NCBI GenBank assembly: GCA_964552775.1
Contig: CAZKIH010000001.1
Coordinates: 195,287 to 259,286, forward strand
Source of the DNA: an uncultured Ignavibacteria bacterium
GTDB taxonomy: Bacteria; Zixibacteria; MSB-5A5; CAIYYT01
DNA length: 64,000 bases
Reading direction: 5' to 3'
Position numbers and translations under genes: made by a program
Shown: positions 1 to 64,000 of the stretch, piece by piece
Layout: every line of letters starts with the position of its first letter
Position numbering within the stretch: position 1 is the first letter of the stretch
Notes under the pieces: generated by a model
What the model saw: only the letters and a program-made list of their open reading frames with translations
Told to the model about the DNA's origin: nothing
Database searches by the model: none

Positions 1-297
1 TGTGGAAATGTCAAGTTCGGTAGCGGGTCCCTGCCCTGATTCCTTGATCAGAGAAATGGCGTAATGCAGGTATTGCTCTGATATTTCCCCTTTGCGCTGA
101 AGACGTTCAAAAAGGTCGAAGAAAAGTGTCTCAGCCTTTGCTGCTTCTGGACCAGAGATGGCGATGGCATCGCCGCGGGCGACAATCTGGACATCAAAAT
201 TCGCCTCGATGGTCTTGACCAGACTATTATTGCCTGCAAATAGGGTGCGGGGATCGACGTTCTTTAGTTCGATCTTTATTCCGTTGGGCTCACTCAA
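1..297 (-). CDS. PhoH-like protein, N-terminal part; gene runs off the window start, probable TTG start at 297
   Basis: Reverse-strand translation from 297 gives LSEPNGIKIELKNVDPRTLFAGNNSLVKTIEANFDVQIVARGDAIAISGPEAAKAETLFFDLFERLQRKGEISEQYL..., open to coordinate 1. It resembles the N-terminal domain that precedes the ATPase in PhoH/YbeZ proteins. It is missing from the ORF track because there is no stop inside the window. The listed 48..239 ORF is in another frame and looks spurious. Confidence 0.45.
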   Translation of the reverse strand, partial: MSEPNGIKIELKNVDPRTLFAGNNSLVKTIEANFDVQIVARGDAIAISGPEAAKAETLFFDLFERLQRKGEISEQYLHYAISLIKESGQGPATELDIST

Positions 298-429
298 TCA
301 GTTCTTCTGTACCTCATAATTAGAACAAACAGTCATAAACACGTTGTCACGTCCCAAAGGAACGTGACGCACGAGTTCTCTGAATCCCAGATCGCCGTTT
401 TGTGAACCGGGTCAACAAAATGTACTTGA

Positions 430-2256
430 TTACTTCTTCTTGTCAATACTAATCGACAGTGACAATTCGGCCAATTGAGCACTCTCGATCTCCGTTGGTG
501 ACCCATCCATAAGCGATTGGGCTGCAGTCGTTTTTGGAAACGCGATTACATCCCGCAACGAGTCTGAGTCGGTCATAATACCAACTATCCTGTCCAGGCC
601 GAGTCCCATTCCGCCATGCGGGGGTGCGCCAAACTTCAGCGCAGTGAGCAGGAAACCGAACATGCGATCGGCTCGGGCGTCGTCCATGCCCAGAATGTTG
701 AGGATCTTCTTCTGCATGTCGGAGCGATGGTTGCGGATCCCGCCTGAGGCAAGTTCGAATCCATTACAAACTAAATCGTACTGATTTGCTCGCACTTTTG
801 CCCAAGGATGCTTGGGATCACTCAGAGCTGTGGTGCTTGTGAAACCCTCCTCCAGAAGTGGTAGGTCAACCTCTCTTGGCGAGGTCACGATGTTGTGCAT
901 GGCATCAAATCGCCCAAGATCAGGATGGTATTCGAACAACGGGAATTCGGTAACCCAGAGGAACGAATACTTCGATTTGTCGACGAGGTTGAACTTCTTG
1001 CCGCAGTAACTCCGTACGCGGCCAAGAATGCCCTCGGTCGCCAGCTTCTTCCCGGCACCGAGCATCAGCAGGTCGCCATCTTTGATATTGCCGATCTCTC
1101 GCAGCTTTTTGACAACGTCCTCGGTGAGGAATTTCTTGATCGGTGATTTCACCTCTTCGGCAAAAGCGACCCACGCGAGCCCTTTCGCCCCGGCAAGCTT
1201 GGCTTCGTCCTCAATCTCCTCAAGTTGCTTGCGCGAGAGTCCTGCCTGTTCCGACGCAATGACGCCTTTGACAACGCCGCCACTCGCGAGGGCCTCAGAG
1301 AATACCTTGAAATCGCTGCCAATGAACGCTGCAGAGAAATCAATCAACCTCATCTCGAACCGACGGTCGGGCTTGTCCGATCCGTACTCGCTCATGATTT
1401 GATCATACGGATACCGAGGAAATGGCGTGGTGATATCAACACCAAGAGTCTCCTTGAAGGAGTATTTCATCATACCTTCGACCAGCGTGAAGATGTCGTC
1501 TTGAGTGACAAATGACATTTCCAAGTCGATTTGCGTGTGTTCCGGCTGGCGATCGGCGCGAAGGTCCTCATCGCGCAGACATTTTGCGAGTTGAAAATAC
1601 CGGTCAAACCCAGATATCATCAGGATTTGCTTGAACAATTGCGGCGACTGTGGCAGCGCATAGAATTTGCCGGGATGGACGCGTGAGGGCACTACATAGT
1701 CACGTGCGCCTTCCGGAGTCGAGCGCATCAATAGAGGCGTCTCGATCTCAAGAAATTTCTGTGAATGCAAGTATTGACGTACCGCAAAGGCAAAGCGATG
1801 ACGTAACTCGATTTTATCGGCAAGGAAACGCCGGCGCAGATCGAGGTAACGATAGGTCAGGCGCAGGTCCTCGTTGGCAGTAGTGTCTTCCTCGATCTCG
1901 AAGGGTGGAGTCTCAGACTCAGCAAGGAGTTCAAATTCGCGGGCGTCAACTTCGATATCACCGGTGGGAAGATTTGCGTTGATCATACCTTCGGGACGCA
2001 CGACCACGTTGCCGGTCACGCTGATCACAAATTCGCCGCGTAAATGCGACGCGGCATTCATTTTCTCTTCCGAGAAGTTGTCTGGATGAAAGACAACTTG
2101 AGTAATGCCGTAACGATCGCGCAGATCGACGAACAGGATGCCGCCGTGATTGCGATACTTCTTGACCCAGCCATTGAGCGTGATGCTCTGACCGGCGTGC
2201 TCTCTGCGAAGTTCACCACAGGTGTGGGTGCGTCGTAATTGCGAAAACGGTCTCAA
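430..2256 (-). CDS. aspS: aspartate--tRNA ligase
   Basis: 608 aa with a class II aaRS anticodon-binding N-terminus (GWVKKYRNHGGILFVDLRDRYG) and a C-terminal catalytic core (GGMGLGLDRIVGIM, QSPQLFKQILM). TAA stop. Confidence 0.95.
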   Translation of the reverse strand: MRPFSQLRRTHTCGELRREHAGQSITLNGWVKKYRNHGGILFVDLRDRYGITQVVFHPDNFSEEKMNAASHLRGEFVISVTGNVVVRPEGMINANLPTGDIEVDAREFELLAESETPPFEIEEDTTANEDLRLTYRYLDLRRRFLADKIELRHRFAFAVRQYLHSQKFLEIETPLLMRSTPEGARDYVVPSRVHPGKFYALPQSPQLFKQILMISGFDRYFQLAKCLRDEDLRADRQPEHTQIDLEMSFVTQDDIFTLVEGMMKYSFKETLGVDITTPFPRYPYDQIMSEYGSDKPDRRFEMRLIDFSAAFIGSDFKVFSEALASGGVVKGVIASEQAGLSRKQLEEIEDEAKLAGAKGLAWVAFAEEVKSPIKKFLTEDVVKKLREIGNIKDGDLLMLGAGKKLATEGILGRVRSYCGKKFNLVDKSKYSFLWVTEFPLFEYHPDLGRFDAMHNIVTSPREVDLPLLEEGFTSTTALSDPKHPWAKVRANQYDLVCNGFELASGGIRNHRSDMQKKILNILGMDDARADRMFGFLLTALKFGAPPHGGMGLGLDRIVGIMTDSDSLRDVIAFPKTTAAQSLMDGSPTEIESAQLAELSLSISIDKKK

Positions 2257-2447
2257 AGTTACTCCCTGTCAACCTACTTGGAGGCGTCAAAATACACACC
2301 CCATCTCATCGCTTACAGCGATGAGACACCCCTCTTAAGAGGGAATCAACAAAAACGTCTTTTCGCTCTGGTTTTGCGGGAATTTCCGCAACAACCGGAA
2401 GACGTCACATTTGAGCGGCAAATATACGCAAAGGCGGCGAATTCTCA

Positions 2448-2487
2448 AGGGAAAATGAGAGACGGCAGGATGGTAGTTCCTGCCGCC
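2448..2487 (-). terminator. hairpin followed by a U-run on the minus strand, downstream of the 2526..4643 gene
   Basis: gacggcagg/cctgccgcc stem at 2461..2487; on the minus strand it is followed by ctctcattttcc. Confidence 0.4.
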
Positions 2488-2525
2488 ATGAAAGTTATCA
2501 ATCAGAAGTCAACTCTGGTGTTGGC

Positions 2526-4643
2526 TTAGCACGGCGCCGCACCACCGGCAAAGATGTAGTTAACTAAGTAGACTACGTCCGAAATGTTGACTATCCCATT
2601 GCAGTTGGCGTCTCCGGAAGCCAAAGGAAACGGAGCGGGACCCTCTGCCACAATATACTGGAGTACAAATACAGCATCTGAGATATTGACCAAGCCACTG
2701 CCATTGGCGTCGCCTCTGACATAAGGTCTGGTCGCAATATCGAAGCAGACTGCCGGTGCCGAGGGGTCAATTTCGCTGTTGTTGGCGATGCCGAAATATG
2801 AAGGGGGAAATGCGCCGGCGCCGTAATCGAAAAACCAGTGGTAGGCTGGCGGAAAAAAGATGTTGTCGACGCAGAAACCGGAAGTCGTCGGCGTCGCGCC
2901 CTGTAGGCGGAATTTAACGCTGTAGCACTTGGCGTGAGAAGGATGAGATGGCAGATTGTATGCGGCGGCATTGGAAGCACCGCCAAGATAGAGGGTGTCC
3001 GGCAAATGACTAGTCTGAGGACGGATTCCAATGCCGGGGAGATTGAAGCGGTCGACTGCATCACCTTCTTCTTTGACCAAGCCAGCCCATTCACCGGTCT
3101 CTGGTGCAGTACCATAACCTGTAATCCACTGGATGGGGAATGATGTGGCCAACTCAAATCCAAGGGCAAGAACCCAAATCGGATCACCATTAGCAATCCA
3201 GACTTCAAGGATGTTGTCTTCACCAGTCCAGACCACGTTGTCGCCTCGATTCAACACGATCCTGACATCGCCTTGGCTGGAGGCGGAGTAGTCACAGACA
3301 TCGCCGATTCCGTCGAAATCGGCATCCTCTTGACCGGTGTTAGGGACGATCAAGCAATTATCAAGGAGATCACAGACTAAGTCTCCATCTCGATCTGTAT
3401 GATGCGCGCACTCTGCACAACCACCGCCCGGCAAATTAGTGCAAGCATCACAGGCATTGCCCGTTCCATCGCCATCGGTGTCACTCTGGTTTGCGTTGCT
3501 GACGATTGGACAGTTGTCGACGACACGAGTGTTCGCTGCGTATCCGGGATCACCAAAACCGTCGCCATCAGTATCTGTGCAGGGATCGCAGGCATCACCA
3601 ATACCGTCACTGTCGCTGTCGGTCTGCCCAGAGTTGGCGATGGACGGACAGTTGTCGGTCCCACATTCGTTCTCGGGATGTCCGGGATCTCCAAACCCGT
3701 CTCCATCGGAGTCGAAGCAGATCCCGCTGCAGGCAATCACACCTGCACCGATCAAAGTAGCACACGCGTTATTACTTGGGGCACACGGAGAGACGTTTTT
3801 GATCGGGTAAGTTGGATACGCTGTCGGGCAGAACCTAGGATCAAATGAGAAATTGCCTGGAGTTGATACGAGGGAAGCGAATGCGCCAACCCAGTCTCCC
3901 GATTGATTGCCGTAAATGTCCGTGCAAGTGATGTCAAATTCAGCGGGGCTGACGCCAGAATATGAGATAGAAGCTCCTGGCGCATTGAAGGCAATGATGC
4001 AGTTGCTGATGTCGACCGGTGACCCGGACGACAGCAAACCTCCCCCCTGGTTGTAAACGATCGTGCAATTTATGAGTCTGGGAGTACTGGGGAGATTTCT
4101 TTCATACTGATAGACGCCTCCTCCTGCACCGCTAAGGCTTCGGTTGTTTGCAATCACGCAGTTCCGAATCGTCGGGTTAGCATTGTCATCGCAGCTTATG
4201 CCCCCACCTTCATTCGAAGATGTATTGTTGATCAAGCGGCAGTTCTGAATGAGCGGAGAGGCTTGGTTCACGGCAATGCCTCCTCCTTCTGTCCATACAT
4301 AGCCATTCGTGATCGTAAAGCCGTCCAGCCTCGACGTCGTGTCCTCACCGGCAACGAACAGGATGCCCCGATGATTATCTCCTGAAGTCCCTTGACAGTC
4401 AATAATAGTAACGTCTGGCCCGCCCGCTGACTTGACAGTTATGGCCTTGCCGCTGAAGTCGACATCGCGATTACCGGCGCCTGTATATGTTCCCGCCGCA
4501 ACCAGCACCGTGTCGCCAGCGACAGCGGCATTGATGCCGGCCTGAATTGTCGGCTGATCCGTTGGAACGTTAATAGTTGAACCTACACTTACGCCCCACC
4601 AACACCCAATAATCATCATAGTGAGACAGATTACCCTACGCAC
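2526..4643 (-). CDS. secreted right-handed beta-helix protein with thrombospondin type-3-like Ca-binding repeats and a C-terminal dockerin-like pair
   Basis: Signal peptide, then repeated NxxSxxGGGI/GGGL parallel beta-helix motifs. Multiple DSDGDGFGDPG / DTDGDGTGNACD aspartate-rich TSP3-like repeats follow. The C-terminus is CGDANGSGLVNISDAVFVLQYIVAEGPAP...GDANCNGIVNISDVVYLVNYIFAGGAAPC. Confidence 0.8.
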   Translation of the reverse strand: MRRVICLTMMIIGCWWGVSVGSTINVPTDQPTIQAGINAAVAGDTVLVAAGTYTGAGNRDVDFSGKAITVKSAGGPDVTIIDCQGTSGDNHRGILFVAGEDTTSRLDGFTITNGYVWTEGGGIAVNQASPLIQNCRLINNTSSNEGGGISCDDNANPTIRNCVIANNRSLSGAGGGVYQYERNLPSTPRLINCTIVYNQGGGLLSSGSPVDISNCIIAFNAPGASISYSGVSPAEFDITCTDIYGNQSGDWVGAFASLVSTPGNFSFDPRFCPTAYPTYPIKNVSPCAPSNNACATLIGAGVIACSGICFDSDGDGFGDPGHPENECGTDNCPSIANSGQTDSDSDGIGDACDPCTDTDGDGFGDPGYAANTRVVDNCPIVSNANQSDTDGDGTGNACDACTNLPGGGCAECAHHTDRDGDLVCDLLDNCLIVPNTGQEDADFDGIGDVCDYSASSQGDVRIVLNRGDNVVWTGEDNILEVWIANGDPIWVLALGFELATSFPIQWITGYGTAPETGEWAGLVKEEGDAVDRFNLPGIGIRPQTSHLPDTLYLGGASNAAAYNLPSHPSHAKCYSVKFRLQGATPTTSGFCVDNIFFPPAYHWFFDYGAGAFPPSYFGIANNSEIDPSAPAVCFDIATRPYVRGDANGSGLVNISDAVFVLQYIVAEGPAPFPLASGDANCNGIVNISDVVYLVNYIFAGGAAPC

Positions 4644-4855
4644 GGCAAACTCCTTTGCGTCCTAATCCGATTGAAATTCGTTTCAGATTCTGATTACTTT
4701 GATGATACGCTGTAGACCCTTTACAATAGTAACTCTCAGACGTCGATTTGTCAAGTTCACAATAGAAGGTAGAATTGTGGTACAAATATTCCGCAAAGAT
4801 TACTATCATAGTAGTTTATGACAATCGACCGTATTAGCAGCGACCGGAACAAGCC

Positions 4856-5419
4856 TTGAGTCTACCGACTATCATTGGAATCGCCATAGGTTTGGCGATG
4901 GATGCCTTCGCTGTTGCGATCGCCGTCGGTTGCACAATACCGCACCTTACCTTTCGGCACTACTTCCGACTCTCATTTCATTTCGGCCTGTTCCAGGCTT
5001 TGATGCCTCTTCTCGGCTGGTACTTGGGCACCAAGGTCGAACACCTAATCGGTGGAGTAGATCACTGGGTGGCATTCGGACTGCTGACTATTATCGGAGC
5101 GCGCATGATCCAGGAGTCGCGTTCGGAAAAAAAGGACTTGAACATGGCCCTCAGGGACCCTACGCGCAAGTGGTCATTGATGATTCTCTCTGTCGCTACG
5201 AGTATCGACGCCTTCGCGGTCGGTCTGAGCATTGCTCTGCTTCGCGTCGAAATCCTGACGCCGATCGTGATCATCGGCATCGTGGCGCTCGCATTTACCA
5301 TCGGTGGAATGTTGTGTGGCAGTCGACTGGGTGGGTACCTGGGCAAACGCGCGGAGCTATGGGGCGGGATTCTGTTGATCGCGATCGGCTGTCGAATCCT
5401 CATCGAGCATCTTCTCTGA
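4856..5419 (+). CDS. mntP: manganese efflux pump MntP (DUF204 family)
   Basis: 187 aa, two repeated hydrophobic halves each with the conserved AMDAFAV / SIDAFAVG motifs. TGA stop. Confidence 0.85.
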   Translation: MSLPTIIGIAIGLAMDAFAVAIAVGCTIPHLTFRHYFRLSFHFGLFQALMPLLGWYLGTKVEHLIGGVDHWVAFGLLTIIGARMIQESRSEKKDLNMALRDPTRKWSLMILSVATSIDAFAVGLSIALLRVEILTPIVIIGIVALAFTIGGMLCGSRLGGYLGKRAELWGGILLIAIGCRILIEHLL

Positions 5420-5497
5420 AGATTGGCAATATTTTCCAGCCACCTGTAACACTGGCTCAGGTATCCCCGTACTCTAATTATCACGACAGGAGCAGTA

Positions 5498-5833
5498 ATG
5501 GACTATTACCAGATTTGGTGTAATCTCAAAGAATCACACAAGGACCTCGAGTTTTGCGTGCATGTAAGAGCTTATTTGGGCTATCTTCAGGGACAGGGGA
5601 AATTGCGCGGATTCACGATCACACGCCGAAAGTTGGGTTGGGGACCTGAGGAACTTGGCGAATTCAATATTGCGATCATGACCGACAATCTGGCTCAACT
5701 CGAGGAGGCATTTCAGCATGTGGCAACGCGAGACGGCGAGGTTGAACGGTTGCATCGCAATGTGTTCAAGGCAGTGACCGATTTCAAATCGGCACTTTAT
5801 CGCGATTTCCCGGACGCTGCCAGGGTTAAGTAG
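5498..5833 (+). CDS. hypothetical protein
   Basis: 111-aa ORF with protein-like composition; no family recognised by eye. Confidence 0.4.
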   Translation: MDYYQIWCNLKESHKDLEFCVHVRAYLGYLQGQGKLRGFTITRRKLGWGPEELGEFNIAIMTDNLAQLEEAFQHVATRDGEVERLHRNVFKAVTDFKSALYRDFPDAARVK

Positions 5834-5899
5834 ATTGCGGGAGGGGCTGATTTCTGGCCATTTCTCTGGGCTTGATACGAAAAACGTCCAGCGCGGCGC

Positions 5900-5928
5900 T
5901 TGATTCCGAGAGCACTGATGGTTATAAT
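5900..5928 (+). promoter_or_regulatory. sigma70-like promoter TTGATT-17 nt-TATAAT upstream of the M32 carboxypeptidase gene
   Basis: ttgatt (5900..5905), a 17-nt spacer, then tataat (5923..5928), about 55 nt upstream of the ATG at 5982. Confidence 0.45.
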
Positions 5929-5981
5929 AACTGCAGGTATTTCTGACACAGTACAAACGTGATTCACGAGGAGATATATCG

Positions 5982-7493
5982 ATGTCGAAGCAAGCCATGA
6001 CTGAACTCAAACAGATCATGAATGAAGTGTCATTGATCGGCTCGACGGCTGCGCTCCTGGGTTGGGACGAGCGAGTCAACATGCCTAAAAACGGCTCCGC
6101 GCACCGGGCCAATCAGCTCGCGTACATGGCGGGACTTTTGCATGAGAAGTTTACTGCGCCTAACGTCGGTGAGTTGCTGAAAGCTGCCGAGGGCAGCCCA
6201 ACAACCAAAGATCCGCTGGCGGTTGATGCGGTGATTGTGCGCGAGTTGCGCCGTGCGTACGACAAGAGGACTAAAGTACCCAACAAACTCGTACAGGCGA
6301 TCGCGCATGCCGAAACGACTGGACAAAGCGTCTGGGTCAATGCCCGTCGCGACAACGATTTCAAGTCGTTTTTCCCCCATCTGGAAAAGATGATCGATCT
6401 CAAGCGCCAATATGCCGAGGCGGTTGGCTACAAAGAAATGGCCTACGACGCCCTACTCGACGATTACGAGCCGGGGGCTTCGACGAAATCGATTACTGCT
6501 GTATTCACAGATTTCCGCAAAGAACTGGTCGAACTCGTTGCCAAGATTCTTAATGCTCCGAAGAAACCGGATGTTTCGATAGTCGAACGTGAATTTCCGG
6601 TCGACCGTCAACGCATCTTTGGCGAAACGGTGGCGGCTGCTATCGGATTTCCTTTCTCAGAAGGACGCTTGGATGTAACGGCGCATCCGTTCTGTTCGGG
6701 AATCGGACCCGGCGACTGCCGAATTACGACCCGTTACAATCCGAATCATCTTGGGCAGGCGTTGTTCGGAACGATGCACGAATCGGGTCATGCACTGTAT
6801 GAACTGGGCTTGCCGCGCGAACACTTTGGGACGCCGATGGGTGAGGCCGTCAGTCTCGGCATTCATGAGTCGCAGTCGCGGATGTGGGAAAACATGGTCG
6901 GACGTTCCAAACCGTTCTGGAAGTTCTTCTTCCCCTTGGCCCAGCAGACCTTCTACGAGGCGCTTGGCGACGTCAAGTTTGACGACTTCTATTTTGCGAT
7001 CAACGACGTGCGCGCTTCGTTTGTCCGTGTTGAGGCGGATGAAGTGACCTACAATCTGCATATCCTATTGCGCTTCGAAATTGAGCAGGGAATTTTCGAC
7101 GGCACAATCAAGGCCAAGGATTTGCCGGCGGTCTGGAATGAGAAATTCACCAAATACTTTGGAATCACTCCCAAGAGCGATTCACAGGGTTGTTTGCAGG
7201 ATATTCACTGGGCAGCCGGATTGTTTGGTTATTTCCCGACTTATGCGCTCGGCAACCTCTACGCTGCGCAATTCTTCGCGAAGGCCAAGAAAGATATTCC
7301 TGATCTTGATGATCAATTTGCCGCTGGCAAGTACGGCGCCTTGCTTGACTGGCTGCGAAAGAATATTCACAGTCAGGGCCAGCGTTATCATGCTGAGGAT
7401 CTCGTCAAAGTCGTCACCGGTAAGAAGCTTGACCACAAGCCGTTGATGAGCTATCTCGACAAGAAGTTCAGGCCGTTGTACGGTGTCAAGTAG
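5982..7493 (+). CDS. M32 family carboxypeptidase (carboxypeptidase Taq-like)
   Basis: 503 aa with the HESGHALYE zincin motif, plus the IRVEADEVTYNLHI and DIHWAAGLFGYFPTY signatures typical of M32. Confidence 0.9.
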   Translation: MSKQAMTELKQIMNEVSLIGSTAALLGWDERVNMPKNGSAHRANQLAYMAGLLHEKFTAPNVGELLKAAEGSPTTKDPLAVDAVIVRELRRAYDKRTKVPNKLVQAIAHAETTGQSVWVNARRDNDFKSFFPHLEKMIDLKRQYAEAVGYKEMAYDALLDDYEPGASTKSITAVFTDFRKELVELVAKILNAPKKPDVSIVEREFPVDRQRIFGETVAAAIGFPFSEGRLDVTAHPFCSGIGPGDCRITTRYNPNHLGQALFGTMHESGHALYELGLPREHFGTPMGEAVSLGIHESQSRMWENMVGRSKPFWKFFFPLAQQTFYEALGDVKFDDFYFAINDVRASFVRVEADEVTYNLHILLRFEIEQGIFDGTIKAKDLPAVWNEKFTKYFGITPKSDSQGCLQDIHWAAGLFGYFPTYALGNLYAAQFFAKAKKDIPDLDDQFAAGKYGALLDWLRKNIHSQGQRYHAEDLVKVVTGKKLDHKPLMSYLDKKFRPLYGVK

Positions 7494-7530
7494 GAGTCGT
7501 TGAGTAAGCGCTGACAAAGATTATACTGAG

Positions 7531-7587
7531 GCGGCAGGAACCCATTCCTGCCGCGTGTTTAGCCGTCAGGAGAGGACTCCTGACGGC
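7531..7587 (+). terminator. two consecutive GC-rich hairpins after the M32 gene
   Basis: gcggcagg-aacccatt-cctgccgc followed by gtgttt, then gccgtcagga-gagga-ctcctgacggc. Confidence 0.5.
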
Positions 7588-7714
7588 GCAAGGCAATAGC
7601 TGAGCACTTCTTCAACATTTCCTTTGGGTCGGGTATGTTCCTCAACCCCCTCACTTTTTTCTTGACCTTTCCGCGCAGGCGACCTATCGTTTTTCGACAC
7701 TACGTGGGAGGGTC

Positions 7715-8302
7715 ATGGATTATTCTGCCCAGCAGTCGGATAAGCTTATATCCGGGGGCGAGGGATCGACTGGGAGCACCACCGCTCCGACCTATGGCTT
7801 TGCGCGCCAAGCCGAGCTCATGATCGCCGAGAATCGACTCGATGAAGCCTATGACCTGCTTCAGGCCGGGATTACTGCATTCGCCGACTACCCGTCCGGA
7901 TACCAGGTTCTTGGAGACCTGTACATGAAGCGCGGGAATTTTGTGGCGGCCGCATTCGCACTTTTTGAGGCGCTGCGGCGGGAACCCGATAACCCGCTCA
8001 CCCTGCTCATGCTGGGTGATGTCTCGAAATCGACAGGAGATATCCTGGAAGCCAGAAAGTACTATCTGCAGGCGGCCCAGTTGGAGTCAGATTCGCAGAC
8101 CATCGCGGACCGTATGAAAGAGATCGGCTTTTTCGAAATAGAAACACCCGAGTTGGAGCATGATTTTCTCGCTACCGAGAGTGCTGCCGATTTGTTTCGA
8201 ATGCAGGGATACGTCGACAAAGCAAAGACGATCTACTTGATGCTGCTCAAGGGCGCTCCGGGTGATCAACATCTTCACGACAAACTCAAACTTTGTAGAT
8301 AA
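7715..8302 (+). CDS. TPR repeat protein
   Basis: 195 aa with helical TPR-like repeats (AYDLLQAGITAFADYPSGYQVLGDLYMKRGNFVAAAFALFEALRREPDNP). Confidence 0.65.
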   Translation: MDYSAQQSDKLISGGEGSTGSTTAPTYGFARQAELMIAENRLDEAYDLLQAGITAFADYPSGYQVLGDLYMKRGNFVAAAFALFEALRREPDNPLTLLMLGDVSKSTGDILEARKYYLQAAQLESDSQTIADRMKEIGFFEIETPELEHDFLATESAADLFRMQGYVDKAKTIYLMLLKGAPGDQHLHDKLKLCR

Positions 8303-8309
8303 GGAAACT

Positions 8310-9380
8310 ATGCAAGTTCGCATTAAGAAACTTCAGGGACTAATCAAAGGACTCAATCTCGACTGCCTGTTGGTTAATGAGCTGTCACAAATACGCTATC
8401 TCTGCGGTTACACCGGCTCGAATGGCATACTTGTGGTGTTCGCCAACGAAGCATATTTCGTGACTGATTTCCGCTACAAGGCGCAGGTCGGCAAAGAGGT
8501 CAAGGGTGCGAAAATCACGATTGCGCAACGCGAACTTTACACCGAATTGCCCACGATCAAGCGGCTCAATGCCAAGAACCTTCGAGTCGGTTTTCTTGAA
8601 GCTTACATGACGGTGAAGAATCTTCAGATGCTGAAAAAGCTCCTGCCGGGAGCATTGTTTGCGCCGACAAATTTCATGGTCGAGACGCTGGCATCGGTAA
8701 AAGACAACGACGAACTCAAGCACATCCAGAAGGCCGTTGACATTGCCGATGTTGCGTTTGCGCGTATCCTGCAAATCATCAAGCCGGGAATCCGCGAATC
8801 GGAGGTTGCCGCAGAACTGGAGTATCAAATGAAGATGCTCGGCTCGGAGGATCCGTCATTTGAGACGATCATCGCCTCCGGATTTCGCTCTGCGTTGCCG
8901 CATGGACGGGCTTCACACAAATTCATAAAGAAGGGGGAATTCGTTACTCTCGATTTTGGGGCGATTTCAGGAGGCTATCATTCTGACATCACTCGAACAG
9001 TAGTGGTTGGCAGAGCATCGGCCCAACAGAAGAAGATCTACAATCTCGTTCTCAAAGCCCAGATTGCGGGAACTCGCAAGGCCAAGGCGGGTTTAAAAGG
9101 CTCTGACGTGGATAAGCACGTTCGCGACATTATCTCGAAGGCCGGTTACGGCAAGAACTTTGGACACGGGTTGGGGCATGGCATTGGACTACTGATCCAC
9201 GAAGAACCACGCCTTAGTCCGTTATCTGACACTGTGTTACAACCAAACATGGTCGTTACCGTCGAGCCTGGGGTGTATATTGACGGATGGGGCGGCGTCC
9301 GCGTTGAAGATGATGTGGTCATTTCCAGAAACGGCTGTCGCGTAATGAATAAAGCCGATAAGTCGTTGCTGGAGCTATAG
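8310..9380 (+). CDS. Xaa-Pro aminopeptidase (M24 family, PepP-like)
   Basis: Creatinase-N-like N-terminus and a pita-bread domain with HGLGHGIGLLIHEEP and VEPGVYI. The ATG at 8310 with an AAGGA RBS is preferred over the track start at 8262. Confidence 0.85.
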   Translation: MQVRIKKLQGLIKGLNLDCLLVNELSQIRYLCGYTGSNGILVVFANEAYFVTDFRYKAQVGKEVKGAKITIAQRELYTELPTIKRLNAKNLRVGFLEAYMTVKNLQMLKKLLPGALFAPTNFMVETLASVKDNDELKHIQKAVDIADVAFARILQIIKPGIRESEVAAELEYQMKMLGSEDPSFETIIASGFRSALPHGRASHKFIKKGEFVTLDFGAISGGYHSDITRTVVVGRASAQQKKIYNLVLKAQIAGTRKAKAGLKGSDVDKHVRDIISKAGYGKNFGHGLGHGIGLLIHEEPRLSPLSDTVLQPNMVVTVEPGVYIDGWGGVRVEDDVVISRNGCRVMNKADKSLLEL

Positions 9381-9440
9381 TTTTTGGGAAAACATTCGAT
9401 AATCAGGAGTAGGGTTGATTCAACCCGGTCATAGAAACTA

Positions 9441-9962
9441 ATGAACGAAGAAACTATCCGGAAACTGGTGAAGTTGGTGGAATCGTCGGACATTGAGTCG
9501 CTAACCGTCAAGAACTGGTTTAGCAACGTCATGATCATCAAGCGCAGCCCCGAGGCCAGCAATGGCTCAAATGGCGGATCGCATGGTCATGTCACAGTTG
9601 CCAAATCACAGGTCGTTTCGACCTTGCCGACGATTGAGGTGGCTGCCCCTGCTCCTGCTCCGCAGCCGGTCCAGGTCATGCCACAACCACAGCCCGTTGC
9701 GCCGCAGCCGGCGGCTGCAAAGGGCAAGGAGATCAAGTCTCCAATGGTGGGAACATTTTACACCTCGCCCGAACCGGGTGCGCCGCCATTTGTTGAAGTT
9801 GGTGCGCGCATCACGAAGGGTCAGACGATCTGTATCATCGAAGCGATGAAGCTGATGAACGAGATCGAAGCAGAGTTTGACGGCGTTGTCGTCAGACGCG
9901 CGGTGGAAAATGCCCAACCGGTGGAATTTGGTCAGGCGCTGTTCATCGTCGAACCGACCTAA
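9441..9962 (+). CDS. accB: acetyl-CoA carboxylase biotin carboxyl carrier protein
   Basis: Pro/Ala-rich linker followed by the biotinyl domain [18 protein letters not shown] with the EAMK biotinylation motif. Confidence 0.85.
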
Positions 9963-10018
9963 TTCCTGATCTGCTAACTCATCGGTCTGGTTTCCGGACA
10001 AACCTTGAGGAGAGACCG

Positions 10019-11131
10019 ATGAACCTGCGTGACATGCTGGTGGAGATGCAGCACCTGGCAGCATCCGACCTGCACTTGCGTGTTGGCATCAAGCCTACCC
10101 TGAGAGTGCACGGCAAACTGGTCCCGATCAACGCGGATCCGATTTCGAAAGAGGCGATGACGGAAATTGTCTCGCAGATACTATCCCCCGAACAGCAGAA
10201 GCGTTTCGCCGCACGCAATGAAATGGATCTGGCGCTCTCCGTCACCAAGCTTGGTCGATTCCGTATCAATCTCTATCGCCAGCGCGGAACTCCCGGTATT
10301 GCCATCCGTGCCGTCAATACCCTGGTTCCCTCTTTTGAAGATTTGAATCTCCCTGAAGTAATCGCGGAATTGTGCGATGCCAGACGTGGATTGGTGATTG
10401 TCACCGGCACTACCGGTTCTGGCAAGTCTACGACATTGGCTGCAATCATCGAGTATCTCAATTCGAACCGCGCCGAGAATATTGTCACGATCGAAGACCC
10501 CATCGAATATATCTACAAAGATAAGAAGTCGATCATCTGCCAGCGCGAGGTCGGCGCCGATTCCGAAAATTTTGCGGCGGCGCTGCGGCATGCCTTTCGA
10601 CAGGACCCAGACGTTATCCTGATCGGTGAAATCCGTGACGCCGAAACGATGGGTATCGCTTTGGCGGCTGCAGATACTGGCCATTTGGTCCTGACTACGC
10701 TGCACACGATGAACGTCGTCGAAACGATCACGCGCGTGATCTCGTTTTTCCCGCCTCATCAGCATCAGCAAATTCGTTTGCTGATGGCCGGTACGCTCAA
10801 GGCGATTGTCTGTCAGCGTCTCCTGCCGCGCGCCGACATGCCGGGGCGAGTGCCTGCGGTGGAAGTTGCTGTCTCGACGGGCGCTATTCGCGACTGCATC
10901 ATCGACCCGATGAAAACGTCGTCGATCATCGAGTTTATCGAGGGCGGCAACGTGCAGTACGGTATGCAATCATTTGATCAATCGATCATGAAATTGTACC
11001 GCGCCGGACAGATCACTTACGAAGATGCCATGCGCAACGCCAGCAACCCGGATGACTTTGATCTGCGCATCAAGGGCATAACGGGATCGTCAGAGACGGC
11101 ATGGACGGCGTTCTCCGCAGGACAGCATTAG
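10019..11131 (+). CDS. pilT: type IV pilus retraction ATPase PilT
   Basis: 370 aa with Walker A GTTGSGKSTTLAAII, Walker B VILIGEIRD and the PilT-family AIRDCIIDP motif. Confidence 0.9.
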   Translation: MNLRDMLVEMQHLAASDLHLRVGIKPTLRVHGKLVPINADPISKEAMTEIVSQILSPEQQKRFAARNEMDLALSVTKLGRFRINLYRQRGTPGIAIRAVNTLVPSFEDLNLPEVIAELCDARRGLVIVTGTTGSGKSTTLAAIIEYLNSNRAENIVTIEDPIEYIYKDKKSIICQREVGADSENFAAALRHAFRQDPDVILIGEIRDAETMGIALAAADTGHLVLTTLHTMNVVETITRVISFFPPHQHQQIRLLMAGTLKAIVCQRLLPRADMPGRVPAVEVAVSTGAIRDCIIDPMKTSSIIEFIEGGNVQYGMQSFDQSIMKLYRAGQITYEDAMRNASNPDDFDLRIKGITGSSETAWTAFSAGQH

Positions 11132-11161
11132 CATAGCCCCCAACACCCTTTTTCTATAAGG

Positions 11162-11190
11162 AGTCCGAGCCGCAAGGCTCGGACTTTTTT
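11162..11190 (+). terminator. rho-independent terminator after pilT
   Basis: agtccgagcc-gcaa-ggctcggact 10-bp stem followed by ttttt. Confidence 0.6.
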
Positions 11191-11201
11191 GTGGGCTTAT
11201 C

Positions 11202-11888
11202 TTACCTCGAAATCACCCAGCCAATCGACAGCGAGAATTCGGTGGTGGTGAGATTGTCCGGCTTGCTGCTTCCGAAGTACGACCCGTAGCCTGAGGCGAC
11301 TGCTCTGTACTGCGCACCCTGCTTGCCCATGAACTTGTGTGTAAATCCGAACCGCCATGCCATTGGAAAACCGTCGCTGGTCAGAATCAAGACGTCCATT
11401 TCGAGCACAAGACCGAGGTAGTGCTTCGTGCCGATGTCATACTTCCCGCCACCGTTGTTCAGTTGCCAGTCTTCACCGAATCCGGCAAACACGAGACCCC
11501 CGCCGAGATTGAAGAAACCGTAATGCGCGTACGACACTGTGCGCAGCAGTGCAATCTCGACTGACCAAAGTTCGCGATCTTCGTCGAACCATTCATCGAT
11601 TGGAGTGTGGTCGGGGAAGTCTGTGTAGCGCCTTTCCATCACAGCGGCCTGTTTGGTGAAGCGATCAAATTCGAGTTTGAGTGTGGCTTTGGTGGCAATA
11701 CGTTTCGACAGAGTGAACCCATATCCCCGCGGATCGCCGATGAGTTTGTTGTCAGTGAAGACTTGTGTACCATTCAAATCGAGTTGCAGATTCGGTAGGC
11801 GTTCCTGTGCGGATGCAGATGCAGCGAGCAACGCAATCACAATCCCGACCTTTAGCATATAGCCGACTCCTTTCATCGATCCATGCAA
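11202..11888 (-). CDS. small outer-membrane beta-barrel protein (porin-family fold, hypothetical)
   Basis: Signal peptide (VGIVIALLAASASAQE) followed by alternating amphipathic strands rich in aromatic residues. About 228 aa. Confidence 0.55.
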   Translation of the reverse strand: MHGSMKGVGYMLKVGIVIALLAASASAQERLPNLQLDLNGTQVFTDNKLIGDPRGYGFTLSKRIATKATLKLEFDRFTKQAAVMERRYTDFPDHTPIDEWFDEDRELWSVEIALLRTVSYAHYGFFNLGGGLVFAGFGEDWQLNNGGGKYDIGTKHYLGLVLEMDVLILTSDGFPMAWRFGFTHKFMGKQGAQYRAVASGYGSYFGSSKPDNLTTTEFSLSIGWVISR

Positions 11889-12080
11889 TGATGACGAAGA
11901 CGTCGCTGTTTCGTGCAGGAATCAAATCGTACCTGGGTGCGAACTGAGCTCGAGGCCGTGAACTTGTGATCGGATTTGTGTCAATTCAAGTTGCCAAAAC
12001 AGCGAGTATTTTGTATTCTTTAGACATAACTACATATCAATTGGGCCGAACGGTTGTCAGCCGGTCTAATGGAGTTGATC

Positions 12081-13532
12081 ATGCGAATCAGTAAGCACTT
12101 GTTGATTCCGGTGTTGCTCACCGTGGCAATGATTGGACCCAGATTAGACGCGCAAGACCCTGGAATAGCCGACACACTGAGACTTGGAACCGATAGCTGC
12201 AGCGTCAAGTCCACGAATCCGTCGGCCACAGTGCCGGTGTTCTTGTTCAATGACGAAGGCGTTTCCTCTGTTACTCTCCCGCTTCTGATCAATGGCTTTT
12301 CCGGCTGGGCGACTCTCGATTCAATTTCCTACAGCGGTAGCCGCCTGGAGGACCCAGCAATACTTGACACTCGACAATTTCAACTTGTCGTAAACGACAC
12401 GATTGCGGTGGCAAAGTGGTTAATTACGTTCACAACCGGAGGCGGAACGAATCTGCCTGCAGGCGGCGGTAAACTGTGCGAACTATGGTTTCGACCGCGA
12501 TTCGGTGGGACTGTCGTTTTGGATACGTGCGATATTGCAGTATTGATCTTGGCTGATGAGACAGCAAATGTGTTCGCTCCGCAGTTCGAGTCAGGAGAAA
12601 TTGAGATTGCCTGCGATTACTTAGCTGGTGATACCGATTACGGCTCCGGGATAAACTCCCTAGACGTCCTCCGCATCCACAAATGCCTTCTTGGGCACTT
12701 TTGGGGAGCTGCTGGGTGGTTGCAGTCATTCGACCTGAATTGCGACCGTCGGATGGATTTGAGAGATGTCAATGACCTGGTTGAGTACGTATTCTATGCC
12801 GGACCTCCACCCTGCGCATGTGGCGGCTATTCTCCAGGTATCTACAATGACCCTGGATTGCGCGATACACTGTCCTTCAATTCCGACACTCTCTATGTCG
12901 GGATATCGAAATACGTCGATTTTAATCTTTTCAATGATGAGATAATTCAGGGTTTCAGCTTTGCGTGGGAATGGGACGGTACTGCCAGCGTAACTCCTCC
13001 AACGAGAAAAAGCGAGTATTCGGCTCTACCGAGAATCAATCCCGAATATAGATATACCCTTACCAACTATATGGGCCTCGCGCCACCTGGCACAGATCCC
13101 GGTGGATTCACGTTGAGCAGTTGGACTTTTGAGATAGACACACTCATTACTCCCGGTTCAGGCCCGATTTTCACCCTGCTCTTCACTCCTCTTGCTCCGG
13201 GCACGCTCACGTTCAGGTTGGTACATTATGAACCACCCGGTAACTCGGAGTCAATGCTTACCGGGATGGAGAATACTGCTATCGTGCCGGTCTTTGTTAG
13301 CGGAACGATCACAGTCTTGCCTTACTTGTGTGGTGACGCCGACAAGAACGGACTGGTGAATATCAGCGACGTTGTCTTCTTGATTAACTACATCTTCTCC
13401 GGTGGCGCCGCGCCGAATCCGATAGCAGCTGGCGACGCCAATTGCAGTGGCATCATCAATATCTCTGACGCAGTTTACTTAATCAACTATGTCTTTGGCG
13501 GCGGTCCCGCGCCGTGCGCGGCATGTCCTTGA
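12081..13532 (+). CDS. secreted protein with internal and C-terminal dockerin-like Ca-binding pairs
   Basis: Signal peptide at MRISKHLLIPVLLTVAMIGP (ATG at 12081 preferred over 12054). An internal segment reads GDTDYGSGINSLDVLRIHKCLLG...LNCDRRMDLRDVNDLVEYVFYAG. The C-terminus is CGDADKNGLVNISDVVFLINYIFSGGAAP...GDANCSGIINISDAVYLINYVFGGGPAPCAACP. Confidence 0.7.
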   Translation: MRISKHLLIPVLLTVAMIGPRLDAQDPGIADTLRLGTDSCSVKSTNPSATVPVFLFNDEGVSSVTLPLLINGFSGWATLDSISYSGSRLEDPAILDTRQFQLVVNDTIAVAKWLITFTTGGGTNLPAGGGKLCELWFRPRFGGTVVLDTCDIAVLILADETANVFAPQFESGEIEIACDYLAGDTDYGSGINSLDVLRIHKCLLGHFWGAAGWLQSFDLNCDRRMDLRDVNDLVEYVFYAGPPPCACGGYSPGIYNDPGLRDTLSFNSDTLYVGISKYVDFNLFNDEIIQGFSFAWEWDGTASVTPPTRKSEYSALPRINPEYRYTLTNYMGLAPPGTDPGGFTLSSWTFEIDTLITPGSGPIFTLLFTPLAPGTLTFRLVHYEPPGNSESMLTGMENTAIVPVFVSGTITVLPYLCGDADKNGLVNISDVVFLINYIFSGGAAPNPIAAGDANCSGIINISDAVYLINYVFGGGPAPCAACP

Positions 13533-13657
13533 TTGGCAGGGCAGTTCAATAGAAGCGGAGTACGGTTGGCGCAAGACTGATTCACGATAACAACGCCGAA
13601 ATCCCACATTCTCATGCGACGTCGATACGGTTTCGTGTTACTATAGTTTCTCCTCAA

Positions 13658-15364
13658 CTACAGGCCAGAGATCGCCATCCCGCCCGGAAATTCGACCTCA
13701 TAGTCAATTGACACTGTAGCCTTTTCGCCCGGAGCGAGCTTGATCGTCCACTGCGCGTGTTTTTGTGCGTCGGTAGAGACTGGAGAAGGCGAAGTCGACT
13801 TGATTTCGACCTTAATACGACTGTCGTTGCTGACTGGCAGTGCTTCTTCCAACTTGATAATGCGTTCAGAGTTTGAATTGTTCGTGAGGTTGATGCTGAT
13901 AGTCTCAGCCAGCAAGCGCTTCTCGCCATTCACTTTCTGTCTGCGATTCAATATTTCGCGCTTGATTGCGATCGCGTCCTCTATTCCAAATGCCATTTCG
14001 AATTCCTGCTCAGCGAGTATCAATCCCGGCGAGTTAAGCACACCAACATAATCACCGCCAACGAAGAGATTGAACCGACCCGGCAGGAGTGGAATACCAG
14101 TCTTGTTGATTAGCTTAAGTGAGCGAAACGCGTGCTGTTGATTCTGAGTTCTCGCGATCAGGGTCTCCTCGCCGTCAAGGGTCCACTGCGCAATCGGGAT
14201 TCGCGCAACCTTGTCGGCAGACTTGATAGTCTCTTTGCGCGTCACAACGAATTGCGTGGAGTACGCAGAGGCATCACTGGAGACACCGACGAGCCCGGAA
14301 TATGAAACAGCATCTTCAGCGCTCGCCCCTCCCATCGAGTCCTGAACCTGAACACCATCGACAACATACGTTTCATCACTGCTCCTCCCGCCACGGAAGT
14401 GGATCTGCCCAAATGGTTCTACTGACTGCGGTGAGATCAGGTTTCGCTCAGAAGTCACGATATTAACTTTCTGTTCGACCAGACCTATAGTGCGAGTTTG
14501 GAGGTCTCCCGGAGTGGCGGTGCGATTTGGCTGTGCCGTCGAAAGGACGAGTTGGACATCCGTCCAGTCTTCGCCGGTGGTTTGAGCCACCTGGCCAAAA
14601 TAGCTGACCTCAACTTTGCCGCCATCAAGGAGTCGTGCATTGTAGAGTGGTGACCATGTCGCCCTCGGCACCATGTATTCGAGCGAAACTTCGAAACTCG
14701 CAGAGCGTACCATTTCGACATCAATCACAACTTCATGGTGTCTCAATTTGCTGCTGGACCTGATCTTCTCTAACTGTGCTGCCAGCTCCAGCCGATGGGA
14801 ATTTGGCACTTCCCTATTCAGTTTGACAACGCGAATCGAGTCGATCACACGACTGAGAGACTTGCTGATGAACAAGTAGGCTGATTCCCAGCTTTGTGCA
14901 TCGAAAGTGGACTTCGAAAGATCGCCGCTGAGCGCTTGAGTTCCGCCGGCAACAAATTGCTCCAGCATCTCCTTCTGCTTGGCCAAGACCGCAAGTCTGT
15001 CATCGAAGGCTGAAAGGACAATATTGTTGAGGCTGTCGATTGAGCGTACCAGTCTTCGTTCCTCGCTCCCATCAATACTACCCTGGATTATCTGATGACT
15101 GAGCCCAAGAATCTCAGCGGCAGAGCTTGTTGTGGATGCCCGCAGCGATGCTTCCTCAGCGTCGAGTGGTACCTTGCCAAATGTGAGCCTGTGACTGCCG
15201 GTTTCCAGGCTCAAAGTTGCACTGCGAGTGACAATCGCCCGATCTCGATATACGGTAACGGCCGTGATTTTAGAGTCCACGGGCGGTTCAGCAGCCACGA
15301 GCGTCGTTGCGAGGGCTGCAAGGGCGATTGCGACGCTGCCAATCTGGTTCTTACAAAATTTCAT
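13658..15364 (-). CDS. DUF4139/DUF4140 family protein (mucoidy-inhibitor MuiA-like)
   Basis: Signal peptide, then the characteristic N-terminal ITAVTVYRDRAIVTRSATL motif of this family. 568 aa. Confidence 0.65.
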   Translation of the reverse strand: MKFCKNQIGSVAIALAALATTLVAAEPPVDSKITAVTVYRDRAIVTRSATLSLETGSHRLTFGKVPLDAEEASLRASTTSSAAEILGLSHQIIQGSIDGSEERRLVRSIDSLNNIVLSAFDDRLAVLAKQKEMLEQFVAGGTQALSGDLSKSTFDAQSWESAYLFISKSLSRVIDSIRVVKLNREVPNSHRLELAAQLEKIRSSSKLRHHEVVIDVEMVRSASFEVSLEYMVPRATWSPLYNARLLDGGKVEVSYFGQVAQTTGEDWTDVQLVLSTAQPNRTATPGDLQTRTIGLVEQKVNIVTSERNLISPQSVEPFGQIHFRGGRSSDETYVVDGVQVQDSMGGASAEDAVSYSGLVGVSSDASAYSTQFVVTRKETIKSADKVARIPIAQWTLDGEETLIARTQNQQHAFRSLKLINKTGIPLLPGRFNLFVGGDYVGVLNSPGLILAEQEFEMAFGIEDAIAIKREILNRRQKVNGEKRLLAETISINLTNNSNSERIIKLEEALPVSNDSRIKVEIKSTSPSPVSTDAQKHAQWTIKLAPGEKATVSIDYEVEFPGGMAISGL

Positions 15365-15567
15365 GCTCTCCTCCTTTAGAAAATGCAGGATGAATCAAAA
15401 AAGTCAGGGTGGCGGTGAATGAAGGGTATATCCGACAGGTGCAACATTGCGCGTTGCATTTCGTTTCTGCTCGGAATTATCATCAAAATCAGGCTATACT
15501 GTGGCATAGTTAAGACGTCCCGGGACTCTGGTTGTGTAATCACCAACCATACAGTGCACCGACTCCT

Positions 15568-15894
15568 TTATTCCCACGATTGTTTGAAACCTGAACGATA
15601 CCAAGTCGACCACTCGGCGGGAGTGCTAAAGTTCTCTTTTGTTTCAGCCACAAGCGCGCTCAAGGCGCTTTGCTTCTCTTCCGCGCTCCCGACCCAGAGC
15701 AGGTTAATCAGCATGCGCAGGACGATCCGATCCCGATTCGAACGAAGGTACTCGCGCAGTTGACCTGCCCGGTCGGCCCCGGTGGGCAGGCCGAAACGAC
15801 TATCAAATGCCGGTGCGCCTGGAAGAATGGACATGATCTCACGATCGTACTGCCCTGCAATATGGCTGGACACACTGGGTATGCTATCGATCAA
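15568..15894 (-). CDS. hypothetical ORF in the same frame as, and contiguous with, the upstream 15955..17139 gene across a single TGA
   Basis: The track start is TTG. Twenty stop-free codons connect it to the TGA at 15955..15957. See the finding on this site. Confidence 0.25.
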   Translation of the reverse strand: MIDSIPSVSSHIAGQYDREIMSILPGAPAFDSRFGLPTGADRAGQLREYLRSNRDRIVLRMLINLLWVGSAEEKQSALSALVAETKENFSTPAEWSTWYRSGFKQSWE

Positions 15895-15954
15895 TCGGGT
15901 CCAGAGTTGAAGCGAGAGAATATCCTTGACGACATCGTTCTGCGCATCGGACGA

Positions 15955-17139
15955 TCATTCTTGCCAGAATCGACAAGCTTCTTTCAGTTCAATTTCGTCA
16001 TGAATGTTGACGCGATGTGGGGTCAGACCTGAAACTGCGTCAAGGTATGTTATCAAGATAGGCCAAAACGCTTGGTGGTATTGGTTCGTAGTGTCGAGAA
16101 GAGACGGAAGTTTGGAGACAATGAGACGAGCAACATGCAGACTTGGCACAGAAAAGATGGGCAAGTGTACGTCACGCGCGGTCCCCTGTAGGATCAAAGC
16201 ATCGTATTGAATCATCCTCGGAGCTTCACCCTTGATGATCGTGTCTTTGATCTTGCGACAGGGGATTATGAAGTCGCATTCCGGTTGGCCGTCCCAAAAT
16301 GAAAATGGCCAGGCATCTCGATCCGCCTGGGCTACCGTGCAAACATTGGCATTCCCCAGCCAAAGGCTGTCGAGATAGGACACGACGTAATATGTAGAAT
16401 CACTCTGATTGTCCGCCTGTTTACGGACGCGACCGCGCCACAAGTGAGCCGCACCGTAATAGGCGAGCAATCTGGAATCGGGATGTATTTCATGATATCC
16501 GGCAATACGCAGTGAAATAGCAAGATCGCGTTCGTGCACAAAGTAGGCACCGCGCTTCTCAAAAGACCAGTCCGAGACGGCGATAGTTGGTTCGCCAGCA
16601 AATAGCGTTAAGCTCAGTGTTTCAGGACTCGAGAAATCCTGATTTCTTCTTGTGACACGGTGCAGAATGTTGCCGAGTCTCCAGTAGTATTCAATCTCCG
16701 CAGTCGTAAATGTTTCGGAACATATGTGACTGATATCAGCAAGATGCGCAAAGTCCCAGGACTCCATGTATGCTCGTGCGCGCCCCAATTGCAGAGAATC
16801 ACATTCCAGGACCAAAGTGATGTCCGTCAGTCCATTTAACTGTGTTACAAATCTATCGGCAGGCGCTTGAGACCAGTAATCGAGGAAATCAATTACGGCA
16901 TTCTTGTACTGCCATTGACCGTGCGCCATGTCACCGACAAAGAGAATCGTGCTCCCCCCAAGCAGCGCGGCGATAAATTCGCTGATATTGCAGGACGCAT
17001 CTCGTTCGAGGACTTCTCCTAATGCCGGATGACTGTGATTCGGATTGCTGGAGCATGAACATGTTATGATCAGGCTGACAATCAGCGCCGAAATCAATAA
17101 GCGGGGCCTGCTAACGATGCGGAGACATGCCTGGTCCAT
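15955..17139 (-). CDS. secreted hypothetical protein, possibly of the TIKI/TraB/ChaN/erythromycin-esterase superfamily
   Basis: Signal peptide, an N-terminal ILFVGDMAHGQ segment and a C-terminal YYGAAHLWRG (GxxH) segment reminiscent of that superfamily; a weak call. It terminates with TGA. Confidence 0.5.
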   Translation of the reverse strand: MDQACLRIVSRPRLLISALIVSLIITCSCSSNPNHSHPALGEVLERDASCNISEFIAALLGGSTILFVGDMAHGQWQYKNAVIDFLDYWSQAPADRFVTQLNGLTDITLVLECDSLQLGRARAYMESWDFAHLADISHICSETFTTAEIEYYWRLGNILHRVTRRNQDFSSPETLSLTLFAGEPTIAVSDWSFEKRGAYFVHERDLAISLRIAGYHEIHPDSRLLAYYGAAHLWRGRVRKQADNQSDSTYYVVSYLDSLWLGNANVCTVAQADRDAWPFSFWDGQPECDFIIPCRKIKDTIIKGEAPRMIQYDALILQGTARDVHLPIFSVPSLHVARLIVSKLPSLLDTTNQYHQAFWPILITYLDAVSGLTPHRVNIHDEIELKEACRFWQE

Positions 17140-17272
17140 TCGAATGGCTCGGAATCCTTTGTGGGCGATTGAATCTATGTTACATCAGGCATGATAGATG
17201 ATCCCAGACTTGGGATCAAGTGCAATTGGCGAGTCTTGAGCTGGGCAGATCTTTGTCGCTGAGTTGATGGAC

Positions 17273-18514
17273 TCAGCGGACTGATGCTGAAAGAGTGCGA
17301 AGATATGGTACTTGCGCACTCAGACCGATTTTGGAGAGATATTCAAGGTTTGCGTGAGTAAATTTGGGGTCGCGGTCTGGAACCTTGCTGTCATAATCAA
17401 ATGCGTTGGCAATGTGTACCGAGGCCAGAACATTTATCATTGGGCATGCGCTCAATTGGGGCGTGTTGTGCAGTGTGACAGCTTCGAGAATCAAGTCGGA
17501 CAAGCCCCAGAGCGATAGAAGATGTGCGCCAATCTCGCAGTGGCTTACGCCGAAAACTTGTCGTTCGGCTTCATGCAATGGAATGCTGTCCTGCTTGGCA
17601 ATCGCAAGTGCTTTCGAGAGCTCGTCGCGAAAGTTGGTGAGCATGACCAGTTTACCGATATCGTGGAGCATTCCCGCCATTAGTGCATCCTCTGCCTGCT
17701 TGCGCCCCAGTCCAAAGGCGTTAGCGATATGACGAGCAGAGGTTCCGACTGCCAGACTGTGGTCATAGATCTTTTCAATTGAAAAATCCGGCAAACCGGC
17801 GTCGTGAAACTGACTGAAGATCCCAGCGGTGAGTACGAGACTCTTGACAGTATCCATCCCCAGTAGGTTTGCGGCCTGGAGAGGGTTTTCGACTCGGGTC
17901 GGCAGCCCGAAAAACGCAGAATTCGTCATTTGGAGCAACTTTGCCGTAATGCTTACATCCTGCCTGATCAGATTGGCAACCCGCTGCATCGAGGCCGTTT
18001 CAGACTGCATTTCTGCGACAAGTTCATTGTAGATACCCGGTAAGGTCGGCAGTGAGTTGATTTGAGCAATTCGAGCATGCAGCTTACTGTCTGTGAGAAC
18101 AACGCGCATGGCCAGGGAATTGCTGATCTGCATGCGCAACGTTTCAGACTTCACCGGCTTGCTGATTAGCTGGTGGGCATGAGCCATAGCTTTCATTAGC
18201 TGTCCCCGATTTTCACCGGCCGTCAGGACAATTCGTACTATTCCGGGATGTGATTCGCGGACTTGTTCCAATAAGTGCGCCGCTTCCATGTCGGTAAGTT
18301 CGAGTTCTGAGATGATGACATCGTAATAGGCATTGCTGAGCGCTGCCAGCGCTTCTGCGCCATCTGGAACAAATCTTAGATTCCAGCCGGACTCCGGCCG
18401 GCACAGACCGAACTGGAGATCATCAGCAATATCATGTTGTCCTACGAGGAGTAAAGTCTGGGATGACATCACTTTCCTTTCGGTAGCAGAATTCTGGCTA
18501 TCTTGGCGGACCAA
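17273..18514 (-). CDS. response regulator with receiver domain fused to an HDOD domain
   Basis: N-terminal REC domain (LLVGQHDIADDL...DVIISELELTDMEAAHLL...IVLT). C-terminal HDOD (HSLAVGTSARHIA...LMAGMLHDIGKLVM). Confidence 0.8.
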   Translation of the reverse strand: MVRQDSQNSATERKVMSSQTLLLVGQHDIADDLQFGLCRPESGWNLRFVPDGAEALAALSNAYYDVIISELELTDMEAAHLLEQVRESHPGIVRIVLTAGENRGQLMKAMAHAHQLISKPVKSETLRMQISNSLAMRVVLTDSKLHARIAQINSLPTLPGIYNELVAEMQSETASMQRVANLIRQDVSITAKLLQMTNSAFFGLPTRVENPLQAANLLGMDTVKSLVLTAGIFSQFHDAGLPDFSIEKIYDHSLAVGTSARHIANAFGLGRKQAEDALMAGMLHDIGKLVMLTNFRDELSKALAIAKQDSIPLHEAERQVFGVSHCEIGAHLLSLWGLSDLILEAVTLHNTPQLSACPMINVLASVHIANAFDYDSKVPDRDPKFTHANLEYLSKIGLSAQVPYLRTLSASVR

Positions 18515-18699
18515 CGCGAAGCCGTTGGCGGCTAACGATCACGCTCAATTGGGTCTGTTTGCTCAGTAAATCAGTCAGGCGCAAGCCCCACCAGGCTGCA
18601 TAGGGGCAACCGAGGTCGCACCGGTCAGTAGATTTATCGGGAGACCTGTACGGCCGCTTAACCTCACTTTGCGAAAATTTCCCAAGTTGCTGACCGAAG

Positions 18700-20235
18700 T
18701 TAGTCGCAACGAGGGATCGCGCCGCCGAACATGAGGTACCGCACAATAAGGACCGCATCAGAAATCGTGATCACCCCACTGCTGTTGGAATCACCGTTGC
18801 TAAGTGTTAGCGGAGGTTGTCCGTCTGCAAATATGTACTCAATTAGGAAGATTGGATCGCCCAGCTCGATACTGCCGTTGCCGTCCGCATCGCCGCAGAC
18901 AATTTCTACCGTAGGTACGGAGAACGAATATGCGACAATCTCCAAGTTATTCTGATCTCGACCGCTCCATGACACGGTTATCGTTGAATCTCCGTCGTCA
19001 GCAACGAACATGAGCCCGAACTGCCCTCTTCCCGGAAAGGCACCGTGACTGTATGGGCCGCCCTTCAGACTTCCCGTTTGGTCCAATGCCGCGGCATGAA
19101 ACACTGGGAACGCAGCTCCTCCAGCGGTGGCATAGTCGCTATTGGTGCCGTCGTCGATCGCGATCATATGCGCGTCCCCGGAGAGCATGCAGAGTCCGCG
19201 GATATGGTTCTGCTCAATGAAATCCGCTAATTCACGACGCTCATTCGTGTAAAGATACCAGCCATCATCCCCAGTCGATCCGATCCAAGGCAGCGTATTT
19301 ATCCAGACAATTAGCGGAAAACGGCCATTTGCTCGAAGGAGTTGCTGCCGAAACCAGGCTTTCTGAGATTGTCCAAGCATGGTTTTGGCGGGCGTGTCGG
19401 CGGCGCCGGCAGGACTTCTGGCGGAACGAGAGTCGCAGACGATGAAGCGTACGCGACCAATTGTGAAAGCATAGTTGATCGACACGTTCCCGGACCCGGC
19501 TGCAAGCGGATAGTGAGGGAAGACTTCCTGATAAGTCACTCGAGCCGCCAATCTGCTCAGTGAGGTCGAATCAGAGTTATTGGGTCCGTAATCATGGTCA
19601 TCCCAGATATAAGCCGTGGTGACCTCGTGATAAAGAGCGGCCTGAACTGGAGAAGCCAGTATCGATTCGTATGCCTGTCGATACAAGTTCATGTCGTTGC
19701 TGGCGATATTTTGGTAATGCATGTCGCCCAAATGGAAGAATAGATCGGGGTGCAGTTCTCTGATTGTCTCAAAGACGGTATTGGTCGAACCGGTTTGAGC
19801 ACACGATCCAAATGCCAATGTGAATGACGAAGCACCCGACGGAAAGGTCTTGGCCATCCCGACCGAATTTGTGTCACCTAAACCGTTAATTTCAAATCCG
19901 TAGTAATATTGAGTTGCTGATAACAAGCCGGTGACCAGCAAAGTGACAATGCCGTTGTTTTGGTCGGTGATAGATGTAGCTGGCTCGGAGTATGTTGGGT
20001 ATGTGAGATCCGGAGACGTGCTGACGATCAGTCGCACGACAGAGCCATCAGAAAAGGCCTTGGCTTTCACCTGAAATGAAGAATCCGTTGTTGCTCCTGA
20101 CCAAAACCATTTGACCTGCACGGCATGACACCTACCTCCCATAAGTGCAAGCCCAATTACGACAACCCAAACGGCGTTTCGTACCGGAATTGAAGGCTGA
20201 AACAAATCCATGGAGAAAGCGGATATCATCGACAC
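18700..20235 (-). CDS. PhoD-like metallophosphatase with C-terminal dockerin-like pair
   Basis: Signal peptide; FAFGSCAQTG...LFFHLGDMHYQN and IWDDHDYGPNNSD motifs of PhoD-like phosphatases. The C-terminus is CGDADGNGSIELGDPIFLIEYIFADGQPP...NGDSNSSGVITISDAVLIVRYLMFGGAIPRCD. Confidence 0.8.
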   Translation of the reverse strand: MSMISAFSMDLFQPSIPVRNAVWVVVIGLALMGGRCHAVQVKWFWSGATTDSSFQVKAKAFSDGSVVRLIVSTSPDLTYPTYSEPATSITDQNNGIVTLLVTGLLSATQYYYGFEINGLGDTNSVGMAKTFPSGASSFTLAFGSCAQTGSTNTVFETIRELHPDLFFHLGDMHYQNIASNDMNLYRQAYESILASPVQAALYHEVTTAYIWDDHDYGPNNSDSTSLSRLAARVTYQEVFPHYPLAAGSGNVSINYAFTIGRVRFIVCDSRSARSPAGAADTPAKTMLGQSQKAWFRQQLLRANGRFPLIVWINTLPWIGSTGDDGWYLYTNERRELADFIEQNHIRGLCMLSGDAHMIAIDDGTNSDYATAGGAAFPVFHAAALDQTGSLKGGPYSHGAFPGRGQFGLMFVADDGDSTITVSWSGRDQNNLEIVAYSFSVPTVEIVCGDADGNGSIELGDPIFLIEYIFADGQPPLTLSNGDSNSSGVITISDAVLIVRYLMFGGAIPRCD

Positions 20236-20431
20236 CCTATGTTGAATGCGCTTACGTTAGTATTCGAAAATTCAGCTGAAATTGCAACTGCGAATGACAC
20301 GGGGAGTCACAGAAATCCTTCGTGTTGGCTGATTATAATTGCGTTAAATCACCTTGCTTCCCTTTTCAGAATCGCGTACTCTATCCCGCGTAAGTCGGCA
20401 CTTGGCTACGACTATTGGTCAGGAGAAGGAA

Positions 20432-21811
20432 TTGTTCAAGAAGATCCTCATCGCCAATCGCGGCGAAATTGCCCTGCGGATCATTCGCGCCTGTCGCGAG
20501 CTGGGCGTCTCTACTGTTGCCGTCTATTCAGAAGCTGACATTGATTCTTTGCATGTGCGTTTTGCCGACGAAGCGGTGTGCATAGGACCGGCTAAATCGG
20601 CTGAGAGTTATCTTGACCCAAAGAGAATCATTGCGGCAGCCGAGATAACTGGTGCCATCGCGATTCACCCCGGTTATGGATTCCTTTCCGAAAATGCAGC
20701 ATTTGCGCAAATTTGCAAAGAGTGCGGCATCACCTTCATTGGCCCGTCACCCGAGGTGATTCGCCTGATGGGCGACAAAGTCCAGGCGAAACAAACGATG
20801 ATCAAGGCGGGCGTTCCCGTGGTTCCAGGTAGCGATGGCGGTGTTCCGGATATCGAAGAAGCCTTGAAGGTCATTGGGCAGATTGGATATCCAGTAATTC
20901 TCAAGGCAGCGGCCGGGGGTGGCGGTCGCGGTATGCGAATTGTCAGACAAGCCTCAGAACTGGAGCCGGCATTTCGTACCGCCCAGATGGAGGCACAAGC
21001 TGCTTTCAATAATCCCGAAATATACATCGAGCGCTTTGTCGATCGACCCCGGCACGTCGAGTTCCAGATTCTCGCTGATAACCACGGAAATGTGATCCAC
21101 TTGGGTGAGCGCGACTGCACGGTCCAAAGGCGGCACCAGAAGCTGATTGAGGAGTCGCCATCTCCCGTAATGACTACCGAACTGAGGCAGCAGATGGGCT
21201 CAGCGGCAGTTAAAGGCGCCAAGTTTGCAGGCTATCAGAACGCCGGAACTATCGAGTTCCTGGTAGATGGCACTGGTAAATACTATTTCATGGAAATGAA
21301 CACGCGCGTCCAAGTCGAGCATCCAGTGACCGAAGAGGTAACGGATATCGACATCATCGTTGAGCAGCTTCGAATCGCGGGCGGGGAAAAACTCTCCTTC
21401 ACCCAAGAACAGGTGATATTCTCCGGATACGCTATTGAATGCCGCATAAATGCAGAAAATCCACTGAAGAATTTTGCACCGTCTCCGGGGTTGATTACGT
21501 CATTTCATGTACCTGGTGGACACGGAGTCAGGGTGGACACGCACGCCTATGCCAAGTATGTGGTACCGCCGCATTACGACTCTATGATTGCCAAGCTGAT
21601 CGTGAAAGATAAGAATCGCGCTGACGGACTGCGGAAGATGCTGCGGGCGCTCGACGAATTCGTCGTTGAGGGCATCTTCACTACCATCGATTTTCAGAAA
21701 AAGATCATAGCAGACCCGATATTTCAAGCGGGAGTATTTGACACAAGTTTCGTAGAAGATTATTTTAGGCGCACCAATGAAGGGGCGCAGAACAAAGATA
21801 AAGTTGTTTAG
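20432..21811 (+). CDS. accC: acetyl-CoA carboxylase biotin carboxylase subunit
   Basis: Begins [24 protein letters not shown], followed by ATP-grasp motifs and [14 protein letters not shown]. Probable TTG start at 20432 with an AGGAG RBS, rather than the 20354 track start. Confidence 0.9.
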
Positions 21812-21823
21812 TCTGGAGGAGCC

Positions 21824-22204
21824 ATGGTTGTCCCGGAAGGCCTGAAGTATACAAAAGAACATGAATGGATCAAGGTAGAGGGTGGTGTTGCGACGATCGG
21901 CATTACCGATTTCGCACAGGGCGAACTTGGCGACATCGTCTTCGTGGAATTGCCCAAAATCGGGCAGACTCTCAAGCAGATGCAGGCATTTGGCACTATT
22001 GAGGCTGTCAAGGCGGTCAGTGAACTCTACGCTCCGGTGTCAGGAATTGTAAAAGAAATAAACAAGAACCTGGAAGCGGATTCTTCTGTTATTAACAAGG
22101 ACCCCTACGGCGCCGGGTGGATGATAAAGGTTGAGAATTTTCCCGCCGCAGAAATCAATGCTTTGCTTGACCCGTCTGCGTATAAGAAATTGTTAGAGGA
22201 TTAA
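21824..22204 (+). CDS. gcvH: glycine cleavage system H protein
   Basis: 126 aa with YTKEHEWIKVEGGVATIGITDFAQ and the lipoyl-lysine motif IEAVKAVSELYAPVSG. Confidence 0.9.
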   Translation: MVVPEGLKYTKEHEWIKVEGGVATIGITDFAQGELGDIVFVELPKIGQTLKQMQAFGTIEAVKAVSELYAPVSGIVKEINKNLEADSSVINKDPYGAGWMIKVENFPAAEINALLDPSAYKKLLED

Positions 22205-22205
22205 T

Positions 22206-23561
22206 ATGACCTATGTTCCCCATTCCGATGACGAGCGACAGGAATTGCTGCGATCGATCGGAGTTAGCCGGTTTGAGGAATTGTTGAAGGGCGTCCCGGG
22301 GTCAGTGAGACTTACGGGCAGGTTAAATCTTCCGCGCGCTCTTTCCGAGTTTGAGACTCTCAAGATCCTCGATTCTCTGGCTGCCCGCAACCAAATCGGC
22401 CCGGAATACTCGAACTTCATGGGCTGTGGTGCTTATGATCACTATATCCCATCTGTAGTGGGTCACTTGGTCGATCGTTCCGAGTTCAAAACCGCCTACA
22501 CTCCATACCAGGCAGAAGTTGCCCAGGGAACGCTGCAGGTGATTTACGAGTTCCAATCGTTGATTTGTCGACTGACCGGGTTGGAAGCGGCGAATGCGTC
22601 CCTCTATGACGGCGGTTCCGCAACAGCTGAGGCGGTATTGCTTGCATTGGGTGCGACCAAACGTCGCAAGATCGTTATATCCAAGCTTGTGCATCCGCAT
22701 TACGTGGACTGTGTGAGAATCTATCTCGGCGGGAAAGATTTTGAAGTCGTCATGGTAGATCATGACAAAGGCAATGTCGATCTGGACGATTTGGGCCGCA
22801 AGATTCCTGATGCTGCCTGCTTTGTCTTTCAGAATCCAAACTTCTACGGTTATATCGAGCCTACGGAACAACTGCCCCAGATTGTCAAGGATGCCGGCGC
22901 ATTGTTGATTGCGGTGACATCGCCAATTTCATTGGCATATTTGAAAGCGCCATCGGAGTATGATGCTGACATAGCGGTAGGAGAGGGACAGTCGCTCGGC
23001 AATAGTCTCATGTTTGGCGGACCGTATTTTGGCTATTTCGCCACCAAGAAGCAGTATTTGCGTCAGATGCCTGGCCGTTTGGCCGCAATGACGAAGGACC
23101 GCCATGGGAGGCGCGGCTATTGCCTGACGCTGCAGACGCGCGAGCAGCATATACGTCGCGACAAGGCGACTTCAAACATTTGCACGAACCAGGCGCTGTG
23201 CGCGCTGGCTGGCACGATCTATATGGCGACGATGGGCAAGGAGGGATTGAAGGAAGTAGCTCGCTTGTGTGTAAACAAGGCGCACTATCTCAAAGATGCG
23301 CTGAATTCAATTGACGGGGTGTCAATCGCGTTTGATCGACCGTTTTTCATGGAATTCCCGCTGCGTACACAAGAGCGCTCGCGAGACGTCTTTGATCAAC
23401 TGGTGCGAAAGAAGATTTTTGCGGGTGTACCCACTTCCCGATTTCTCTGGGACGAGGATTTCCTGATTGTCTGCGCCACGGAAACACGCACGAAGACTGA
23501 GATGGATAGCTACCGACACGCGCTAAAAGAGGTGATGGTGAAAGATGCCGTTCTGCCCTAA
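22206..23561 (+). CDS. gcvPA: glycine dehydrogenase (decarboxylating) subunit 1
   Basis: 451 aa, typical N-terminal half of split P-protein (YIPSVVGHL, YTPYQAEVAQGTLQ). Confidence 0.9.
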   Translation: MTYVPHSDDERQELLRSIGVSRFEELLKGVPGSVRLTGRLNLPRALSEFETLKILDSLAARNQIGPEYSNFMGCGAYDHYIPSVVGHLVDRSEFKTAYTPYQAEVAQGTLQVIYEFQSLICRLTGLEAANASLYDGGSATAEAVLLALGATKRRKIVISKLVHPHYVDCVRIYLGGKDFEVVMVDHDKGNVDLDDLGRKIPDAACFVFQNPNFYGYIEPTEQLPQIVKDAGALLIAVTSPISLAYLKAPSEYDADIAVGEGQSLGNSLMFGGPYFGYFATKKQYLRQMPGRLAAMTKDRHGRRGYCLTLQTREQHIRRDKATSNICTNQALCALAGTIYMATMGKEGLKEVARLCVNKAHYLKDALNSIDGVSIAFDRPFFMEFPLRTQERSRDVFDQLVRKKIFAGVPTSRFLWDEDFLIVCATETRTKTEMDSYRHALKEVMVKDAVLP

Positions 23562-23919
23562 TTGTGAAACGGAATATAAAGGACACGTTTCGGTGTGTCC
23601 CGAGTGCGGTGAGCATTTGATCGAGATGACCGAAGATGAAGAACTGGAAGAAGAATTCGACGAGGAGGAAGGCGAGCAGATACTGCTTTACCGCTCCCCA
23701 AGCCCGGAATTGACCGATGAGCTGACCGATGCCTTGCGCGACGCGGGAATCACCTTTGATTTTCGCCCCGTCGAAAGCAAGGGCCGCACGGGCAGCGTTA
23801 AGTCGATGTACCGGGGGCAAAACATTGACGGCGAATTTTATGTAGGTGAAGATGATTACGATGCGGCCAAGGAAATTGCCGAATCAATCATCGGCGATAT
23901 TGAGGAAGATATCGCTTAG
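23545..23919 (+). CDS. small acidic protein with N-terminal zinc-ribbon (CPNC...CPEC) and DUF2007-like domain
   Basis: 124 aa; overlaps the end of gcvPA by 17 nt. Confidence 0.55.
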   Translation: MPFCPNCETEYKGHVSVCPECGEHLIEMTEDEELEEEFDEEEGEQILLYRSPSPELTDELTDALRDAGITFDFRPVESKGRTGSVKSMYRGQNIDGEFYVGEDDYDAAKEIAESIIGDIEEDIA

Positions 23920-23962
23920 GCTGTAATCCACTGTAGTACTCTCCATCAACAGAGGGTTTTGT

Positions 23963-24391
23963 ATGGCAAAATCTAAAGGCAAGCGAACTGATGAAGAGCG
24001 CTTGAGCAAGGCGCCCAGAACGAAGAAGGGCAATTCTGAGCCACGCACCAGTCAAGAACAGCAGGAGATGGACGACTCCGATTCAATTCTGCTCTTGAAG
24101 ACGGACAACTATTTGCAGGCGCAATTCCTGATTGGCGCACTCGAGGAAGAGGAGATTCCGTTCGTTGCGAAACGATTGAGCTCTTCGGATCCAATGCGCG
24201 GAGCAATTACGCACGTCGCTTACGATGCTCCCGGCGCGGCCGAGATCTATGTTAGTGCTGAAGACTATGATCGTGCCAAGGACCTGTTGGAATCGCTCGA
24301 AGGCGATGGTATCGCAAATTTCGATGAGGACGAGGACGAAGAGGAAGATGAGGCGGAGGATTTCTTCAATGAAGACGATGACGAAAGGTAA
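23963..24391 (+). CDS. DUF2007-like protein with acidic C-terminal tail
   Basis: LLLKTDNYLQAQFLIGALEEEEIPF...YVSAEDYDRAKDLLESLEG, followed by an Asp/Glu-rich tail. Confidence 0.55.
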   Translation: MAKSKGKRTDEERLSKAPRTKKGNSEPRTSQEQQEMDDSDSILLLKTDNYLQAQFLIGALEEEEIPFVAKRLSSSDPMRGAITHVAYDAPGAAEIYVSAEDYDRAKDLLESLEGDGIANFDEDEDEEEDEAEDFFNEDDDER

Positions 24392-24394
24392 ACG

Positions 24395-25231
24395 ATGAAG
24401 GGTCTGATGTCCATAGCCATTGCGTTGCTGCTGTGTGCCCCGGCACTGGCAACGCAGAAAATCGGCGATCTGGTGTTCCAGACCGATTTTGATTCTCTGA
24501 TGCAGACTGCTCATGAGCAGAAGCAGCCTGTCCTGATCAAATTTTACACCGATTGGTGAAAGTGGTGCAAGGTGATGGCGGACTCAACTCTGCCGGATGC
24601 CTATGTTCAGAAGTTTCTGAAGAATTTTGCACTGGCTAAGATAAACGCTGAGGTTGATACGATTACTGCTGCCCGTTTCGGCGTGAGGAGTTATCCGACT
24701 ACACTGCTTCTGAACCTCAAGGGGCAGGAGATCGATCGCATGGTAGGATACTTTCCACCCGAGGACTTCGTCGCAAGCATCACCAGCGCCCTGGCGGGAA
24801 TCGGTACGCTCGATGACCTGTTACTTCAGGCCGCAAGCGCACCTGGAGTTGATATCTATTATGAGATCGGGCAGAAGTATCGATGGCGCGGCGACTATGA
24901 TCAAGCAGCATACTATTTCGGCAAGATCATGGCAATGGACCCGGCCAATGAGAAAGGCAAGTCAGCTGAATGCGCGTACAATCTCGCGCACATGAAGTAC
25001 AAACTCAAGGACTACATCGGAGCTGTCAGTCTGTGGAAAAGAATGATCGAGACGTACCCTACTGATCCTATCAGTGTCGACGCAGAGTTAATGGCGGCAT
25101 TTTCCCATCAGAAGGCCGGTGATTTCATGAATGCCAGGAGAGAATACAACGCCTTTTTGCAAAAGTATCCTGATACAGAAGAAAAAGAGTGGATTGCAGA
25201 GCAATTCGCTGAGATGAACAAAAAGAAGTAG
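24395..25231 (+). CDS. periplasmic thioredoxin-like (DsbD-gamma/TlpA-like) + TPR protein with in-frame TGA at 24557..24559; putative selenoprotein with a UxxC redox motif
   Basis: ATG at 24395 and signal peptide MKGLMSIAIALLLCAPALA. The sequence reads ...VLIKFYTDW-TGA-KWCKVM..., continuing in frame into the track ORF 24572..25231 (TPR-like C-terminus). The TGA replaces the first Cys of the thioredoxin CxxC motif. Confidence 0.6.
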
Positions 25232-25236
25232 GACTT

Positions 25237-26694
25237 ATGAACTATAACGATGGCGCGACAATCTTTGAGACATCGAGACCGGGGCAGAAGGGATACACAC
25301 TTCCTGTGTGTGACGTTCCCGAACTGTCGCTGGAGGCGACTCTGGGCAAGGCGAACATGCGTTCGCATGATGCTGCTCTGCCTGAGGTTGCGGAGAACCA
25401 AGTCGTGCGACATTACATTCGCTTGTCAACTTTGAACCATCATATCGACAAGGCAATCTATCCGCTCGGTAGCTGTACCATGAAGTACAACCCAAAGGTT
25501 AACGAGAAAGCGGTCTCGAATCCGGGCTGGACACAGCTGCATCCGTTCCAGCCTGCGCGCACGGCCCAAGGCTCTCTGGAATTGATGTACAACTTAGGTC
25601 GTATGCTGGCCGAGATTTCGGGGATGCATGAGGTCTGCCTTCAGCCGACGTCCGGAGCTCAGGGTGAGTTCTGCGGCATACAGCTCGCAAAGGCCTATTT
25701 CAAGCACAAAGGTGAAAATCGCCACAAAGTGCTCCTCCCTGACTCCGCTCACGGTACTAATCCGGCCTCCGTGATGATGTCCGGTTGGCAACCGTTGGAA
25801 CTCAAGTCGAGCGAGGACGGTATTCTCGATCCGCAGACGCTGGAAGCTGCGCTTGACGATGAAGTGTCCATGATCATGCTTACCAACCCGAACACCGTTG
25901 GGTTGTTTGAGCGAGAGATTCTCCGGGTTGCCGAGCTGGCGCATGCCAAGGGTGCGCTGGTCTATATGGACGGTGCGAATCTGAATGCTCTCATGGGTAT
26001 AGTGCGTCCCGGCGATATGGGATTCGACATGTTGCACATCAATCTGCACAAGACATTTAGCACCCCGCACGGCGGCGGTGGACCGGGTGGTGGCGCGGTT
26101 GGAGTAAAGGACTTCCTATCACCGTATCTTCCGATTCCGGTCGTCAGCCGTGATGAAAAGCAGTACTACTTCGATTACGATCGGCCATTGACGATCGGCC
26201 GAATGCACTCATTCTATGGGAATTTCGGATCGATGGTCCGTGCCTATACGTACATTTTGATGAACGGCGCGGAAGGGCTGCGCAACATCTCGGAAACGGC
26301 AATCATCAATGCAAATTATCTCCTGAAGCTGTTACGTCCCAAATATAAAGTAGCCTACGATCACGTTTGTCAGCATGAGTTTGTCTTGTCAGGAGACTAC
26401 CAGAAGAAACTGGGAGTCAAGGTGACCGATATCGCCAAGCGAATGCTTGACTACGGAGTGCATGCACCGACAACTTACTTTCCGCTCATTGTCAGTGAGG
26501 CGCTGATGATCGAGCCGACAGAGACCGAGAGCAAAGAATCACTTGACTACCTTGCCAACGTAATGCTCAAGATCGCGGAAGAGATTGAAACCAATCCCGA
26601 AATCGTTAAGAACGCACCGCACACGACGCCGGTATCGCGTCTGGACGAGGTCGGGGCAGCAAGAGAACTCAATATCTGCTTCCCAATGGCATAA
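25237..26694 (+). CDS. gcvPB: glycine dehydrogenase (decarboxylating) subunit 2
   Basis: 485 aa with a PLP-dependent fold; HINLHKTFSTPHGGGGPG contains the PLP lysine region. Confidence 0.9.
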   Translation: MNYNDGATIFETSRPGQKGYTLPVCDVPELSLEATLGKANMRSHDAALPEVAENQVVRHYIRLSTLNHHIDKAIYPLGSCTMKYNPKVNEKAVSNPGWTQLHPFQPARTAQGSLELMYNLGRMLAEISGMHEVCLQPTSGAQGEFCGIQLAKAYFKHKGENRHKVLLPDSAHGTNPASVMMSGWQPLELKSSEDGILDPQTLEAALDDEVSMIMLTNPNTVGLFEREILRVAELAHAKGALVYMDGANLNALMGIVRPGDMGFDMLHINLHKTFSTPHGGGGPGGGAVGVKDFLSPYLPIPVVSRDEKQYYFDYDRPLTIGRMHSFYGNFGSMVRAYTYILMNGAEGLRNISETAIINANYLLKLLRPKYKVAYDHVCQHEFVLSGDYQKKLGVKVTDIAKRMLDYGVHAPTTYFPLIVSEALMIEPTETESKESLDYLANVMLKIAEEIETNPEIVKNAPHTTPVSRLDEVGAARELNICFPMA

Positions 26695-26716
26695 GCAGGC
26701 ACGCGATAGGTTGCGA

Positions 26717-26751
26717 TAGGGGCGGTCCAAAAGGATCGCCCCTATTTCTTT
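26717..26751 (+). terminator. hairpin plus T-run after gcvPB
   Basis: taggggcg...cgccccta followed by tttcttt. Confidence 0.4.
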
Positions 26752-26938
26752 AGGTTAAAGCCATCATACGCCTCTGGACGAGCCGGACGCACCCATGGAT
26801 TTCAAGTCACGAAGTCTCCATTGTCGAACCATCTAATCCACAAAATCAGTTGCGCGGTTCTTGTGGATAAGCTTAATTTCTGGCGACAAACTGCAGACTT
26901 CGTATGACACCGATCGATCGTCACGGCCGTCAGTGTAA

Positions 26939-28567
26939 TTGATAAGGAAAATGCCAATGAAAGTTACCTCACACGGAAGCAGTAAGACACTTGAAGAACT
27001 TGGACTGCACAATCTCGGAAATGTCTATTGGAATGCGACGACGCCACAGCTTTATGAAGAAGTCGTGCATCGTCACGAAGGATATATCGCCCATCATGGA
27101 GCGCTGGTGTGTCGTACCGGACAGCACACCGGGCGCTCACCTAATGACAAGTTCATCGTAAAGGATTCAATTTCGGCTGACAAAGTCTGGTGGGGCGAGG
27201 TCAACAAGAGTTTTGACGCCGAGCGCTTCCATACCTTGTTTCATCGCCTTCAGGCATACCTTCAAGGCAAGGACATTTTCGTTCAGGATTGTCATGCCGG
27301 CGCAGATATGAAATTCCGCGTGCCGATACGCGTAATCACGGAAGACGCCTGGCAGTCGATCTTTGCCCGCAATATGTTCCGCCAGATTCACGATCCGGGT
27401 GAACGCGGTGCACACGTTCCGGAATTCACGATTCTGGCGGTACCGCGTTTTCGCGCCATGCCCGAATTCGACGGAACACGCAGCGAGGCCTTCGTCATTC
27501 TTAACTTTGAGAAGAAGCTGGTGTTAATTGGCGGGACTGCCTATGCCGGAGAAATCAAGAAATCGGTGTTCACAATTCTGAACTATCTGCTTCCTCACAA
27601 CGGCGTGATGCCGATGCATTGCTCGGCTAATATCGGGAAGGGCGGTGATTCGGCCTTGTTTTTCGGACTATCAGGAACCGGCAAGACGACCCTGTCGGCT
27701 GATCCGGACCGGCTTTTGATCGGCGATGATGAGCACGGCTGGTCGGACACCGGCGTATTCAATTTCGAAGGCGGCTGTTATGCCAAAGTTGTGAAGCTTT
27801 CCGCAGAGAATGAGCCGGAGATTTACTCGGCTACTCGCAGGTTCGGAACGATCTTGGAGAATGTCGGATTCGACATCGACACTCGCCAAGTCGATCTGAA
27901 CGACGTCTCACTCACAGAAAACACCCGTGCAGCTTATCCGCTAAGTCATATCAGCAACTCCGTGGCGTCTGGCGTCGGTGGGCATCCGAAGACTATCGTC
28001 ATGCTGACTTGCGACGCATTTGGAGTCTTACCACCTGTGGCACGACTGACGCCGGAGCAGGCCAGTTACCAGTTCATTTCCGGCTATACGGCCAAGGTCG
28101 CCGGTACCGAGATGGGAATGGGTAACGAGCCGAAAGCAACATTCAGTACCTGCTTTGGTGCACCATTTATGGCGCTGCCGCCATCGGTGTATAGTTCGCT
28201 GCTAAGAGAGAAAATAGCCAAGCACAAGGTTTCCTGTTGGTTGGTCAATACCGGCTGGAGTGGCGGCGGGTTTGGCGTCGGCAAACGAATCAGTCTCCCT
28301 CACACGCGGGCAATTATCCATGCGGTATTGTCGGGGGAACTGGATAAAGCGCCGATGGTGCTCGATCCGATCTTCGGAATCAGCGTTCCGCAAAATTGTC
28401 CGGATGTACCGAAGGAGATTCTCAATCCACGCAATACCTGGCAGGACAAAGCGGGATTTGACAAGCAAGCTCAAGCGCTGGCTGTGATGTTTCACAAGAA
28501 TTTCACCAAGTTTATTGAAGGTGTTCCGGAAGAGATCAAGGCGGCTGGTCCAACCTACAAGGGTTAG
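26939..28567 (+). CDS. pckA: phosphoenolpyruvate carboxykinase (ATP)
   Basis: 542 aa with the kinase-1a motif GLSGTGKTTLS and PCK signatures. The start could also be the ATG at 26957. Confidence 0.9.
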   Translation: MIRKMPMKVTSHGSSKTLEELGLHNLGNVYWNATTPQLYEEVVHRHEGYIAHHGALVCRTGQHTGRSPNDKFIVKDSISADKVWWGEVNKSFDAERFHTLFHRLQAYLQGKDIFVQDCHAGADMKFRVPIRVITEDAWQSIFARNMFRQIHDPGERGAHVPEFTILAVPRFRAMPEFDGTRSEAFVILNFEKKLVLIGGTAYAGEIKKSVFTILNYLLPHNGVMPMHCSANIGKGGDSALFFGLSGTGKTTLSADPDRLLIGDDEHGWSDTGVFNFEGGCYAKVVKLSAENEPEIYSATRRFGTILENVGFDIDTRQVDLNDVSLTENTRAAYPLSHISNSVASGVGGHPKTIVMLTCDAFGVLPPVARLTPEQASYQFISGYTAKVAGTEMGMGNEPKATFSTCFGAPFMALPPSVYSSLLREKIAKHKVSCWLVNTGWSGGGFGVGKRISLPHTRAIIHAVLSGELDKAPMVLDPIFGISVPQNCPDVPKEILNPRNTWQDKAGFDKQAQALAVMFHKNFTKFIEGVPEEIKAAGPTYKG

Positions 28568-28591
28568 TGCCCAATATCAGCAAGATGATGC

Positions 28592-28620
28592 AAGGCGGGA
28601 CTTCACCCGCCTTCTTTGTC
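28592..28620 (+). terminator. hairpin plus T-rich tail after pckA
   Basis: aaggcggg-acttcac-cccgcctt followed by ctttgtc. Confidence 0.4.
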
Positions 28621-28652
28621 TACGGACACGAGACTGCGGAGCTCGAACTCAA

Positions 28653-30608
28653 CTACTGGCCGAGCCGCCGGGATGAGTAGAGTCGGTATGCCGTTTCGTA
28701 GTAGGCAACGGCGTCAAGGAACAGCGAAGAATCGGCCATCATTGGCAGTTGCGTGAACTCACCGCTGGTGGGGTTGCGATCCCACAATCCGTTTTCCATC
28801 AGAATTCCCAGGACGGCAAGTCGGTTGTTTCTCAGCAAGGCAACGTCCCGATTGTGCGACAATAGAGCAAAGTTCTGCCCTTGTTGAACCTTGAAGAGTG
28901 AGCGGCCGAAGAACTTGCTGGAGTAGCTCAGATTGAGCGTGTCGAGCAAGGTCGGCGCCAAGTCCATCTGCGAACCAAGCACTTCGACACGTTGCCCCGG
29001 CGGAATCAGCGCCGGGCAGTAGAAGAGAATCGGAATTTCGTAGGAGTCCATTGGTATTTGCTGCCAACCGTAGACACGTGCGCCGTGATCACCGAGGAAG
29101 ACAAAGATCGTGCTGTCAAAGAACTCGTGCGATTGTGCTTTACGCACGAATTCACCGATGGCAAAGTCAGCGTAGCGGACGGCGTGAATTCGATCCTGCT
29201 TCTTCGGATCATATGGAATCTTGCCCTCTGGATACAGGTACGGTTTATGATTGGATACCGTTATGATCGTCGCGAAGAATGGTCTGCCTTCGGAATGCAG
29301 AGAATCAAATGTATGCAAGCTATTGTCGAAGAGATCACCATCGCAAACGCCCCAGATGGTCTCAAAGGTCACATTTGAAAAATCGGTTTGATCGATGATC
29401 TGGTCAAAACTGTTGTGTGAGGCAAATTGCTGAAAGTTGTCGAAGTATGATCGCCCACCATAGAGAAACACCGTTTGATAGCCCATTGATTTGAGTACCG
29501 AAGGAAGGCTAAAGAGATTTTCGTTGAGAGGTCTCTTCACTATCGATTGGCCGGGAATTGGGGGAAAACTCAAAAGGCTGGCCTCAACGCCACGCACGGT
29601 GCGATTGCCGGTCGCATAGATTCGTGTGAAGAGGAGCCCTTCCGATACGAGCGAATCAAAATGCGGAGTACAAGCAGGTCCTTCCGGATGAAGGCTTCCA
29701 ACAAAGACTGAGCCAAAACTCTCCTCAAGAACAAGTACAATGTTGAGACTTCGCGGAGTTCCGCTGTCCGTGATTTGGCGGGTGATATTCATGCTGTCGA
29801 TCGGATCCGAAAAGACTGCGTCTGAAGTCATAATCTGGGAGCGGAGACGAGTCACTGCATCGCGATCGTCGATGCGCGAGTAATATATGTCGTAGTCGAG
29901 ATGATTGGTGACTGCCGCATAGAAGAATGAGTAGATGCCGTTTGAAGATATCTCGTTGAGGACTCGATTGTCGGAAATCCGGGAAAGATTGATGTTCAGC
30001 AAAAAATAACCGAGGGCAACGACAGCCACGTAGACGCCGAGCAGTCTAAGCCGTGATTTTACCGACTTGGTCGCGGACAATGCCCGGCGCAGACGCGGGG
30101 CAAGGAGCCACGTTGTAACAAACGACGCGACAAATACTGCAATCAAGACTTCCAGAACCGGATAGGAATCCCAGATATTCACGAAAACTTCATGAGGATA
30201 GAGCAGATAGTCGACAGCTATGTAATTGAAGCGTGAATTGAATTCATCGAAGAAGAACAACTCCACTATTCCAAGGTAGATACCTCCGTATGTGAACAAG
30301 AAGAATCCTCCGATTAGGAGCCACTGCATCGGGCGCCAGTTGAGTAAGCGCCACGGCGACAAAGTCAGAACAATCGCAAAGAGAAATGTTATGCAGAACG
30401 CTATGAAGATATCAAACGGTATACCCGCTACCCAAGAAACGGGCACCAGCCACCACACGGAAGAGATTTGCGACCAATAGATGACCGTCAACGCTGCTCG
30501 AGTCAGAAGGGACACAACCAGTATGAGCAAGATCGCGATCTTCAACTCGCTCCATGGTTCGGTCGTGTGCCATGATCGTATCTTGTGAATCACTTTCAAC
30601 CTCAACAT
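28653..30608 (-). CDS. LTA synthase / phosphoglycerol transferase family protein (sulfatase-like alkaline phosphatase superfamily, membrane-anchored)
   Basis: About 5 N-terminal TM helices, then an extracytoplasmic sulfatase-like domain with VFLGDHGARVYG and SNHKPY-type motifs. Confidence 0.8.
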   Translation of the reverse strand: MLRLKVIHKIRSWHTTEPWSELKIAILLILVVSLLTRAALTVIYWSQISSVWWLVPVSWVAGIPFDIFIAFCITFLFAIVLTLSPWRLLNWRPMQWLLIGGFFLFTYGGIYLGIVELFFFDEFNSRFNYIAVDYLLYPHEVFVNIWDSYPVLEVLIAVFVASFVTTWLLAPRLRRALSATKSVKSRLRLLGVYVAVVALGYFLLNINLSRISDNRVLNEISSNGIYSFFYAAVTNHLDYDIYYSRIDDRDAVTRLRSQIMTSDAVFSDPIDSMNITRQITDSGTPRSLNIVLVLEESFGSVFVGSLHPEGPACTPHFDSLVSEGLLFTRIYATGNRTVRGVEASLLSFPPIPGQSIVKRPLNENLFSLPSVLKSMGYQTVFLYGGRSYFDNFQQFASHNSFDQIIDQTDFSNVTFETIWGVCDGDLFDNSLHTFDSLHSEGRPFFATIITVSNHKPYLYPEGKIPYDPKKQDRIHAVRYADFAIGEFVRKAQSHEFFDSTIFVFLGDHGARVYGWQQIPMDSYEIPILFYCPALIPPGQRVEVLGSQMDLAPTLLDTLNLSYSSKFFGRSLFKVQQGQNFALLSHNRDVALLRNNRLAVLGILMENGLWDRNPTSGEFTQLPMMADSSLFLDAVAYYETAYRLYSSRRLGQ

Positions 30609-30835
30609 CTACGCCTCATCAACCAGAAAGGGGATTTCAGTATATAGCTAATCACAACAATTTCGAATACAAAAGGATTGTGGCCGGGGCTTGGGACCGA
30701 TATCGCCCATCAGACGAAGGGAACAAATCACACGGAAGCCCGTTATCAGTGATTAACTGAAGCCGGTCTATCGATCAGGTTCGATTAGATGTGAACAAGC
30801 AAGATTGACCCGTAGGTCTGACACGAGGAGAACTA

Positions 30836-31420
30836 ATGAACATCATTTTCGCATTCGTCGCTGTATTTGTATTCATGACTACGTCCATTTTCGCTGATAC
30901 CTGGGAAATCGACAAGGCCCACTCTAACGTTGGGTTTCAAGTAACGCATATGGTAATCAGCAAGGTCAAGGGCCAGTTCAATAGCTTCAGTGGGACATTC
31001 AATTTTGACGGCAAAGATTTCTCAACGGCTTCTGTGGACGTAGTGATTGACCCTAAGAGCATTGACACTGGGAATGAGCGTCGCGATGGTCATCTTAAGA
31101 GCCCCGACTTTTTCGCGGCCGATTCGCTTCCGGAAATGAGATTCAAATCGACAAAGATCACCTCCTTGGGAGAAAACAAGTTCCAGCTGATTGGCGACCT
31201 CACCATGCGCGGGGTAACCAAGCCAGTGACCATGACCGGTGAGTTTCGCGGAACGATCGCAGCCATGGGTGGAACGACGAAGGCCGGATTCTCAGCAAAC
31301 GGAAAAATCAATCGCCATGACTGGGGAGTGTCGTGGAGCAAGAGTCTCGACGCCGGCGGATTGGTCGTCAGCGATGATGTTGATATCTTGATAGAGGTTG
31401 AAGCAGACAAAAAGCCGTAA
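30836..31420 (+). CDS. YceI family periplasmic protein
   Basis: Signal peptide, then WEIDKAHSNVGFQVTHMVISKVKGQF..., typical of YceI-like domains. Confidence 0.85.
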   Translation: MNIIFAFVAVFVFMTTSIFADTWEIDKAHSNVGFQVTHMVISKVKGQFNSFSGTFNFDGKDFSTASVDVVIDPKSIDTGNERRDGHLKSPDFFAADSLPEMRFKSTKITSLGENKFQLIGDLTMRGVTKPVTMTGEFRGTIAAMGGTTKAGFSANGKINRHDWGVSWSKSLDAGGLVVSDDVDILIEVEADKKP

Positions 31421-31449
31421 TAGCGCATAGCGATGTCTATGGAAGCAGT

Positions 31450-31485
31450 AAGGCCGTTGGAACAAATCCATCGGCCTTTATTATT
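31450..31485 (+). terminator. hairpin plus T-rich tail between convergent yceI and dinB-family genes
   Basis: aaggccgttgga-acaaa-tccatcggcctt (12-bp stem, 1 mismatch) followed by tattatt. Confidence 0.4.
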
Positions 31486-31521
31486 GCTGATGCGTGCGGG
31501 AATGCGTTTAGGCGAAGTCCA

Positions 31522-32019
31522 CTACCAACCCTTAGCTTTGCGCAGCCCCATGATTTGGCCAACATGTTTCTCACCGTGATTGGCATAGATTTTCAAAATA
31601 TCGTCAAGTGTCATTACACCGTTTTCAGGGTGAAATGCGGTGCGACTCCAGGCGTTTTCCGGCAACGACTCGAGAAGGTTGCTCCAGCGCTCGTGGAGCC
31701 CGCTTATGATGTTCAGCGACGCCTGTACCGGATACTGGCTGGCCTCGCGCGTGCGTGCCCAATCGTCTTGCTCATAGGCTTTCAGCGTCGGATTCTCTTC
31801 CGTCAGAATCAGCTTCATGCGCACAAACGCGTTCATGTGCGAATCGGCCAGATGGTGGACTACCTGCAGAGGATTCCACTTCCCGGGGCCGTATGGCGTG
31901 TTTAGCTGATCTTCGTTGAGTCCCTTGACGGCATCCCGAATTTGCGCAGGCAACTGGCGTATCTTGTTGATCATTTGCTTTCTGTCCTGCGCACTGAGCA
32001 CTGTCTTCTCCATTCTCAC
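31522..32019 (-). CDS. DinB/YfiT-like metal-dependent hydrolase family protein
   Basis: 165 aa with the conserved His triad pattern (VHHLADSHMNAF...HGEKHVGQI) of the DinB_2 fold. Confidence 0.75.
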   Translation of the reverse strand: MRMEKTVLSAQDRKQMINKIRQLPAQIRDAVKGLNEDQLNTPYGPGKWNPLQVVHHLADSHMNAFVRMKLILTEENPTLKAYEQDDWARTREASQYPVQASLNIISGLHERWSNLLESLPENAWSRTAFHPENGVMTLDDILKIYANHGEKHVGQIMGLRKAKGW

Positions 32020-32354
32020 GGTCTCCTTGCTTTCTTCTTATTGGCAGCTGCGACGGCTTTTCGCATCCAGTCTCTCAACAACTCATCATCTTCAAGAACT
32101 CGTTCCGGCACCGAGTAGTATTTCATCGAATAGGAATCTTCTCCGAACGGGCGGAATGGTTGCATACCTTCTACTTCATAGTCGGGTCGATTCTTTTCGT
32201 TGACTTTAAAATATAGAGTGTCATTATCTATTAATCCAAAAAAAGTTGTCTCCAGATATAGCCCGACGCCGCCAAACATCTTGCGTGCGGTGACTGCGCC
32301 AATCCTGCCCAACCTTTCTAATACATACTCCAAATAACTGTTACCGACGGACAT
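32016..32354 (-). CDS. TfoX N-terminal domain protein
   Basis: 112 aa; LGRIGAVTARKMFGGVGLYLETTFFGLIDNDTLYFKV is the TfoX/Sxy N-domain signature. Confidence 0.75.
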   Translation of the reverse strand: MSVGNSYLEYVLERLGRIGAVTARKMFGGVGLYLETTFFGLIDNDTLYFKVNEKNRPDYEVEGMQPFRPFGEDSYSMKYYSVPERVLEDDELLRDWMRKAVAAANKKKARRP

Positions 32355-32524
32355 TTGTGCCTGCCCAAGAAAGTAAATCCACTCTTCTTACGTCACTACT
32401 TACCGTTCGTCAAATCACGGTGTCGTTCAAGTCGTGAGGGGCAATGTTGATCACCATTAGCAGAATTGGCTGAGATGCCAATTGATCCACCCGAAGCAAG
32501 GCACAAAAAAGTTAAGAAAAGTGC

Positions 32525-32565
32525 TTGACGCTCCGAAATAGTAATCGTATATTGACATGCGATTA
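32525..32565 (+). promoter_or_regulatory. sigma70-like promoter (TTGACG-17 nt-TATATT) overlapped by the 6-bp-arm inverted repeat TAATCG-N12-CGATTA, upstream of the Rrf2 regulator gene
   Basis: -35 at 32525..32530 and -10 at 32548..32553. The palindrome arms at 32542..32547 and 32560..32565 flank the -10. Confidence 0.4.
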
Positions 32566-32573
32566 GGATATAT

Positions 32574-32984
32574 ATGATATCGAAAACCGGAATACATGCG
32601 CTTGCGGCCGTAACTCGAATAGCAGCACTGCAGAACGGTGAGTTTGCAGGGGCTGCAGATATCGCGAAGGAGATTGGGGCTCCTCAGAATTACTTGGGCA
32701 AGCTCCTTAAAATACTTGCCGGTAACGGTTTACTTGTCTCGCAAAAGGGATTTAATGGTGGGTTCCGTCTTGCGCGGGCAGCCGACGAAATCTCATTGTT
32801 TGACGTTATTGAGCCAATCGACAAGGTCAGCCGATGGGGGAATTGCTTTATGAGTTCAGGAAGTTGTTCAGAGGTCGAGCCTTGTGCGGTACATGGGAAG
32901 TGGAAACAGATCAGAGAGGAATACCTCGGGTTTCTGCACGATACGAGTGTCGCAGACATAGTAAACAGAAAGGTAACTCTTTGA
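32574..32984 (+). CDS. nsrR: Rrf2 family transcriptional regulator, NsrR/IscR-like with Fe-S cluster cysteines
   Basis: N-terminal wHTH (ADIAKEIGAPQNYLGKLLKILAGNGLLVSQKGFNGGFRLA) and a three-Cys cluster-binding segment CFMSSGSCSEVEPC. Confidence 0.8.
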   Translation: MISKTGIHALAAVTRIAALQNGEFAGAADIAKEIGAPQNYLGKLLKILAGNGLLVSQKGFNGGFRLARAADEISLFDVIEPIDKVSRWGNCFMSSGSCSEVEPCAVHGKWKQIREEYLGFLHDTSVADIVNRKVTL

Positions 32985-33080
32985 TTCTTTTTGTTTTACA
33001 TATAATCAGATATTCGGATGTGATTTAGGGATTTTTAATAATCTGTACTGTCTGACTTTCAATTTCCCTGGGAGGGAGTT

Positions 33081-33719
33081 ATGAGGCCCACACAAGTCTT
33101 AAGTAGTGAACACCGGGTCATCGAGGTGGTTCTGGATTGCCTTGATCAACTATTGGTTCGCACGACCATGACTGACAAACTCGACAAGGATGCCGCTGAG
33201 CAGTTTGTCGATTTCATCAGAACGTTTGCGGACGGATGCCATCATGGCAAAGAAGAGAAGCACTTATTCGTCGCGCTTGAACAAAAGGGCGCATCGCGCG
33301 AAACCGGCCCGGTAGCGGTGATGCTTCACGAACATGAGCTTGGCCGCAGTTACGTACGGCAAATGGCAGAGAACATCGAAGGAGCATCCATTGGTGATAA
33401 AACGTCCCTGCATCTTTTCCAGGTAGCCGCGCATGGCTACGTCGACCTTCTAAGAGCACACATAATGAAGGAAGATCAGATACTCTTCCCCCTCGCCGAT
33501 CAGCTGTTTTCTGACAGCGACTATGCAGAAATGACAGCGCAGTTCGAGCATGTTGAATCGCATCATATGGGTGAAGGCACACATCAGAAATACCTGGATA
33601 TCGCGAGCGCTCTCGCGAGCAAGTTTGGTGTCAAGGCGGACGTCCTGAACGGCACTGGTTCGTGCGGTTGTGGGCATGGAATGAAGTCCGAAACGACGAT
33701 TGAAAGGCGTGCGGTTTAA
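33081..33719 (+). CDS. hemerythrin-like di-iron protein (RIC/NorA-type, nitrosative-stress associated)
   Basis: HHE cation-binding motifs (HHGKEEKHLF, MLHEHELGR, HIMKEDQILFP). Sits between the Rrf2 regulator and the NO reductase. Confidence 0.7.
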   Translation: MRPTQVLSSEHRVIEVVLDCLDQLLVRTTMTDKLDKDAAEQFVDFIRTFADGCHHGKEEKHLFVALEQKGASRETGPVAVMLHEHELGRSYVRQMAENIEGASIGDKTSLHLFQVAAHGYVDLLRAHIMKEDQILFPLADQLFSDSDYAEMTAQFEHVESHHMGEGTHQKYLDIASALASKFGVKADVLNGTGSCGCGHGMKSETTIERRAV

Positions 33720-33746
33720 TCAACTGCACGATGGAGGAGAGTTGAT

Positions 33747-36014
33747 ATGAGAAAACTGTGGATGGCCTTCTCGGTGGTGGTGCTTCTGTCGTTTGCAGTG
33801 CTGGGGTGGGCAGGATTCAAAATCTACCAGGAAAAACCGCCATTACCCGATCGCGTTGTCAGCAGCGACGGGACGGTGGTAATCGACAAAGGCGTTGTTA
33901 TGGAGGGGCAGAATGTCTGGCGAGCCATGGGTGGAATGGAGATCGGCTCGATCTGGGGGCATGGTAGTTATGTCGCCCCTGACTGGACAGCCGATTGGCT
34001 TCACAGAGAGGCGATCTTCATTCTCAATGACTGGTCGGCCAATGACTTCAACTCAAGTTTCGATAAGCTCAATGTCGAACAGCAGGCTTCTTTGCAGGCA
34101 CGACTCAAGAAGCTGATGCGCACGAATACCTACGATATTACGACCAACACGATTACTATCGACCTGGTGAGAGCACGAGCATTTGAGGCTAATGTTGCGC
34201 ACTATAGCGGCGTGTTTTCTGAGGGGAACAGTCAATATGCAATCCCGAAGGGTACGGTGACGGACCCTGCCAGACTGCGACAAATGTCGGCGTTCTTCTT
34301 CTGGACTTCGTGGGCGGCATCAACAAACCGGCCTGACGACGTTATGTCTTACACCAGCAACTGGCCTCATGAACCCCTGGTTGACAATGTTCCTACTAGT
34401 GATGCGATCATCTGGACGGGATTCAGCATCATCATGTTGTTGGCCGGAATCGGAATGATGGTGTGGTATCACGCATCACAGAAAAAGGAGCCAATCGCTG
34501 AGCGGCTTCCTGAACAAGATCCCCTCTTTTCGTTCAAGCCAACACCATCTCAGCTCGCGGTTGTGAAGTACTTCTGGGTAGTGGCGGCCCTGTTTCTTGT
34601 GCAAATGATCATGGGCGTCATATCGGCGCACTACGGTGTTGAGGGCGACGGATTCTATGGAATCCCACTTGCTAAGTGGTTGCCATACGTTATCACGCGT
34701 ACGTGGCACACACAACTGGGAATCTTCTGGATTGCCACAGCCTGGTTGGCTGCTGGGTTGTATATCGGACCCGCGGTGGCTGGCAAAGAACCTAAATACC
34801 AAAGGCTCGGTGTGAACATTTTGTTCGGAGCCCTGATTGTCGTTGTTGCCGGATCAATGGCCGGCGAGTGGTTTGGGGTTATGGGTAAAATGACCGGCGA
34901 CAATTGGTTCTATTTGGGACATCAGGGGTATGAGTACGTTGACCTTGGCCGAATCTGGCAAATCGGATTATTGATCGGCCTCTTTCTTTGGGTTTGGCTG
35001 GTCGGTCGCTGCATTGTCGAAGCGATGCGCAAGGGTGGCGACCAGAAACCGCTGATGACCATGTTCCTCATAGCCTCTGTGGCAATCGGAGCATTTTATG
35101 CGGCAGGACTGATGTGGGGCAAGACTACGCATCTTTCAATGGCAGAATATTGGCGCTGGTGGGTGATTCACCTCTGGGTCGAGGGCTTCTTTGAGGTCTT
35201 CGCAACCGTGGTAATTGCCTTCTTGTTTGCAAGGCTGCAGCTTATTCGACTGAAAACTGCCAACTCGAGTGTAATCTTTGCCACAACGATATTCCTAACC
35301 GGCGGCATTATCGGTACTTTGCATCACCTGTATTTCTCCGGAACACCTACGGTTGTGATGGCTCTGGGTGCGATATTTAGCGCACTGGAGGTCGTGCCGT
35401 TGACGATAATCGGGTTTGAAGCGTGGGATAATATTCGCCTTGCTCGAGCAACGCCTTGGGTGATGCGATATCGATGGCCGATCTACTTCTTTGTTGCCGT
35501 CGCGTTTTGGAATATGGTGGGGGCCGGCCTATTTGGATTTATGATCAATCCGCCAATCGCCTTGTATTATATGCAGGGACTGAACACGACACCGGTTCAC
35601 GGACACACCGCGTTATTTGGTGTCTATGGTATGCTGGGAATCGGGCTGATGCTCTTTTGTCTTCGAGTCCTTTATGTCCGCCGCGACTGGAAGGATAACG
35701 TCCTGAAGTTTGGCTTCTGGACAATCAACATTGGCCTCTTGGCGATGGTATTGCTTAGTCTGCTGCCCATCGGCTTCATGCAGACTTGGGCATCTGTTGA
35801 AACCGGGTACTGGTTTGCCCGATCAGCGGAGTTCCTGTATTCCCCGACAATTGAAGTACTTAAGTGGATGCGTGCCCCCGGGGATACGATTTTTGCCCTG
35901 GGAATCCTAACAATAGTGCTCTTCATATTTGGTCTAACAACGGGCCATTCTTTGAAGAAGGAGACTTTGGCAAAATCGACTTCGTCCCCTCACAAGTCGG
36001 AACCTCTGAAATGA
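33747..36014 (+). CDS. norZ: quinol-dependent nitric oxide reductase (qNOR, NorZ/NorB large form)
   Basis: 755 aa. An N-terminal hydrophilic extension with one TM is followed by a 12-TM heme-copper-oxidase subunit-I-like core with conserved His ligands (HLYFSGTP, WVIHLWVEGFFE, HGHTALFGVYG). Confidence 0.9.
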   Translation: MRKLWMAFSVVVLLSFAVLGWAGFKIYQEKPPLPDRVVSSDGTVVIDKGVVMEGQNVWRAMGGMEIGSIWGHGSYVAPDWTADWLHREAIFILNDWSANDFNSSFDKLNVEQQASLQARLKKLMRTNTYDITTNTITIDLVRARAFEANVAHYSGVFSEGNSQYAIPKGTVTDPARLRQMSAFFFWTSWAASTNRPDDVMSYTSNWPHEPLVDNVPTSDAIIWTGFSIIMLLAGIGMMVWYHASQKKEPIAERLPEQDPLFSFKPTPSQLAVVKYFWVVAALFLVQMIMGVISAHYGVEGDGFYGIPLAKWLPYVITRTWHTQLGIFWIATAWLAAGLYIGPAVAGKEPKYQRLGVNILFGALIVVVAGSMAGEWFGVMGKMTGDNWFYLGHQGYEYVDLGRIWQIGLLIGLFLWVWLVGRCIVEAMRKGGDQKPLMTMFLIASVAIGAFYAAGLMWGKTTHLSMAEYWRWWVIHLWVEGFFEVFATVVIAFLFARLQLIRLKTANSSVIFATTIFLTGGIIGTLHHLYFSGTPTVVMALGAIFSALEVVPLTIIGFEAWDNIRLARATPWVMRYRWPIYFFVAVAFWNMVGAGLFGFMINPPIALYYMQGLNTTPVHGHTALFGVYGMLGIGLMLFCLRVLYVRRDWKDNVLKFGFWTINIGLLAMVLLSLLPIGFMQTWASVETGYWFARSAEFLYSPTIEVLKWMRAPGDTIFALGILTIVLFIFGLTTGHSLKKETLAKSTSSPHKSEPLK

Positions 36015-36042
36015 TCGGCAAGAGGGCGATTTACTGATTGAC

Positions 36043-36080
36043 GAAGGCGGCAGGCTGCAACGGCCTGCCGCCTTCATTTT
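36043..36080 (+). terminator. rho-independent terminator after norZ
   Basis: gaaggcggcaggc-tgcaacg-gcctgccgccttc 13-bp stem followed by atttt. Confidence 0.6.
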
Positions 36081-36309
36081 GGAGCTAAGGCAGGAGTCCA
36101 ATATTCCCCGCCAACCCTTAATTTAGCCTTGACGTATATTGAACAGAGCTTATCTTAATAGCTGTAGACAACAGCCAAACATTCGATCCGAGCTACTGTA
36201 TTGATGACACGGTCCTTTCCGCTAACAGCGGGAGGCTCAAGTTTTCTTGAGCCGAATCGAAACTAATAATAGCGGACGCTGTTTGACTGTAGTGAGAGGA
36301 GGAAAGGCT

Positions 36310-36828
36310 ATGATAGCGAAGACTACCGGCGCAATAGCCTTCTGGGTAATCGCAGTATTGTTGGCCGTGGCATTACTCGCAGTGCCAACTTGGGCGGGGC
36401 AGAATGACAAGGATGACCTCTATGCTACCGGCATCTCCGGCGGTAAGACGAAGCCGATCCTTGACATCGAGAACCGAATCTCGCCGCCGACAAATGACCG
36501 GCCAATCAAAAAGGCGGAACCCACTCGCCGAGTAACGACTTCCGACACAGCCAAGACCATTGAGGACGCTTCACGCTACCAGCTCTACATCGAGCCGGTC
36601 TATCCGCGTCAAGCACGCTTGGTGAACAAAGAAGCTGTGGTAGAAGTGAACATCACCTTCGACAAGAAGGGAAAGATGAAGGATGCGCGCGTCGTAAACT
36701 GCACGACCCCAGGTTGGGGATTCGAGCAGGCAGTTTTGGCAGCATCGCTGGAATCGAAACTTTCAGGACACGGTGAGCGAGAAATCACGGTCAAGGCTAC
36801 GTTGAAGTTCAAACTTCAGAATAGGTAG
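36310..36828 (+). CDS. small secreted protein with TonB C-terminal-like domain
   Basis: ATG at 36310 with a GAGGAGGAAAGG RBS and a signal/TM segment. The C-terminal YQLYIEPVYPRQARLVNKEAVVEVNITFDKKGKMKDARVV resembles the TonB_C fold motif. Confidence 0.5.
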   Translation: MIAKTTGAIAFWVIAVLLAVALLAVPTWAGQNDKDDLYATGISGGKTKPILDIENRISPPTNDRPIKKAEPTRRVTTSDTAKTIEDASRYQLYIEPVYPRQARLVNKEAVVEVNITFDKKGKMKDARVVNCTTPGWGFEQAVLAASLESKLSGHGEREITVKATLKFKLQNR

Positions 36829-36850
36829 CCCATCCACATTTTGAGTTTGT

Positions 36851-36916
36851 AGCCCGATCCTGTTAAGGCAGTTGAGTGGAAACACCAAGTGCTAATAGGG
36901 ATCGGGCTATTTTTAT
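36851..36916 (+). terminator. long-loop hairpin plus T-run between convergent genes
   Basis: agcccgatcc ... ggatcgggct perfect 10-bp arms (38-nt loop) followed by atttttat. Confidence 0.35.
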
Positions 36917-37036
36917 GCGGAGTCCCCAACGACATTACCAGCAGTGGCGAGAGTCTCATTCCAGATAATCCGAGACACAAATGAAAAGTGGGCCACGCTC
37001 ACGCGCGACCCACTCTGAACCAAATCCAATTGCCGA

Positions 37037-39679
37037 TTACTTGCAGGCGGCACAGGGCGCTGGCCCACCCGAAAATATGTAGTTGATCAAATAGACGACG
37101 TCGGAAATTGAAGTGCCTCCGCTGCAGTTGGCGTCGCCATGAAGCAAGGTCTCAGGTGCTGGCCCACCGGAGAAGATGTATGTAACCAGAAACACGGCGT
37201 CTGAGATTGAGATGGCGTTGCTGCCGTTCGCATCACCACACTGAATGACTCGAATTGAGAAAGCTTTGTCATTTGTCGACGGAGCTTGATCCTGAACGCG
37301 AGCGGTAAACGTGATTTGCCCGGCCGATATCGGTGTTCCGGAAACGAGTCCGGCGCTGGACATTGTCAGGCCAGTGCCAGACAAATCATCACCCAGGTCA
37401 AACCAGGTCTTGGTGCCCGTACCGCCTTCGCAGGTCAGTTGTTCAGAATAGATCTTGCTGACCTGGCCATTCGGCAACGAACTCGTTGTGATAACCAACG
37501 GCGTCGACTGCGGCGGGAAAACAATGAAGTCAATCCACGCCTTGTCGCTTCCGCCAATTTGCGATCCGTCTTTCTCGTACTTCCACATAAAAGTCCGTGA
37601 ACCAGGCGATACCGCATAGCTGGCTTGCGCCCAGCCAGCACTCCCGGACCAAGAACCCTTCTCCACGCCATCGATGTAGAATCTGAGCCAATCCCAATTC
37701 GTTTCTGACGAAACTTTGTAATAGAACGAGATATTTCCAGCTGTAGTCACTTGTTGAGTAAGCGAAAGGGTGGAGGACTGACTGTTACCGATGGTTCCTG
37801 AGGCGGCGGAGTATCCGCCTTCGTACTGACCGCTGTTCACTACAATCCAGGGAGCATTGCCACCCACTATCCAATTGTAGGCAGTAAAGTTTCCGGTCTC
37901 AAAATCTTCGACCGACTGTCCGATCGTCAGCGAGAAGAAGGCCGAATCGACATAGCCACCATTCGCTGTGATGTTCACACGGAAATTGACCACGTGATTC
38001 TGCGGGCATGAAGGCGAAACCGAGAACGAGTAATTGGAAATCGATTGGGCTGTTCCACCCAATTCGGGAATAAGCGGGTAGGCTGAAGTATTCTGGGTGA
38101 TTGTAACATAGGAGTCGGCAGTCGCAAGGACACCCTGCGTGTTGACCGCGTCACCACCACCTTCGTTCTTCAGGGTAATGCGCATTGAGACATTATCACC
38201 AGCACTGATGGCAGCCGGTGCGGTATCGTCTACATACGTGAGAACCGGGATCTGTGGAACTGGCTGAAGTTGAACGTCAACAGTGACCACGCCGTTATTG
38301 GTGACCACAATGTTGCTGACCGTTTGGGAAACGTACCCGGGAGCGCTAAACCGAAGCGACCAGGTTCCGGCAGCGATCATGCGATGATAGTTACCGTTTG
38401 TCGGATCACAACGCACTTCCGTAGAGTCCTGATCGTGTCCGATTATCGAGACAATTGCACCAAGTGGACCGGAGGTCTGCGCATCAGTGACGATTCCCTT
38501 GATGCCATACATCGCCTGTTCGAGGAAGTGCAAAAGTGACAGTCGATTATACGTCCAGTGCGCCGGCAACAACGAGGCACTCAGCAGTTTCGTGTCAGAA
38601 ATCTCAATGGTAACCTCGCGGCAACCGTACCAGTAGTTCATATAATCCTGGCGTCCACCGTCGACCTCGTACCATGCATAACCATTGGTAATACCGTCAT
38701 TGAACTCGTTGAAGTACGTACTTGGAGAATTCGCCTGAGCGGTATCGCAGTACTGATGCCCGATGTATTGCCACCAACTATCGTCAGGGTGAAGTTGCGC
38801 CTTGGTGTCCCAGGGATAGTTGAATACTTCGGTTCCACCGTGGAAGTTGGCAGAAATAACAAGATTGCGAGTCTGGGACCATGCCATAAATGCACTAGTC
38901 TCCATCTGGTAGGCCTCGCCATCGGGATGAGGACCATCCATGAAGTCGGGATAGTTGCGGTTCAGGTCCACTCCGTTGGCATTGTAGCGCGTGGCCCCTG
39001 ACACGGACGCGTTACCACCATGATAAGTGCCGTCCGGGTTGGCCAAGGGGTTGATGAATATTTCCATGTTGTTGACCATCGTCTGTATGCGAACGTTCCC
39101 TGCGGTGTATCCTACCAACAAGGAGTCAATCAGGCGCAGCATCAACACATACCCGGTGGTCTCGTCGCCGTGCATCGAAGATGTATAGAACACCTCCGGC
39201 TCGGCCTCTTCCGTGGCGACATTGTCGGAGATCTTTACTGCCAGCAACAGTCTTCCCTGCCCTGTCGTACCGATCGCAACGAGTTGGCAGAGTGACGGAT
39301 AGTTGGTGACAAAGGCGTTCATCATCTGTTCATATGCCGTGTAAGTCGGATATGCATCCCACGCCATCGCATCCTTTGCGTTGTCTGTCATTGCGACATA
39401 ACCAACATCACCGGGATTGGGAAGTAACTCGTACTTGTAGCCCAATGTGCGGAAGTGTTCGAACTGGCGGTCATTGGCATAGGCATAGACCAACTTACCG
39501 TCAAATTTCGAACATTCGTCTATGGATATAAGCTTGGTGAGGGTTGACAGCTCTTTGCGATCCTGAATTTCAAAACGAAAGTAATACTGATTGACGTCCG
39601 CAGCCATTAAGCTGGAGACAAACAGCAACACGTAGAGCGTGCTGAGTCTTAACGCTTTAACCATGGATTCTCCCATCAT
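37037..39679 (-). CDS. secreted M14 zinc carboxypeptidase with C-terminal dockerin-like pair
   Basis: Signal peptide, then the M14 Zn-binding motifs FYTSSMHGDETTG and ANFHGG. Downstream are a propeptide-like N-domain and beta-sandwich/Ig-like domains. The C-terminus is CGDANGSNAISISDAVFLVTYIFSGGPAP...GDANCSGGTSISDVVYLINYIFSGGPAPCAACK. Confidence 0.85.
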   Translation of the reverse strand: MMGESMVKALRLSTLYVLLFVSSLMAADVNQYYFRFEIQDRKELSTLTKLISIDECSKFDGKLVYAYANDRQFEHFRTLGYKYELLPNPGDVGYVAMTDNAKDAMAWDAYPTYTAYEQMMNAFVTNYPSLCQLVAIGTTGQGRLLLAVKISDNVATEEAEPEVFYTSSMHGDETTGYVLMLRLIDSLLVGYTAGNVRIQTMVNNMEIFINPLANPDGTYHGGNASVSGATRYNANGVDLNRNYPDFMDGPHPDGEAYQMETSAFMAWSQTRNLVISANFHGGTEVFNYPWDTKAQLHPDDSWWQYIGHQYCDTAQANSPSTYFNEFNDGITNGYAWYEVDGGRQDYMNYWYGCREVTIEISDTKLLSASLLPAHWTYNRLSLLHFLEQAMYGIKGIVTDAQTSGPLGAIVSIIGHDQDSTEVRCDPTNGNYHRMIAAGTWSLRFSAPGYVSQTVSNIVVTNNGVVTVDVQLQPVPQIPVLTYVDDTAPAAISAGDNVSMRITLKNEGGGDAVNTQGVLATADSYVTITQNTSAYPLIPELGGTAQSISNYSFSVSPSCPQNHVVNFRVNITANGGYVDSAFFSLTIGQSVEDFETGNFTAYNWIVGGNAPWIVVNSGQYEGGYSAASGTIGNSQSSTLSLTQQVTTAGNISFYYKVSSETNWDWLRFYIDGVEKGSWSGSAGWAQASYAVSPGSRTFMWKYEKDGSQIGGSDKAWIDFIVFPPQSTPLVITTSSLPNGQVSKIYSEQLTCEGGTGTKTWFDLGDDLSGTGLTMSSAGLVSGTPISAGQITFTARVQDQAPSTNDKAFSIRVIQCGDANGSNAISISDAVFLVTYIFSGGPAPETLLHGDANCSGGTSISDVVYLINYIFSGGPAPCAACK

Positions 39680-39848
39680 CGGTGCAACGTGGTCCCAAAC
39701 TTGCGAAGACGCAAAGTGGTGGTACTGGCTCGAATGTTAAAATAGCCAAATTCAACGATTTAGCAAGCAAAAAAGCCTTTGTATCGGCATTGCGAGCCAT
39801 CCGACATTCCGATTAGTGCAAGTTGCGCAAGTGCTTCGCCGTCGGCTG

Positions 39849-39897
39849 CGAAGGTTGCGAAAAATTTCACGAACCCTTCAGATTTTCGCAACCTTCG
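39849..39897. promoter_or_regulatory. perfect 15-bp inverted repeat (cgaaggttgcgaaaa N19 ttttcgcaaccttcg) in the divergent intergenic region between the M14 peptidase and the efflux operon
   Basis: The arms at 39849..39863 and 39883..39897 are exact reverse complements. A related direct half-site gcaagttgcgcaa lies about 25 nt upstream. Confidence 0.4.
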
Positions 39898-39995
39898 ACC
39901 TGTATGTCAGTTTATATTAGGACATTAGTGCCCTCGTGCGTATTTAAGAAAGTGATTGACGGCGGGCTCTTCATCACTAAAATGATAGGCTAATT

Positions 39996-41192
39996 ATGAG
40001 CGATTTCAAGACAGATAATGTCGATCTTTCCGGACTTAAGATAGACAAAACGAAGAAGAGTGGCGCGCCCAGCCGTGGTCGTAAGTGGCTGCATTTGCTC
40101 TGGTTACTTGTGCCGGTCATTCTGTTCTTTGGATACCGACTGACGATTGACAAAATTACGCCCGCAGCCAAGGTGAAGATTGCCACTGCGCAGATGTTAA
40201 CCGGCACTGACGCTGCCGCCGAACTCGTTGCAACAGGATATGTGGTTGCGCAGGTCAAAGCTGCCGTTGCATCGAAGGCGACGGGCCGACTCGAAGTGTT
40301 GAATGTCGAGGAGGGTGATATTGTCTCAGCCAATCAGATTCTGGCAATACTCGACAACGCCGATGTCAAGGCCGACCTTGAACGGGCTAAGGCAAATCTC
40401 GCAATGGCTCGGGCCGACTCAACAGACGCAATCATCAGGCTGAATCGAGCCAATGAATTGATTAAATCAGGATCTACTACGCAGGACATAGTGGACGCCG
40501 CCAAGGCGAACTATGACCGAGCGAAAGCGTCCGTCGAAGTAGCTCTCGCAGGCGTTCGTTATTCCGAAGTGGCCGTCGAAAACACAATTATTCGTGCTCC
40601 ATTCGACGGTACTGTGTTGTCCAAGGACGCTGATGTGGGCGAGATGGTGGCACCATTTTCATCTGCGGGATCGTCGCGTGGCGCGGTCGTGACCTTGGCA
40701 GACATGAAATCACTCGAGGTCGAGGCCGACGTCTCTGAATCCAATATTTATAAGGTGAGAGTCGGGGCTCCGTGTGAGATCGTGCTTGACGCGTACCCGA
40801 ATGAGAAATACCCGGGAATGGTAAAGAAGATTGTTCCGACGGCTGATCGTTCACGCGCCACGGTAATGACCAAGATCGCGTTTTCCCGGATTGACGAGAA
40901 GGTCTTGCCGGAAATGTCCGCACGCGTTAATTTTCTCTCGGAGAAAGACACTGTTTATAAGGCGGCCATGCCGGCAGTGATCGCCGTGCCCAAATCTGCC
41001 GTTACGAACCGCGATGATCGTCGAGTGGTTTACAGGATTGTTGGCGAAAGTGTCTCGGAAGTGGCAGTACAGGTTGGTCGCGAGCTGGGCACATTCACAG
41101 AAATCGTGTCCGGGATTGCCGTGGGCGATCAAGTTGTATTATCGCCGGCTGGTGCCATGAAATCGGGCGACAAGATAGAAATTTCAAAATAA
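39996..41192 (+). CDS. efflux transporter periplasmic adaptor subunit (HlyD/MacA family)
   Basis: N-terminal TM, coiled-coil hairpin (ADLERAKANLAMARAD...YDRAKASVEVALAG), and beta-barrel/MP domains. Confidence 0.85.
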   Translation: MSDFKTDNVDLSGLKIDKTKKSGAPSRGRKWLHLLWLLVPVILFFGYRLTIDKITPAAKVKIATAQMLTGTDAAAELVATGYVVAQVKAAVASKATGRLEVLNVEEGDIVSANQILAILDNADVKADLERAKANLAMARADSTDAIIRLNRANELIKSGSTTQDIVDAAKANYDRAKASVEVALAGVRYSEVAVENTIIRAPFDGTVLSKDADVGEMVAPFSSAGSSRGAVVTLADMKSLEVEADVSESNIYKVRVGAPCEIVLDAYPNEKYPGMVKKIVPTADRSRATVMTKIAFSRIDEKVLPEMSARVNFLSEKDTVYKAAMPAVIAVPKSAVTNRDDRRVVYRIVGESVSEVAVQVGRELGTFTEIVSGIAVGDQVVLSPAGAMKSGDKIEISK

Positions 41193-41211
41193 TTGATATA
41201 GAAGGAATCCC

Positions 41212-41886
41212 ATGGCAGAACCTTTGGTGCAGGTGCGCGGAGTCTCGAAGTCGTATTATCGCGATTCACTGGAAATACCGGTATTGCGCAACATTAGTTT
41301 TGACATCCCCGCTGGGGAGTTTCTCGCTTTGATGGGCCCATCGGGCTCCGGCAAGACGACATTACTCAATTTGATTTCAGGAATTGACCAGCCGAGTGGC
41401 GGTGATCTCGTTGTTGCCGGTGAAAACATTGCGCGGCTTAGTGAAGGTCAGTTGGCGAAGTGGCGCTCTCAGCACATCGGCCTGGTCTTCCAGTTCTACA
41501 ACTTGCTTCCGGTACTAACGGCCTACGAAAATGTCGAGCTGCCGCTGTTGCTTTATAAGCTGTCGAAGTCCGACCGCAGGAAACGAGTGGAGACGGCTCT
41601 GACGATTGTGGGCCTTGGCGATCGCATGGATCATTTTCCGCGCCAGCTTTCCGGCGGGCAGGAACAACGAGTGGCGATTGCGCGCGCAATTGTCACGGAT
41701 CCAACCCTGCTCCTGGCAGACGAACCGACCGGCGATCTGGATAAACACTCCGCGGAAGAGATCATGACTCTGCTCACGCGCCTTAACAAGGAGTTCAACA
41801 AGACAATTATCATGGTAACCCACGATCCGCGCGCCGCCGAGAAAGCGAAAGTGATTCGCAATCTCGACAAGGGCGAGTTGGCTTAG
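41212..41886 (+). CDS. ABC transporter ATP-binding protein (MacB/LolD-type)
   Basis: Walker [13 protein letters not shown], signature [14 protein letters not shown], Walker [13 protein letters not shown]. Confidence 0.9.
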
Positions 41887-41894
41887 GTGCGACG

Positions 41895-43049
41895 ATGTTG
41901 ACCAAACTGATCCTCCGGAACTCGTTTAGGCACAAGTTGCGAACGGCGCTAACAATCGTCGGTCTTGCGGTGGCAGTCATGGCTTTTGGTTTGATCCGCA
42001 CCGTTGTCGATGCCTGGTATGCAGGCGTGGAGGCTTCCGCTCCCGATCGACTGGTCACTCGCAGTTCGGTATCGATAATCTTTACTCTGCCACTTGCTTA
42101 CCGTGACCAAATAGCCAAAGTGGACGGGGTCAAGCAAGTGACTTACGCCAACTGGTTTGGCGGGATCTATGTTGACCCCAAGGACTTCTTCGCTCAGTTT
42201 GCAGTCGAGCGAGACAATTACTTCTCGATGTTTCCTGAGTTCATCATCTCTCCAGACGTACTCGATGCTTTCAACTCCAACATCAAAGGTGTGATCATCG
42301 GCCAGAAGTTGGCAGATCGATTCAAGTGGAAGGTAGGCGAGCGCGTGACTCTGATCGGCACAATCTACCCCGGCAACTGGGACTTTGATATTGTCGGTAT
42401 CTACAAGGGCAAGGATCAGACTATTGACGAATCCACCTGGTTTATGCGCTGGGACTACATTGATGAGACGATGAAACAGCAAATGCCGGGAAGGGCCGGT
42501 GAAGTTGGCTGGTACGGTCTCAAGCTCGAGGACCCCAACAAAGCAGCCGAAGTCTCGGCCGCGGTTGATGCACGATTCAAGAATTCATCGGCTGAGACAT
42601 TGACTGAAACTGAGAAAGCGTTTCAGATGAGCTTTGTCTCGATGTCCGGCGCAATCCTGGTTCTCCTGACGGTGATGTCCTGGCTGATCATCGGGGTCAT
42701 ATTGATGGTTCTGATCAACACAATGGCGATGACGGCGAGAGAACGCACCTCCGAGTACGCCTTCATGAAGTCGATGGGATTTCAAGGTTATCATCTCTGG
42801 GGAATGATCTCAGGTGAGGCAATCCTGATTTCGATATCCGGTGGAGCGTTAGGGCTGGGTCTACTGGCTGCCGTAGTCAATGTCCTCAAAGCAGGACTCA
42901 GCGCGTGGTTTCCCGTATTCAAAATACAGCCGCTGACCTGGGTCATGGTTGTTTCACTGGCGATCGCGATCGGATTGGTTGCATCGGCGTTTCCCGTACT
43001 GAAGGCAATGCGCACACGCATCGTCGACGGGCTGCGGATTGTGGATTGA
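41895..43049 (+). CDS. ABC transporter permease, FtsX-like (MacB/LolC-type periplasmic domain)
   Basis: 384 aa with 4 TM helices and a large periplasmic loop between TM1 and TM2. Confidence 0.8.
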   Translation: MLTKLILRNSFRHKLRTALTIVGLAVAVMAFGLIRTVVDAWYAGVEASAPDRLVTRSSVSIIFTLPLAYRDQIAKVDGVKQVTYANWFGGIYVDPKDFFAQFAVERDNYFSMFPEFIISPDVLDAFNSNIKGVIIGQKLADRFKWKVGERVTLIGTIYPGNWDFDIVGIYKGKDQTIDESTWFMRWDYIDETMKQQMPGRAGEVGWYGLKLEDPNKAAEVSAAVDARFKNSSAETLTETEKAFQMSFVSMSGAILVLLTVMSWLIIGVILMVLINTMAMTARERTSEYAFMKSMGFQGYHLWGMISGEAILISISGGALGLGLLAAVVNVLKAGLSAWFPVFKIQPLTWVMVVSLAIAIGLVASAFPVLKAMRTRIVDGLRIVD

Positions 43050-43057
43050 TGAGGTAA

Positions 43058-44224
43058 ATGATGATTCCTGCAAGTTACACCATTAGAAATATAACCAAAC
43101 ACAAGGTGACGTCGGGACTGACCATTCTCGGCGTCAGTTTAGTGGTCTTTGTATTTTCGGCAGTTTTGATGCTTGCTCACGGCCTGTTCGCCACAATGGT
43201 GGCGACTGGAAGCGATGACAATGTTGTGATTATTCGCAAAGCCTCACAATCGGAGGTGACATCGATTATCATGCGCGATCAGGCTGACATTGTTTCAACT
43301 TTCCCCGAAATCAAACCCGGCACGGACGGTAAGCCGCTGTTCACCAATGAAATCTATGTCTTGATTAGCCTCGACAAGCGGGATGGCGAGGGCAGTTCCA
43401 ACGTCACGGTTCGCGGCGTCACAGAGAAATCACTCGAGATGAGACCTGACATCAAGATGATTGAAGGTCGCATGTACAAGCCGGGTACGGCGGAGATCAT
43501 CGCGGGCAAATCGATCGCTCGTCGTTTCAAGGGTTGTCAGGTCGGTGAGCAGGTCAGATTCGGCTCGCGCGAATGGACGGTCGTGGGCATCTTTGATGCT
43601 TCCGGCTCAGCCTTTGACTCGGAGGTTTGGGGCGACATTGAGCAAATGATGGATGCTTTTCGACGTCCGGTGTATTCCTCCCTGACAATGAAACTGAGCG
43701 ATCCTTCGAGTCTCACCGCAGTCCAGTCGCGTATTGAAAGCGATGTTCGCTTACAACTCGAGGTCAAACCGGAGAAGGAATACTATGCAGCTCAGTCAGA
43801 AGCGACCACAAGCTTCATCATGATAATCGGGGTAGCCATCTGCATAATCTTTAGTTTCGGCGCTGTCGTCGGCGCTATGATCACCATGTACGCCGCCGTC
43901 GCTAATCGAACCAAAGAGATCGGCACTTTGCGGTCACTCGGTTTCAATCGCCTGAGCATTCTGATGGCATTTCTCTTCGAGGCATTTGTGATTTCGCTGG
44001 TCGGTGGGACAGTTGGTCTTGTCGCTGCAAGCTTCCTTCGATTTGTCCAGGTATCGACGGTGAATTTCAACACCTTTTCCGAACTCGCATTTAACTTCAC
44101 GCTGAATGGCCCAACAGTGGTCGCCGCGATTCTTTTCGCAGTGGTGATGGGATTCCTGGGAGGATTCCTGCCTGCAGTGCGGGCGTCGCGTTTGAAGATT
44201 GTCGATTCGCTGCGCGCAACTTAG
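43058..44224 (+). CDS. ABC transporter permease, FtsX-like (second copy)
   Basis: 388 aa with the same topology as the upstream permease. Confidence 0.8.
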   Translation: MMIPASYTIRNITKHKVTSGLTILGVSLVVFVFSAVLMLAHGLFATMVATGSDDNVVIIRKASQSEVTSIIMRDQADIVSTFPEIKPGTDGKPLFTNEIYVLISLDKRDGEGSSNVTVRGVTEKSLEMRPDIKMIEGRMYKPGTAEIIAGKSIARRFKGCQVGEQVRFGSREWTVVGIFDASGSAFDSEVWGDIEQMMDAFRRPVYSSLTMKLSDPSSLTAVQSRIESDVRLQLEVKPEKEYYAAQSEATTSFIMIIGVAICIIFSFGAVVGAMITMYAAVANRTKEIGTLRSLGFNRLSILMAFLFEAFVISLVGGTVGLVAASFLRFVQVSTVNFNTFSELAFNFTLNGPTVVAAILFAVVMGFLGGFLPAVRASRLKIVDSLRAT

Positions 44225-44295
44225 GTCACATTCTTGCCGATATTAATCATGTTGACAGGCTTTTCGCTTGTTGATATATTCGAGTTAGATTTCAC

Positions 44296-44369
44296 TGGGA
44301 CATGGTGAAATGGTATCACAACTGACTCTGGATCAGTTTTTCGGGGTTCGAATCCCTGTGTCCCAGCCA
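44296..44369 (+). tRNA. tRNA-Gln (anticodon CUG)
   Basis: A 74-nt cloverleaf folded by eye. Acceptor TGGGACA/TGTCCCA; D-arm GTGA-AATGGTA-TCAC; anticodon arm ACTGA-CTCTGGA-TCAGT (CTG at 34-36); T-arm CGGGG-TTCGAAT-CCCTG; discriminator G and an encoded CCA. Confidence 0.75.
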
Positions 44370-44454
44370 TTTTTTCCCCCCGTACAGCTTAGTTAAATAG
44401 CCGCTCGCGTTTGCCCAGCCGAGCTTTGAAACGCAGTGCAATTTGCCGGCTTGT

Positions 44455-45807
44455 TCACCTTGCGTGTGGCGTCGTTCCCTTAAGCTGTGCACTCTCCTTT
44501 TTTTCACCTCCAAACTGAATTCCGATTCCCTTGAGGAATTCGTATGGCGGCTCTCCACCCGCAAAGACGAAGACATAGTCGTTGACAAGAACAAGTTCAC
44601 CCGATTTCGCGGCGAGGACGACGTTTTCGGTACCTATTCGTTTTACCTGTGAATCAAACACGGCTTTGATCTTGCCGTTTTGTATTAGTTTGTAGACCGC
44701 GTTCTCATTCTTTTTCTTGATCCGATAGAACGCGTCGCGGCGGTACGAAATTGTGACACGATTATTGGGTTGCCGCGCTAACCCGACCGCCGCTTCGATG
44801 GCAGAATCGCCGCCGCCGACAACCAGCAAGTCGCGCCCGTTGTAAGATTGTGCGTCAACCAATTGATACATGACCTTGGGAAGTTCTTCACCGGCTACGT
44901 TGAGCTGCCGCGGCGTTCCCCGGCGTCCGATCGCAATCAAGACGTTTGCGCACGCGTACGTTGCGCGATTGGTCGCGACAGTGAAACCTTGTGGGGCCGG
45001 CATGACACCGATTAGCTTCTCGCTACCGTGGAAACTGCCGGCAATCTTGGTTCGCAGTTGATCCCACAGTTCGATCAAGAACTCCTTGCTGTACTCGTCC
45101 TTCTTGAGTTGACCGTACAATGGCAAATCCAGAGGCTGCGTCATTACAAGTTTGTTGCGCGGGTAATGACGAATGGCGCCGCCAAGATCATCCTGGTCAA
45201 TCAGCAGATAGCGAATTCCCAATTCCTGTGCCCTCAATGCCGCGGTAATTCCGGCTGGTCCGGCGCCGACAATAATGACGGCGTACTCGTAACTCATTCT
45301 TGTTTCTCTAATCCTGTCGGCAATCGTATCAATCACCAATTTGCCGTGGCTCACCGCGTTGCGAATGAGCGAGATGCCGCTCAACTCCCCGGCGATGAAG
45401 ATTCCAGGAACTGTGGTCTCCATAGTTTTGCTCAATACTGGAATGTCAGGGCGATCGCGGACATCGCCGAGCCCAACCTTTATTGCCCCAACTGGACACT
45501 CTTTTTCACAGGCGCCGTGTCCGACGCATCGTTCTCCGTTGATGATAGTGGCAACTCCATGAACGATACCAATCACATCACCTTCGGGACAGACCATCGT
45601 GCAAGTTCCACAGCCGATACAGAGACTCGAATTAATGAACGGAAACTGCGAACGCGGGCGGTCGATTCCCAGGGCGCGTGCTTCCGCCTTGCGTTCGATT
45701 GCAAGCTTGCGCTCGATCAGGAATTTGCGGACGTAAATCCCGAGGATGATCGAGGAAACCACAATCGTCACAATCCACGTATAGACTGACTCCATGCAAC
45801 GCCTCAA
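44455..45807 (-). CDS. membrane-anchored 4Fe-4S dicluster ferredoxin domain fused to FAD/NAD(P)-binding (thioredoxin-reductase-like) oxidoreductase
   Basis: N-terminal TM helix; two Cys clusters CIGCGTCTMVCP and CVGHGACEKECP; Rossmann motifs AVIIVGAGPAG and DLLVVGGGDSAIE. Last gene of the tightly packed cytochrome operon. Confidence 0.75.
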   Translation of the reverse strand: MRRCMESVYTWIVTIVVSSIILGIYVRKFLIERKLAIERKAEARALGIDRPRSQFPFINSSLCIGCGTCTMVCPEGDVIGIVHGVATIINGERCVGHGACEKECPVGAIKVGLGDVRDRPDIPVLSKTMETTVPGIFIAGELSGISLIRNAVSHGKLVIDTIADRIRETRMSYEYAVIIVGAGPAGITAALRAQELGIRYLLIDQDDLGGAIRHYPRNKLVMTQPLDLPLYGQLKKDEYSKEFLIELWDQLRTKIAGSFHGSEKLIGVMPAPQGFTVATNRATYACANVLIAIGRRGTPRQLNVAGEELPKVMYQLVDAQSYNGRDLLVVGGGDSAIEAAVGLARQPNNRVTISYRRDAFYRIKKKNENAVYKLIQNGKIKAVFDSQVKRIGTENVVLAAKSGELVLVNDYVFVFAGGEPPYEFLKGIGIQFGGEKKESAQLKGTTPHAR

Positions 45808-45818
45808 TCACTTCCAAA

Positions 45819-47465
45819 TCAAAAACGCCGGCCGATCTCGGCGCGAAAAGTGTATCCGTCTGTGTCGTCGCCTGAATTTCGCTGATACAAGAGATCTGCA
45901 TACCAGTTTCGAATGGCCTCGATGCGCAGCACTCCCTCCCACCACCGATTGCGGCGAGAATCATTGCTCAGGACCAAGTTATATCGATACAATCCATTAG
46001 CAACTTCAGCCGATAACTTGTCCCCGAATCGTTGCGTTACCCGGACATTGTAGTTGTAGCCATCGTTGGTCGGTCCATCGAACTTTGAGTAGCGAGCGCT
46101 GATCCGGGTCTGCGATGTTGGTATTCCTGACTTGCTTGCATAGAAAACCAGTGATATCGTCGGATCGGCTTCATCAGCGGCTTTGCGGTATCCAATCTGC
46201 GAATTCAAATCGAAGTGGAACGGCAGATTGAGATAGAGATCTGCCCTTGCGCCACGGCGTAATTGATCGTCAAACAGGCTGTCGGCCAGCGACTGTTGGA
46301 TGTACGTCCAGTAATTGCGACGCGTATCGTACGACGAACCGACTGTCACCTGCTTGTTTATGCGCCAGCGGGCATTCAGGTAGACACTGGACAAATCGAA
46401 ACTTGCACTGGTTCTTTCCTTGCGCCACCCGCGATTGAAGTCGATTTCAAATTGATTGCTAAACCATAAGCCGCTGCCAACCTTCAGCGAACCTTGCAGA
46501 TTTATCAGTTCGCGGCTGATGCTGCTGCCGTGATATTCGCCGGCAAAAGCCGCGTACTGCTCAAAATGTGTATTGCCATGATTGATACTCTCGTAGCCAA
46601 CATAGCCGCCATACTTCTGAAGCGTCATGTCGTCGGAGGTATACTGCCATCTTGGCTTGATTCCGCCTGAGAGTCCAACGTGCCACCCTGATCCTACATG
46701 ACGATCAATGGCGGCGCCATCGACATAACCAACCCGGGTTAGATGACGCGGCAGAATCCTCCCCATTTGGAAGGTGGTCGCGTTGTCACTCCCGCCATAT
46801 GACAATGATAGTTCATAAATACGATTATCCCATTCGCTGTTCGAAGCTCCGGAAGAGTACTTTCTCGAGCGGTCATCATATTGTCCCCGGGTGCGGACAA
46901 CAAGCGTCATCGGCAGTGCCCATAGATTGCTGGCGCGCAGATTGAATCGCATAGTCGATTGGCTGAAATCAAGGCCACCACCCGACTTGTCGTGCTGTTT
47001 CATCCATTGCAGTGCCACTGAACCATTCAGTCGAGTTGATTTGTTGTCGCGTCTGGCTCGTGGTGTCTTTGCCGCGGGATTGGAACTGCCTGCATTCGCG
47101 GTTTCTGAATCAACGGTATCTTGAGGAGCAGGTTCCACTCGACCAATCCTACTAATCACGGTCAGTAGCTGTCCCGTTTTGAGCTCAGCGCTGCCGTTGA
47201 CGATTCTGCATGATGCTGAGTGGTCAGAAGCATACGCCACCTCCAAAGTCACGACAAGACTGTCACCGAGATACAATCCTAACCGGTCGCCTTGCATCAG
47301 ACCATCGGCCTTGCCACCTTCAAGGTAAACCCGATCGATGGAGCGGTACTTGATTCGATAACTCGCAGGGTGTTGCATCTCTTGCGAGAAGCATCGCGCA
47401 GAATTCAGTAATGTCCCGGTGACAAGCGCAATTAGTGCGAGGAGCAGAAGTGGCCGACGGATCAT
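45819..47465 (-). CDS. outer-membrane beta-barrel protein, candidate porin partner of the adjacent multiheme cytochromes
   Basis: Signal peptide MIRRPLLLLALIALVTGTLLNSARCFSQE and a long alternating-strand C-terminal region ending ...GYTFRAEIGRRF (terminal Phe, the OMP insertion signature). Its start codon abuts the stop of the 58-heme cytochrome gene. Confidence 0.6.
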   Translation of the reverse strand: MIRRPLLLLALIALVTGTLLNSARCFSQEMQHPASYRIKYRSIDRVYLEGGKADGLMQGDRLGLYLGDSLVVTLEVAYASDHSASCRIVNGSAELKTGQLLTVISRIGRVEPAPQDTVDSETANAGSSNPAAKTPRARRDNKSTRLNGSVALQWMKQHDKSGGGLDFSQSTMRFNLRASNLWALPMTLVVRTRGQYDDRSRKYSSGASNSEWDNRIYELSLSYGGSDNATTFQMGRILPRHLTRVGYVDGAAIDRHVGSGWHVGLSGGIKPRWQYTSDDMTLQKYGGYVGYESINHGNTHFEQYAAFAGEYHGSSISRELINLQGSLKVGSGLWFSNQFEIDFNRGWRKERTSASFDLSSVYLNARWRINKQVTVGSSYDTRRNYWTYIQQSLADSLFDDQLRRGARADLYLNLPFHFDLNSQIGYRKAADEADPTISLVFYASKSGIPTSQTRISARYSKFDGPTNDGYNYNVRVTQRFGDKLSAEVANGLYRYNLVLSNDSRRNRWWEGVLRIEAIRNWYADLLYQRNSGDDTDGYTFRAEIGRRF

Positions 47466-50400
47466 TTAATCGTTTCCATCCGGATGACAATTCAGGCATG
47501 CCGCACTCTGCCAAGAATAGCCATTCTCGTCCTGGTGTTTGTCATCCATCGTTGCCTGACTGTGCTCATGGCAGAAAATACACTCGAAAACAGCATAGTT
47601 GGACGTGTTGACATGGCAATCATTGCAATTATCCCATGCTTCTCGATGCTTGCCCGAGTAGATCGGAAAGTACTGCGTGTCATGATTCCAATTAGCCGGA
47701 GTCCATGCCGTTGTTGAGTGACAGGTCTGGCAATCGGTCGGGAAGTTCGCTGCAGCATGACTTGGCGCAGTAGTGCCACTGTAGGCATCTTGATGGCACG
47801 AGAAACACAACGTCGGTGTAGCGACGTATCCACCAGAATGGCAGGCGATGCACATCAATCCGACATGCGCGCCCGTTAACGGGAAGTTGGTCGTACTATG
47901 GTTAAATGATGCCGGCTCCCAGGCAGTGGTCGTGTGGCATTCAGTACATTGGTGCGAGAATCCATTCGTCACATGATTGGGATCGGTCACGGCTGCAAAA
48001 TCGCCTTGGTGGCAGCTATAACAGTCTGCTGGTGTATTGGTGTATCCCGCAGAGTGACAAGCGACACACTGCAGCCCGGTGTGACCGCCGGTGAGAGCGA
48101 AGCCCGTAGTGCTATGATTAAACGTCGACGGAGTCCAGACGGAAGTCGTGTGACAGGTCACGCAATTGTGATCAAAATTGTTAGCAACGTGATTCGGATC
48201 GGCAACGCCTGCAAAGTCTCCTTGGTGGCATGAATAACAAGCCGTTGACGTATTGGTATATCCTGACGAATGACAAGCGAGACATTGCAGTCCGGAATGT
48301 CCACCCGTAAGTGGGAATTGTGTCAGGCTGTGATCAAATGTCGCTGGCGTCCAAGCCGTGGTCCCGTGACAATTGGTGCAGAGTTGATCAAAATTGTTCG
48401 TCACATGATTAGGGTCAGACACCGCTGTGAAGTCGCCGGAGTGACATCCAAAACAAGTCTGGCTCGTGCCCGCATACGTTTGCGAATGACAAGAAATGCA
48501 CTGGAGCGAAGTATGTGCTCCCACTAACACAAATCCCGTGGTAGTGTGGTCCCAGTTGGTCGACTCCCAGTTCAAAGTGCCGTGACAAGTGGCACAGTTG
48601 TTGTCGAATCCGGCACTTGTATGATTCGGATTTGTGGCTTCAGTTACATCTGCTTGATGACATGATATGCAGGTGTTCGGGGTGTTTGTGTAGCCCGAAG
48701 TATGACAGCTTACGCAGGTCGCAGTTGAATGGGCTCCAGTTAACGTAAATCCAGTCTGGCTGTGATCAAAATTGCTCGGTTCCCAGGCTGTTGTGGAGTG
48801 ACAAGTGCTGCAGTCGTGGTCAAAGTTATTCTGCACATGATTGGGATTAGACGTTGAAGTGAAGTCACCGCTATGACAGTCAAAACAGAGGTTTGGCGTA
48901 TTCGTATAGCCGGTTGCATGGCATGAGATACAAGCCAGCGACGTGTGCGCCCCGGTTAACGCGAATCCTGTTGAGCTGTGGTTGAAATTGCTCGGTTCCC
49001 ATGCTGTTGTCGAGTGGCAAGTGCCGCAGTTATGGTCAAAGTTGTTCTGCACATGATTGGGGTCAGTCGTCCCCGCAAAGTCACCGCTATGGCAGTCGAA
49101 ACAGAGGTTCGGCGTATTCGTATAGCCGGTTGCATGACACGATATACACGCCAACGAAGTGTGGGCGCCGGTTAAATTGAACCCAGTTTGACTATGGTCA
49201 AAATCAGCAGGTTCCCACGCCGTTGTCGAGTGGCAAGTGCCGCAATTATGGTCAAAGTTGTTCTGCACATGATTGGGGTCAGTCGTCCCCGCAAAGTCAC
49301 CGCTATGACAGTCAAAACAAAGCGTCGGCGTATTCGTGTAACCCGTCGAATGGCATGAAATGCAGTTCGCCGATGTGTGCGCTCCAGTTAACACGAATCC
49401 GGTAGCAGAGTGGTCAAAAGATGACGGTTCCCACGCCGTTGTCGAGTGACAACTCGTACAGTCGTGATCAAAGTTGTTTTGCTCATGGTCAGGATCGGTC
49501 GTTCCCGCAAAGTCACCGCTATGACAGTCAAAACAAAGCGTCGGCGTATTCGTGTAACCCGTCGAATGGCATGAAATGCAGTTCGCCGATGTGTGCGCTC
49601 CAGTTAACACGAATCCGGTAGCAGAGTGGTCAAAAGATGACGGTTCCCACGCCGTTGTCGAGTGACAACTCGTACAGTCGTGATCAAAGTTGTTTTGCTC
49701 ATGGTCAGGATCAGTCGTTCCCGCAAAATCACCGCTATGACAGTCAAAACAAAGCGTCGGCGTATTGGTGTAACCCGTCGAATGGCATGAAATGCAGTTC
49801 GCCGATGTGTGGGCTCCAGTTAATACGAATCCGGTGGCAGAGTGGTCAAAAGATGACGGCTCCCACGCCATTGTCGAGTGACAACTCGTACAGTTGTGAT
49901 CAAAGTTGTTTGTCACGTGATTCGGATCGGTAGCTGATGCAAAGGCTTCGCTGTGACAGTCGAAGCATTGAGTGGCCGTCCCAACATAGCCCCCGCTATG
50001 GCAAGAGATACAAGCTAAGGTCTGATGTGCACCAGTCAGGGCAAACTGCGTCTGATTGTGATCGAACGTCGCCGGCGTCCAGGCAGAATTGGAGTGACAG
50101 GAAAGGCAGTTGTGATCAAAGTTCCCGCCTTCGTGGTCCGGATCATTCGCTTGAGCGAAGTCGCCTGAATGACAGGAAAAGCACTGTGGTGAGGTGTTCG
50201 CGTATCCACCCGAGTGACACGACTGGCAATCAAGTCCGACGTGTCCGCCTTCGAGGGGAAACCCCGTGAGTGCATGATCGTAACCGCGCGGATCAACTGG
50301 CAGCCATCCTGCGGTCGTATGACAGCCGGCACAATCATGGCCCAGTCCATTCGTTACATGGTTCGGATCAGTTGCGGCGGCAAATGCCATTTGATGGCAT

Positions 50401-51743
50401 GAATAACAGTCGTTGGCTGTATTAGCATATCCAGCACTGTGGCACGATTGACATTCCAGCTCCAAATGTGCTCCATTGATAGCAAATCCAGTCTGATCGT
50501 GATCAAATTCCGCCGGCTCCCAGGCGGTTGTGGTATGGCATTGCTGGCAGTCATGACTGAAATTCGCGGCCTCGTGGTCGGGGCTATCGGTAGCGGCAAA
50601 TCCGCTACTGTGGCACGAAAAGCAGTCTGAAGCAGTGTTGGTGTACCCTTCGCCGTGGCAATTCTGACATGCTAAAGCCGTGTGCGCGCCGGTCAGGGCG
50701 AAACTCGTCGCACTGTGATCGAAGTCCGCTGGCTCCCACGCGTTCATATTGTGGCAAGTCGTGCAGTCATGATCAAAATTGCCGGCCGTGTGGTCCGGCT
50801 CGTCTGCGTCGGCAAAGGCGGAGCTATGACAACTGAAGCAGTCAGTAGCTGTGTTCGTGTAGGAACTGCTGTGGCAATCCTGGCACTCAACCTTGGTGTG
50901 CGCACCTTCAAGCGCAAAACTAGTCACATTATGATCAAAGGTCGCCGGTGTCCAGGCCGTCATCGTATGACAAGTTGAGCAGTCCTGTGAGAAGTTTGCA
51001 GCTTCGTGGTCTGGATCTGGTGCTTCAAGGTAATCGGCGTTGTGGCAAGAATAACAGTCAGTCGGCGTTCCGGCAAATTGGGTAGCGTGACAAGAGGCGC
51101 AGTCAAGGCCCTGATGTCCACCTTCAAGGATCGGAGTAGGTGGATGGTCGAATTTCGCCCCTTCCCACGTGACCGCCGACGAGCGATGACACTGTACGCA
51201 ATCGCTGTCGAATCCCGCCAATACATGATTGGGATCAGTGGTTGTGTTGAAGTCGCTTTCGTGACAAAACTGACAATCAGCAGGAGTGCCGGCATATTGT
51301 TCGCTCAGTTGTCCCTTATGACATGACTGGCAATCCACAATCGCGTGAGTACCTGCCAGCGGAAAACCGCGTGAAGCGTGAACTTCAAAAACTTCCTGTT
51401 CGTTCTGCCACCCGCGAGTTGTATGGCAATTCTGACAGGTTGAACCTAACTGACCATTGTGTTGATCGGCATGGCAATCGGCGCAATTATCAGGGGTTTT
51501 CGCAAACGTAAGGTCATTGTGACAAGCGATACACTTAATCTGTTTATGTTTACCGGATAAAGGAAATCCTGTTTCGTCGTGGCGAAACTTGGTTTCTGTC
51601 GGAATCTCTTTCCAGTTCCCGGTCGAGTGGCAGGTCGCACAATCGAACTTGATGTCGCCGTGGGGATTATCACCCTGGGCGATGGCAAGAATTGTGAGGC
51701 CGGCTGCGAAAGCAGTTGTCAGGCAGACTCTTACAAGAGTCAT
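47466..51743 (-). CDS. giant multiheme c-type cytochrome (about 58 CxxCH motifs; tandem c7-like triheme domains)
   Basis: Signal peptide; 1425 aa; about 58 CxxCH counted by eye. The repeating unit is ~72 aa with 3 CxxCH and conserved His (..FDH..TGAH..C.SCHS.GY.NT...CF.CHSGDFAG.TDP(N/D)H..NNFDH.C..CHST.AW.P), resembling polymerised cytochrome c7 (PpcA-like) domains. Confidence 0.9.
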   Translation of the reverse strand: MTLVRVCLTTAFAAGLTILAIAQGDNPHGDIKFDCATCHSTGNWKEIPTETKFRHDETGFPLSGKHKQIKCIACHNDLTFAKTPDNCADCHADQHNGQLGSTCQNCHTTRGWQNEQEVFEVHASRGFPLAGTHAIVDCQSCHKGQLSEQYAGTPADCQFCHESDFNTTTDPNHVLAGFDSDCVQCHRSSAVTWEGAKFDHPPTPILEGGHQGLDCASCHATQFAGTPTDCYSCHNADYLEAPDPDHEAANFSQDCSTCHTMTAWTPATFDHNVTSFALEGAHTKVECQDCHSSSYTNTATDCFSCHSSAFADADEPDHTAGNFDHDCTTCHNMNAWEPADFDHSATSFALTGAHTALACQNCHGEGYTNTASDCFSCHSSGFAATDSPDHEAANFSHDCQQCHTTTAWEPAEFDHDQTGFAINGAHLELECQSCHSAGYANTANDCYSCHQMAFAAATDPNHVTNGLGHDCAGCHTTAGWLPVDPRGYDHALTGFPLEGGHVGLDCQSCHSGGYANTSPQCFSCHSGDFAQANDPDHEGGNFDHNCLSCHSNSAWTPATFDHNQTQFALTGAHQTLACISCHSGGYVGTATQCFDCHSEAFASATDPNHVTNNFDHNCTSCHSTMAWEPSSFDHSATGFVLTGAHTSANCISCHSTGYTNTPTLCFDCHSGDFAGTTDPDHEQNNFDHDCTSCHSTTAWEPSSFDHSATGFVLTGAHTSANCISCHSTGYTNTPTLCFDCHSGDFAGTTDPDHEQNNFDHDCTSCHSTTAWEPSSFDHSATGFVLTGAHTSANCISCHSTGYTNTPTLCFDCHSGDFAGTTDPNHVQNNFDHNCGTCHSTTAWEPADFDHSQTGFNLTGAHTSLACISCHATGYTNTPNLCFDCHSGDFAGTTDPNHVQNNFDHNCGTCHSTTAWEPSNFNHSSTGFALTGAHTSLACISCHATGYTNTPNLCFDCHSGDFTSTSNPNHVQNNFDHDCSTCHSTTAWEPSNFDHSQTGFTLTGAHSTATCVSCHTSGYTNTPNTCISCHQADVTEATNPNHTSAGFDNNCATCHGTLNWESTNWDHTTTGFVLVGAHTSLQCISCHSQTYAGTSQTCFGCHSGDFTAVSDPNHVTNNFDQLCTNCHGTTAWTPATFDHSLTQFPLTGGHSGLQCLACHSSGYTNTSTACYSCHQGDFAGVADPNHVANNFDHNCVTCHTTSVWTPSTFNHSTTGFALTGGHTGLQCVACHSAGYTNTPADCYSCHQGDFAAVTDPNHVTNGFSHQCTECHTTTAWEPASFNHSTTNFPLTGAHVGLMCIACHSGGYVATPTLCFSCHQDAYSGTTAPSHAAANFPTDCQTCHSTTAWTPANWNHDTQYFPIYSGKHREAWDNCNDCHVNTSNYAVFECIFCHEHSQATMDDKHQDENGYSWQSAACLNCHPDGND
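49190..49840. repeat. three near-identical tandem 216-bp repeats inside the giant cytochrome gene (more diverged copies span roughly 48100..51000)
   Basis: Plus-strand shadow ORFs at 49223, 49421 and 49637 give nearly identical translations with a 216-nt offset. The minus-strand protein repeats TAWEPSSFDHSATGFVLTGAHTSANCISCHSTGYTNTPTLCFDCHSGDFAGTTDPDHEQNNFDHDCTSCHST three times identically. Confidence 0.75.
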
Positions 51744-51760
51744 CTTGACACCATCCAGAA

Positions 51761-53422
51761 TTAGAGTTTGCCGGTCTTTGAATCGTGGCAGTCTTTACAT
51801 TCAGTACCTAATGGCTTGTATCGGACTAAAACAGTCGATTCTTGAATGATATTGCCATGACATTCACTACAAGGCACCTTTGAGTGCGCTCCATCGAGAC
51901 GATACCGCGAGTCACGGTTATGGTCAAACTTCGAGGCCTTCCAATTGTCAGTTTGGTGACAACGGTCGCAGGCAGTCTGTCCGTCAATGACAAACTGCCC
52001 TCGATGAATATCTTTATGACATTCGTTGCAGTTTCTTGGCAGTAGCTCGAAAGTCAGAAGTGATACGTTAGTTTTATCATTTTTGTTCCCATGACAGTCA
52101 AGGCATTCGACACTTGCGTGCTTTCCAGTCAGTGGGAATCTGGTTGAATCGTGTGCAAAGAATGATTCTTTCCAACCCTCGACACCATGACAGCTCTCGC
52201 AGCCGCCACTGTTGATCAACTTGTCTGCCCTTCCACTATGCGGATCCTTGTGGCAGATTTTACAGGCAGTCTCTTGGTACGCAAATCTGTATTGGCGCTG
52301 TGACCTGCCAGACGGAGAGGTTACGTGACAGCCATCGCAGGGTACCGCAAGGTGTGCTCCTCGCAGTGGATAGTCACAGCTATCGTGCTGCTCAACCGTG
52401 AAGATTCCAGGACGAAATCCATCCACATTGTGGCAGCGTTCGCATTTCGCACCACCGGAGCTTCCAACAAAAGCGCCCTGGTGATAATCAGAGTGGCAAT
52501 CGCCGCAACTGGAGAACGCCAGCAACTTGCGGGGGCCCTCCTGCTTGTGACACTTTTCGCACTGCAGCGGTATATGCAGTCCCAAGAGCGGGAAGCGAGT
52601 CTTGCTGTGATCGAAGCTGTTGTTGTTAACTGCTCGCCATCCTCCTGTGTTGTGACACCCCGAGCAGTTCTGCCCGAGGCGATTGGCATGCGGGTCTTTG
52701 TGACACGCGCTGCACTCAGCGTAGCTGAGGCCGGTAAACTTCTGGTATGAAGTGTCAGCTACTGCCGACTTGTCGACGAGAACAGGATGACACTTGGTGC
52801 ACTCAGCCTTTTGATGTTGACCAGTCAGAGGATACTTTGCCTTTTGATGGTCGAACGAAACTGCCGGCTTCCACGCTGTGTTGGAATGGCAAGATTCACA
52901 CTTGTTGGAAACCTGACCACGATGTTCGTCAAAATGGCAGCTACTGCACTTAGTCGACAATCCCAGAAGTGTCCGGTTTGGATCTTTGCGCGTATCTCCC
53001 TCCTTCAGGTCCGGCACAACATTCTTAGCCGTATGACACTGCCGGCACTGCAGTGGCTTGTGCGCTCCACTAAGATCGTATCCAGTTAGCGAATGGTCGA
53101 AGGCTGCTTCACCGTCTTTCCAATATACCAAAGCGAAATCGCGACCATGGTGCTCGACATGACACTCTTCGCACACCTTGTATTGATTGCTTCCGTGAAG
53201 CCCGTCGAGTTCATTTAGTTGTTTCTGGATCAATGTGTGGCAGACCAGGCAATTGGGGCCAATCTGCTTTCGATCGGAACCATGACATGAACGGCAATTG
53301 TCGAGACCCTCCAAGTGGCTGTGTGCCTTCGAAAGGTCTCCCGGGGACAATTGTGCAAAGGCCGAGGCTGATATCAAGGCAGCGACGGCTGCGACAAATC
53401 GCCAATAATTGCTCGGTCTCAT
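51761..53422 (-). CDS. multiheme c-type cytochrome (about 20 CxxCH motifs)
   Basis: Signal peptide MRPSNYWRFVAAVAALISASAFAQ. 20 CxxCH counted by eye (CRSCHG, CLVCHT, CEECHV ... CKDCHD) and little else but heme-binding spacing. Confidence 0.85.
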   Translation of the reverse strand: MRPSNYWRFVAAVAALISASAFAQLSPGDLSKAHSHLEGLDNCRSCHGSDRKQIGPNCLVCHTLIQKQLNELDGLHGSNQYKVCEECHVEHHGRDFALVYWKDGEAAFDHSLTGYDLSGAHKPLQCRQCHTAKNVVPDLKEGDTRKDPNRTLLGLSTKCSSCHFDEHRGQVSNKCESCHSNTAWKPAVSFDHQKAKYPLTGQHQKAECTKCHPVLVDKSAVADTSYQKFTGLSYAECSACHKDPHANRLGQNCSGCHNTGGWRAVNNNSFDHSKTRFPLLGLHIPLQCEKCHKQEGPRKLLAFSSCGDCHSDYHQGAFVGSSGGAKCERCHNVDGFRPGIFTVEQHDSCDYPLRGAHLAVPCDGCHVTSPSGRSQRQYRFAYQETACKICHKDPHSGRADKLINSGGCESCHGVEGWKESFFAHDSTRFPLTGKHASVECLDCHGNKNDKTNVSLLTFELLPRNCNECHKDIHRGQFVIDGQTACDRCHQTDNWKASKFDHNRDSRYRLDGAHSKVPCSECHGNIIQESTVLVRYKPLGTECKDCHDSKTGKL

Positions 53423-53425
53423 GCT

Positions 53426-54289
53426 TTAAGACAAACCCGCGAATCCAGTCCATATCGCAATTCCGATATGAACACCCATTATCAGGTACATAATAATGGC
53501 AAAGGGCTTGTGGATAACGTGCCAATAGTGAAATACTTCGCGCGTTCTATCCAGCATTTCGATACGTCGCGCAAGCGCGGCGCGCTCGAGGGCGAGCCGC
53601 GCCAGTTGCTTCAACCCGCGATCAACTGATGCAAATGATCGTTTCATATCCTTCATGAGGCGGCGAGTCAGCATCGGCCGGGCGAAGTCCGCCATGATGG
53701 CCCCAACCAGCAGCCTAAGAAATGAGCCCTCAGTCGAGATCATCCGTTTCGACAAAATCTCAAGCTGAGCCAATTGTTCCGGCGCCAGCCCATATTTGTC
53801 CCTCAAAATCTCCGTCGTCAATTGCACCTGTTTATCGACCTCAGTCATTGTCAGCTCATCGCCTTCCTGGTTGCGGGGTATTAGCTGATAGAGATAGCGC
53901 CCCAAGTATCCGCTTAGTGCCACCGCAATCATTGACCAGAATGCGACTGCTATCAGTCCCTGTACCTTAAATGACGAATGGAGAACAATGAAAAGCGGTC
54001 CGCACACACCAAGATAGATGTGTAGCTTCAACCAATTACGCAACGTGATTCTCTTGCCGAGCAGTTTGGTGCGTTTTCGAAGAGAATAGGACAACATCAA
54101 AACCATCATTGCCGAACCAATGTATCCGAATACAATTCCCAGACTCCCTGCCGGTCGCAGCGCACGATAGTCCTCGTGGTGCGGGCGCTCAATATAGGAT
54201 GTGCCGTAGTACTGGAGTCCAGCGACCAGGTAATAAACGATGATTATCAGGGTTAAAGTGTACAGAATGATCAAGAATTTTCTCATCAA
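53426..54289 (-). CDS. integral membrane protein with conserved His in TM helices; candidate b-heme/quinol-interacting anchor of the cytochrome operon
   Basis: 287 aa: 4 N-terminal TM helices, a ~110-aa cytoplasmic basic helical segment and a C-terminal TM. His residues in the TMs (HIYLGVCGPLFIVLHSS; HYWHVIHKPFAIIMYLIMGVHIGI). First gene of the operon; overlaps the next gene's start by 4 nt. Confidence 0.55.
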   Translation of the reverse strand: MMRKFLIILYTLTLIIIVYYLVAGLQYYGTSYIERPHHEDYRALRPAGSLGIVFGYIGSAMMVLMLSYSLRKRTKLLGKRITLRNWLKLHIYLGVCGPLFIVLHSSFKVQGLIAVAFWSMIAVALSGYLGRYLYQLIPRNQEGDELTMTEVDKQVQLTTEILRDKYGLAPEQLAQLEILSKRMISTEGSFLRLLVGAIMADFARPMLTRRLMKDMKRSFASVDRGLKQLARLALERAALARRIEMLDRTREVFHYWHVIHKPFAIIMYLIMGVHIGIAIWTGFAGLS

Positions 54290-54755
54290 CTCTAAACTCG
54301 CGTAAACATTCTACGTTGACGACATTGTGATGCGTTTTACACGTTTATCGGCTAATTGGTTTATAAAAATGAATCTAACCTCCCATTTCGCATCTTAGAT
54401 AGAGGAATTTGACGAGCAGCGAAATACTTGAATTGGATGAGCAAAGAATAGAACATCTTACAGTCGAATGTGCTTAGGCTATTTTCGAAGGTCCCGCATT
54501 AATCGAAGAACCTGAAAACGGCCAGTAGTGATTACAGTGGGACCAAAATGCGAAGCTCCAACCCCTGTTTTGATTTACCGTGATGAGTTAATCAGCGCCG
54601 GGTTTGTCACTTGGTTGAAGCTGCATGATGTTAGTGGATTCGACTTGGCAGTTCGAAGATAGTCTGCGACACTCAGAACATTTATGCTCAATTGCAGGTC
54701 AGTCGAATCACAAATGCGCCACACCGAATCTTAACCGGCTGAAGTTTGTCGGAAA

Positions 54756-55445
54756 TCAGTCTATCGCTCTGAGCCGGTAGCCGATTCCTGGCTCGGTCGC
54801 GATTAGGTCTTCTCGCAATGATTTGGAATTCAACTTCTTCCTCAACTGCCCGAAGTAAACCCGCAAGTATTGGCGTTGCTCGACAGCAGGAGGGCCCCAG
54901 ACTTCTCGCAGTATCTGTGTGTGCGTAACGACTCTGCCCACATGACGAGCAAGCAGCCGTAACAAATTATACTCAGTTGCAGTTAGATGCACGATGTTGT
55001 CGTCAACCGACACGATCCGTCCCACAAAGTCAATCTTGAGTGGCCCGGAGACAAAGACTGCCGATTCCTCCCCGGGGTGCGCGTGACGGAGAGCAACTCG
55101 TACTCGCGCGAGCAATTCAACAGCACTGAACGGCTTGGTCAGATAGTCATCAGCCCCCGCATCGAGAACCTTGACCTTGTCGGCGTCTGTATCCCTGACT
55201 GTGAGAACGATGATTGGCACTGTCGACCACTCGCGTATTCGACGGATGAAGTCATCGCCGCTCATGTCCGGCAGGCCGAGATCGAGAATGATAACTTCGG
55301 GCTTGAATGAAATTGCCTCGCGAAGACCATCGTTTGCCGTCGCGGCATCGCCGACTTGATAGCCATCGGTCTCCAGGCAGACTCTCAGAAGCTTGCGAAT
55401 TGCCGATTCATCATCAATGACCAAGACTCTCGTCGACTTGTTCAC
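54756..55445 (-). CDS. kdpE: two-component response regulator KdpE (OmpR family)
   Basis: REC domain (VLVIDDESAIRKLL...IILDLGLPDMSG) plus a winged-helix C-terminus. Overlaps kdpD by 4 nt. Confidence 0.85.
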   Translation of the reverse strand: MNKSTRVLVIDDESAIRKLLRVCLETDGYQVGDAATANDGLREAISFKPEVIILDLGLPDMSGDDFIRRIREWSTVPIIVLTVRDTDADKVKVLDAGADDYLTKPFSAVELLARVRVALRHAHPGEESAVFVSGPLKIDFVGRIVSVDDNIVHLTATEYNLLRLLARHVGRVVTHTQILREVWGPPAVEQRQYLRVYFGQLRKKLNSKSLREDLIATEPGIGYRLRAID

Positions 55446-58147
55446 AGGGACCCTTCCTCAGTCAGTGCTTTTGGCCGGCTGGCGATAGGTAATTCGATCT
55501 TAAATTCCGCGCCCCCTCCACTTCGATTGGCAACACGAACGCGTCCCTTGTGCAGCTCGACTATGCTCTTTGCCAATGAGAGCCCCAAGCCGATGCCCCC
55601 GGCAGGACTTCCGGGAAGTCGTCTGAACCTCTCGAAAACATGGCCGATTTCTGATGACGGAATTCCCGGCCCCTGGTCCAGGACTGAAATTGACAGATAG
55701 TCTGCCGATATTGCTGAGGAAATCTCGATACTGGAATTCGCAGGAGAGTACATCGCTGCATTTCTCAGGAGATTGGAAAGTGCATGCAGCAGCAACCCAA
55801 AGTCGCCGCTCAGCAGCAACGATTGTTCTCCGTAAATGACGTTTACCTGTCTCTCTCGCAGGAGACTTCGGCATTGCTCCACTGTCTCCCTGATCAATTC
55901 CTGGACATCAAACCACTCCAGATTAAGACGCAGAGTTCCGGATTGCAATCTCGACATATCGAGAAGGTTTTCTATCACATGATTGAGGCGGTCGGCCGAA
56001 ACAATAATTTCATCAGCGAGAGTCTCACGACCTGCGTCGCTGGACTTTAGCTTCGAGTCTCGTAACGCCGCAGCAAAACCGATTATTGCCGTCAGTGGCG
56101 TGCGCAATTCGTGTGAAATCGAGTTGAGTAGAGTCTGGTGAAGTTTTTCCGATTCCTCCAAGAGCGCCAAATCGCGATTTTGAATCTGCAATGCCTCGCG
56201 TTGCACCACAACAGCAGTCTGGTGGCAGAGCGCATAAAGCAAATCGTTTTGCTCACGCGAAAATTCCATGGGCTCGATTGGCCGGAACAAAAGGACTCCC
56301 AACTGCTCGTCTGCGACTCGCAGCGGGAGACACAGTGACCGCACCTGTGAGAGCGTTTCTGTCGACCATCCTGCCGGCTTGCCGTTTTCGTGCACCCAGG
56401 CTGCTACAGCCCAGTCGTTTGTATCCATGTCAATCGCACTCGTGCGAGCAATCCTCCCCAATTTTTGGGTTTTCTTGTCAGGTATCAGCAGACAAGAGCG
56501 GGCTTGAAACAACCGCTGAACTCGGCGATCAACTTCCTTTTCAAGTTGGTCCATTCCCTCAAGCTCTACCAAGGCGCGGACGAAGTCAAATAGCACCTGC
56601 GTTCGCAGCTCGCGCTGGCGCAGTAATCTCTCTTGCTTGATACTGCGCGCAGTCAGGATACCGGTGATTGTGGCTACCACAAAGTACGCCGCGAACATCA
56701 TGAAGTCTTCCGGTGCTGAAATGGAAAACGTAAACCTCGGTGGAATGAAGAAAAAATTCCAGACTATGGCACTGAGTGTTGCTGCAGTAAGCATCGCCGC
56801 AAACGAGCTCCGAAAAGCCAACAACATGATCGCCAAAAGATAGACAAATCCGACTGCGCGATAGCCGATCAGCGGCGCAAGCAACCAATTCAGTACCGAA
56901 ATTCCGGCTACCATTGCCAGAGCAGTGAGAACCGAAACTCTATCCACTTTCGGTGCCTGGATGATTGGCTTTCGCAGCGAATCACCGATCTCCATGTGGG
57001 GACGAATGACATGGATATCAATGTCCAGCCGCAGACGCACGAGTCGATCAAGAATCGTCCCGCCCCCGAGCAAGTCTCGCCAGAAGCGACGGTCTGGTCG
57101 GCCAACAATAATCTGTGTGATGTCGCGCTCCCGTGCAATTCGGGCAATGGCTGCAACAACGTCGGAATCGGCAGTCGTTACCACTTCTGCTCCGAGCTCC
57201 TGCGCCAAACGAAGATTCTCACGCAAGCACTCTTCGTCAACGGCCGAGAGAGGTGTTGCAGTATCCACATTGAGGGCGATCCAGGGCACGCGCATGGCAC
57301 CGGCATGGCGGCGCGTCGCTCTGATCAGGTCTTCGGAGGAGGGGCTGTGACTGACTGCCACCAATAGTCTCTCGGCTGTATTCCAACGCCCGGAAATGAG
57401 CAAACTCTGCCTGAGATCCTGCAATTCATGTTCTACCTGTTCAGCGGTCGCGCGTAATGACAGCTCGCGCAGGGCAGTGAGCGATTCCTCCTTAAAAAAA
57501 TTCTCGGCGGCCGCTTGCTTCCGATCCCCCAGGTAGACTTTGCCCTCGTGCAGACGCTTCAACAGTTCGGTTGGCGAAATATCAATCAGGGAAATCTCAT
57601 CGGCCATCCGAATTATGGAGTCCGGCACGGTTTCACGCACGGTCACGCCGGTGATACGTCTCACGACATCGTTTAGGCTCTCAAGATGCTGCACGTTAAG
57701 GGTCGAGTAAACGTTGATGCCTTGGTCGAGAAGTTCCTGAACATCGTGATAGCGTTTGGGATGTCTCGACCCCGGAGCATTTGAATGTGCGAGCTCGTCA
57801 ATAAGCACGAGAGCCGGTTTTCGCGCGATGATCGCGTCAAGGTCAAGTTCCTCAAGGTGAGTCCCTTTATACTCGATTACTCGCCGTGGGATGACCGTGA
57901 GCCCTTCTAACAGCGCCTGTGTCTCGGCTCGGCCATGAGTCTCTACGATTCCGACAACAATATCGACACCCCCGCCAAGCAACTCCTGAGCGGTCTTCAG
58001 CATGGCATACGTCTTGCCGACTCCGGCGGACATGCCAAAGAAGAGGCGCAGCTTTCCTGAGCGCGCCTTGGCTTCGTCACTCTTCAGCGCCTGTAAGAGT
58101 CGCTGGGGATCAGGTCGATCGGAGTTCGTCATTCTGGTTAGATTCAA
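55442..58147 (-). CDS. kdpD: sensor histidine kinase KdpD
   Basis: 901 aa: N-terminal KdpD domain with P-loop GMSAGVGKTYAML, a Usp-like domain, 4 TM helices, GAF, HisKA (SHELRTPLTAI) and HATPase. Confidence 0.9.
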   Translation of the reverse strand: MNLTRMTNSDRPDPQRLLQALKSDEAKARSGKLRLFFGMSAGVGKTYAMLKTAQELLGGGVDIVVGIVETHGRAETQALLEGLTVIPRRVIEYKGTHLEELDLDAIIARKPALVLIDELAHSNAPGSRHPKRYHDVQELLDQGINVYSTLNVQHLESLNDVVRRITGVTVRETVPDSIIRMADEISLIDISPTELLKRLHEGKVYLGDRKQAAAENFFKEESLTALRELSLRATAEQVEHELQDLRQSLLISGRWNTAERLLVAVSHSPSSEDLIRATRRHAGAMRVPWIALNVDTATPLSAVDEECLRENLRLAQELGAEVVTTADSDVVAAIARIARERDITQIIVGRPDRRFWRDLLGGGTILDRLVRLRLDIDIHVIRPHMEIGDSLRKPIIQAPKVDRVSVLTALAMVAGISVLNWLLAPLIGYRAVGFVYLLAIMLLAFRSSFAAMLTAATLSAIVWNFFFIPPRFTFSISAPEDFMMFAAYFVVATITGILTARSIKQERLLRQRELRTQVLFDFVRALVELEGMDQLEKEVDRRVQRLFQARSCLLIPDKKTQKLGRIARTSAIDMDTNDWAVAAWVHENGKPAGWSTETLSQVRSLCLPLRVADEQLGVLLFRPIEPMEFSREQNDLLYALCHQTAVVVQREALQIQNRDLALLEESEKLHQTLLNSISHELRTPLTAIIGFAAALRDSKLKSSDAGRETLADEIIVSADRLNHVIENLLDMSRLQSGTLRLNLEWFDVQELIRETVEQCRSLLRERQVNVIYGEQSLLLSGDFGLLLHALSNLLRNAAMYSPANSSIEISSAISADYLSISVLDQGPGIPSSEIGHVFERFRRLPGSPAGGIGLGLSLAKSIVELHKGRVRVANRSGGGAEFKIELPIASRPKALTEEGSL

Positions 58148-58707
58148 AATAACGAATCTAGGGCAATATTCAACCTCAATACGTTCACCCGCGGTTGCCC
58201 AATAAACCCGAGACTGAACGGCTCGACATTACTTTCGACCAATCGGCGTAACGGAACCAGTTGATCTTCACTTAGCCCACGCGCTTTAGCGACTCGTTCT
58301 ATCTGGTAGAAGGCTGCTTCCGGCGAAATGTGCGGATCAAGCCCGCTACCCGAAGCAAGCAGCAGCTCATCGGGTGGCTGTTTGCCGCCATTCGCCCCAG
58401 CCAATGACGCCTGTCGCGTCGTGATCTGCTCCAGCAATGCCTTGCTTGTCGGGCCGAGATTTGTGCCGCTCGATGGTTGCGCATTATAGCCGATCCCGGA
58501 GGGGCGCGGCCAAAAATAACTTGAATCGGTGAATTCCTGGGCGATGAGTTCTGATCCAATCAATCTTCCATTGGAATGGATAAGGCTACCGTTAGCCTGA
58601 TGCGGAAATAGCACCTGGGCAGCACCAAGCATTATCAATGGATAGATCACTCCGGTCACAATTGTCATTGCGCCGATGAGCTTTGCTGCTATCAAAAAAG
58701 TCTTCAT
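58144..58707 (-). CDS. kdpC: potassium-transporting ATPase subunit C
   Basis: 187 aa with an N-terminal TM and the KdpC family motif GVIYPLIMLGAAQVLFPHQANGSL. Confidence 0.9.
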   Translation of the reverse strand: MKTFLIAAKLIGAMTIVTGVIYPLIMLGAAQVLFPHQANGSLIHSNGRLIGSELIAQEFTDSSYFWPRPSGIGYNAQPSSGTNLGPTSKALLEQITTRQASLAGANGGKQPPDELLLASGSGLDPHISPEAAFYQIERVAKARGLSEDQLVPLRRLVESNVEPFSLGFIGQPRVNVLRLNIALDSLF

Positions 58708-58730
58708 TGAAGTTCCAGTCTCCCGACGAG

Positions 58731-60830
58731 TTACGAGATTAATCCCAATTGGGTGACAATAATGTCGATTATCTTAATTCCGACAAAAGGCACAATCAAA
58801 CCACCCAAGCCGTAAATCAACAGATTCCGACGCAAAATGGCTTCCGCGCCCAAAGGCCGATACTTGATCCCTCTCAAGGCCAACGGAATTAGAGCAACAA
58901 TTATGAGGGCATTGAATATCACTGCACTGAGAATCGCGCTCTGCGGAGACACGAGTTGCATGACATTGAGCTTTGCCAATGGACCTACCGAGCCTGACGT
59001 GGCATAAAGCACGCTGAACATCGCTGGCACGATGGCAAAGTACTTTGCTACATCATTGGCCACACTGAATGTCGTCAACGCGCCCCGTGTCATGAGAAGC
59101 TGCTTGCCGGTTTCCACCACCTCAATCAGTTTGGTCGGATTGGAGTCGAGATCAACCATGTTCCCAGCTTCGCGTGCGGCTTGCGTTCCCGTATTCATCG
59201 CCACGCCAACATCAGCCTGTGCCAAAGCGGGAGCATCGTTGGTGCCATCGCCGGTCATGGCAACCAAGTGCCCATTGGCCTGTTCCTCGCGAATGCGATT
59301 AAGTTTGGCCTCGGGATTGGCTTGAGCCATAAAGTCGTCTACTCCGGCCTCGGCCGCTATTGAGGCGGCTGTCAGCGGATTGTCTCCGGTTACCATAATC
59401 GTCCGAATGCCCATCGAACGCAGTTGCGAGAATCTCTCTTTGATTCCGCCCTTAACGACGTCCTTGAGATGCACTACGCCAAGAACAAAGTGTTCCTCGG
59501 AAACCACCAACGGCGTGCCGCCAGACTTTGAAATGCGGTTCACAATGGGATCGACATCCGCCGGCCAGGTGCCGCCGCTGTTCTCAATATGTTTCCTGAT
59601 TGCATCGCCGGAACCCTTGCGCAGAGTGCGTACCGGTTCGCCGCTCTCCAGGACATCGACGCCGCTCATCCGCGTTTGTGCGCTGAAGGGAACAAATCGA
59701 GCCAGGTGTGGCGGCAGTGTCTCGGCGCGCAATCCAAATCTATCTTTCGCCAACACCACAATTGATCTGCCCTCCGGAGTCTCATCACTCAACGAAGCCA
59801 ACTGCGCGGTCTCCGCAAGCGTCTGCGCCGGTACTCCCGGTACCGGTATGAACTCGGTCGCCATCCGATTGCCGAACGTGATCGTTCCTGTCTTATCCAG
59901 TAACAAGACATCAACGTCTCCTGCGGCTTCCACCGCGCGGCCGCTCGTGGCAATAACATTCTTTCGGATCATGCGATCCATACCGCTGATACCAATCGCG
60001 CTCAATAATCCGCCGATTGTTGTGGGAATGAGACACACTAACAGCGAGATGAGAATCGGCAGAGTTACGACTGCGGACAGGTCCTGCGCCGCTTCGTTGC
60101 CGCTGTAGTCAGCAAAAAGTTTGAGAGTGGCAACGGCAAGCAGAAATATGATCGTCAGGGCCAAGAGCACGAGACTCAGTGCGATTTCGTTCGGCGTCTT
60201 CTGGCGCTTGGCTCCTTCGACAAGGTTGATCATTCGGTCAAGAAACGAGTGCCCCTGTTCTGCCGTGATCGCGATGACAATACGGTCGCTGATCACTCGA
60301 GTTCCTCCCGTAACCGCGCTGCGGTCTCCGCCGCTTTCACGTATTACCGGCGCCGACTCTCCCGTAATCGCCGACTCGTCAACGGAGGCAATGCCTTCGG
60401 TGACTTCACCGTCACCGGGAATAATATCGTTAGCCTCACAGACAACAAAGTCTCCGGGTCGCAAATCCGCCGCGTTGACTTTGACTTCCTGGTTCTTGGG
60501 AAGTAACTTCCGGGCTATTGTCGAAGTCCGCATGCGTTTCAGGCTCTCTGCCTGCGCCTTGCCCCGGCCTTCAGCAACTGCTTCGGCGAAGTTGGCGAAC
60601 AACACTGTAAAGAACAGCCACAGGCAAATCTGCAGGTCGAATCCCGAAAAGTCGCCGCGAATGATATTCGTAAAAAAGGCTATCGCTGTGAGTATTGTCC
60701 CGATCAAGACCACGAACATCACGGGGTTTTTGATTTGCGCTTTGGGATTCAGTTTGCGAAAAGCATCGAAAGACGCTTGTCGCAGCAACGCTCCATCAAA
60801 TAGCGTAGTTGATTTCTTGGTATTCGTCAA
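58731..60830 (-). CDS. kdpB: potassium-transporting ATPase subunit B (P-type ATPase)
   Basis: 699 aa with DKTGTIT phosphorylation motif, TGDN and [10 protein letters not shown]. Confidence 0.95.
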
Positions 60831-60842
60831 TTTCCACCCTGC

Positions 60843-62531
60843 CTAAAAAGTAGTGCCTGTCAGCATCAGTAGATGTTCAAGTATTGGTCCGAGCGCCAGA
60901 ACTGGGAAAAATGTCAATGCGCCGACGATCAGAATTGTCGCGGTCAAAATCAGACCGAATGTCATGCCCTCGGTCGAAAAACTCCCCGCCGTCATTGGCG
61001 TCGACTTCTTGCGAACCAGGCTTCCCGAAATCAACAGCACAGGCAAAATTACGCCGAATCGCGCCAGCAACATACAGAGTCCGAGTGCGATATTATAGAA
61101 GGGAGTATTGGCATTCAGCCCTGCGAACGCGCTTCCGTTATTGCCGCTTGCGGAGGTAGTCGCATACAGTATTTCACTCAGTCCGTGAGGGCCGTGATTG
61201 GCCAGACTGCTCAGTCCAGCCGTCGTTGAACAGGCAATTGCGGACGTGATCAATATGAGCGCACACGGCAGAATGATCGCAATCGTTGTCCAGCGCATCT
61301 CCAGTGCTTCAATCTTCTTGCCAAAGTACTCGGGTGTTCTTCCGACCATTAGTCCGGAAAGGAATACTGTCAGCAGCACGAACAAGATCATTCCATACAT
61401 ACCGGCACCAACGCCGCCAAAAATGATCTCACCAAGCATGATGTTGAACATTGCTATACCACCGGCTATCGGAGACATACTCGAGTGCATTGCATTCACC
61501 GAGCCGTTGGACGCAACAGTTGTGAAGTTGGACCAGATGATGCTATTCACAACTCCAAATCGCGTCTCTTTTCCCTCGAGGTTAGAAACTCCGAGCGCGC
61601 TGTTGTTCGAAAATTCGGCGTAGGCTGAGATACCGATAAACGCGATCAGCATAATCATCATAACACCGTAGAGCACCCAGGCGTGTTTGCGCGAGCCGAC
61701 CATCAATCCGAATGTGTATACGAGCGCGGCAGGCAACATCAAGATTGCCAGCACCTCGAACCAGTTCGAAAGTGGTGTCGGGTTTTCATACGGGTGCGCG
61801 CTGTTGGTATTGAAGAACCCTCCGCCATTGGTGCCAAGCTGTTTGATCGCTATCTGCGAAGCCGCCGGGCCCATCGGCAGTATCTGCTCTTTCCCTTCTA
61901 GTGTCGTCGCAGATTGGTAGGCATCGACATTCTGCACTACGCCTTGGCCGACCAGTACCAGCGTCCAGACAATGGAGAGTGGCAATAGGATATGTATGGT
62001 CGATCGCGTCATATCCGTCCAGAAATTACCCAAAGTCCCGGAGGTCTTTCTCGAAATACCGCGCGCCAGCGCCGCCATTACCGCTATACCCGTCGCAGCA
62101 CTGACAAAATTCTGTACAGTGAGTCCAACCATCTGCGTCAAATAACTTAGGGTTACCTCACCTGCATAGGATTGCCAGTTGGTATTTGTCATGAAGCTGA
62201 CAGCCGTATTTAACGCCAGATGCCACGACGGCGCCGGCAGGTTCTGTGGATTGAGCGGCAACAACTGCTGCAGAATTTGGAGAAGAAACACTACGGCAAA
62301 CCCGCCCAGATTGAAGAGCAACAACGCCGAGGCGTATTGCTTCCAATCCATCTCGGCATCAGCATCGATACCGCACATTCTATAGATCAACCGCTCGACA
62401 CTCTTAAACGGGCGGAGGATGTTTGAGCCCTGACCAGTCAGCATGTTGTAACAGAACCGCCCCAAAACGGGCGTCAGAACGATCAAGGCAACAATCAATG
62501 CGGCAATTTGCAGAAAGTCGTTAGCAATCAT
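60843..62531 (-). CDS. kdpA: potassium-transporting ATPase subunit A
   Basis: 562 aa, KdpA channel-like subunit with multiple TM helices and selectivity-filter-like GG motifs. Confidence 0.95.
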   Translation of the reverse strand: MIANDFLQIAALIVALIVLTPVLGRFCYNMLTGQGSNILRPFKSVERLIYRMCGIDADAEMDWKQYASALLLFNLGGFAVVFLLQILQQLLPLNPQNLPAPSWHLALNTAVSFMTNTNWQSYAGEVTLSYLTQMVGLTVQNFVSAATGIAVMAALARGISRKTSGTLGNFWTDMTRSTIHILLPLSIVWTLVLVGQGVVQNVDAYQSATTLEGKEQILPMGPAASQIAIKQLGTNGGGFFNTNSAHPYENPTPLSNWFEVLAILMLPAALVYTFGLMVGSRKHAWVLYGVMMIMLIAFIGISAYAEFSNNSALGVSNLEGKETRFGVVNSIIWSNFTTVASNGSVNAMHSSMSPIAGGIAMFNIMLGEIIFGGVGAGMYGMILFVLLTVFLSGLMVGRTPEYFGKKIEALEMRWTTIAIILPCALILITSAIACSTTAGLSSLANHGPHGLSEILYATTSASGNNGSAFAGLNANTPFYNIALGLCMLLARFGVILPVLLISGSLVRKKSTPMTAGSFSTEGMTFGLILTATILIVGALTFFPVLALGPILEHLLMLTGTTF

Positions 62532-62535
62532 GTTT

Positions 62536-62619
62536 CTACATCTCCTCGGCCTTGAACAGGCAATACACCAGGTAGACCAGCAGTAACAGCGCTACGATAC
62601 CACCTAACCAGAATTCCAT
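62536..62619 (-). CDS. kdpF: potassium-transporting ATPase subunit F (27-aa hydrophobic peptide)
   Basis: Reverse-strand ATG at 62619 gives MEFWLGGIVALLLLVYLVYCLFKAEEM with a stop at 62536, 4 nt upstream of kdpA. Too small for the ORF track. Confidence 0.5.
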   Translation of the reverse strand: MEFWLGGIVALLLLVYLVYCLFKAEEM

Positions 62620-63279
62620 ATGCTTACTCAAATCGTTTAGAAATACACCAGATAGCTTTCGAGACCTTCCCGAAAACACTCTGCTAATAACGACACTGAG
62701 CTGTAGTCGGATAGTAAAGAGGTGGGACGGAGTAGTAAAGAAATGGTAAAGAAGCTGACCACTGCGAGGTGATCAAAGTGATTACATGGCCAGCACTTCA
62801 GGCGACTTCACCCGGCACTTTCCAGACAATTCTTGACTACCAACCGACCTTGTGATTCCCCAATCAGTCTATCGAGCGAATGATCCGCAAAATCGGGTTC
62901 GAGGCGCGGATTACCGACTCTTGAAGCCAGCTCGACGAACCATCGTGACTCAAGCAGTCCCAGGCTCGGAATTGACTTACGGGGGGAGCGGGTTTTTGAT
63001 CTAAATTCTTGACAACTTGCACCATGTTCACTAAACTTAATTGAAGTAAGTTCAGGGCGGGCTTCGAAAAGTTCTGTTCATCACCTCAGTCGTAAGCTTG
63101 CGTGCTGATCGCCAGCAATTGAGATACTCCTGTTACACACAAGCAGCTACTGACGCCTGAGCCGGCGGCAATTTCAAAATCCAGAAAGACGTCCTGTCTG
63201 ACTGCCTCAACTCCAATCGTTGCGCGTGCAGACTCGAATCAATAGAGGTGGCAGAGAGGGATCGTAAGAGAGGTGCAAA

Positions 63280-64000
63280 ATGCCATTGCGTATTCAGGGG
63301 TTCTTCCTAATCCTGTTCGCCACCATACTCGCACTTATCGCTGCATCGATGATCTTGATTGAACCTGCAGTAGCGAACCCAGACATGAGCCAAAGCCAGG
63401 TAGAGATGCCCACTTTGTGCGGCGATGTCGATGGCAGTGGAAATATCAATATCGCTGATTTAACGCGTCTTTGGGTTTTTCTCTTTCAAAATGGCCCGCC
63501 CCCGCCATTCCCCGAGGACGCCGATGTTGATGGTTGTGGAAGCATAAACGCCTCCGATCTCGTTCATTTATGGAATTATTTGTTCGAGGCAGGTCCTGTT
63601 CCCTGTGCCGGCAATTGCAACATTGATCACGGTATTAATTGGGTACGAACGGTGTGTGGTCAGACGTTCACAACTGGCGTTGATTCAGTAGGTCTAGATG
63701 TCTTTGTAGCAAACGACACCCCCTTGCGGGCAATGTCTCTCGGATTTGGTTACAACGCGGATGACATCTACGAAATCACCAGTGTTAGTAAAGCAGTTGC
63801 TCTCAGTGACGGTCTGTTTTCGGTGACGTTCAAGCCCTCAATCAATCAGGTCCTCATCGGCTGGATGAATAGTTCGACTGGAGGTTCATTTCCAATTCAT
63901 TCAGTTGCAGTGCGAATTGCCACCATCTGGGTGAAGAGAAGCGGTCCCGAACAGAATGGTTGTGTGAACATTCGCCGGTCATTTGTTGGTCCGGCCGGTC
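63280..64000 (+). CDS. secreted protein with N-terminal dockerin-like pair (partial; runs off the window end)
   Basis: ATG at 63280 and signal/TM MPLRIQGFFLILFATILALIAASMIL, then CGDVDGSGNINIADLTRLWVFLFQNGPPP...DADVDGCGSINASDLVHLWNYLFEAGPVPCAGNCN. No stop before 64000. Confidence 0.55.
   Translation, partial: MPLRIQGFFLILFATILALIAASMILIEPAVANPDMSQSQVEMPTLCGDVDGSGNINIADLTRLWVFLFQNGPPPPFPEDADVDGCGSINASDLVHLWNYLFEAGPVPCAGNCNIDHGINWVRTVCGQTFTTGVDSVGLDVFVANDTPLRAMSLGFGYNADDIYEITSVSKAVALSDGLFSVTFKPSINQVLIGWMNSSTGGSFPIHSVAVRIATIWVKRSGPEQNGCVNIRRSFVGPAG

Follow-up and report, generated by a model that had tools for sequence, protein, structure and literature searches.

Cohesin and dockerin are found in one polypeptide in A. 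fulgidus. For Candidatus Stygibacter (Cloacimonadota), a cellulosome-like complex was proposed by Williams et al. (2021; PMC8542988), and Cloacimonadota were described with dockerin-tagged peptidases and glycosidases together with a cohesin scaffoldin carrying a CTD (PMC8542988). Based on the results presented here, we consider it probable that a Zixibacteria genome encodes a cohesin-dockerin assembly system of a non-cellulosomal kind.

The window, i.e., the entire 64,000 nucleotide stretch of DNA analyzed, was scanned in six frames using two HMMs, one derived from the module copies of the window and the other from 167 related dockerins. Exactly five ORFs contained dockerin copies (domain E-values 1e-18 to 1e-38), and beyond these carriers the next best match in the window had E = 0.3. 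The scan confirmed a recurring calcium-loop module at the genes named in the original prediction, but it is present as six modules on five carriers (A to E) instead of on at least seven proteins:

2529..2726, minus strand: C-terminal type I dockerin of protein A (Dockerin_1 34.5 bits; local HMM E = 1e-31), ending GGAAPC
12615..12815, plus strand: internal divergent dockerin of protein B (local dockerin HMM E = 1.2e-18)
13320..13529, plus strand: C-terminal type I dockerin of protein B (Dockerin_1 49.3 bits), ending PCAACP
18703..18903, minus strand: C-terminal dockerin of protein C (Dockerin_1 21.4 bits; local HMM E = 5e-20), ending PRCD
37040..37249, minus strand: C-terminal dockerin of protein D (Dockerin_1 20.3 bits; local HMM E = 2e-31), ending PCAACK
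63406..63618, plus strand: N-terminal dockerin of protein E (Dockerin_1 30.7 bits)

The module spans approximately 65–70 amino acids and consists of a double D-x-N-x-(S/D/N)-G-x-(I/V)-x-(I/V)-S-D plus helix. Its supposed dockerin-like nature was corroborated by Dockerin_1 matches, which identify it as the Pfam type I dockerin; A, B and E score above the curated cut-off of 22.9 bits, C and D just below. When PDB was searched with the sequence of protein B, most matches and all of the best ones were dockerins, and the C-terminal copy matched the C. thermocellum dockerin 3ul4_B (E = 1e-5). Both loops of the consensus derived from the 167 related modules retain D1, D/N3, D/N/S5 and D12, and the two consensus halves are nearly symmetric. 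We conclude that the tail repeated on five secreted proteins is a true type I dockerin; its function would be calcium-dependent. A check for Sec-type signals, as had been suggested, revealed a hydrophobic signal-like segment at the start of all five carriers (inspection and hydropathy). Pfam searches bore out the earlier annotations as beta-helix/TSP3 protein (A, gene 2526-4643), PhoD phosphatase (C, gene 18700-20235, E = 1.4e-22) and M14 peptidase (D, gene 37037-39679, Peptidase_M14 E = 2e-55). Orthologues of D in L041 and L023 share 60–62% identity with it and retain the dockerin. The carriers are indeed hydrolases and binding proteins rather than cellulosomal enzymes, forming a secreted, non-cellulolytic set.

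The terminal motif PCAACx attributed to the module is present in B and D; A ends with APC and C with PRCD. Four dockerin cysteines, located at position −1 before a conserved Gly, in loop 2 and at two terminal sites, co-occur: all four are present in 77 of 165 modules, and pairwise Fisher p-values range from 1e-2 to 1e-17, with all pairs but one at ≤ 4e-9. A dockerin clasp has been described at position −1 and the C-terminus, matching the cysteine sites found here (PMC3821032), and the four cysteines are probably a disulfide version of this clasp. In 113 of 121 related proteins the module lies at most 12 residues from the C-terminus, very often with a P-C-x-x-C end.

Predicted cohesin partners, in divergent form, are located inside three of the five dockerin carriers (A, B and E):

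2733..3278, minus strand: A-type cohesin-like module (aa ~455-637 of protein A), directly N-terminal of the A dockerin
12156..12614, plus strand: predicted first cohesin of protein B (B1; AlphaFold2 beta-sandwich aa 32-177; Foldseek; hhalign)
12834..13322, plus strand: predicted second cohesin of protein B (B2; AlphaFold2 beta-sandwich aa 263-413; Foldseek)
63613..64000, plus strand: E-type cohesin-like module (aa 112-262 of protein E), truncated where the window ends

Protein B (gene 12081-13532, 492 aa) has the architecture Coh-Doc-Coh-Doc. Its AlphaFold2 model (pLDDT 85, pTM 0.73) was compared with PDB using Foldseek, and cohesins accounted for almost all top 50 matches (best figures: E = 1e-10 for 4fl4_C; target-normalized TM-score 0.76 for 5nrm_A), with the non-cellulosomal A. 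fulgidus cohesin 2xdh among the best. B1 reached target-normalized TM-scores of 0.66–0.76 against single cohesins, and matches to cohesin dyads and CipA Coh-X-Doc chains extended over both sandwiches. According to this model, the B modules have a cohesin fold. The extra internal dockerin copy reported for B is real, though divergent; its AlphaFold2 helices (aa 193-203, 214-217 and 227-239) are as expected for a dockerin, and the calcium-loop Asp residues are invariant in 40 family members.

The gene of protein E (from 63280) leaves the window. The full-length protein (P0045, 842 aa) carries a second dockerin at its C-terminus, ending with PCAACP, which results in the domain order Doc-Coh...Doc. 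The atypical N-terminal copy noted for E is therefore present, but it is added to a C-terminal dockerin and does not replace it. The E-type module shares 37–40% identity with each of the two Doc-Coh units in P0039, a protein matching Pfam Cohesin in two stretches with 34.1 bits (cut-off 24.1 bits). Searching PDB with the E-type profile returned cohesin chains in 12 of 12 matches (best: 4ums_A, E = 3.5e-4).

In protein A, a beta-helix and TSP3 protein, the cohesin-like module and the dockerin form the end of the chain (...Coh-Doc). The A-type family comprises 259 representatives. No direct match to this module was found in a PDB sequence search; its AlphaFold2 model is poor (pLDDT 61), with cohesins as best Foldseek matches (E = 3e-4 to 1e-2). 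hhalign connected the A-type profile to the E-type (97.3%, E = 1.7e-11) and to B2 (96.5%), and the B1 profile to the E-type module (97.5%) and to B2 (98%). Overall, all four modules (A-type, E-type, B1, B2) are related to one another with hhalign probabilities of 91–98%. Among 145 A-type representatives analyzed, about 90 also have this dockerin, nine have a T9SS CTD and 51 are free-standing without an adjacent dockerin; some contain three tandem cohesin modules. Since the A-type module directly precedes the dockerin in about half of the family, it could be an X-module-like support rather than a receptor.

The cohesin-like modules of the window gave no Pfam Cohesin match at any E-value up to 10. 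Consequently, these cohesins had been overlooked, and the window had been described as lacking a cohesin-like scaffold; this description has to be revised, with B as a predicted double cohesin (AlphaFold2, Foldseek) and A and E each holding one homologous module. The cohesins would bind the dockerins described above, with pairing between them.

In related Zixibacteria genomes, the same kinds of cohesin-like module also occur on proteins whose C-terminus is a T9SS sorting domain (TIGR04183/PF18962). L051 and L063 share a conserved cluster with cohesin-bearing proteins that end in Por_Secre_tail/TIGR04183, with CTD scores of 31–39 bits against cut-offs of 27 and 23. A T9SS-CTD protein is also encoded by a MAG which is syntenic at the AspRS locus and whose AspRS is 92% identical to that of the window; all AspRS homologues named with a taxon belong to Zixibacteria. 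The window itself yielded no T9SS-CTD cohesin protein. The T9SS-CTD cohesin proteins of the relatives are plausible cell-surface anchors. Zixibacteria and FCB MAGs gave more than 514 dockerin matches, a single genome having as many as 12 loci; counts from the related loci are biased, as these were picked via dockerin matches. The dockerin cargo includes peptidases (M14, S8, M1, M43, C10), PhoD phosphatase, peptidyl-arginine deiminase and proteins with adhesin-like repeats; neither cellulases nor CBM3 were observed among it. Dockerin-only cargo has a Sec-type signal and no recognizable outer-membrane export tag. The cargo would have to cross the outer membrane to reach its presumed extracellular location.

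The module had further been interpreted as a lineage-specific export signal. This could not be upheld, as the window carriers match neither T9SS CTD nor PEP-CTERM models, and relatives have a separate canonical T9SS CTD on their cohesin proteins. Because of this separate domain, the dockerin is distinct from the true C-terminal sorting signal of the lineage. Surface retention, the other role originally proposed, is likely the function of the dockerin. The original prediction had named type I dockerin matches together with cohesin-bearing proteins as the finding that would speak against it, and both exist.

In the assembly we propose, secreted enzymes and adhesin-like proteins would bear a C-terminal calcium-binding two-helix dockerin, which would dock into cohesin beta-sandwich modules. 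The very divergent cohesins, mostly on dockerin-bearing proteins (A, B, E), may serve as adaptors chaining or branching the assembly, while the relatives' proteins combining cohesin and T9SS CTD would, once exported, be held on the outer membrane and thereby tether the network to the cell surface. The four cysteines, including those of the terminal P-C-x-x-C, most probably form disulfides joining the dockerin N- and C-termini as a covalent clasp.

Two other explanations appear about equally improbable. In the first, dockerin enzymes fold in the periplasm, bind CTD-cohesins and pass the type IX translocon as folded complexes. T9SS transports folded proteins, and T9SS CTDs occur on cohesin proteins but are absent from the many dockerin cargoes; the cargo set mirrors classical T9SS cargo, and four conserved cysteines imply folding in an oxidizing periplasm. 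However, this scenario is purely inferential, we know of no precedent for such hitch-hiking, no CTD-cohesin protein was seen in the window, and export may instead proceed by type II secretion or a different route. The second dispenses with cohesins: the dockerins would be calcium-stabilized adhesion or stability modules for polysaccharide, envelope or cells, and the sandwiches Ig-like or X-module-like spacers. Non-cellulosomal dockerins were proposed as adhesins, e.g., for an Omnitrophota giant ORF (PMC10066038). While the cohesin-like modules nearly always adjoin a dockerin, recalling X-Doc pairs, and those of the window fail Pfam Cohesin, the B sandwiches match cohesins specifically and not generic Ig folds, the E-type profile matches only cohesins in PDB, and both the free-standing (51/145) and the CTD-anchored modules without adjacent dockerin fit a receptor role. 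Least probable is a lineage-specific C-terminal export or surface sorting signal read by a secretion or attachment machine independently of cohesins: the C-terminal position (113/121) and frequent P-C-x-x-C end, the absence of another recognizable outer-membrane export tag on dockerin-only cargo, and cargo kinds that in Porphyromonas are T9SS-CTD cargo (peptidyl-arginine deiminase, C10/M14 peptidases, Cleaved_Adhesin) would agree with it, but both profile and predicted structure identify the module as a true dockerin, a terminal signal would fail at the N-terminal and internal copies in E, B and P0039, cohesin modules co-occur in the same proteins and genomes, the lineage has its own canonical T9SS sorting domain, and clostridial dockerins are mostly C-terminal too, so position alone is not diagnostic.

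The cohesin-dockerin system is probably a cellulosome-like assembly, yet not a cellulose-degrading one. With the clostridial cellulosome (C. thermocellum CipA/OlpB, A. cellulolyticus ScaA/ScaB) it shares a type I dockerin whose calcium loops and helices are duplicated and which sits mostly at the C-terminus of a variety of secreted enzymes, the cohesin beta-sandwich partners, adaptors with cohesins plus dockerin, and separate anchoring proteins. In contrast to the Gram-positive Firmicute, however, the host is a diderm member of Zixibacteria, the cargo consists of peptidases, phosphatase, deiminase and adhesin-like repeats without cellulases or CBM3 seen, the likely anchor is a T9SS CTD instead of SLH domains or sortase, Pfam Cohesin fails to recognize the strongly diverged cohesins, and the dockerin has four conserved cysteines. 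Stygibacter (PMC8542988) is likewise an FCB-group diderm with signal-peptide enzymes (there including S8 and C25 peptidases) carrying C-terminal dockerins and a cohesin protein whose surface attachment is assigned to a T9SS-type C-terminal domain. There, one giant scaffoldin of 3,755 aa has tandem cohesins and CBMs recognized by standard domain searches (PMC8542988), whereas the cohesins described here are cryptic and spread over many smaller proteins, usually fused beside a dockerin, and no CBM scaffoldin was seen. The non-cellulosomal cohesin and dockerin proteins described elsewhere (Peer et al. 2009; A. fulgidus cohesin, PDB 2xdh) are similar in having non-cellulolytic hosts and modules on peptidases and other non-glycosidases, but those cases mostly involve one or few copies per genome, compared with at least 10–12 dockerin proteins per genome here and hundreds across the phylum. 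Finally, the T9SS CTD (Por_Secre_tail, TIGR04183) is also a C-terminal tag on similar surface enzymes, with outer-surface retention as the end result. It is a beta-sandwich without a profile match in the window carriers, whereas the dockerin is a calcium-binding helical pair; the lineage has both tags, in some cases within a single protein.

The window was translated in six frames and searched with two HMMs, one of the window's own copies of the module and one of 167 related modules; these scans replaced strict and relaxed regular-expression motif searches, which caught only the strongest copies. Both HMMs returned the same five ORFs with six modules at domain E-values of 1e-18 to 1e-38, and no sixth carrier ORF was found in the window by either, the next best hit having E = 0.3. 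A chance or low-complexity repeat as source of the module is ruled out by these E-values. The at least seven carrier proteins of the original prediction are thus reduced to five, but its remaining description of module and carriers was accurate, including the internal copy in protein B and the N-terminal copy in protein E. The carriers are:

2526-4643 (-): protein A, right-handed beta-helix and TSP3 repeats
12081-13532 (+): protein B, dockerin copies internal and C-terminal
18700-20235 (-): protein C, PhoD-like phosphatase
37037-39679 (-): protein D, M14 carboxypeptidase with CarboxypepD_reg, CARDB and He_PIG domains
from 63280 (+): protein E, dockerin copy N-terminal, gene cut by the window end

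Full-length E is represented by P0045 (842 aa), which bears a second dockerin at its end (PCAACP). All five carriers open with a hydrophobic signal-like segment, judged by inspection only.

The module had been called dockerin-like, and Pfam Dockerin_1 (PF00404) indeed matches all five carriers over nearly its full length. At a gathering cut-off of 22.9 bits, A (34.5), B (49.3) and E (30.7) scored above the threshold, full-length E reaching 63.8 bits; C (21.4) and D (20.3) lay slightly below it with the whole model aligned (positions 2-56 of 57). A search of PDB sequences with B retrieved mostly dockerins, with a C. thermocellum chain as top match (3ul4_B, E = 1e-5). As in type I dockerins, the module consists of two tandem segments of ~22 residues, each with a 12-residue EF-hand-like calcium loop followed by a helix. 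In the consensus of the 167 modules, D1, D/N3, D/N/S5 and D12 are kept in both calcium loops, a helix follows each, and the two halves are nearly symmetric (...V-N-I-S-D-A-V-Y-L-I-N-Y-I-F...). The AF2 model of B places helices at 428-440, 448-451 and 461-473 of its C-terminal dockerin. From the Dockerin_1 and PDB matches, the loop consensus and the modelled helices, we conclude that the module is a canonical type I dockerin, which goes beyond the earlier wording.

Cysteines were tallied for co-occurrence in 165 non-redundant dockerins aligned with hmmalign. They are frequent at position -1 before the conserved Gly (column 5), at loop-2 position 4 (column 43) and at both sites of the terminal P-C-x-x-C (columns 67 and 70), and 77 of the 165 dockerins have all four. 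Cysteine pairs co-occur with Fisher p of 1e-2 to 1e-17, every pair except column 5 / column 43 reaching <=4e-9. Slutzki et al. showed that in dockerins a C-terminal residue forms a stabilising intramolecular clasp with residue -1 (or -2, -3), and that its breakage lowers both dockerin stability and cohesin binding (PMC3821032). Since the cysteines found here sit at -1 and at the C-terminus, i.e., at the positions of this clasp, their sequence arrangement looks like a covalent clasp. Conservation of the terminal Cys-x-x-Cys, raised in the original prediction, was confirmed for B, D and full-length E (PCAACP/K) but not for A (APC) and C (PRCD); A has only the loop-2 and one terminal cysteine, and C only the -1 and one terminal cysteine. 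A second form of the dockerin tail is seen in P0039, P0038, P0016-P0024 and other related proteins, which end in P-C-D-x-D/N-G-D-G-x-P-D-C; here an extra mini calcium-loop-like motif between two cysteines replaces P-C-x-x-C.

Cohesins had been reported as not visible, a claim which did not survive: the window holds four cohesin-like modules, each within a protein already listed as a carrier, namely two in B (B1 and B2) and one each in A (A-type) and E (E-type). Protein B groups with about 37 full-length homologues at 38–60% identity. Its AF2 model, based on the homologue alignment (pLDDT 85, pTM 0.73), contains beta-sandwiches at aa 32-177 and 263-413, with a helical dockerin after each. Almost all of the top 50 Foldseek matches of this model in the PDB are cohesins. 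They include Coh-X-Doc chains of CipA (4fl4_C and 3kcp_A, both with E about 1e-10), a cohesin dyad of ScaA (3l8q), single cohesins with target-normalised TM of 0.66–0.76, and the non-cellulosomal A. fulgidus cohesin 2xdh. According to model and Foldseek, B1 and B2 have the cohesin fold, a nine-stranded beta-sandwich with jelly-roll topology. Given this layout of sandwiches and dockerins and the cohesin matches, protein B is, as modelled, a Coh-Doc-Coh-Doc protein.

For E, residues 1-256 (dockerin and module) share 37–40% identity with both Doc-X units of P0039, a relative with two Doc-Coh units that scores 34.1 bits on Pfam Cohesin (PF00963; cut-off 24.1) over two stretches. All 12 matches of the E-type profile among PDB sequences are cohesins (best E = 3.5e-4). 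The ~500 residues between cohesin and C-terminal dockerin of P0045 (aa ~270-770; L079 2405-3910) gave no credible Pfam match. The A-type module comprises the 183 residues preceding the dockerin of A and has 259 representatives in a library of 1.84 billion proteins after 50% clustering. AF2 gives it only a poor model (pLDDT 61), whose best fold matches are cohesins but weak ones, and its alignment found no match among PDB sequences. The kinship of the A-type with cohesins is therefore based on this weak fold match together with profile-profile comparison: with a 132-sequence A-type alignment, hhalign gave 97.3% to the E-type (E = 1.7e-11), 96.5% to B2 and 90.8% to B1; B1 reached 97.5% with the E-type and 98% with B2. 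Since roughly every second family member has the A-type sandwich directly before a dockerin, an X-module-like role is thinkable for it instead. Upstream in protein A, the TSP3 region (aa ~300-455) is rich in Cys and Asp and has matches far under the cut-offs to the NCBIfam models MYXO-CTERM cell-cohesion protein MtsC and Omp28-related selenoprotein. TSP3 repeats very often stand before the dockerin in relatives, where they possibly form a linker stiffened by calcium.

The cohesins of the window were overlooked because A, B and E have no Pfam Cohesin match even at E <= 10 and NCBIfam names none of the four modules cohesin. The curated score is reached only in relatives, e.g., at L051 9560-12262 (34.3 bits against the cut-off of 24.1). 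Partners that are invisible to Pfam and NCBIfam constitute an annotation blind spot; consequently, surveys of genomes from such lineages will list "dockerins without cohesins". Re-annotation of these genomes could draw on the profiles of the A-, E- and B-type.

All close homologues with a taxon name of the window's AspRS (430-2256) are from Zixibacteria. When one genome per GTDB species was scanned with the B alignment, over 514 dockerin matches were confirmed; single genomes had as many as 12 loci, and all matches came from Zixibacteria, MAGs labelled "uncultured Ignavibacteria" and FCB-group MAGs. Judged by AspRS, a close relative of the window is found among the "Ignavibacteria"-labelled MAGs in at least one case (P0295, 75% identity). 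The window together with 78 related loci (1.33 Mb; a biased set, since the loci were chosen by their dockerin matches) contains 139 dockerin-only ORFs and about 20 ORFs with cohesin-like modules. Among 145 A-type representatives, 70 are A-type-Doc, 51 consist of the module alone, nine have a type IX secretion (T9SS) C-terminal sorting domain (CTD), and several have two or three cohesin modules, among them P0131 and P0199, with as many as three of the A-type or a mixture of A- and E-type. Four proteins of 234 aa each (P0122-P0125) are free-standing A-type modules with a signal peptide only and neither dockerin nor anchor. The dockerin is kept in D orthologues at 60–62% identity. At L059, an AspRS gene 92% identical to the window's adjoins cohesin-dockerin genes. 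Two small A-type-cohesin and dockerin genes, apparently split across frames, lie there beside AspRS (9152-13332), and the locus has no counterpart of the window's 705-aa beta-helix/TSP3/cohesin/dockerin protein A. As small Coh-Doc genes stand where the window has protein A, close relatives differ in the N-terminal "cargo" portion of this gene.

A comparison of the carriers with T9SS CTD and PEP-CTERM profiles had been suggested, and they match neither. The profiles of the ~75-aa beta-sandwich CTD (PF18962, TIGR04183) gave no match on any window carrier, and their C-terminal module is predicted to be helical (AF2 of B), unlike the CTD. Likewise, no NCBIfam or Pfam match to a PEP-CTERM or sortase-like anchor (motif, transmembrane helix, basic tail) was found on the carriers, which end in ...GGPAPCAACP/K, ...APC or ...PRCD with no hydrophobic helix. 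The CTD occurs, however, on cohesin proteins of relatives. Two related MAGs share a conserved three-gene cluster (L051 6685-14640; L063 10599-18557), all three proteins of which end in a CTD:

protein 1: ~890 aa, A-type cohesin at the N-terminus, CTD at the end
protein 2: ~900 aa, E-type cohesin, Pfam-recognised cohesin (34.3 bits) and weak dockerin, CTD at the end
protein 3: dockerin, CTD at the end

These CTDs score 31–35 bits on Por_Secre_tail (PF18962) and 33–39 bits on TIGR04183 (cut-off 23), and the three proteins are candidate surface anchors of the system. A protein with E-type cohesin and CTD is also present in a named Zixibacteria MAG (L007), and L068 holds a CTD ORF in the same MAG as the relative with the 92%-identical AspRS.

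In the window itself, the other large ORFs have no Pfam match to a cohesin, SLH domain, sortase or T9SS component, and the region outside the carriers is ordinary chromosome. It includes a cluster with multiheme cytochromes at 44455-54289 (-), which looks like an extracellular electron-transfer conduit:

44455-45807 (-): 4Fe-4S/FAD oxidoreductase
45819-47465 (-): signal-peptide protein, 548 aa, no Pfam match
47466-51743 (-): cytochrome, 1425 aa, 58 CxxCH motifs
51761-53422 (-): cytochrome, 553 aa, 20 CxxCH motifs
53426-54289 (-): membrane protein, weak DUF4405 match

Further, at 33081-36014, the gene of a hemerythrin-domain protein lies immediately upstream of that of a quinol-type nitric oxide reductase, a NorB with fused cytochrome c-like domain. 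The interval of about 1.7 kb between the two glycine dehydrogenase subunit genes (22206-26694) is occupied by the gene of a thioredoxin-like/TPR protein (24572-25231) and by roughly 1 kb that lacks large ORFs (23561-24572). The kdpABC operon is complete and lies with the two-component system kdpD/kdpE at 54756-62531 (-), and tRNA-Gln(CTG) at 44296-44369 (+) is the only RNA gene of the window.

We conclude that Zixibacteria have a cellulosome-like, non-cellulolytic predicted cohesin-dockerin system. In the proposed mechanism, Sec-exported cargo would bear the calcium-dependent dockerin and dock onto cohesin modules; B, A and E, which have both module types, would serve as adaptors, chaining or branching the network; and CTD-bearing cohesin proteins, exported and attached via the type IX system, would fasten it to the outer membrane. 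We infer the binding between cohesins and dockerins and its specificity, as well as its calcium dependence and the surface location. Some dockerin copies could possibly mediate cohesin-independent adhesion. Alternatively, dockerin cargo might ride on CTD-cohesin proteins through the T9SS, a speculative route suggested by a Porphyromonas-like cargo set: ten sampled cargoes of relatives comprise enzymes (PAD_porph deiminase, M43, S8, C10 and M1 peptidases, a beta-lactamase-fold hydrolase) and BNR, FG-GAP/ASPIC, C-type lectin and Cleaved_Adhesin proteins. Taken further, the Zixibacteria dockerin would have taken over the job of the Bacteroidota T9SS CTD, with cargo docking on a few CTD-cohesin proteins, possibly already in the periplasm, and being co-exported; we consider this improbable. 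If true, it would amount to a two-tier, hitch-hiking type IX secretion on three cohesin subfamilies missed by current domain libraries, in which peptidyl-arginine deiminase, M14/C10/S8 peptidases and adhesin domains bear a disulfide-clasped dockerin where Bacteroidota have a CTD. The novel, cohesin-independent sorting tag favoured in the original prediction falls with the supposed lack of cohesins and is contradicted by N-terminal and internal dockerin copies, by cohesins co-occurring with the dockerin and by a separate T9SS CTD in the lineage.

Zixibacteria are a phylum widespread in sediments and soils and, to our knowledge, have no cultured members. The predicted cohesin-dockerin system suggests that they use it to array their extracellular enzymes for scavenging protein and phosphate on the cell surface. 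A search of a literature library found no paper naming Zixibacteria alongside dockerin or cohesin. Of local interest are the cryptic cohesin subfamilies, the Coh-Doc fusion units, the four-Cys dockerin and, in relatives, cohesin proteins with a T9SS anchor. Builders of synthetic protein scaffolds may find the Cys-clasped dockerin and the compact Coh-Doc units useful as well.

With cellulosomes, the system shares a multi-cohesin scaffold protein, i.e., B with its two cohesins and relatives with up to three A-type modules. It differs in lacking, among window carriers and sampled cargo, the dockerin-bearing plant-cell-wall glycoside hydrolases and the CBM3 scaffoldin: the window carriers are a beta-helix/TSP3 protein, a PhoD phosphatase, an M14 peptidase (Pfam) and the cohesin proteins, and neither a cellulase nor a CBM3 was among the ten sampled cargoes of relatives. 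Non-cellulosomal cohesin-dockerin pairs have reportedly been described by Peer et al. in 2009, and the Zixibacteria system fits their general picture. Further, the arrangement proposed for Candidatus Stygibacter (Cloacimonadota) parallels the layout of cargo, adaptor and CTD anchor proposed here (PMC8542988).

Follow-up and report, generated by a model that had tools for sequence, protein, structure and literature searches.

We found that positions 24395-25231 of the window, which is the whole 64-kb stretch of DNA that was analyzed, very probably form one gene for an exported selenoprotein, in which the UGA codon at 24557 would be read as selenocysteine (Sec) under the direction of two downstream hairpins (H1 and H2). 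TGA 24557 is almost certainly a Sec codon in the active site of a predicted secreted thioredoxin-like protein that continues into a TPR domain (hereafter Trx-TPR). Decoding would proceed by the bacterial SelB/Sec-tRNA(Sec) pathway.

An in-frame TGA codon in the Trx-TPR gene

The complete Trx-TPR gene spans 24395-25231 (forward strand, as do all features described below) and comprises 278 codons plus a TAG stop when read through the TGA codon. In the frame opened by ATG 24395, whose protein starts with MKGLMSIAIALLLCAPALATQ, the sole interruption is the TGA triplet at 24557-24559, located within W-U-K-W-C. The reading across it is PVLIKFYTDW-TGA-KWCKVMADS, followed by 223 further sense codons up to the TAG at 25229-25231. 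The start codon lies 3 nts past the TAA stop of the upstream gene. A Shine-Dalgarno-like GAAAGG, read from the sequence at 24383-24388 (6 nts 5' of the ATG), falls inside the end of that upstream DUF2007 gene, which indicates tight packing and makes it likely that the Trx-TPR gene is co-transcribed with its neighbors.

The proposed Sec residue (U55) would act as the nucleophile at the N-terminal side of the redox motif W-U-K-W-C, and it aligns with an invariant Cys in relatives. The resolving residue of the UxxC motif, Cys58, is encoded by TGC at 24566-24568, as read from the frame and the alignment. Position 58 is Ser in some distant Cys-containing forms (CxxS) and is thus under weaker constraint than the first position, which appears as the indispensable residue of the pair, consistent with Sec as the nucleophile.

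Stop codon usage was counted in the 42 other ORFs of the window: TGA terminates 11, TAA 17 and TAG 14 of them. TGA is thus a regular stop in this organism, and the code is not reassigned. The coordinates, the ATG, the in-frame TGA and the onward frame proposed by an earlier sequence-only reading of this DNA were all recovered, as was its statement that the genome is not recoded. No convincing second gene with an in-frame TGA was detected in the window, the mechanical list of candidates being mostly noise.

Sec/Cys pairs in orthologous genes

Relatives were searched for among 5.8 billion proteins, and loci were searched with patterns derived from two alignments (A2 and A5); a further alignment (A1) was too diverse for patterns. 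Approximately 30 protein clusters of 217-219 aa (58-100% identical) were obtained, all of which start with MADSTLPD, that is, at the first Met after the TGA. Full-length homologs of 264-320 aa contain FYTDWCxWC, with an invariant first Cys exactly at the TGA position, as the sequence-only reading had anticipated. The former clusters are short because the aligned codon is TGA in the fetched DNA.

The codon is TGA in 17 species-representative genomes (L003-L018 and L025), with the signal peptide and the initial thioredoxin elements preserved in frame ahead of it, and TGT or TGC in eight further genomes with CPWC, CSWC, CPWS or CPYS motifs. Comparison of loci placed Cys at this position in L019-L024, L026-L030 and L032-L034. 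Scanning of metagenomes yielded a further 39 loci with TGA and 19 with Cys, so that the Sec/Cys pair is represented by 17 + 39 TGA loci versus more than 30 Cys loci. Given the same TGA codon at the 17 genome and 39 metagenome loci and Cys in the orthologs, a stop codon falling by chance on the catalytic Cys, which had already been judged improbable from the single sequence, can be discounted. In a neighbor-joining tree the Sec- and Cys-containing forms are interleaved, indicating several switches between them.

A sequencing or assembly error that turned a real TGC or TGT into TGA would take a single base change. Two Logan assemblies made independently from other runs (SRR14932662 and SRR14932695; L001 and L002) contain the same TGA, as do the 17 species-level genomes and the 39 metagenome contigs of unrelated projects. 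Its recurrence in two independent assemblies and in many species excludes the base-call error that the earlier reading had proposed to check, and an error of this kind now has a negligible probability.

Conservation extends to both sides of the codon. Upstream, the signal peptide is preserved together with the initial strand and helix of the thioredoxin fold, and over the 54 codons 5' of the TGA the protein is conserved while synonymous sites vary. Downstream, the rest of the thioredoxin domain and the TPR domain are preserved. More than 50 loci keep both halves in frame, with identities as low as approximately 30%. These data bear on the reading of TGA 24557 as a true stop, with the locus producing a secreted peptide of 54 aa and, from ATG 24575, a cytoplasmic TPR protein of 218 aa, or representing a decaying pseudogene. 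Gene callers annotate the locus in this manner everywhere: in the public annotation, the gene is split into a 54-aa ORF (24395-24559) and a 218-aa ORF (24575-25231), both of which are on record for the source genome as separate proteins of the same 323,733-bp NCBI contig. An AAGGTG just 5' of ATG 24575 might also serve a second start, but it is only 2 nts from that ATG, and it encodes K-V, which is also found in the Cys forms. Moreover, splitting the protein here would break the thioredoxin fold at its active site, leaving the larger part with neither signal peptide nor nucleophile, and the Cys-containing orthologs are uninterrupted at the same locus. Conservation of both halves in frame over so many loci is incompatible with a pseudogene. 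Therefore, the pseudogene and two-gene readings are excluded on the grounds that both halves are conserved and the split would sever the active site, and termination at TGA 24557 is rated highly improbable compared with one continuous selenoprotein gene.

RNA structures downstream of the TGA codon

The coding region immediately following the TGA shows a zone of suppressed synonymous change. Across 13 orthologs of the subgroup to which the window sequence belongs, this zone covers codons 56-78 (24560-24628), where 8 of 18 testable codons are invariant, as opposed to 8 of 123 in the remainder of the gene (p = 1e-4 in a Fisher test and 8e-6 in a Mann-Whitney test).

Two hairpins were found in the zone. 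The first one, H1 (24570-24602), is a candidate SECIS core with a lower stem of 5 bp (24570-24574 paired with 24598-24602), an internal loop, an upper stem of 5-7 bp (24577-24581 with 24590-24594) and an apical loop of 6-8 nts. A 10-nt spacer separates it from the TGA, its loop begins 22-23 nts past the TGA, and its minimum free energy (MFE) is -13.3 kcal/mol. In the 13 orthologs, 98% of cells in the H1 pairing are paired, compared with at most 55% in controls with slid partners. The lower stem does vary: pair 29:55 occurs as UG5/UA4/GU2/AU1 and pair 30:54 as GU8/GC3/AU2. These changes are one-sided, together with a few two-sided ones, and some are compensatory. Covariation across the hairpins is limited because most paired positions never vary. 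The stem-loop that the sequence-only reading had proposed to look for downstream of the TGA is thereby in place, as a conserved hairpin starting 11 nts past the codon according to both folding and ortholog alignment. An alternative register of the H1 lower stem (columns 23-29 with 54-60) left only 57% of cells paired and was rejected, since it fits the L012-L014 subgroup only. RNAalifold additionally drew a long-range pairing (columns 20-23 with 102-105), which shows one-sided changes only.

The second hairpin, H2 (24606-24621), consists of UUCAGA-AGUU-UCUGAA, with 6 bp and a GU-containing tetraloop beginning 52 nts after the TGA. It is invariant in 13 of the 13 aligned orthologs and in all 17 distinct Sec forms. 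By contrast, different codons (GTG/GTA/GTC, AAA, TTC and CTC) spell the same VQKFLKNF in six Cys forms, and in the recently converted Cys ortholog L032 the residues of the H2 region have themselves changed. This contrast between invariance in Sec forms and variability in Cys forms is the best evidence for an RNA element tied to UGA decoding. Taken alone, H2 has a folding energy of only -4.4 to -5.1 kcal/mol. Folding of the region as a whole gave modest z-scores (-1.3 to -1.7).

We compared both hairpins with the bacterial SECIS (bSECIS) model, which specifies an apical loop of 3-9 nts, a stem of 4-16 bp, a G in the first two loop positions, a UGA-to-loop distance of 16-37 nts and an MFE of -7.5 kcal/mol or lower (PMC13188914). 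H1 lies within the limits for loop, stem, spacing and MFE, and lacks the loop G: in the window subgroup there is no G at loop positions 1-2 and no conserved G anywhere in the loop. The AGUU loop of H2 agrees with the loop rule, whereas its MFE and its 52-nt spacing, beyond the 16-37 nts of the consensus model, are outside the limits. No Rfam SECIS family matched at the gathering threshold over the whole window, or with E values up to 10 over 24450-24750, where only a chance lncRNA match appeared.

Further examination of sister subgroups revealed more canonical structures. A soil sister group has the hairpin AGGCUCU-GGA-AGAGUCU, which is invariant, is flanked by GGUGUA/UACACC and has its loop 17 nts after the UGA. 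A second sister group has GACAC-GGUC-GUGUU (loop 23 nts after the UGA), and a third has GCGCU-UGGAU-AGCGY (loop 16 nts after the UGA). Hairpins of the L076-type and L025-type subgroups agree with the bSECIS model on all four of its criteria, and those of the L016-type on the first three, with an MFE of -7.3 kcal/mol that is marginally above the -7.5 limit. The codons covered by H1 are those in which the sister subgroups have their canonical SECIS hairpins. Since these textbook hairpins are found at the H1 position, we take H1 as the positional SECIS element and H2 as either an accessory or the actual SelB-binding element. The decoding pathway would then be recruited by H1, probably aided by the invariant H2. 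A more specific scheme for the window subgroup can be put forward tentatively and with a low probability: the Sec signal would be bipartite, with SelB binding the invariant AGUU tetraloop of H2 and H1 folding so as to bring H2 to the ribosome, and the protein would be a periplasmic equivalent of CnoX that depends on selenium.

Sec machinery and the amino acid inserted at UGA

ARAGORN detected no tRNA-Sec in the 64-kb window or in 32 loci, and a Pfam search of 40 window ORFs returned no SelA, SelB or SelD. Taken together, selA, selB, selD and tRNA-Sec are absent from the 64-kb window and from approximately 350 kb of orthologous flanks. With no Sec machinery found in the window and the fetched flanks, another way of decoding the UGA keeps a small probability. 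It could be read through by insertion of Cys, via a tRNA-Sec-like tRNA(Cys) and SelB, or by insertion of Trp, Cys or Gly through near-cognate or suppressor decoding, with the hairpins acting as read-through stimulators. Sequence cannot tell which amino acid is inserted at UGA, and H1 of the window subgroup is without the loop G of the bSECIS model, so both points, like the lack of Sec machinery in the window, are compatible with such decoding. Yet the UGA is always located at the catalytic Cys of the CxxC motif, forming a classical Sec/Cys pair, and the sister subgroups have canonical SelB-type hairpins (GGUC, GGA and UGGAU loops, 16-23 nts from the UGA). Besides, insertion of plain Cys would give no reason to keep a costly UGA in dozens of lineages and would leave the repeated switches to TGC/TGT without reason. 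Read-through by an amino acid other than Sec is accordingly regarded as improbable.

Genomic neighborhood

The Trx-TPR gene lies within a glycine-cleavage gene cluster. Upstream are gcvPA (glycine dehydrogenase subunit 1; 22206-23561), with a GDC-P annotation on an identical locus and conserved synteny, and then two genes for small acidic proteins that fill the interval 23545-24391, namely a zinc-ribbon ORF (23545-23919) and the DUF2007 protein (23963-24391). Downstream, gcvPB (glycine dehydrogenase subunit 2; 25237-26694) begins 5 nts past the stop of the selenoprotein gene. The order accC-gcvH-gcvPA-(zinc-ribbon ORF, DUF2007)-TrxTPR-gcvPB is kept and is common to TGA and Cys forms; the close Cys orthologs L032, L033 and L034 hold the same position in the accC...gcvPB locus. 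The Trx-TPR genes of the soil subgroup are not adjacent to gcv genes, which makes a functional link to the glycine-cleavage operon doubtful.

Domain architecture and predicted function

A Sec-type signal peptide is predicted for residues 1-19 (24395-24451; MKGLMSIAIALLLCAPALA followed by TQ), with cleavage after A-L-A; it combines a basic residue with a hydrophobic core of 12 residues and the A-L-A site. The hydrophobic N-terminus and an AxA site are retained in orthologs, and a lipobox (..GC) is present in the more distant of them. On the basis of these features we infer export for the whole Trx-TPR family. A lipoprotein reading of LLLC in the window protein was discarded, given that close orthologs are without that Cys and keep the AxA site. 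The profile and the model show no membrane segments beyond the signal peptide.

With Cys substituted for the TGA, Pfam assigned residues 31-130 to the Thioredoxin family (PF00085; 53 bits versus a cutoff of 23.5, E = 3.8e-14), and PF13098 (43.6 bits versus a cutoff of 27) and PF13899 were matched as well. The thioredoxin-fold domain, which is DsbD-gamma-like, thus covers approximately residues 29-133 (24479-24793) according to these matches, the structural model and Foldseek. It is followed by an all-helical TPR domain of eight helices (approximately residues 139-277; 24809-25228), over which Pfam matched TPR families (TPR_2, TPR_6 and TPR_14) and YfiO at residues 153-262. The combination of a thioredoxin-like domain and TPRs, as well as the likeness to DsbD-gamma, had been recognized in the sequence-only reading and agrees with these profiles and with the structural matches given below. 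NCBIfam gave sub-threshold domain matches only (DsbD, TsoB, BamD and YbgF).

An AF2 model of the Cys ortholog P0002 (68% identical; pLDDT 94, pTM 0.87) has a signal segment that is disordered or helical, followed by a thioredoxin fold and by eight TPR-type helices at 139-277; residues 1-20 have low pLDDT. The C/UxxC motif opens helix 56-63 of this model, at the N-terminus of helix 1 of the thioredoxin fold.

From the sequence and the model, the 278-residue precursor would shed its 19-residue signal peptide to give a mature periplasmic protein, whose DsbD-gamma/thioredoxin-like domain would bear the redox centre W-U55-K-W-C58. By analogy with DsbD-gamma and CnoX, Sec55 may be an exposed nucleophile that attacks a substrate disulfide or an oxidised thiol, and Cys58 may resolve the intermediate as a selenenylsulfide. 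A DsbD/CcdA-type electron donor in the membrane would then re-reduce the protein. The TPR domain would most likely hold a protein partner or substrate, as the architecture of YbbN/CnoX suggests. The thiol-disulfide oxidoreductase role, the direction of its chemistry, the electron donor, the substrate and the TPR partner are all proposed here by such analogy.

Relationship to known selenoproteins and thioredoxin-fold proteins

UxxC selenoproteins with a thioredoxin fold have long been known, including the families annotated as 'thioredoxin' and 'thiol:disulfide interchange protein' (PMC13188914). The Trx-TPR protein shares with them the Pfam families, the UxxC motif with Sec at the nucleophilic N-terminal position, the existence of Cys-containing homologs and a candidate SECIS-type hairpin in the coding region just past the UGA. 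Unlike them, it has a predicted signal peptide and a C-terminal TPR domain, and in the window subgroup a pair of conserved hairpins takes the place of a single canonical SECIS element. None of the named NCBIfam selenoprotein families (TsoB, SaoT, HUIPC-motif Trx-like, Trx7/PDZ and others) was matched at cutoff; TsoB was the only selenoprotein-family match, with 49 bits versus a cutoff of 805, via the shared DsbD-like domain.

The Trx-TPR subfamily itself appears to be undescribed: neither a Trx-TPR selenoprotein nor any selenoprotein of Zixibacteria came up in the reviews and full-text literature searches consulted. Database entries of the protein are all truncated, and a systematic misannotation can now be corrected, in which approximately 30 public protein clusters represent the 218-aa C-terminal part and the 54-aa N-terminal part is filed separately. 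A widespread subfamily with predicted export is thereby added to the prokaryotic selenoproteome, and use of Sec is indicated in Zixibacteria-type organisms and in a large group of soil bacteria. The repeated Sec/Cys switches also provide a natural experiment on the RNA signal, as H2 decays once TGA becomes TGC. General concepts are unchanged, UxxC thioredoxin-fold proteins being the commonest kind of bacterial selenoprotein.

The RNA signal resembles the SECIS element of E. coli fdhF in that a hairpin lies within the ORF and starts approximately 11 nts after the UGA, and the GGUC loop of the fdhF type is present in the relatives L025, L071 and L083. The window subgroup differs from it by the lack of a conserved loop G in H1 and by the second invariant hairpin with its AGUU loop at +52 nts.

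For the thioredoxin domain, the closest solved structures are those of DsbD-gamma from E. coli and Neisseria (PDB 2FWE, 1VRS, 1UC7 and 6DNU). Foldseek matches to 2FWE/1VRS had 27-30% identity, TMt of 0.72-0.79 and rmsd of 2.2-3.3. Shared features are a W-C-x-x-C-type redox centre and a periplasmic location, which is predicted in the case of the window protein. DsbD is a membrane protein built of three domains (alpha, transmembrane beta and gamma) and ends with gamma, whereas in the window protein the gamma-like domain is free-standing, is fused to a TPR domain and has Sec in place of the first Cys. The DsbD profile NF001419 scored 50.9 bits versus a cutoff of 330, with only gamma aligned (profile positions 464-571 of 574). 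The protein is thus not a DsbD, the three-domain membrane architecture being absent and the gamma domain alone being aligned.

YbbN/CnoX proteins (E. coli 3QOU and Salmonella 3QDN) have the same order of an N-terminal thioredoxin fold followed by a TPR domain, and in a Foldseek search of the PDB these two entries were the only solved whole-chain matches (E = 8e-7, 267-284 aligned columns). Over the whole chain, identity was 14%, TM 0.31 and rmsd approximately 23 A, values which indicate that the domains are packed differently. YbbN/CnoX was not among the best 60 of 221 matches in a sequence search of the PDB. CnoX is cytoplasmic, and the E. coli protein has no CxxC motif; the window protein differs in its predicted signal peptide (a signal peptide or a lipobox across the family) and its UxxC/CxxC centre. 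With the YbbN/CnoX chaperedoxins the window protein thus shares the architecture, but not the cytoplasmic location or a relatedness in sequence or as a rigid body. Several homologs bear the JGI label 'thioredoxin-like negative regulator of GroEL'.

TGA-to-TGC replacement and the downstream hairpins

In a close Cys-containing orthologue (SRR21707687; locus L032, 3163-3243) of the proposed exported thioredoxin-TPR selenoprotein gene (Trx-TPR; window 24395-25231, plus strand), the TGA triplet at the active-site codon (window 24557-24559) is replaced by TGC. The candidate SECIS hairpin H1 (window 24570-24602) is retained in this orthologue and the second hairpin, H2 (window 24606-24621), is gone, with changes in the amino acids as well (VQLYLK vs VQKFLK). 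This natural experiment suggests that H2 is required only as long as the codon is UGA.

Soil subgroup and variant copies of Trx-TPR

A large, GC-rich soil subgroup of homologous loci (L055-L113; e.g. L076 at 1378-2346, and L066) shares the motif W-U-x-W-C-K-A-L-E-E-S-T-Y, a lipobox and an invariant, canonical SECIS hairpin. These loci do not adjoin gcv genes; their neighbours encode an LmbE/PIG-L-like deacetylase, a small zinc-ribbon protein and a YchF-like GTPase. Among the distant Cys forms, five (L022-L024, L026 and L027) carry CPWS or CPYS and have thus lost the second Cys, which means that the family includes monothiol variants. One TGA-containing copy (L014, 1034-1597), located on a 2-kb contig, stops after 187 codons; it may have been shortened by a frameshift or misassembly, or it may be a pseudogene.

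Conserved gene order at the gcv locus

The order accC-gcvH-gcvPA-x-TrxTPR-gcvPB (window 21824-26694; L003-L027) is common to all Zixibacteria-type loci, even where identity between the Trx-TPR proteins is as low as 27%. Three unrelated genes lie between those for glycine dehydrogenase subunits 1 and 2, gcvPA and gcvPB: a zinc-ribbon/acidic ORF, a DUF2007 gene and Trx-TPR. The first of them (window 23545-23919, 124 aa) shares its first 17 nt with the 3' end of gcvPA and encodes an N-terminal zinc ribbon (CPNC...CPEC) followed by a highly acidic remainder. For the zinc ribbon, the model NF049953 (zinc ribbon-containing (seleno)protein DG) gives a weak match of 27 bits against a cutoff of 130. 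No in-frame TGA is present in this ORF. The DUF2007 gene (window 23963-24391), whose product ends in a long poly-Asp/Glu tail, is found directly upstream of Trx-TPR in every close relative.

Several genomes with the syntenic locus (L003, L006-L011 and others), which is 85-94% identical to that in the window, have the record title "uncultured Ignavibacteria bacterium", and their NCBI protein names read Candidatus Zixiibacteriota. These titles may be mislabelled.

Other genes in the window

Two adjacent multihaem cytochromes of 1425 and 553 aa (window 47466-53422, minus strand), with many cytochrome c7/c3 and MtrC-like domains, suggest periplasmic or extracellular electron transfer. Consecutive genes for an Rrf2-family regulator, a hemerythrin-domain protein and a NorB-like quinol nitric-oxide reductase of 755 aa (window 32574-36014) look like a nitric-oxide response cluster. 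The window also contains a complete kdpA-kdpB-kdpC-kdpD-kdpE potassium uptake operon (window 54756-62531, minus strand) and two secreted-looking proteins with C-terminal dockerin type I domains (window 2526-4643 and 12054-13532), one of which additionally has a beta-helix and thrombospondin type 3 repeats.

Follow-up and report, generated by a model that had tools for sequence, protein, structure and literature searches.

A predicted 22-strand outer-membrane barrel encoded directly behind a 58-haem cytochrome gene, a probable component of a porin-cytochrome electron conduit

Results and Discussion

Main finding

A 548-aa protein encoded in a 64,000-nucleotide stretch of metagenomic DNA (hereafter, the window) probably forms the outer-membrane part of a porin-cytochrome electron conduit that spans the envelope and is encoded by five genes. 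Because its gene lies directly behind that of a very large cytochrome in a conserved five-gene operon (Table 1), the predicted barrel is likely to be the outer-membrane passage of this conduit. It is through porin-cytochrome conduits that electrons pass between diderm bacteria and minerals, electrodes, or other cells. To our knowledge, clusters of the PCC3 type, which have cytochromes of record size, have been recognised in genome sequences since 2017 but never tested. Here, the barrel partner is defined as a large predicted family with a clear domain plan, and yet one that is annotated in neither Pfam nor NCBIfam. In the loci examined, the barrel gene is accompanied by those of two cytochromes, one of about 20 haems and the other varying between 25 and 58, and by those of a membrane protein of the di-haem b type and an Fe-S flavoprotein of the NAD(P) type. 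A PCC3-like system is thereby extended to the Zixibacteria and the wider FCB group, and a copy on plasmid pEMTOL02 opens to experiment both the outer-membrane crossing of a 40-60-haem wire and the origin of its electrons.

Table 1. Features of the barrel gene, its predicted product, and the neighbouring module genes, in window coordinates.
Feature	Coordinates	Strand	Evidence
Predicted outer-membrane barrel gene, 548 aa	45819..47465, including TGA stop	-	ORF listing, re-translation, homologues, AF2 model
Junction: TAA of the 58-haem cytochrome gene, then barrel ATG	47463..47468	-	Minus-strand read, re-translation
Signal peptide, approximately residues 1-28, MIRRPLLLLALIALVTGTLLNSARCFSQ	47382..47465	-	Sequence reading; AF2 helix at residues 5-23
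Six-strand small beta-barrel domain, residues 35-105, FlgT_C-like, motif S-A-S-C (Cys86)	47151..47363	-	AF2, Foldseek, alignments
Disordered, poorly conserved linker, residues 106-144 (39 aa)	47034..47150	-	pLDDT <50 for residues 110-139
Predicted 22-strand transmembrane beta-barrel, residues 145-548 (404 aa)	45822..47033	-	DSSP of AF2 model
Predicted extracellular loop L6, residues 345-355, RGWRKERTSAS, motif N-R-G-W-R	46401..46433	-	Conservation 0.55
Predicted extracellular loop L7, residues 381-404, motif D-S-L-F-D-D	46254..46325	-	Conservation 0.58
C-terminal beta-signal-like last strand, TFRAEIGRRF; family consensus ExGYRF	45822..45851	-	Alignment, re-translation
Flavoprotein, 446-450 aa	44455..45807, likely start ATG 45795 preceded by GAGG	-	Pfam, NCBIfam, start context
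Cytochrome, 1425 aa, 58 CxxCH	47466..51743	-	Haem-site count; Pfam Cytochrome_C7, c3, MtrC-II/IV
Cytochrome, 553 aa, 20 CxxCH	51761..53422	-	Haem-site count, Pfam
Inner-membrane protein, 287 aa, 5 TM, two WX3HX13H and SGYLG	53426..54289	-	Sequence, alignment A3

The barrel gene and its junction with the cytochrome gene

The original prediction, made from the window sequence, placed the start codon of the barrel gene against the stop codon of a 58-haem cytochrome gene and gave the protein a terminal Phe. Minus-strand reading and re-translation bear out each of these points. The TAA (47468-47466) and the barrel ATG (47465-47463) have 0 bases separating them ('...GAT TAA ATG ATC...'), the upstream gene encodes 58 CxxCH motifs in 1425 aa, and the barrel protein ends in ...EIGRRF, followed by TGA. 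Upstream of the ATG there is just a weak purine-rich GGATGG, 11-16 nt away, and a promoter and terminator scan gave signal no higher than background. An abutting TAA and ATG, together with a weak Shine-Dalgarno-like sequence, would fit termination-reinitiation, and coupled synthesis of the two proteins would let the barrel assemble around its partner.

The barrel ORF and the 1425-aa cytochrome ORF are in the same reading frame, an arrangement that holds true at the window locus. Stop-codon readthrough leading to a Cyc2-like fusion was considered and rejected: homologues show -1/-4 overlaps or gaps at this junction, and the barrel protein retains a signal peptide of its own. An apparent cytochrome-barrel fusion at one related locus (P0163) contains a signal peptide in its interior as well as garbled stretches, and probably arose through faulty assembly or gene calling.

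The 548-aa ORF is no chance reading frame but a genuine gene, since the database contains one entry that is 100% identical to it and 42 homologues, and at least 1124 representatives of the family are found at E<=1e-3 in a 50%-identity library (282 at E<=1e-30). One organism label, Candidatus Zixiibacteriota, occurs among the family clusters. A genome scan with the single protein gave five loci, and a profile search of the protein database gave three more relatives.

At every locus examined (the window, L001/2, L003-5, L007, L008, L011-L014, and the misassembled fusion P0163), a multihaem cytochrome gene lies directly 5' of the barrel gene, and the two genes often overlap; the stop-to-start distances are 0, 0, -1, -1, -4, +8, +19, and +63 nt. 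The tight linkage that had been proposed between the barrel gene and that of the large cytochrome is thus conserved in distant lineages, at spacings of -4 to +63 nt. Adjacency is kept at 21-81% protein identity, including on a Bacteroidota plasmid and on high-GC metagenome contigs, and no member of the barrel family without a cytochrome neighbour was seen among these loci. On the other side of the barrel gene, the flavoprotein gene adjoins it in the conserved module across the loci examined. A full copy of the module, with its own cytochrome-maturation gene and a 40-haem large cytochrome, is present on plasmid pEMTOL02 of the cultured Emticicia oligotrophica DSM 17448 (genes EMTOL_RS21085-21110); tblastn searches of plasmids with the barrel or the 20-haem cytochrome returned Emticicia only.

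Predicted fold of the barrel protein

Four parts can be distinguished in the AF2 model of the 548-aa protein (pLDDT 82; barrel blocks mostly 85-96): after the signal peptide come a FlgT-like beta domain of 70 aa, a linker that is disordered, and a barrel of 22 strands, although the pTM of only 0.63 suggests that their arrangement relative to one another is uncertain. An outer-membrane beta-barrel, as originally predicted, is supported by this model, by the alternating strand faces, by the signal peptide, which has no lipobox, and by a C-terminal beta-signal of the G-x-x-F type. The hydrophobic/polar alternation has a family average of 2.26, versus 1.05+-0.78 for shuffled sequence. The 22 modelled strands fall within the range of about 20-26 that had been expected from the protein's length, but a barrel of 548 aa is an overestimate: the protein is a barrel protein in which just residues 145-548 form the barrel, and the other 144 aa are signal peptide, domain, and linker. 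A small, occluded barrel of 12-16 strands, named beforehand as the contrary outcome, was not seen. The modelled barrel has loops of 2-24 aa each (95 loop residues altogether) and no plug domain in its lumen. These short loops, and an N-terminal domain kept apart by the 39-aa linker, suggest a lumen that may be empty and in need of a partner.

The polar face of the barrel is Arg-rich, its net charge averaging +8.8 over the family. Conservation is lower in the linker (0.21) than in the barrel (0.44), and within the barrel the predicted loops L6 (0.55) and L7 (0.58) exceed the strands (0.46). In the region of L6, N344, W347, and R348 are nearly invariant in the family. L7 is the most conserved barrel segment; it has a short helix at residues 393-403 in the AF2 model, and L397 and D399 are invariant in alignment A1.

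Foldseek comparison of the barrel model with the PDB returned outer-membrane barrels exclusively, including PapC/FimD ushers, OprD/Occ, AlgE, and maltoporin. Since these matches are generic (TM 0.3-0.5), they rule out naming a specific structural relative. Sequence searches likewise gave no family for the 548-aa protein, in Pfam at E<=0.1 (with neither TonB_dep_Rec nor Plug (PF07715), a feature of the 22-strand TonB-dependent receptors) or in NCBIfam, and a profile of 38 homologues had 0 matches at E<=10 among all PDB chain sequences. With no match in Pfam, NCBIfam, or the PDB sequences, the protein is not detectably of the MtrB family, and the MtrB-type likeness that had been suggested does not extend to sequence. 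Weak OMP_b-brl or Porin_4 Pfam matches are present in eight family members.

The N-terminal domain

Modelled alone by AF2, the N-terminal domain has a pLDDT of 92. Its best PDB fold matches are to FlgT (3w1e and 8z5n, TMq 0.72-0.73), and the crown domain of F1-ATPase is nearly as good. FlgT, a Vibrio flagellar H-ring protein that lies in the periplasm in association with the outer membrane, resembles the domain in its fold, a small beta-barrel of six strands; however, the sequence scores are at or below the Pfam threshold, and a flagellar context is absent at the window locus. Specifically, weak matches to FlgT_C (PF16538) were found in 11 of 64 relatives, the best with 26.1 bits against a cut-off of 27, and the window protein has no match. 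The domain is conserved (0.49), and Cys86 is retained across the family. An intermolecular disulfide between Cys86 and a cytochrome was considered and rejected, as the cytochromes have no conserved free Cys.

A conserved N-terminal periplasmic plug had been one of the features to look for; what is present instead is this 70-aa domain, tethered on a disordered linker. In longer homologues, the domain is duplicated, or is accompanied by SH3_3/AMIN periplasmic domains via long Pro/Ala linkers, and it is therefore considered to be tethered in the periplasm and not a plug. A TonB-type plug is rejected by the size of the domain, by the linker, by the duplication in homologues, and by the replacement or extension with SH3 and AMIN domains. 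Presumably, the domain hangs in the periplasm on its flexible linker.

The partner proteins

The 58-haem protein has 24.6 aa per haem, 39% T+S+A+G, 1.3% K+R, and a net charge of -126, and its gene contains a 216-bp tandem array of 5.3 copies. Among the large cytochromes, the ends are kept (37-48% identity over the N-terminal ~200 aa and 49-61% over the C-terminal ~136 aa) while the middle varies, and haem numbers range from 25 to 58. The second cytochrome is constant, with 20-23 haems in all homologous loci. One variable and one fixed cytochrome would fit one free extracellular partner and one periplasmic partner of fixed length. On the basis of length variation and composition only, the 58-haem protein is presumed to be extracellular and the 20-haem protein to span the periplasm. 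Both have ordinary Sec signal peptides; for the 58-haem protein, no lipobox, C-terminal sorting domain, or export signal beyond Sec was seen in the sequence. Against TIGR03508 (decahaem MtrA/DmsE), the cytochromes score only 39 bits, with a cut-off of 192.

The 287-aa protein has the motifs WLKLH-x13-H, SGYLG, and WHVIH-x13-H, and H90, H104, H260, H274, W256, G127, and G130 are invariant in alignment A3. It has weak Pfam matches to DUF4405, cytochrome b561, and Ferric_reduct, and is presumed to be a ferric-reductase-like di-haem b protein; SGXXG and HX13H motifs have been described for the inner-membrane proteins of PCC3 and PCC4 (He et al. 2017, PMC5566968). The flavoprotein consists of an N-terminal TM helix, a Lys/Arg-rich stretch, a 2x[4Fe-4S] ferredoxin, and a TrxR/YpdA-like FAD/NAD(P) domain, with matches to Fer4 and Pyr_redox_3 (4e-45) in Pfam and to YpdA/TrxR-like families in NCBIfam. 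From these domain families, we infer that NAD(P)H may be its electron donor. Plasmid tblastn with the membrane protein returned another, three-gene module (Fe-S flavoprotein, membrane protein, and 7-haem cytochrome), which is found on plasmids in Methylophaga, Methylocystis, Bradyrhizobium, and Glaciecola, and once beside zwf/gnd/tal.

Comparison with known conduits

MtrB, which we know of as the sole cytochrome-sheathing barrel with a solved structure, has 26 strands (PDB 6R2Q). The MtrCAB system of Shewanella (MtrB/PioB, PF11854) has the same logic as that proposed here, in that a barrel insulates a haem wire, an extracellular cytochrome sits on top, and the genes are co-transcribed. The window barrel has no sequence match to MtrB and is predicted to have 22 strands; the fit of a haem chain in this narrower barrel is an estimate. 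The partners of MtrB are the decahaem MtrA and MtrC, whereas those of the window barrel are 20- and 58-haem chains of c7/c3-like units. The porin gene of MtrCAB follows that of the sheathed periplasmic cytochrome, while in the window it follows that of the presumed extracellular one. Finally, the input to MtrCAB is quinol via CymA, and the window module is presumed to be fed by a flavoprotein using NAD(P)H together with a di-haem b protein.

A close comparison is with PCC3 (He et al. 2017, PMC5566968; Gallionellaceae survey, PMC10734462), which is itself a predicted, 'functionally unverified' cluster (PMC12442390). All four cluster-level features of PCC3 are found in the window module, together with a PCC4/Ptd-like flavoprotein, the likeness being drawn from cluster features. 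The porin gene adjoins multihaem cytochrome genes in PCC3, as in the window and all related loci, and follows directly after the gene of the presumed extracellular cytochrome in both. The 'extracellular' cytochrome of PCC3 has a published median of 34 haems and 26-30 aa per haem, compared with 58 and 24.6 in the window, and is similarly T/S/A/G-rich with tandem repeats. The 'periplasmic' cytochrome has ~21 haems (20 in the window and 20-23 in relatives), and the inner-membrane protein of ~300 aa carries the same SGXXG and two WX3HX13H motifs as the 287-aa window protein. For the PCC3 porin of Leptothrix cholodnii, 22 transmembrane strands have been predicted. In contrast, the overall gene order differs, published PCC3 clusters are without the fifth gene for an Fe-S flavoprotein, and an N-terminal FlgT-like domain, such as the window porin has, is not reported for PCC3 porins. 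The hosts also differ, being Alpha-, Beta-, and Gammaproteobacteria for PCC3 and Zixibacteria/Ignavibacteria-labelled MAGs, Bacteroidota, and other non-proteobacterial lineages for the window module. No named proteobacterial PCC3 cluster was returned by the genome scan, by the protein searches, among them a profile search with the inner-membrane protein that listed close relatives only, or by plasmid tblastn.

PCC4 (He et al. 2017) and ptdABCDEFG (bioRxiv 10.1101/2023.11.21.568154), from Proteobacteria and Planctomycetes, likewise combine a porin, multihaem cytochromes, a ferric-reductase-like membrane protein, a 4Fe-4S protein, and an FAD/NAD(P) oxidoreductase. However, their cytochromes are three small periplasmic ones with 4, 5, and 10 haems, and a giant extracellular one is missing, whereas the window module has cytochromes of 20 and 58 haems, and their Fe-S and flavin are on separate proteins, not fused in one as in the window. 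By description, OmbB-OmaB-OmcB (Geobacter Pcc) and Cyc2 are similarly outer-membrane barrels dedicated to cytochromes, but the Geobacter partners (the 8-haem OmaB and the 12-haem lipoprotein OmcB) differ from the window cytochromes, and Cyc2 carries a haem motif within the same polypeptide as its barrel, while the window barrel protein contains 0 CxxCH and 0 Cx3-4CH motifs. An OmbB-based HMM has caught a PCC3-like Burkholderiales porin whose gene follows those of 24- and 49-haem cytochromes (Arbour et al. 2020, PMC7399161). In recent papers on peat, bioanode, and methane-oxidising communities, other cytochrome clusters were found and not the window type.

Proposed conduit and alternative explanations

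In the probable conduit, the flavoprotein, working at the cytoplasmic face, would oxidise NAD(P)H and pass the electrons through its two [4Fe-4S] clusters to the two b-haems of the ferric-reductase-like membrane protein, and from there to the periplasm-spanning 20-haem cytochrome. A haem chain would then run through the 22-strand barrel, either as the tip of the 20-haem protein or as one conserved end of the 58-haem protein. Outside, the acidic 58-haem wire would carry electrons tens of nanometres outward, to minerals, humics, or partner cells. The tethered N-terminal domain and the conserved loops L6 and L7 may provide docking surfaces for the two cytochromes. That a cytochrome occupies the lumen, which one it is, and that it pairs 1:1 with the barrel are inferences from gene order.

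It is unlikely that the barrel serves instead as an export pore for the giant cytochrome rather than as its permanent sheath, with the haem-loaded wire threaded lengthwise, the N-terminal domain recruiting it as that of an usher does, and the pore later closing or holding the conserved terminal module of the cytochrome. The best PDB fold matches of the barrel are in fact the PapC and FimD ushers (E 1e-8 to 5e-8), but at TM 0.34-0.38 and ~10% identity they do not stand above ordinary porins in the same list, and ushers have 24 strands and an internal plug domain that is absent here. An export function would suit a tethered domain with a protein-interaction fold, gene coupling specifically to the exported cytochrome, and a 58-haem protein that has a Sec signal alone, although the module has no conserved chaperone-like gene. 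Moreover, a barrel could both export the cytochrome and sheathe it permanently.

Also distinctly unlikely is a barrel that serves mainly as an anchor, with its periplasmic N-terminal domain and turns fixing the distal end of the 20-haem cytochrome at the outer membrane, and that admits solutes (Fe chelates, flavins, or humic fragments) for reduction in the periplasm, where the 58-haem protein would be a store or capacitor. Such solutes would pass through an open barrel of 22 strands and short loops, yet an unplugged pore of this size would make the outer membrane leaky, and a passive channel would not need predicted extracellular loops that are the most conserved. Similarly, the lack of an identified export route would suit a periplasmic 58-haem protein, but the chain would be ~50 nm if extended, which far exceeds the width of the periplasm, and its length is unconstrained between lineages (25-58 haems). 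The conserved N-terminal domain, which resembles an interaction module, is consistent with an anchor. Finally, the protein could be a nutrient porin of the usual kind, or a structural protein of the outer membrane, that merely shares an operon with cytochromes. The generic Foldseek matches (OprD/Occ, AlgE, maltoporin) and the absence of a sequence signature linking the barrel to characterised electron-transfer porins could be cited for this reading, but it is very improbable given cytochrome adjacency in all lineages examined, at 21-81% identity and often with overlapping genes.

A sheathing barrel within the five-gene conduit is the preferred reading. More tentatively, and with some doubt, the whole module may be a quinone-independent electron export line that runs from NAD(P)H through FAD, 2x[4Fe-4S], b-haems, the 20-haem cytochrome, and the 22-strand barrel to an extracellular wire, the length of which would be tuned by gain or loss of 72-aa three-haem repeats (25-58 haems); such a module would be mobile and widespread outside the Proteobacteria. 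Read as an export line, it can be likened to NOX/FRE enzymes, as a bacterial counterpart lengthened by haem wires.

Organization of the barrel gene and its operon

The barrel gene is number four of five tightly packed genes on the minus strand (see table). On that strand, the junction with the 58-haem cytochrome gene reads GAT TAA ATG ATC; thus, as originally predicted, no nucleotide separates the cytochrome stop codon (47468-47466) from the barrel start codon (47465-47463), and the two ORFs share one frame, a single TAA apart (47463-47468). This shared frame is probably incidental, because homologous gene pairs have -1 or -4 overlaps, or gaps. Readthrough of the TAA in the window would yield a fused cytochrome-barrel protein. 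In different lineages, the large-cytochrome stop and the barrel start lie 0, 0, -1, -1, -4, +8, +19, and +63 nt apart. Therefore, the proposed tight coupling of the two genes holds beyond the window and is a conserved property.

Judged by its homologues, the barrel ORF is a real gene, because a 90%-clustered database contains one identical protein and 42 homologues, and a 50%-clustered library contains 1124 representatives at E<=1e-3 (789 at 1e-10 and 282 at 1e-30). Searches of Pfam and NCBIfam models with the protein gave no match. A GC-rich hairpin followed by TTTTGATTTG (45825-45844, minus strand) overlaps the final codons and the stop codon of the barrel gene and immediately precedes the flavoprotein gene. 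An attenuator role between these genes is conceivable, although terminator-like sites are no commoner here than in shuffled sequence.

Features of the operon, the predicted barrel protein, and related loci (residues refer to the barrel protein; L numbers are the compared loci)
Feature	Location	Strand	Properties
Membrane protein gene	53426..54289	minus	287 aa; first gene of operon
20-haem cytochrome gene	51761..53422	minus	553 aa; 20 CxxCH; 3-nt gap from membrane protein gene
58-haem cytochrome gene	47466..51743	minus	1425 aa; 58 CxxCH; 17-nt gap from 20-haem gene
Tandem array in 58-haem gene	48777-49911	minus	216-bp unit; 5.3 copies; 87% identity
Barrel gene	45819..47465	minus	548 aa; ATG start
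Flavoprotein gene	44455..45795/45807	minus	446-450 aa; 11-23-nt gap from barrel gene
Signal-peptide helix	residues 5-23		AlphaFold2
Small six-strand beta domain	residues 35-105		AlphaFold2
Low-confidence segment	residues 110-139		AlphaFold2; pLDDT <50
22 beta strands	residues 145 to 547		AlphaFold2
Close relatives labelled Ignavibacteria or uncultured	L003-L005		20 + 58 haems
More distant metagenome lineages	L001/L002, L011, L013		20 + 25 or 28 haems
High-GC lineage	L014		817-aa barrel protein; large cytochrome 31 haems; second gene called at 201 aa, uncounted
Permuted order, extra ~265-aa gene	L012, L015, L016		L012: 23 + 25 haems
Plasmid pEMTOL02, Emticicia oligotrophica DSM 17448 (cultured Bacteroidota)	L008		23 + 40 haems
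Extra gene	L012 11638-12438; L015 2502-3293; L016 2264-3079; L008 12012-12782		

Predicted structure of the barrel

The AlphaFold2 model of the barrel protein (38 homologues; mean pLDDT 82, pTM 0.63) falls within the 20-26 strands originally estimated, and its barrel blocks mostly have pLDDT values of 85-96; at this pTM, the placement of the N-terminal domain relative to the barrel is uncertain. The loops between strands are 2-24 residues long, amount to approximately 95 residues altogether, and include no plug-like insert. Evidence separate from the model comes from the family-averaged alternation of hydrophobicity between strand faces (mean difference 2.26, versus 1.05+-0.78 for shuffled sequence). 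The protein ends in Phe, as had been noted (C-terminus EIGRRF), and the family consensus is ExGYRF. Both this consensus and the face alternation fit a BAM-inserted outer-membrane barrel, in which the C-terminus carries the OMP beta-signal.

Foldseek searches against the PDB returned outer-membrane barrels only (the PapC and FimD ushers, MOMP, OccK/OprD, AlgE, and maltoporin), at TM 0.3-0.5 and ~10% identity, and the barrel is therefore without a specific structural relative. The suggested comparison with MtrB-type porins was not borne out, since Pfam, NCBIfam, and PDB profile searches gave no MtrB-family match; a search of PDB chain sequences with the family profile stayed empty up to E<=10, and any relationship to MtrB is therefore undetectable. 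By these sequence searches, the protein is not a detectable member of the MtrB family; it is also not Cyc2, having no haem site, and not a TonB receptor, having no plug.

With 22 strands, so few loop residues, and no plug, the barrel would leave the outer membrane open unless it were filled. To our knowledge, every large barrel has either a plug or an occupant (examples are TonB receptors, ushers, LptD, and MtrB), and here the adjacent cytochromes are the sole conserved candidates for occupancy. On the model, a cytochrome sheath is the best reading, and it is rather probable that the protein forms the outer-membrane part of a cytochrome conduit. The main rival, an export pore, is unlikely. Two further properties bear on the sheath reading. 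L6 (NRGWRKE motif) and L7 (a helix with DSLFDD), which are the longest of the predicted extracellular loops, are the best-conserved barrel segments (conservation: L6 0.55, L7 0.58, strands 0.46, periplasmic turns 0.33); this pattern is opposite to the usual one for exposed loops of porins and suggests a protein-protein interface. Additionally, the polar strand face is Arg-rich (family mean net charge +8.8), and would complement acidic, haem-propionate-rich cytochromes. The original prediction was right in outline, in that the window encodes a predicted outer-membrane barrel dedicated to the giant cytochrome.

The N-terminal domain

Modelled separately, residues 30-112 reach pLDDT 92, and their closest PDB folds are those of FlgT, a periplasmic flagellar H-ring protein (3w1e and LPHT ring 8z5n; TMq 0.72-0.73), with the six-strand crown domain of F1-ATPase subunits close behind. 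Weak FlgT_C Pfam matches occur in 11 of 64 family members. Between this domain and the barrel lies a disordered linker of low conservation (0.21, versus 0.44 for the barrel). Homologues of 663-817 aa (P0120, P0146, P0153, P0158, P0184, and P0192) have N-terminal extensions joined by long Pro/Ala-rich spacers; in some, the FlgT-like domain is doubled with such spacers between copies, whereas others have gained a different domain, which is a bacterial SH3_3 in P0146 and P0153 and an AMIN in P0192. Because the domain is duplicated and swapped with known periplasmic modules, we argue that it is a tethered periplasmic interaction domain; the same features speak against a lumen plug of the TonB-receptor type. 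Instead of the N-terminal periplasmic plug that the original prediction proposed to look for, the model shows a FlgT-like domain on a disordered linker. A single strongly conserved cysteine, Cys86 (47208-47210, S-A-S-C motif), is present in every copy of the domain, including that of Emticicia and both copies in the duplicated L014 homologue. No conserved free cysteine that could partner it was found in the cytochromes.

The two cytochromes

The first cytochrome has 20-23 haems in all lineages, and the second has 25, 25, 28, 31, 40, or 58. In the variable cytochrome, the N-terminal ~200 aa (37-48% identity) and C-terminal ~136 aa (49-61%) are conserved and the middle varies. The tandem array lies in this middle part of the 58-haem gene; each of its repeat units encodes 72 aa with three haems, and three successive units are identical in protein sequence. 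Because homologous genes keep their ends but range from 25 to 58 haems, the wire appears to lengthen or shorten as repeat units are gained or lost. In the 58-haem protein, there is one haem per 24.6 aa; T+S+A+G make up 39% of the residues and K+R only 1.3%, versus 10.2% for D+E (net charge -126, haem propionates uncounted). Its mature form opens with an NPHG motif conserved in all lineages; the 20-haem protein is near neutral. Since one partner is constant and the other varies freely in length, we infer that the 20-haem cytochrome spans the periplasm and the 58-haem cytochrome extends into open space. Scaled from decahaem MtrA (~100 Å; He et al. 2017, PMC5566968), their lengths would be ~20 nm and >50 nm, respectively.

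Proposed electron path and comparison with known clusters

The flavoprotein carries a TM helix at its N-terminus, along with two 4Fe-4S motifs and a TrxR/YpdA-like FAD/NAD(P) domain. A Lys/Arg-rich stretch follows the helix, and the positive-inside rule would place the Fe-S and FAD/NAD(P) domains on the cytoplasmic side. In the family alignment, four His of the membrane protein are invariant and form two HX13H pairs, which lie on different helices; a Trp four residues ahead of the second pair is likewise invariant, and the protein also has SGxxG. Exactly these motifs are the signature of the PCC3/PCC4 inner-membrane protein, likened to the di-haem ferric-reductase/NOX transmembrane domain (He et al. 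2017, PMC5566968). In the simplest scheme, electrons would pass from NAD(P)H via FAD, two [4Fe-4S] clusters, and two haems b to the 20-haem cytochrome, and then through the barrel and along the 58-haem wire to an external acceptor. With NAD(P)H as the partner, outward flow would be the thermodynamically sensible direction, and the conduit would act as an electron sink with no proton-pumping step.

The operon has all four defining cluster-level features of PCC3 (He et al. 2017, PMC5566968), namely a porin, an 'extracellular' cytochrome that is very rich in haems and built of repeats, a 'periplasmic' cytochrome with ~21 haems, and a membrane protein of ~300 aa carrying SGXXG and two WX3HX13H motifs. 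PCC3 is a known cluster type that is still 'functionally unverified' (PMC12442390; PMC10734462), and its descriptions are confined to Proteobacteria. The additional flavoprotein is reminiscent of the FAD/NAD(P) and 4Fe-4S genes found in PCC4 and in the ptd operon. The cytochromes of those clusters are small (4, 5, and 10 haems), without a giant one among them. The operon therefore joins an architecture like that of PCC3 to a cytoplasmic input like that of PCC4/Ptd; it occurs in other phyla, and its porin family is unnamed in databases. The PCC3 likeness is one of cluster architecture and could in principle be convergent. A porin beside a cytochrome is unsurprising to specialists; yet a large unannotated family, a complete five-gene envelope-spanning module, and a plasmid copy in a cultured strain bring a long-standing question within reach of experiment.

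Related loci and genomic neighbourhood

The five-gene set was found again in each related locus retrieved. The window probably derives from a Zixibacterium; its nearest named relatives are MAGs of Zixibacteria or with an Ignavibacteria label. In the aerobic Emticicia strain, the 100-kb plasmid (NC_018749.1; locus L008 at 78000-94000) encodes, in its module, ccsA, the membrane protein, the flavoprotein, the 23-haem and 40-haem cytochromes, and the barrel, with the fused cytochrome-c maturation gene ccsA preceding the cluster. This barrel aligns with the family profile over its full length (hhalign probability 99.9%, E 8e-33). A ResB/CcsA gene adjoins the module in L015 as well. Because of this plasmid location and these neighbouring genes, the conduit module looks mobile and appears to bring its own haem-attachment machinery. 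One sub-lineage has an extra gene (~256-271 aa) after the barrel gene that is missing from the window operon; in Emticicia it is annotated as 'GW dipeptide domain-containing protein'.

Plasmids of Methylophaga, Methylocystis, Bradyrhizobium BTAi1, and Glaciecola (L009, L010, L017, and L018) carry a three-gene module without a barrel gene, consisting of a 2Fe-2S flavoprotein (~560-670 aa), an HX13H membrane-protein homologue, and a 7-haem cytochrome c. In these proteobacterial plasmids, the membrane-protein homologue sits between the other two genes; the module adjoins zwf, gnd, and tal once, and a NiFe hydrogenase operon in another case. Its gene content suggests a device of general use for linking a reductant in the cytoplasm to a periplasmic cytochrome.

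In the window, kdpE, kdpD, and ORFs resembling kdpC, kdpB, and kdpA by eye lie directly upstream of the operon (54756-62531, minus). A nitric oxide reductase of the quinol type (NorB fused to a cytochrome-c-like domain) is encoded at 33747-36014 (plus), and a MacAB-type ABC efflux set (39996-44224, plus; HlyD, an ABC ATPase, and two FtsX/MacB permeases) converges on the 3' end of the operon.
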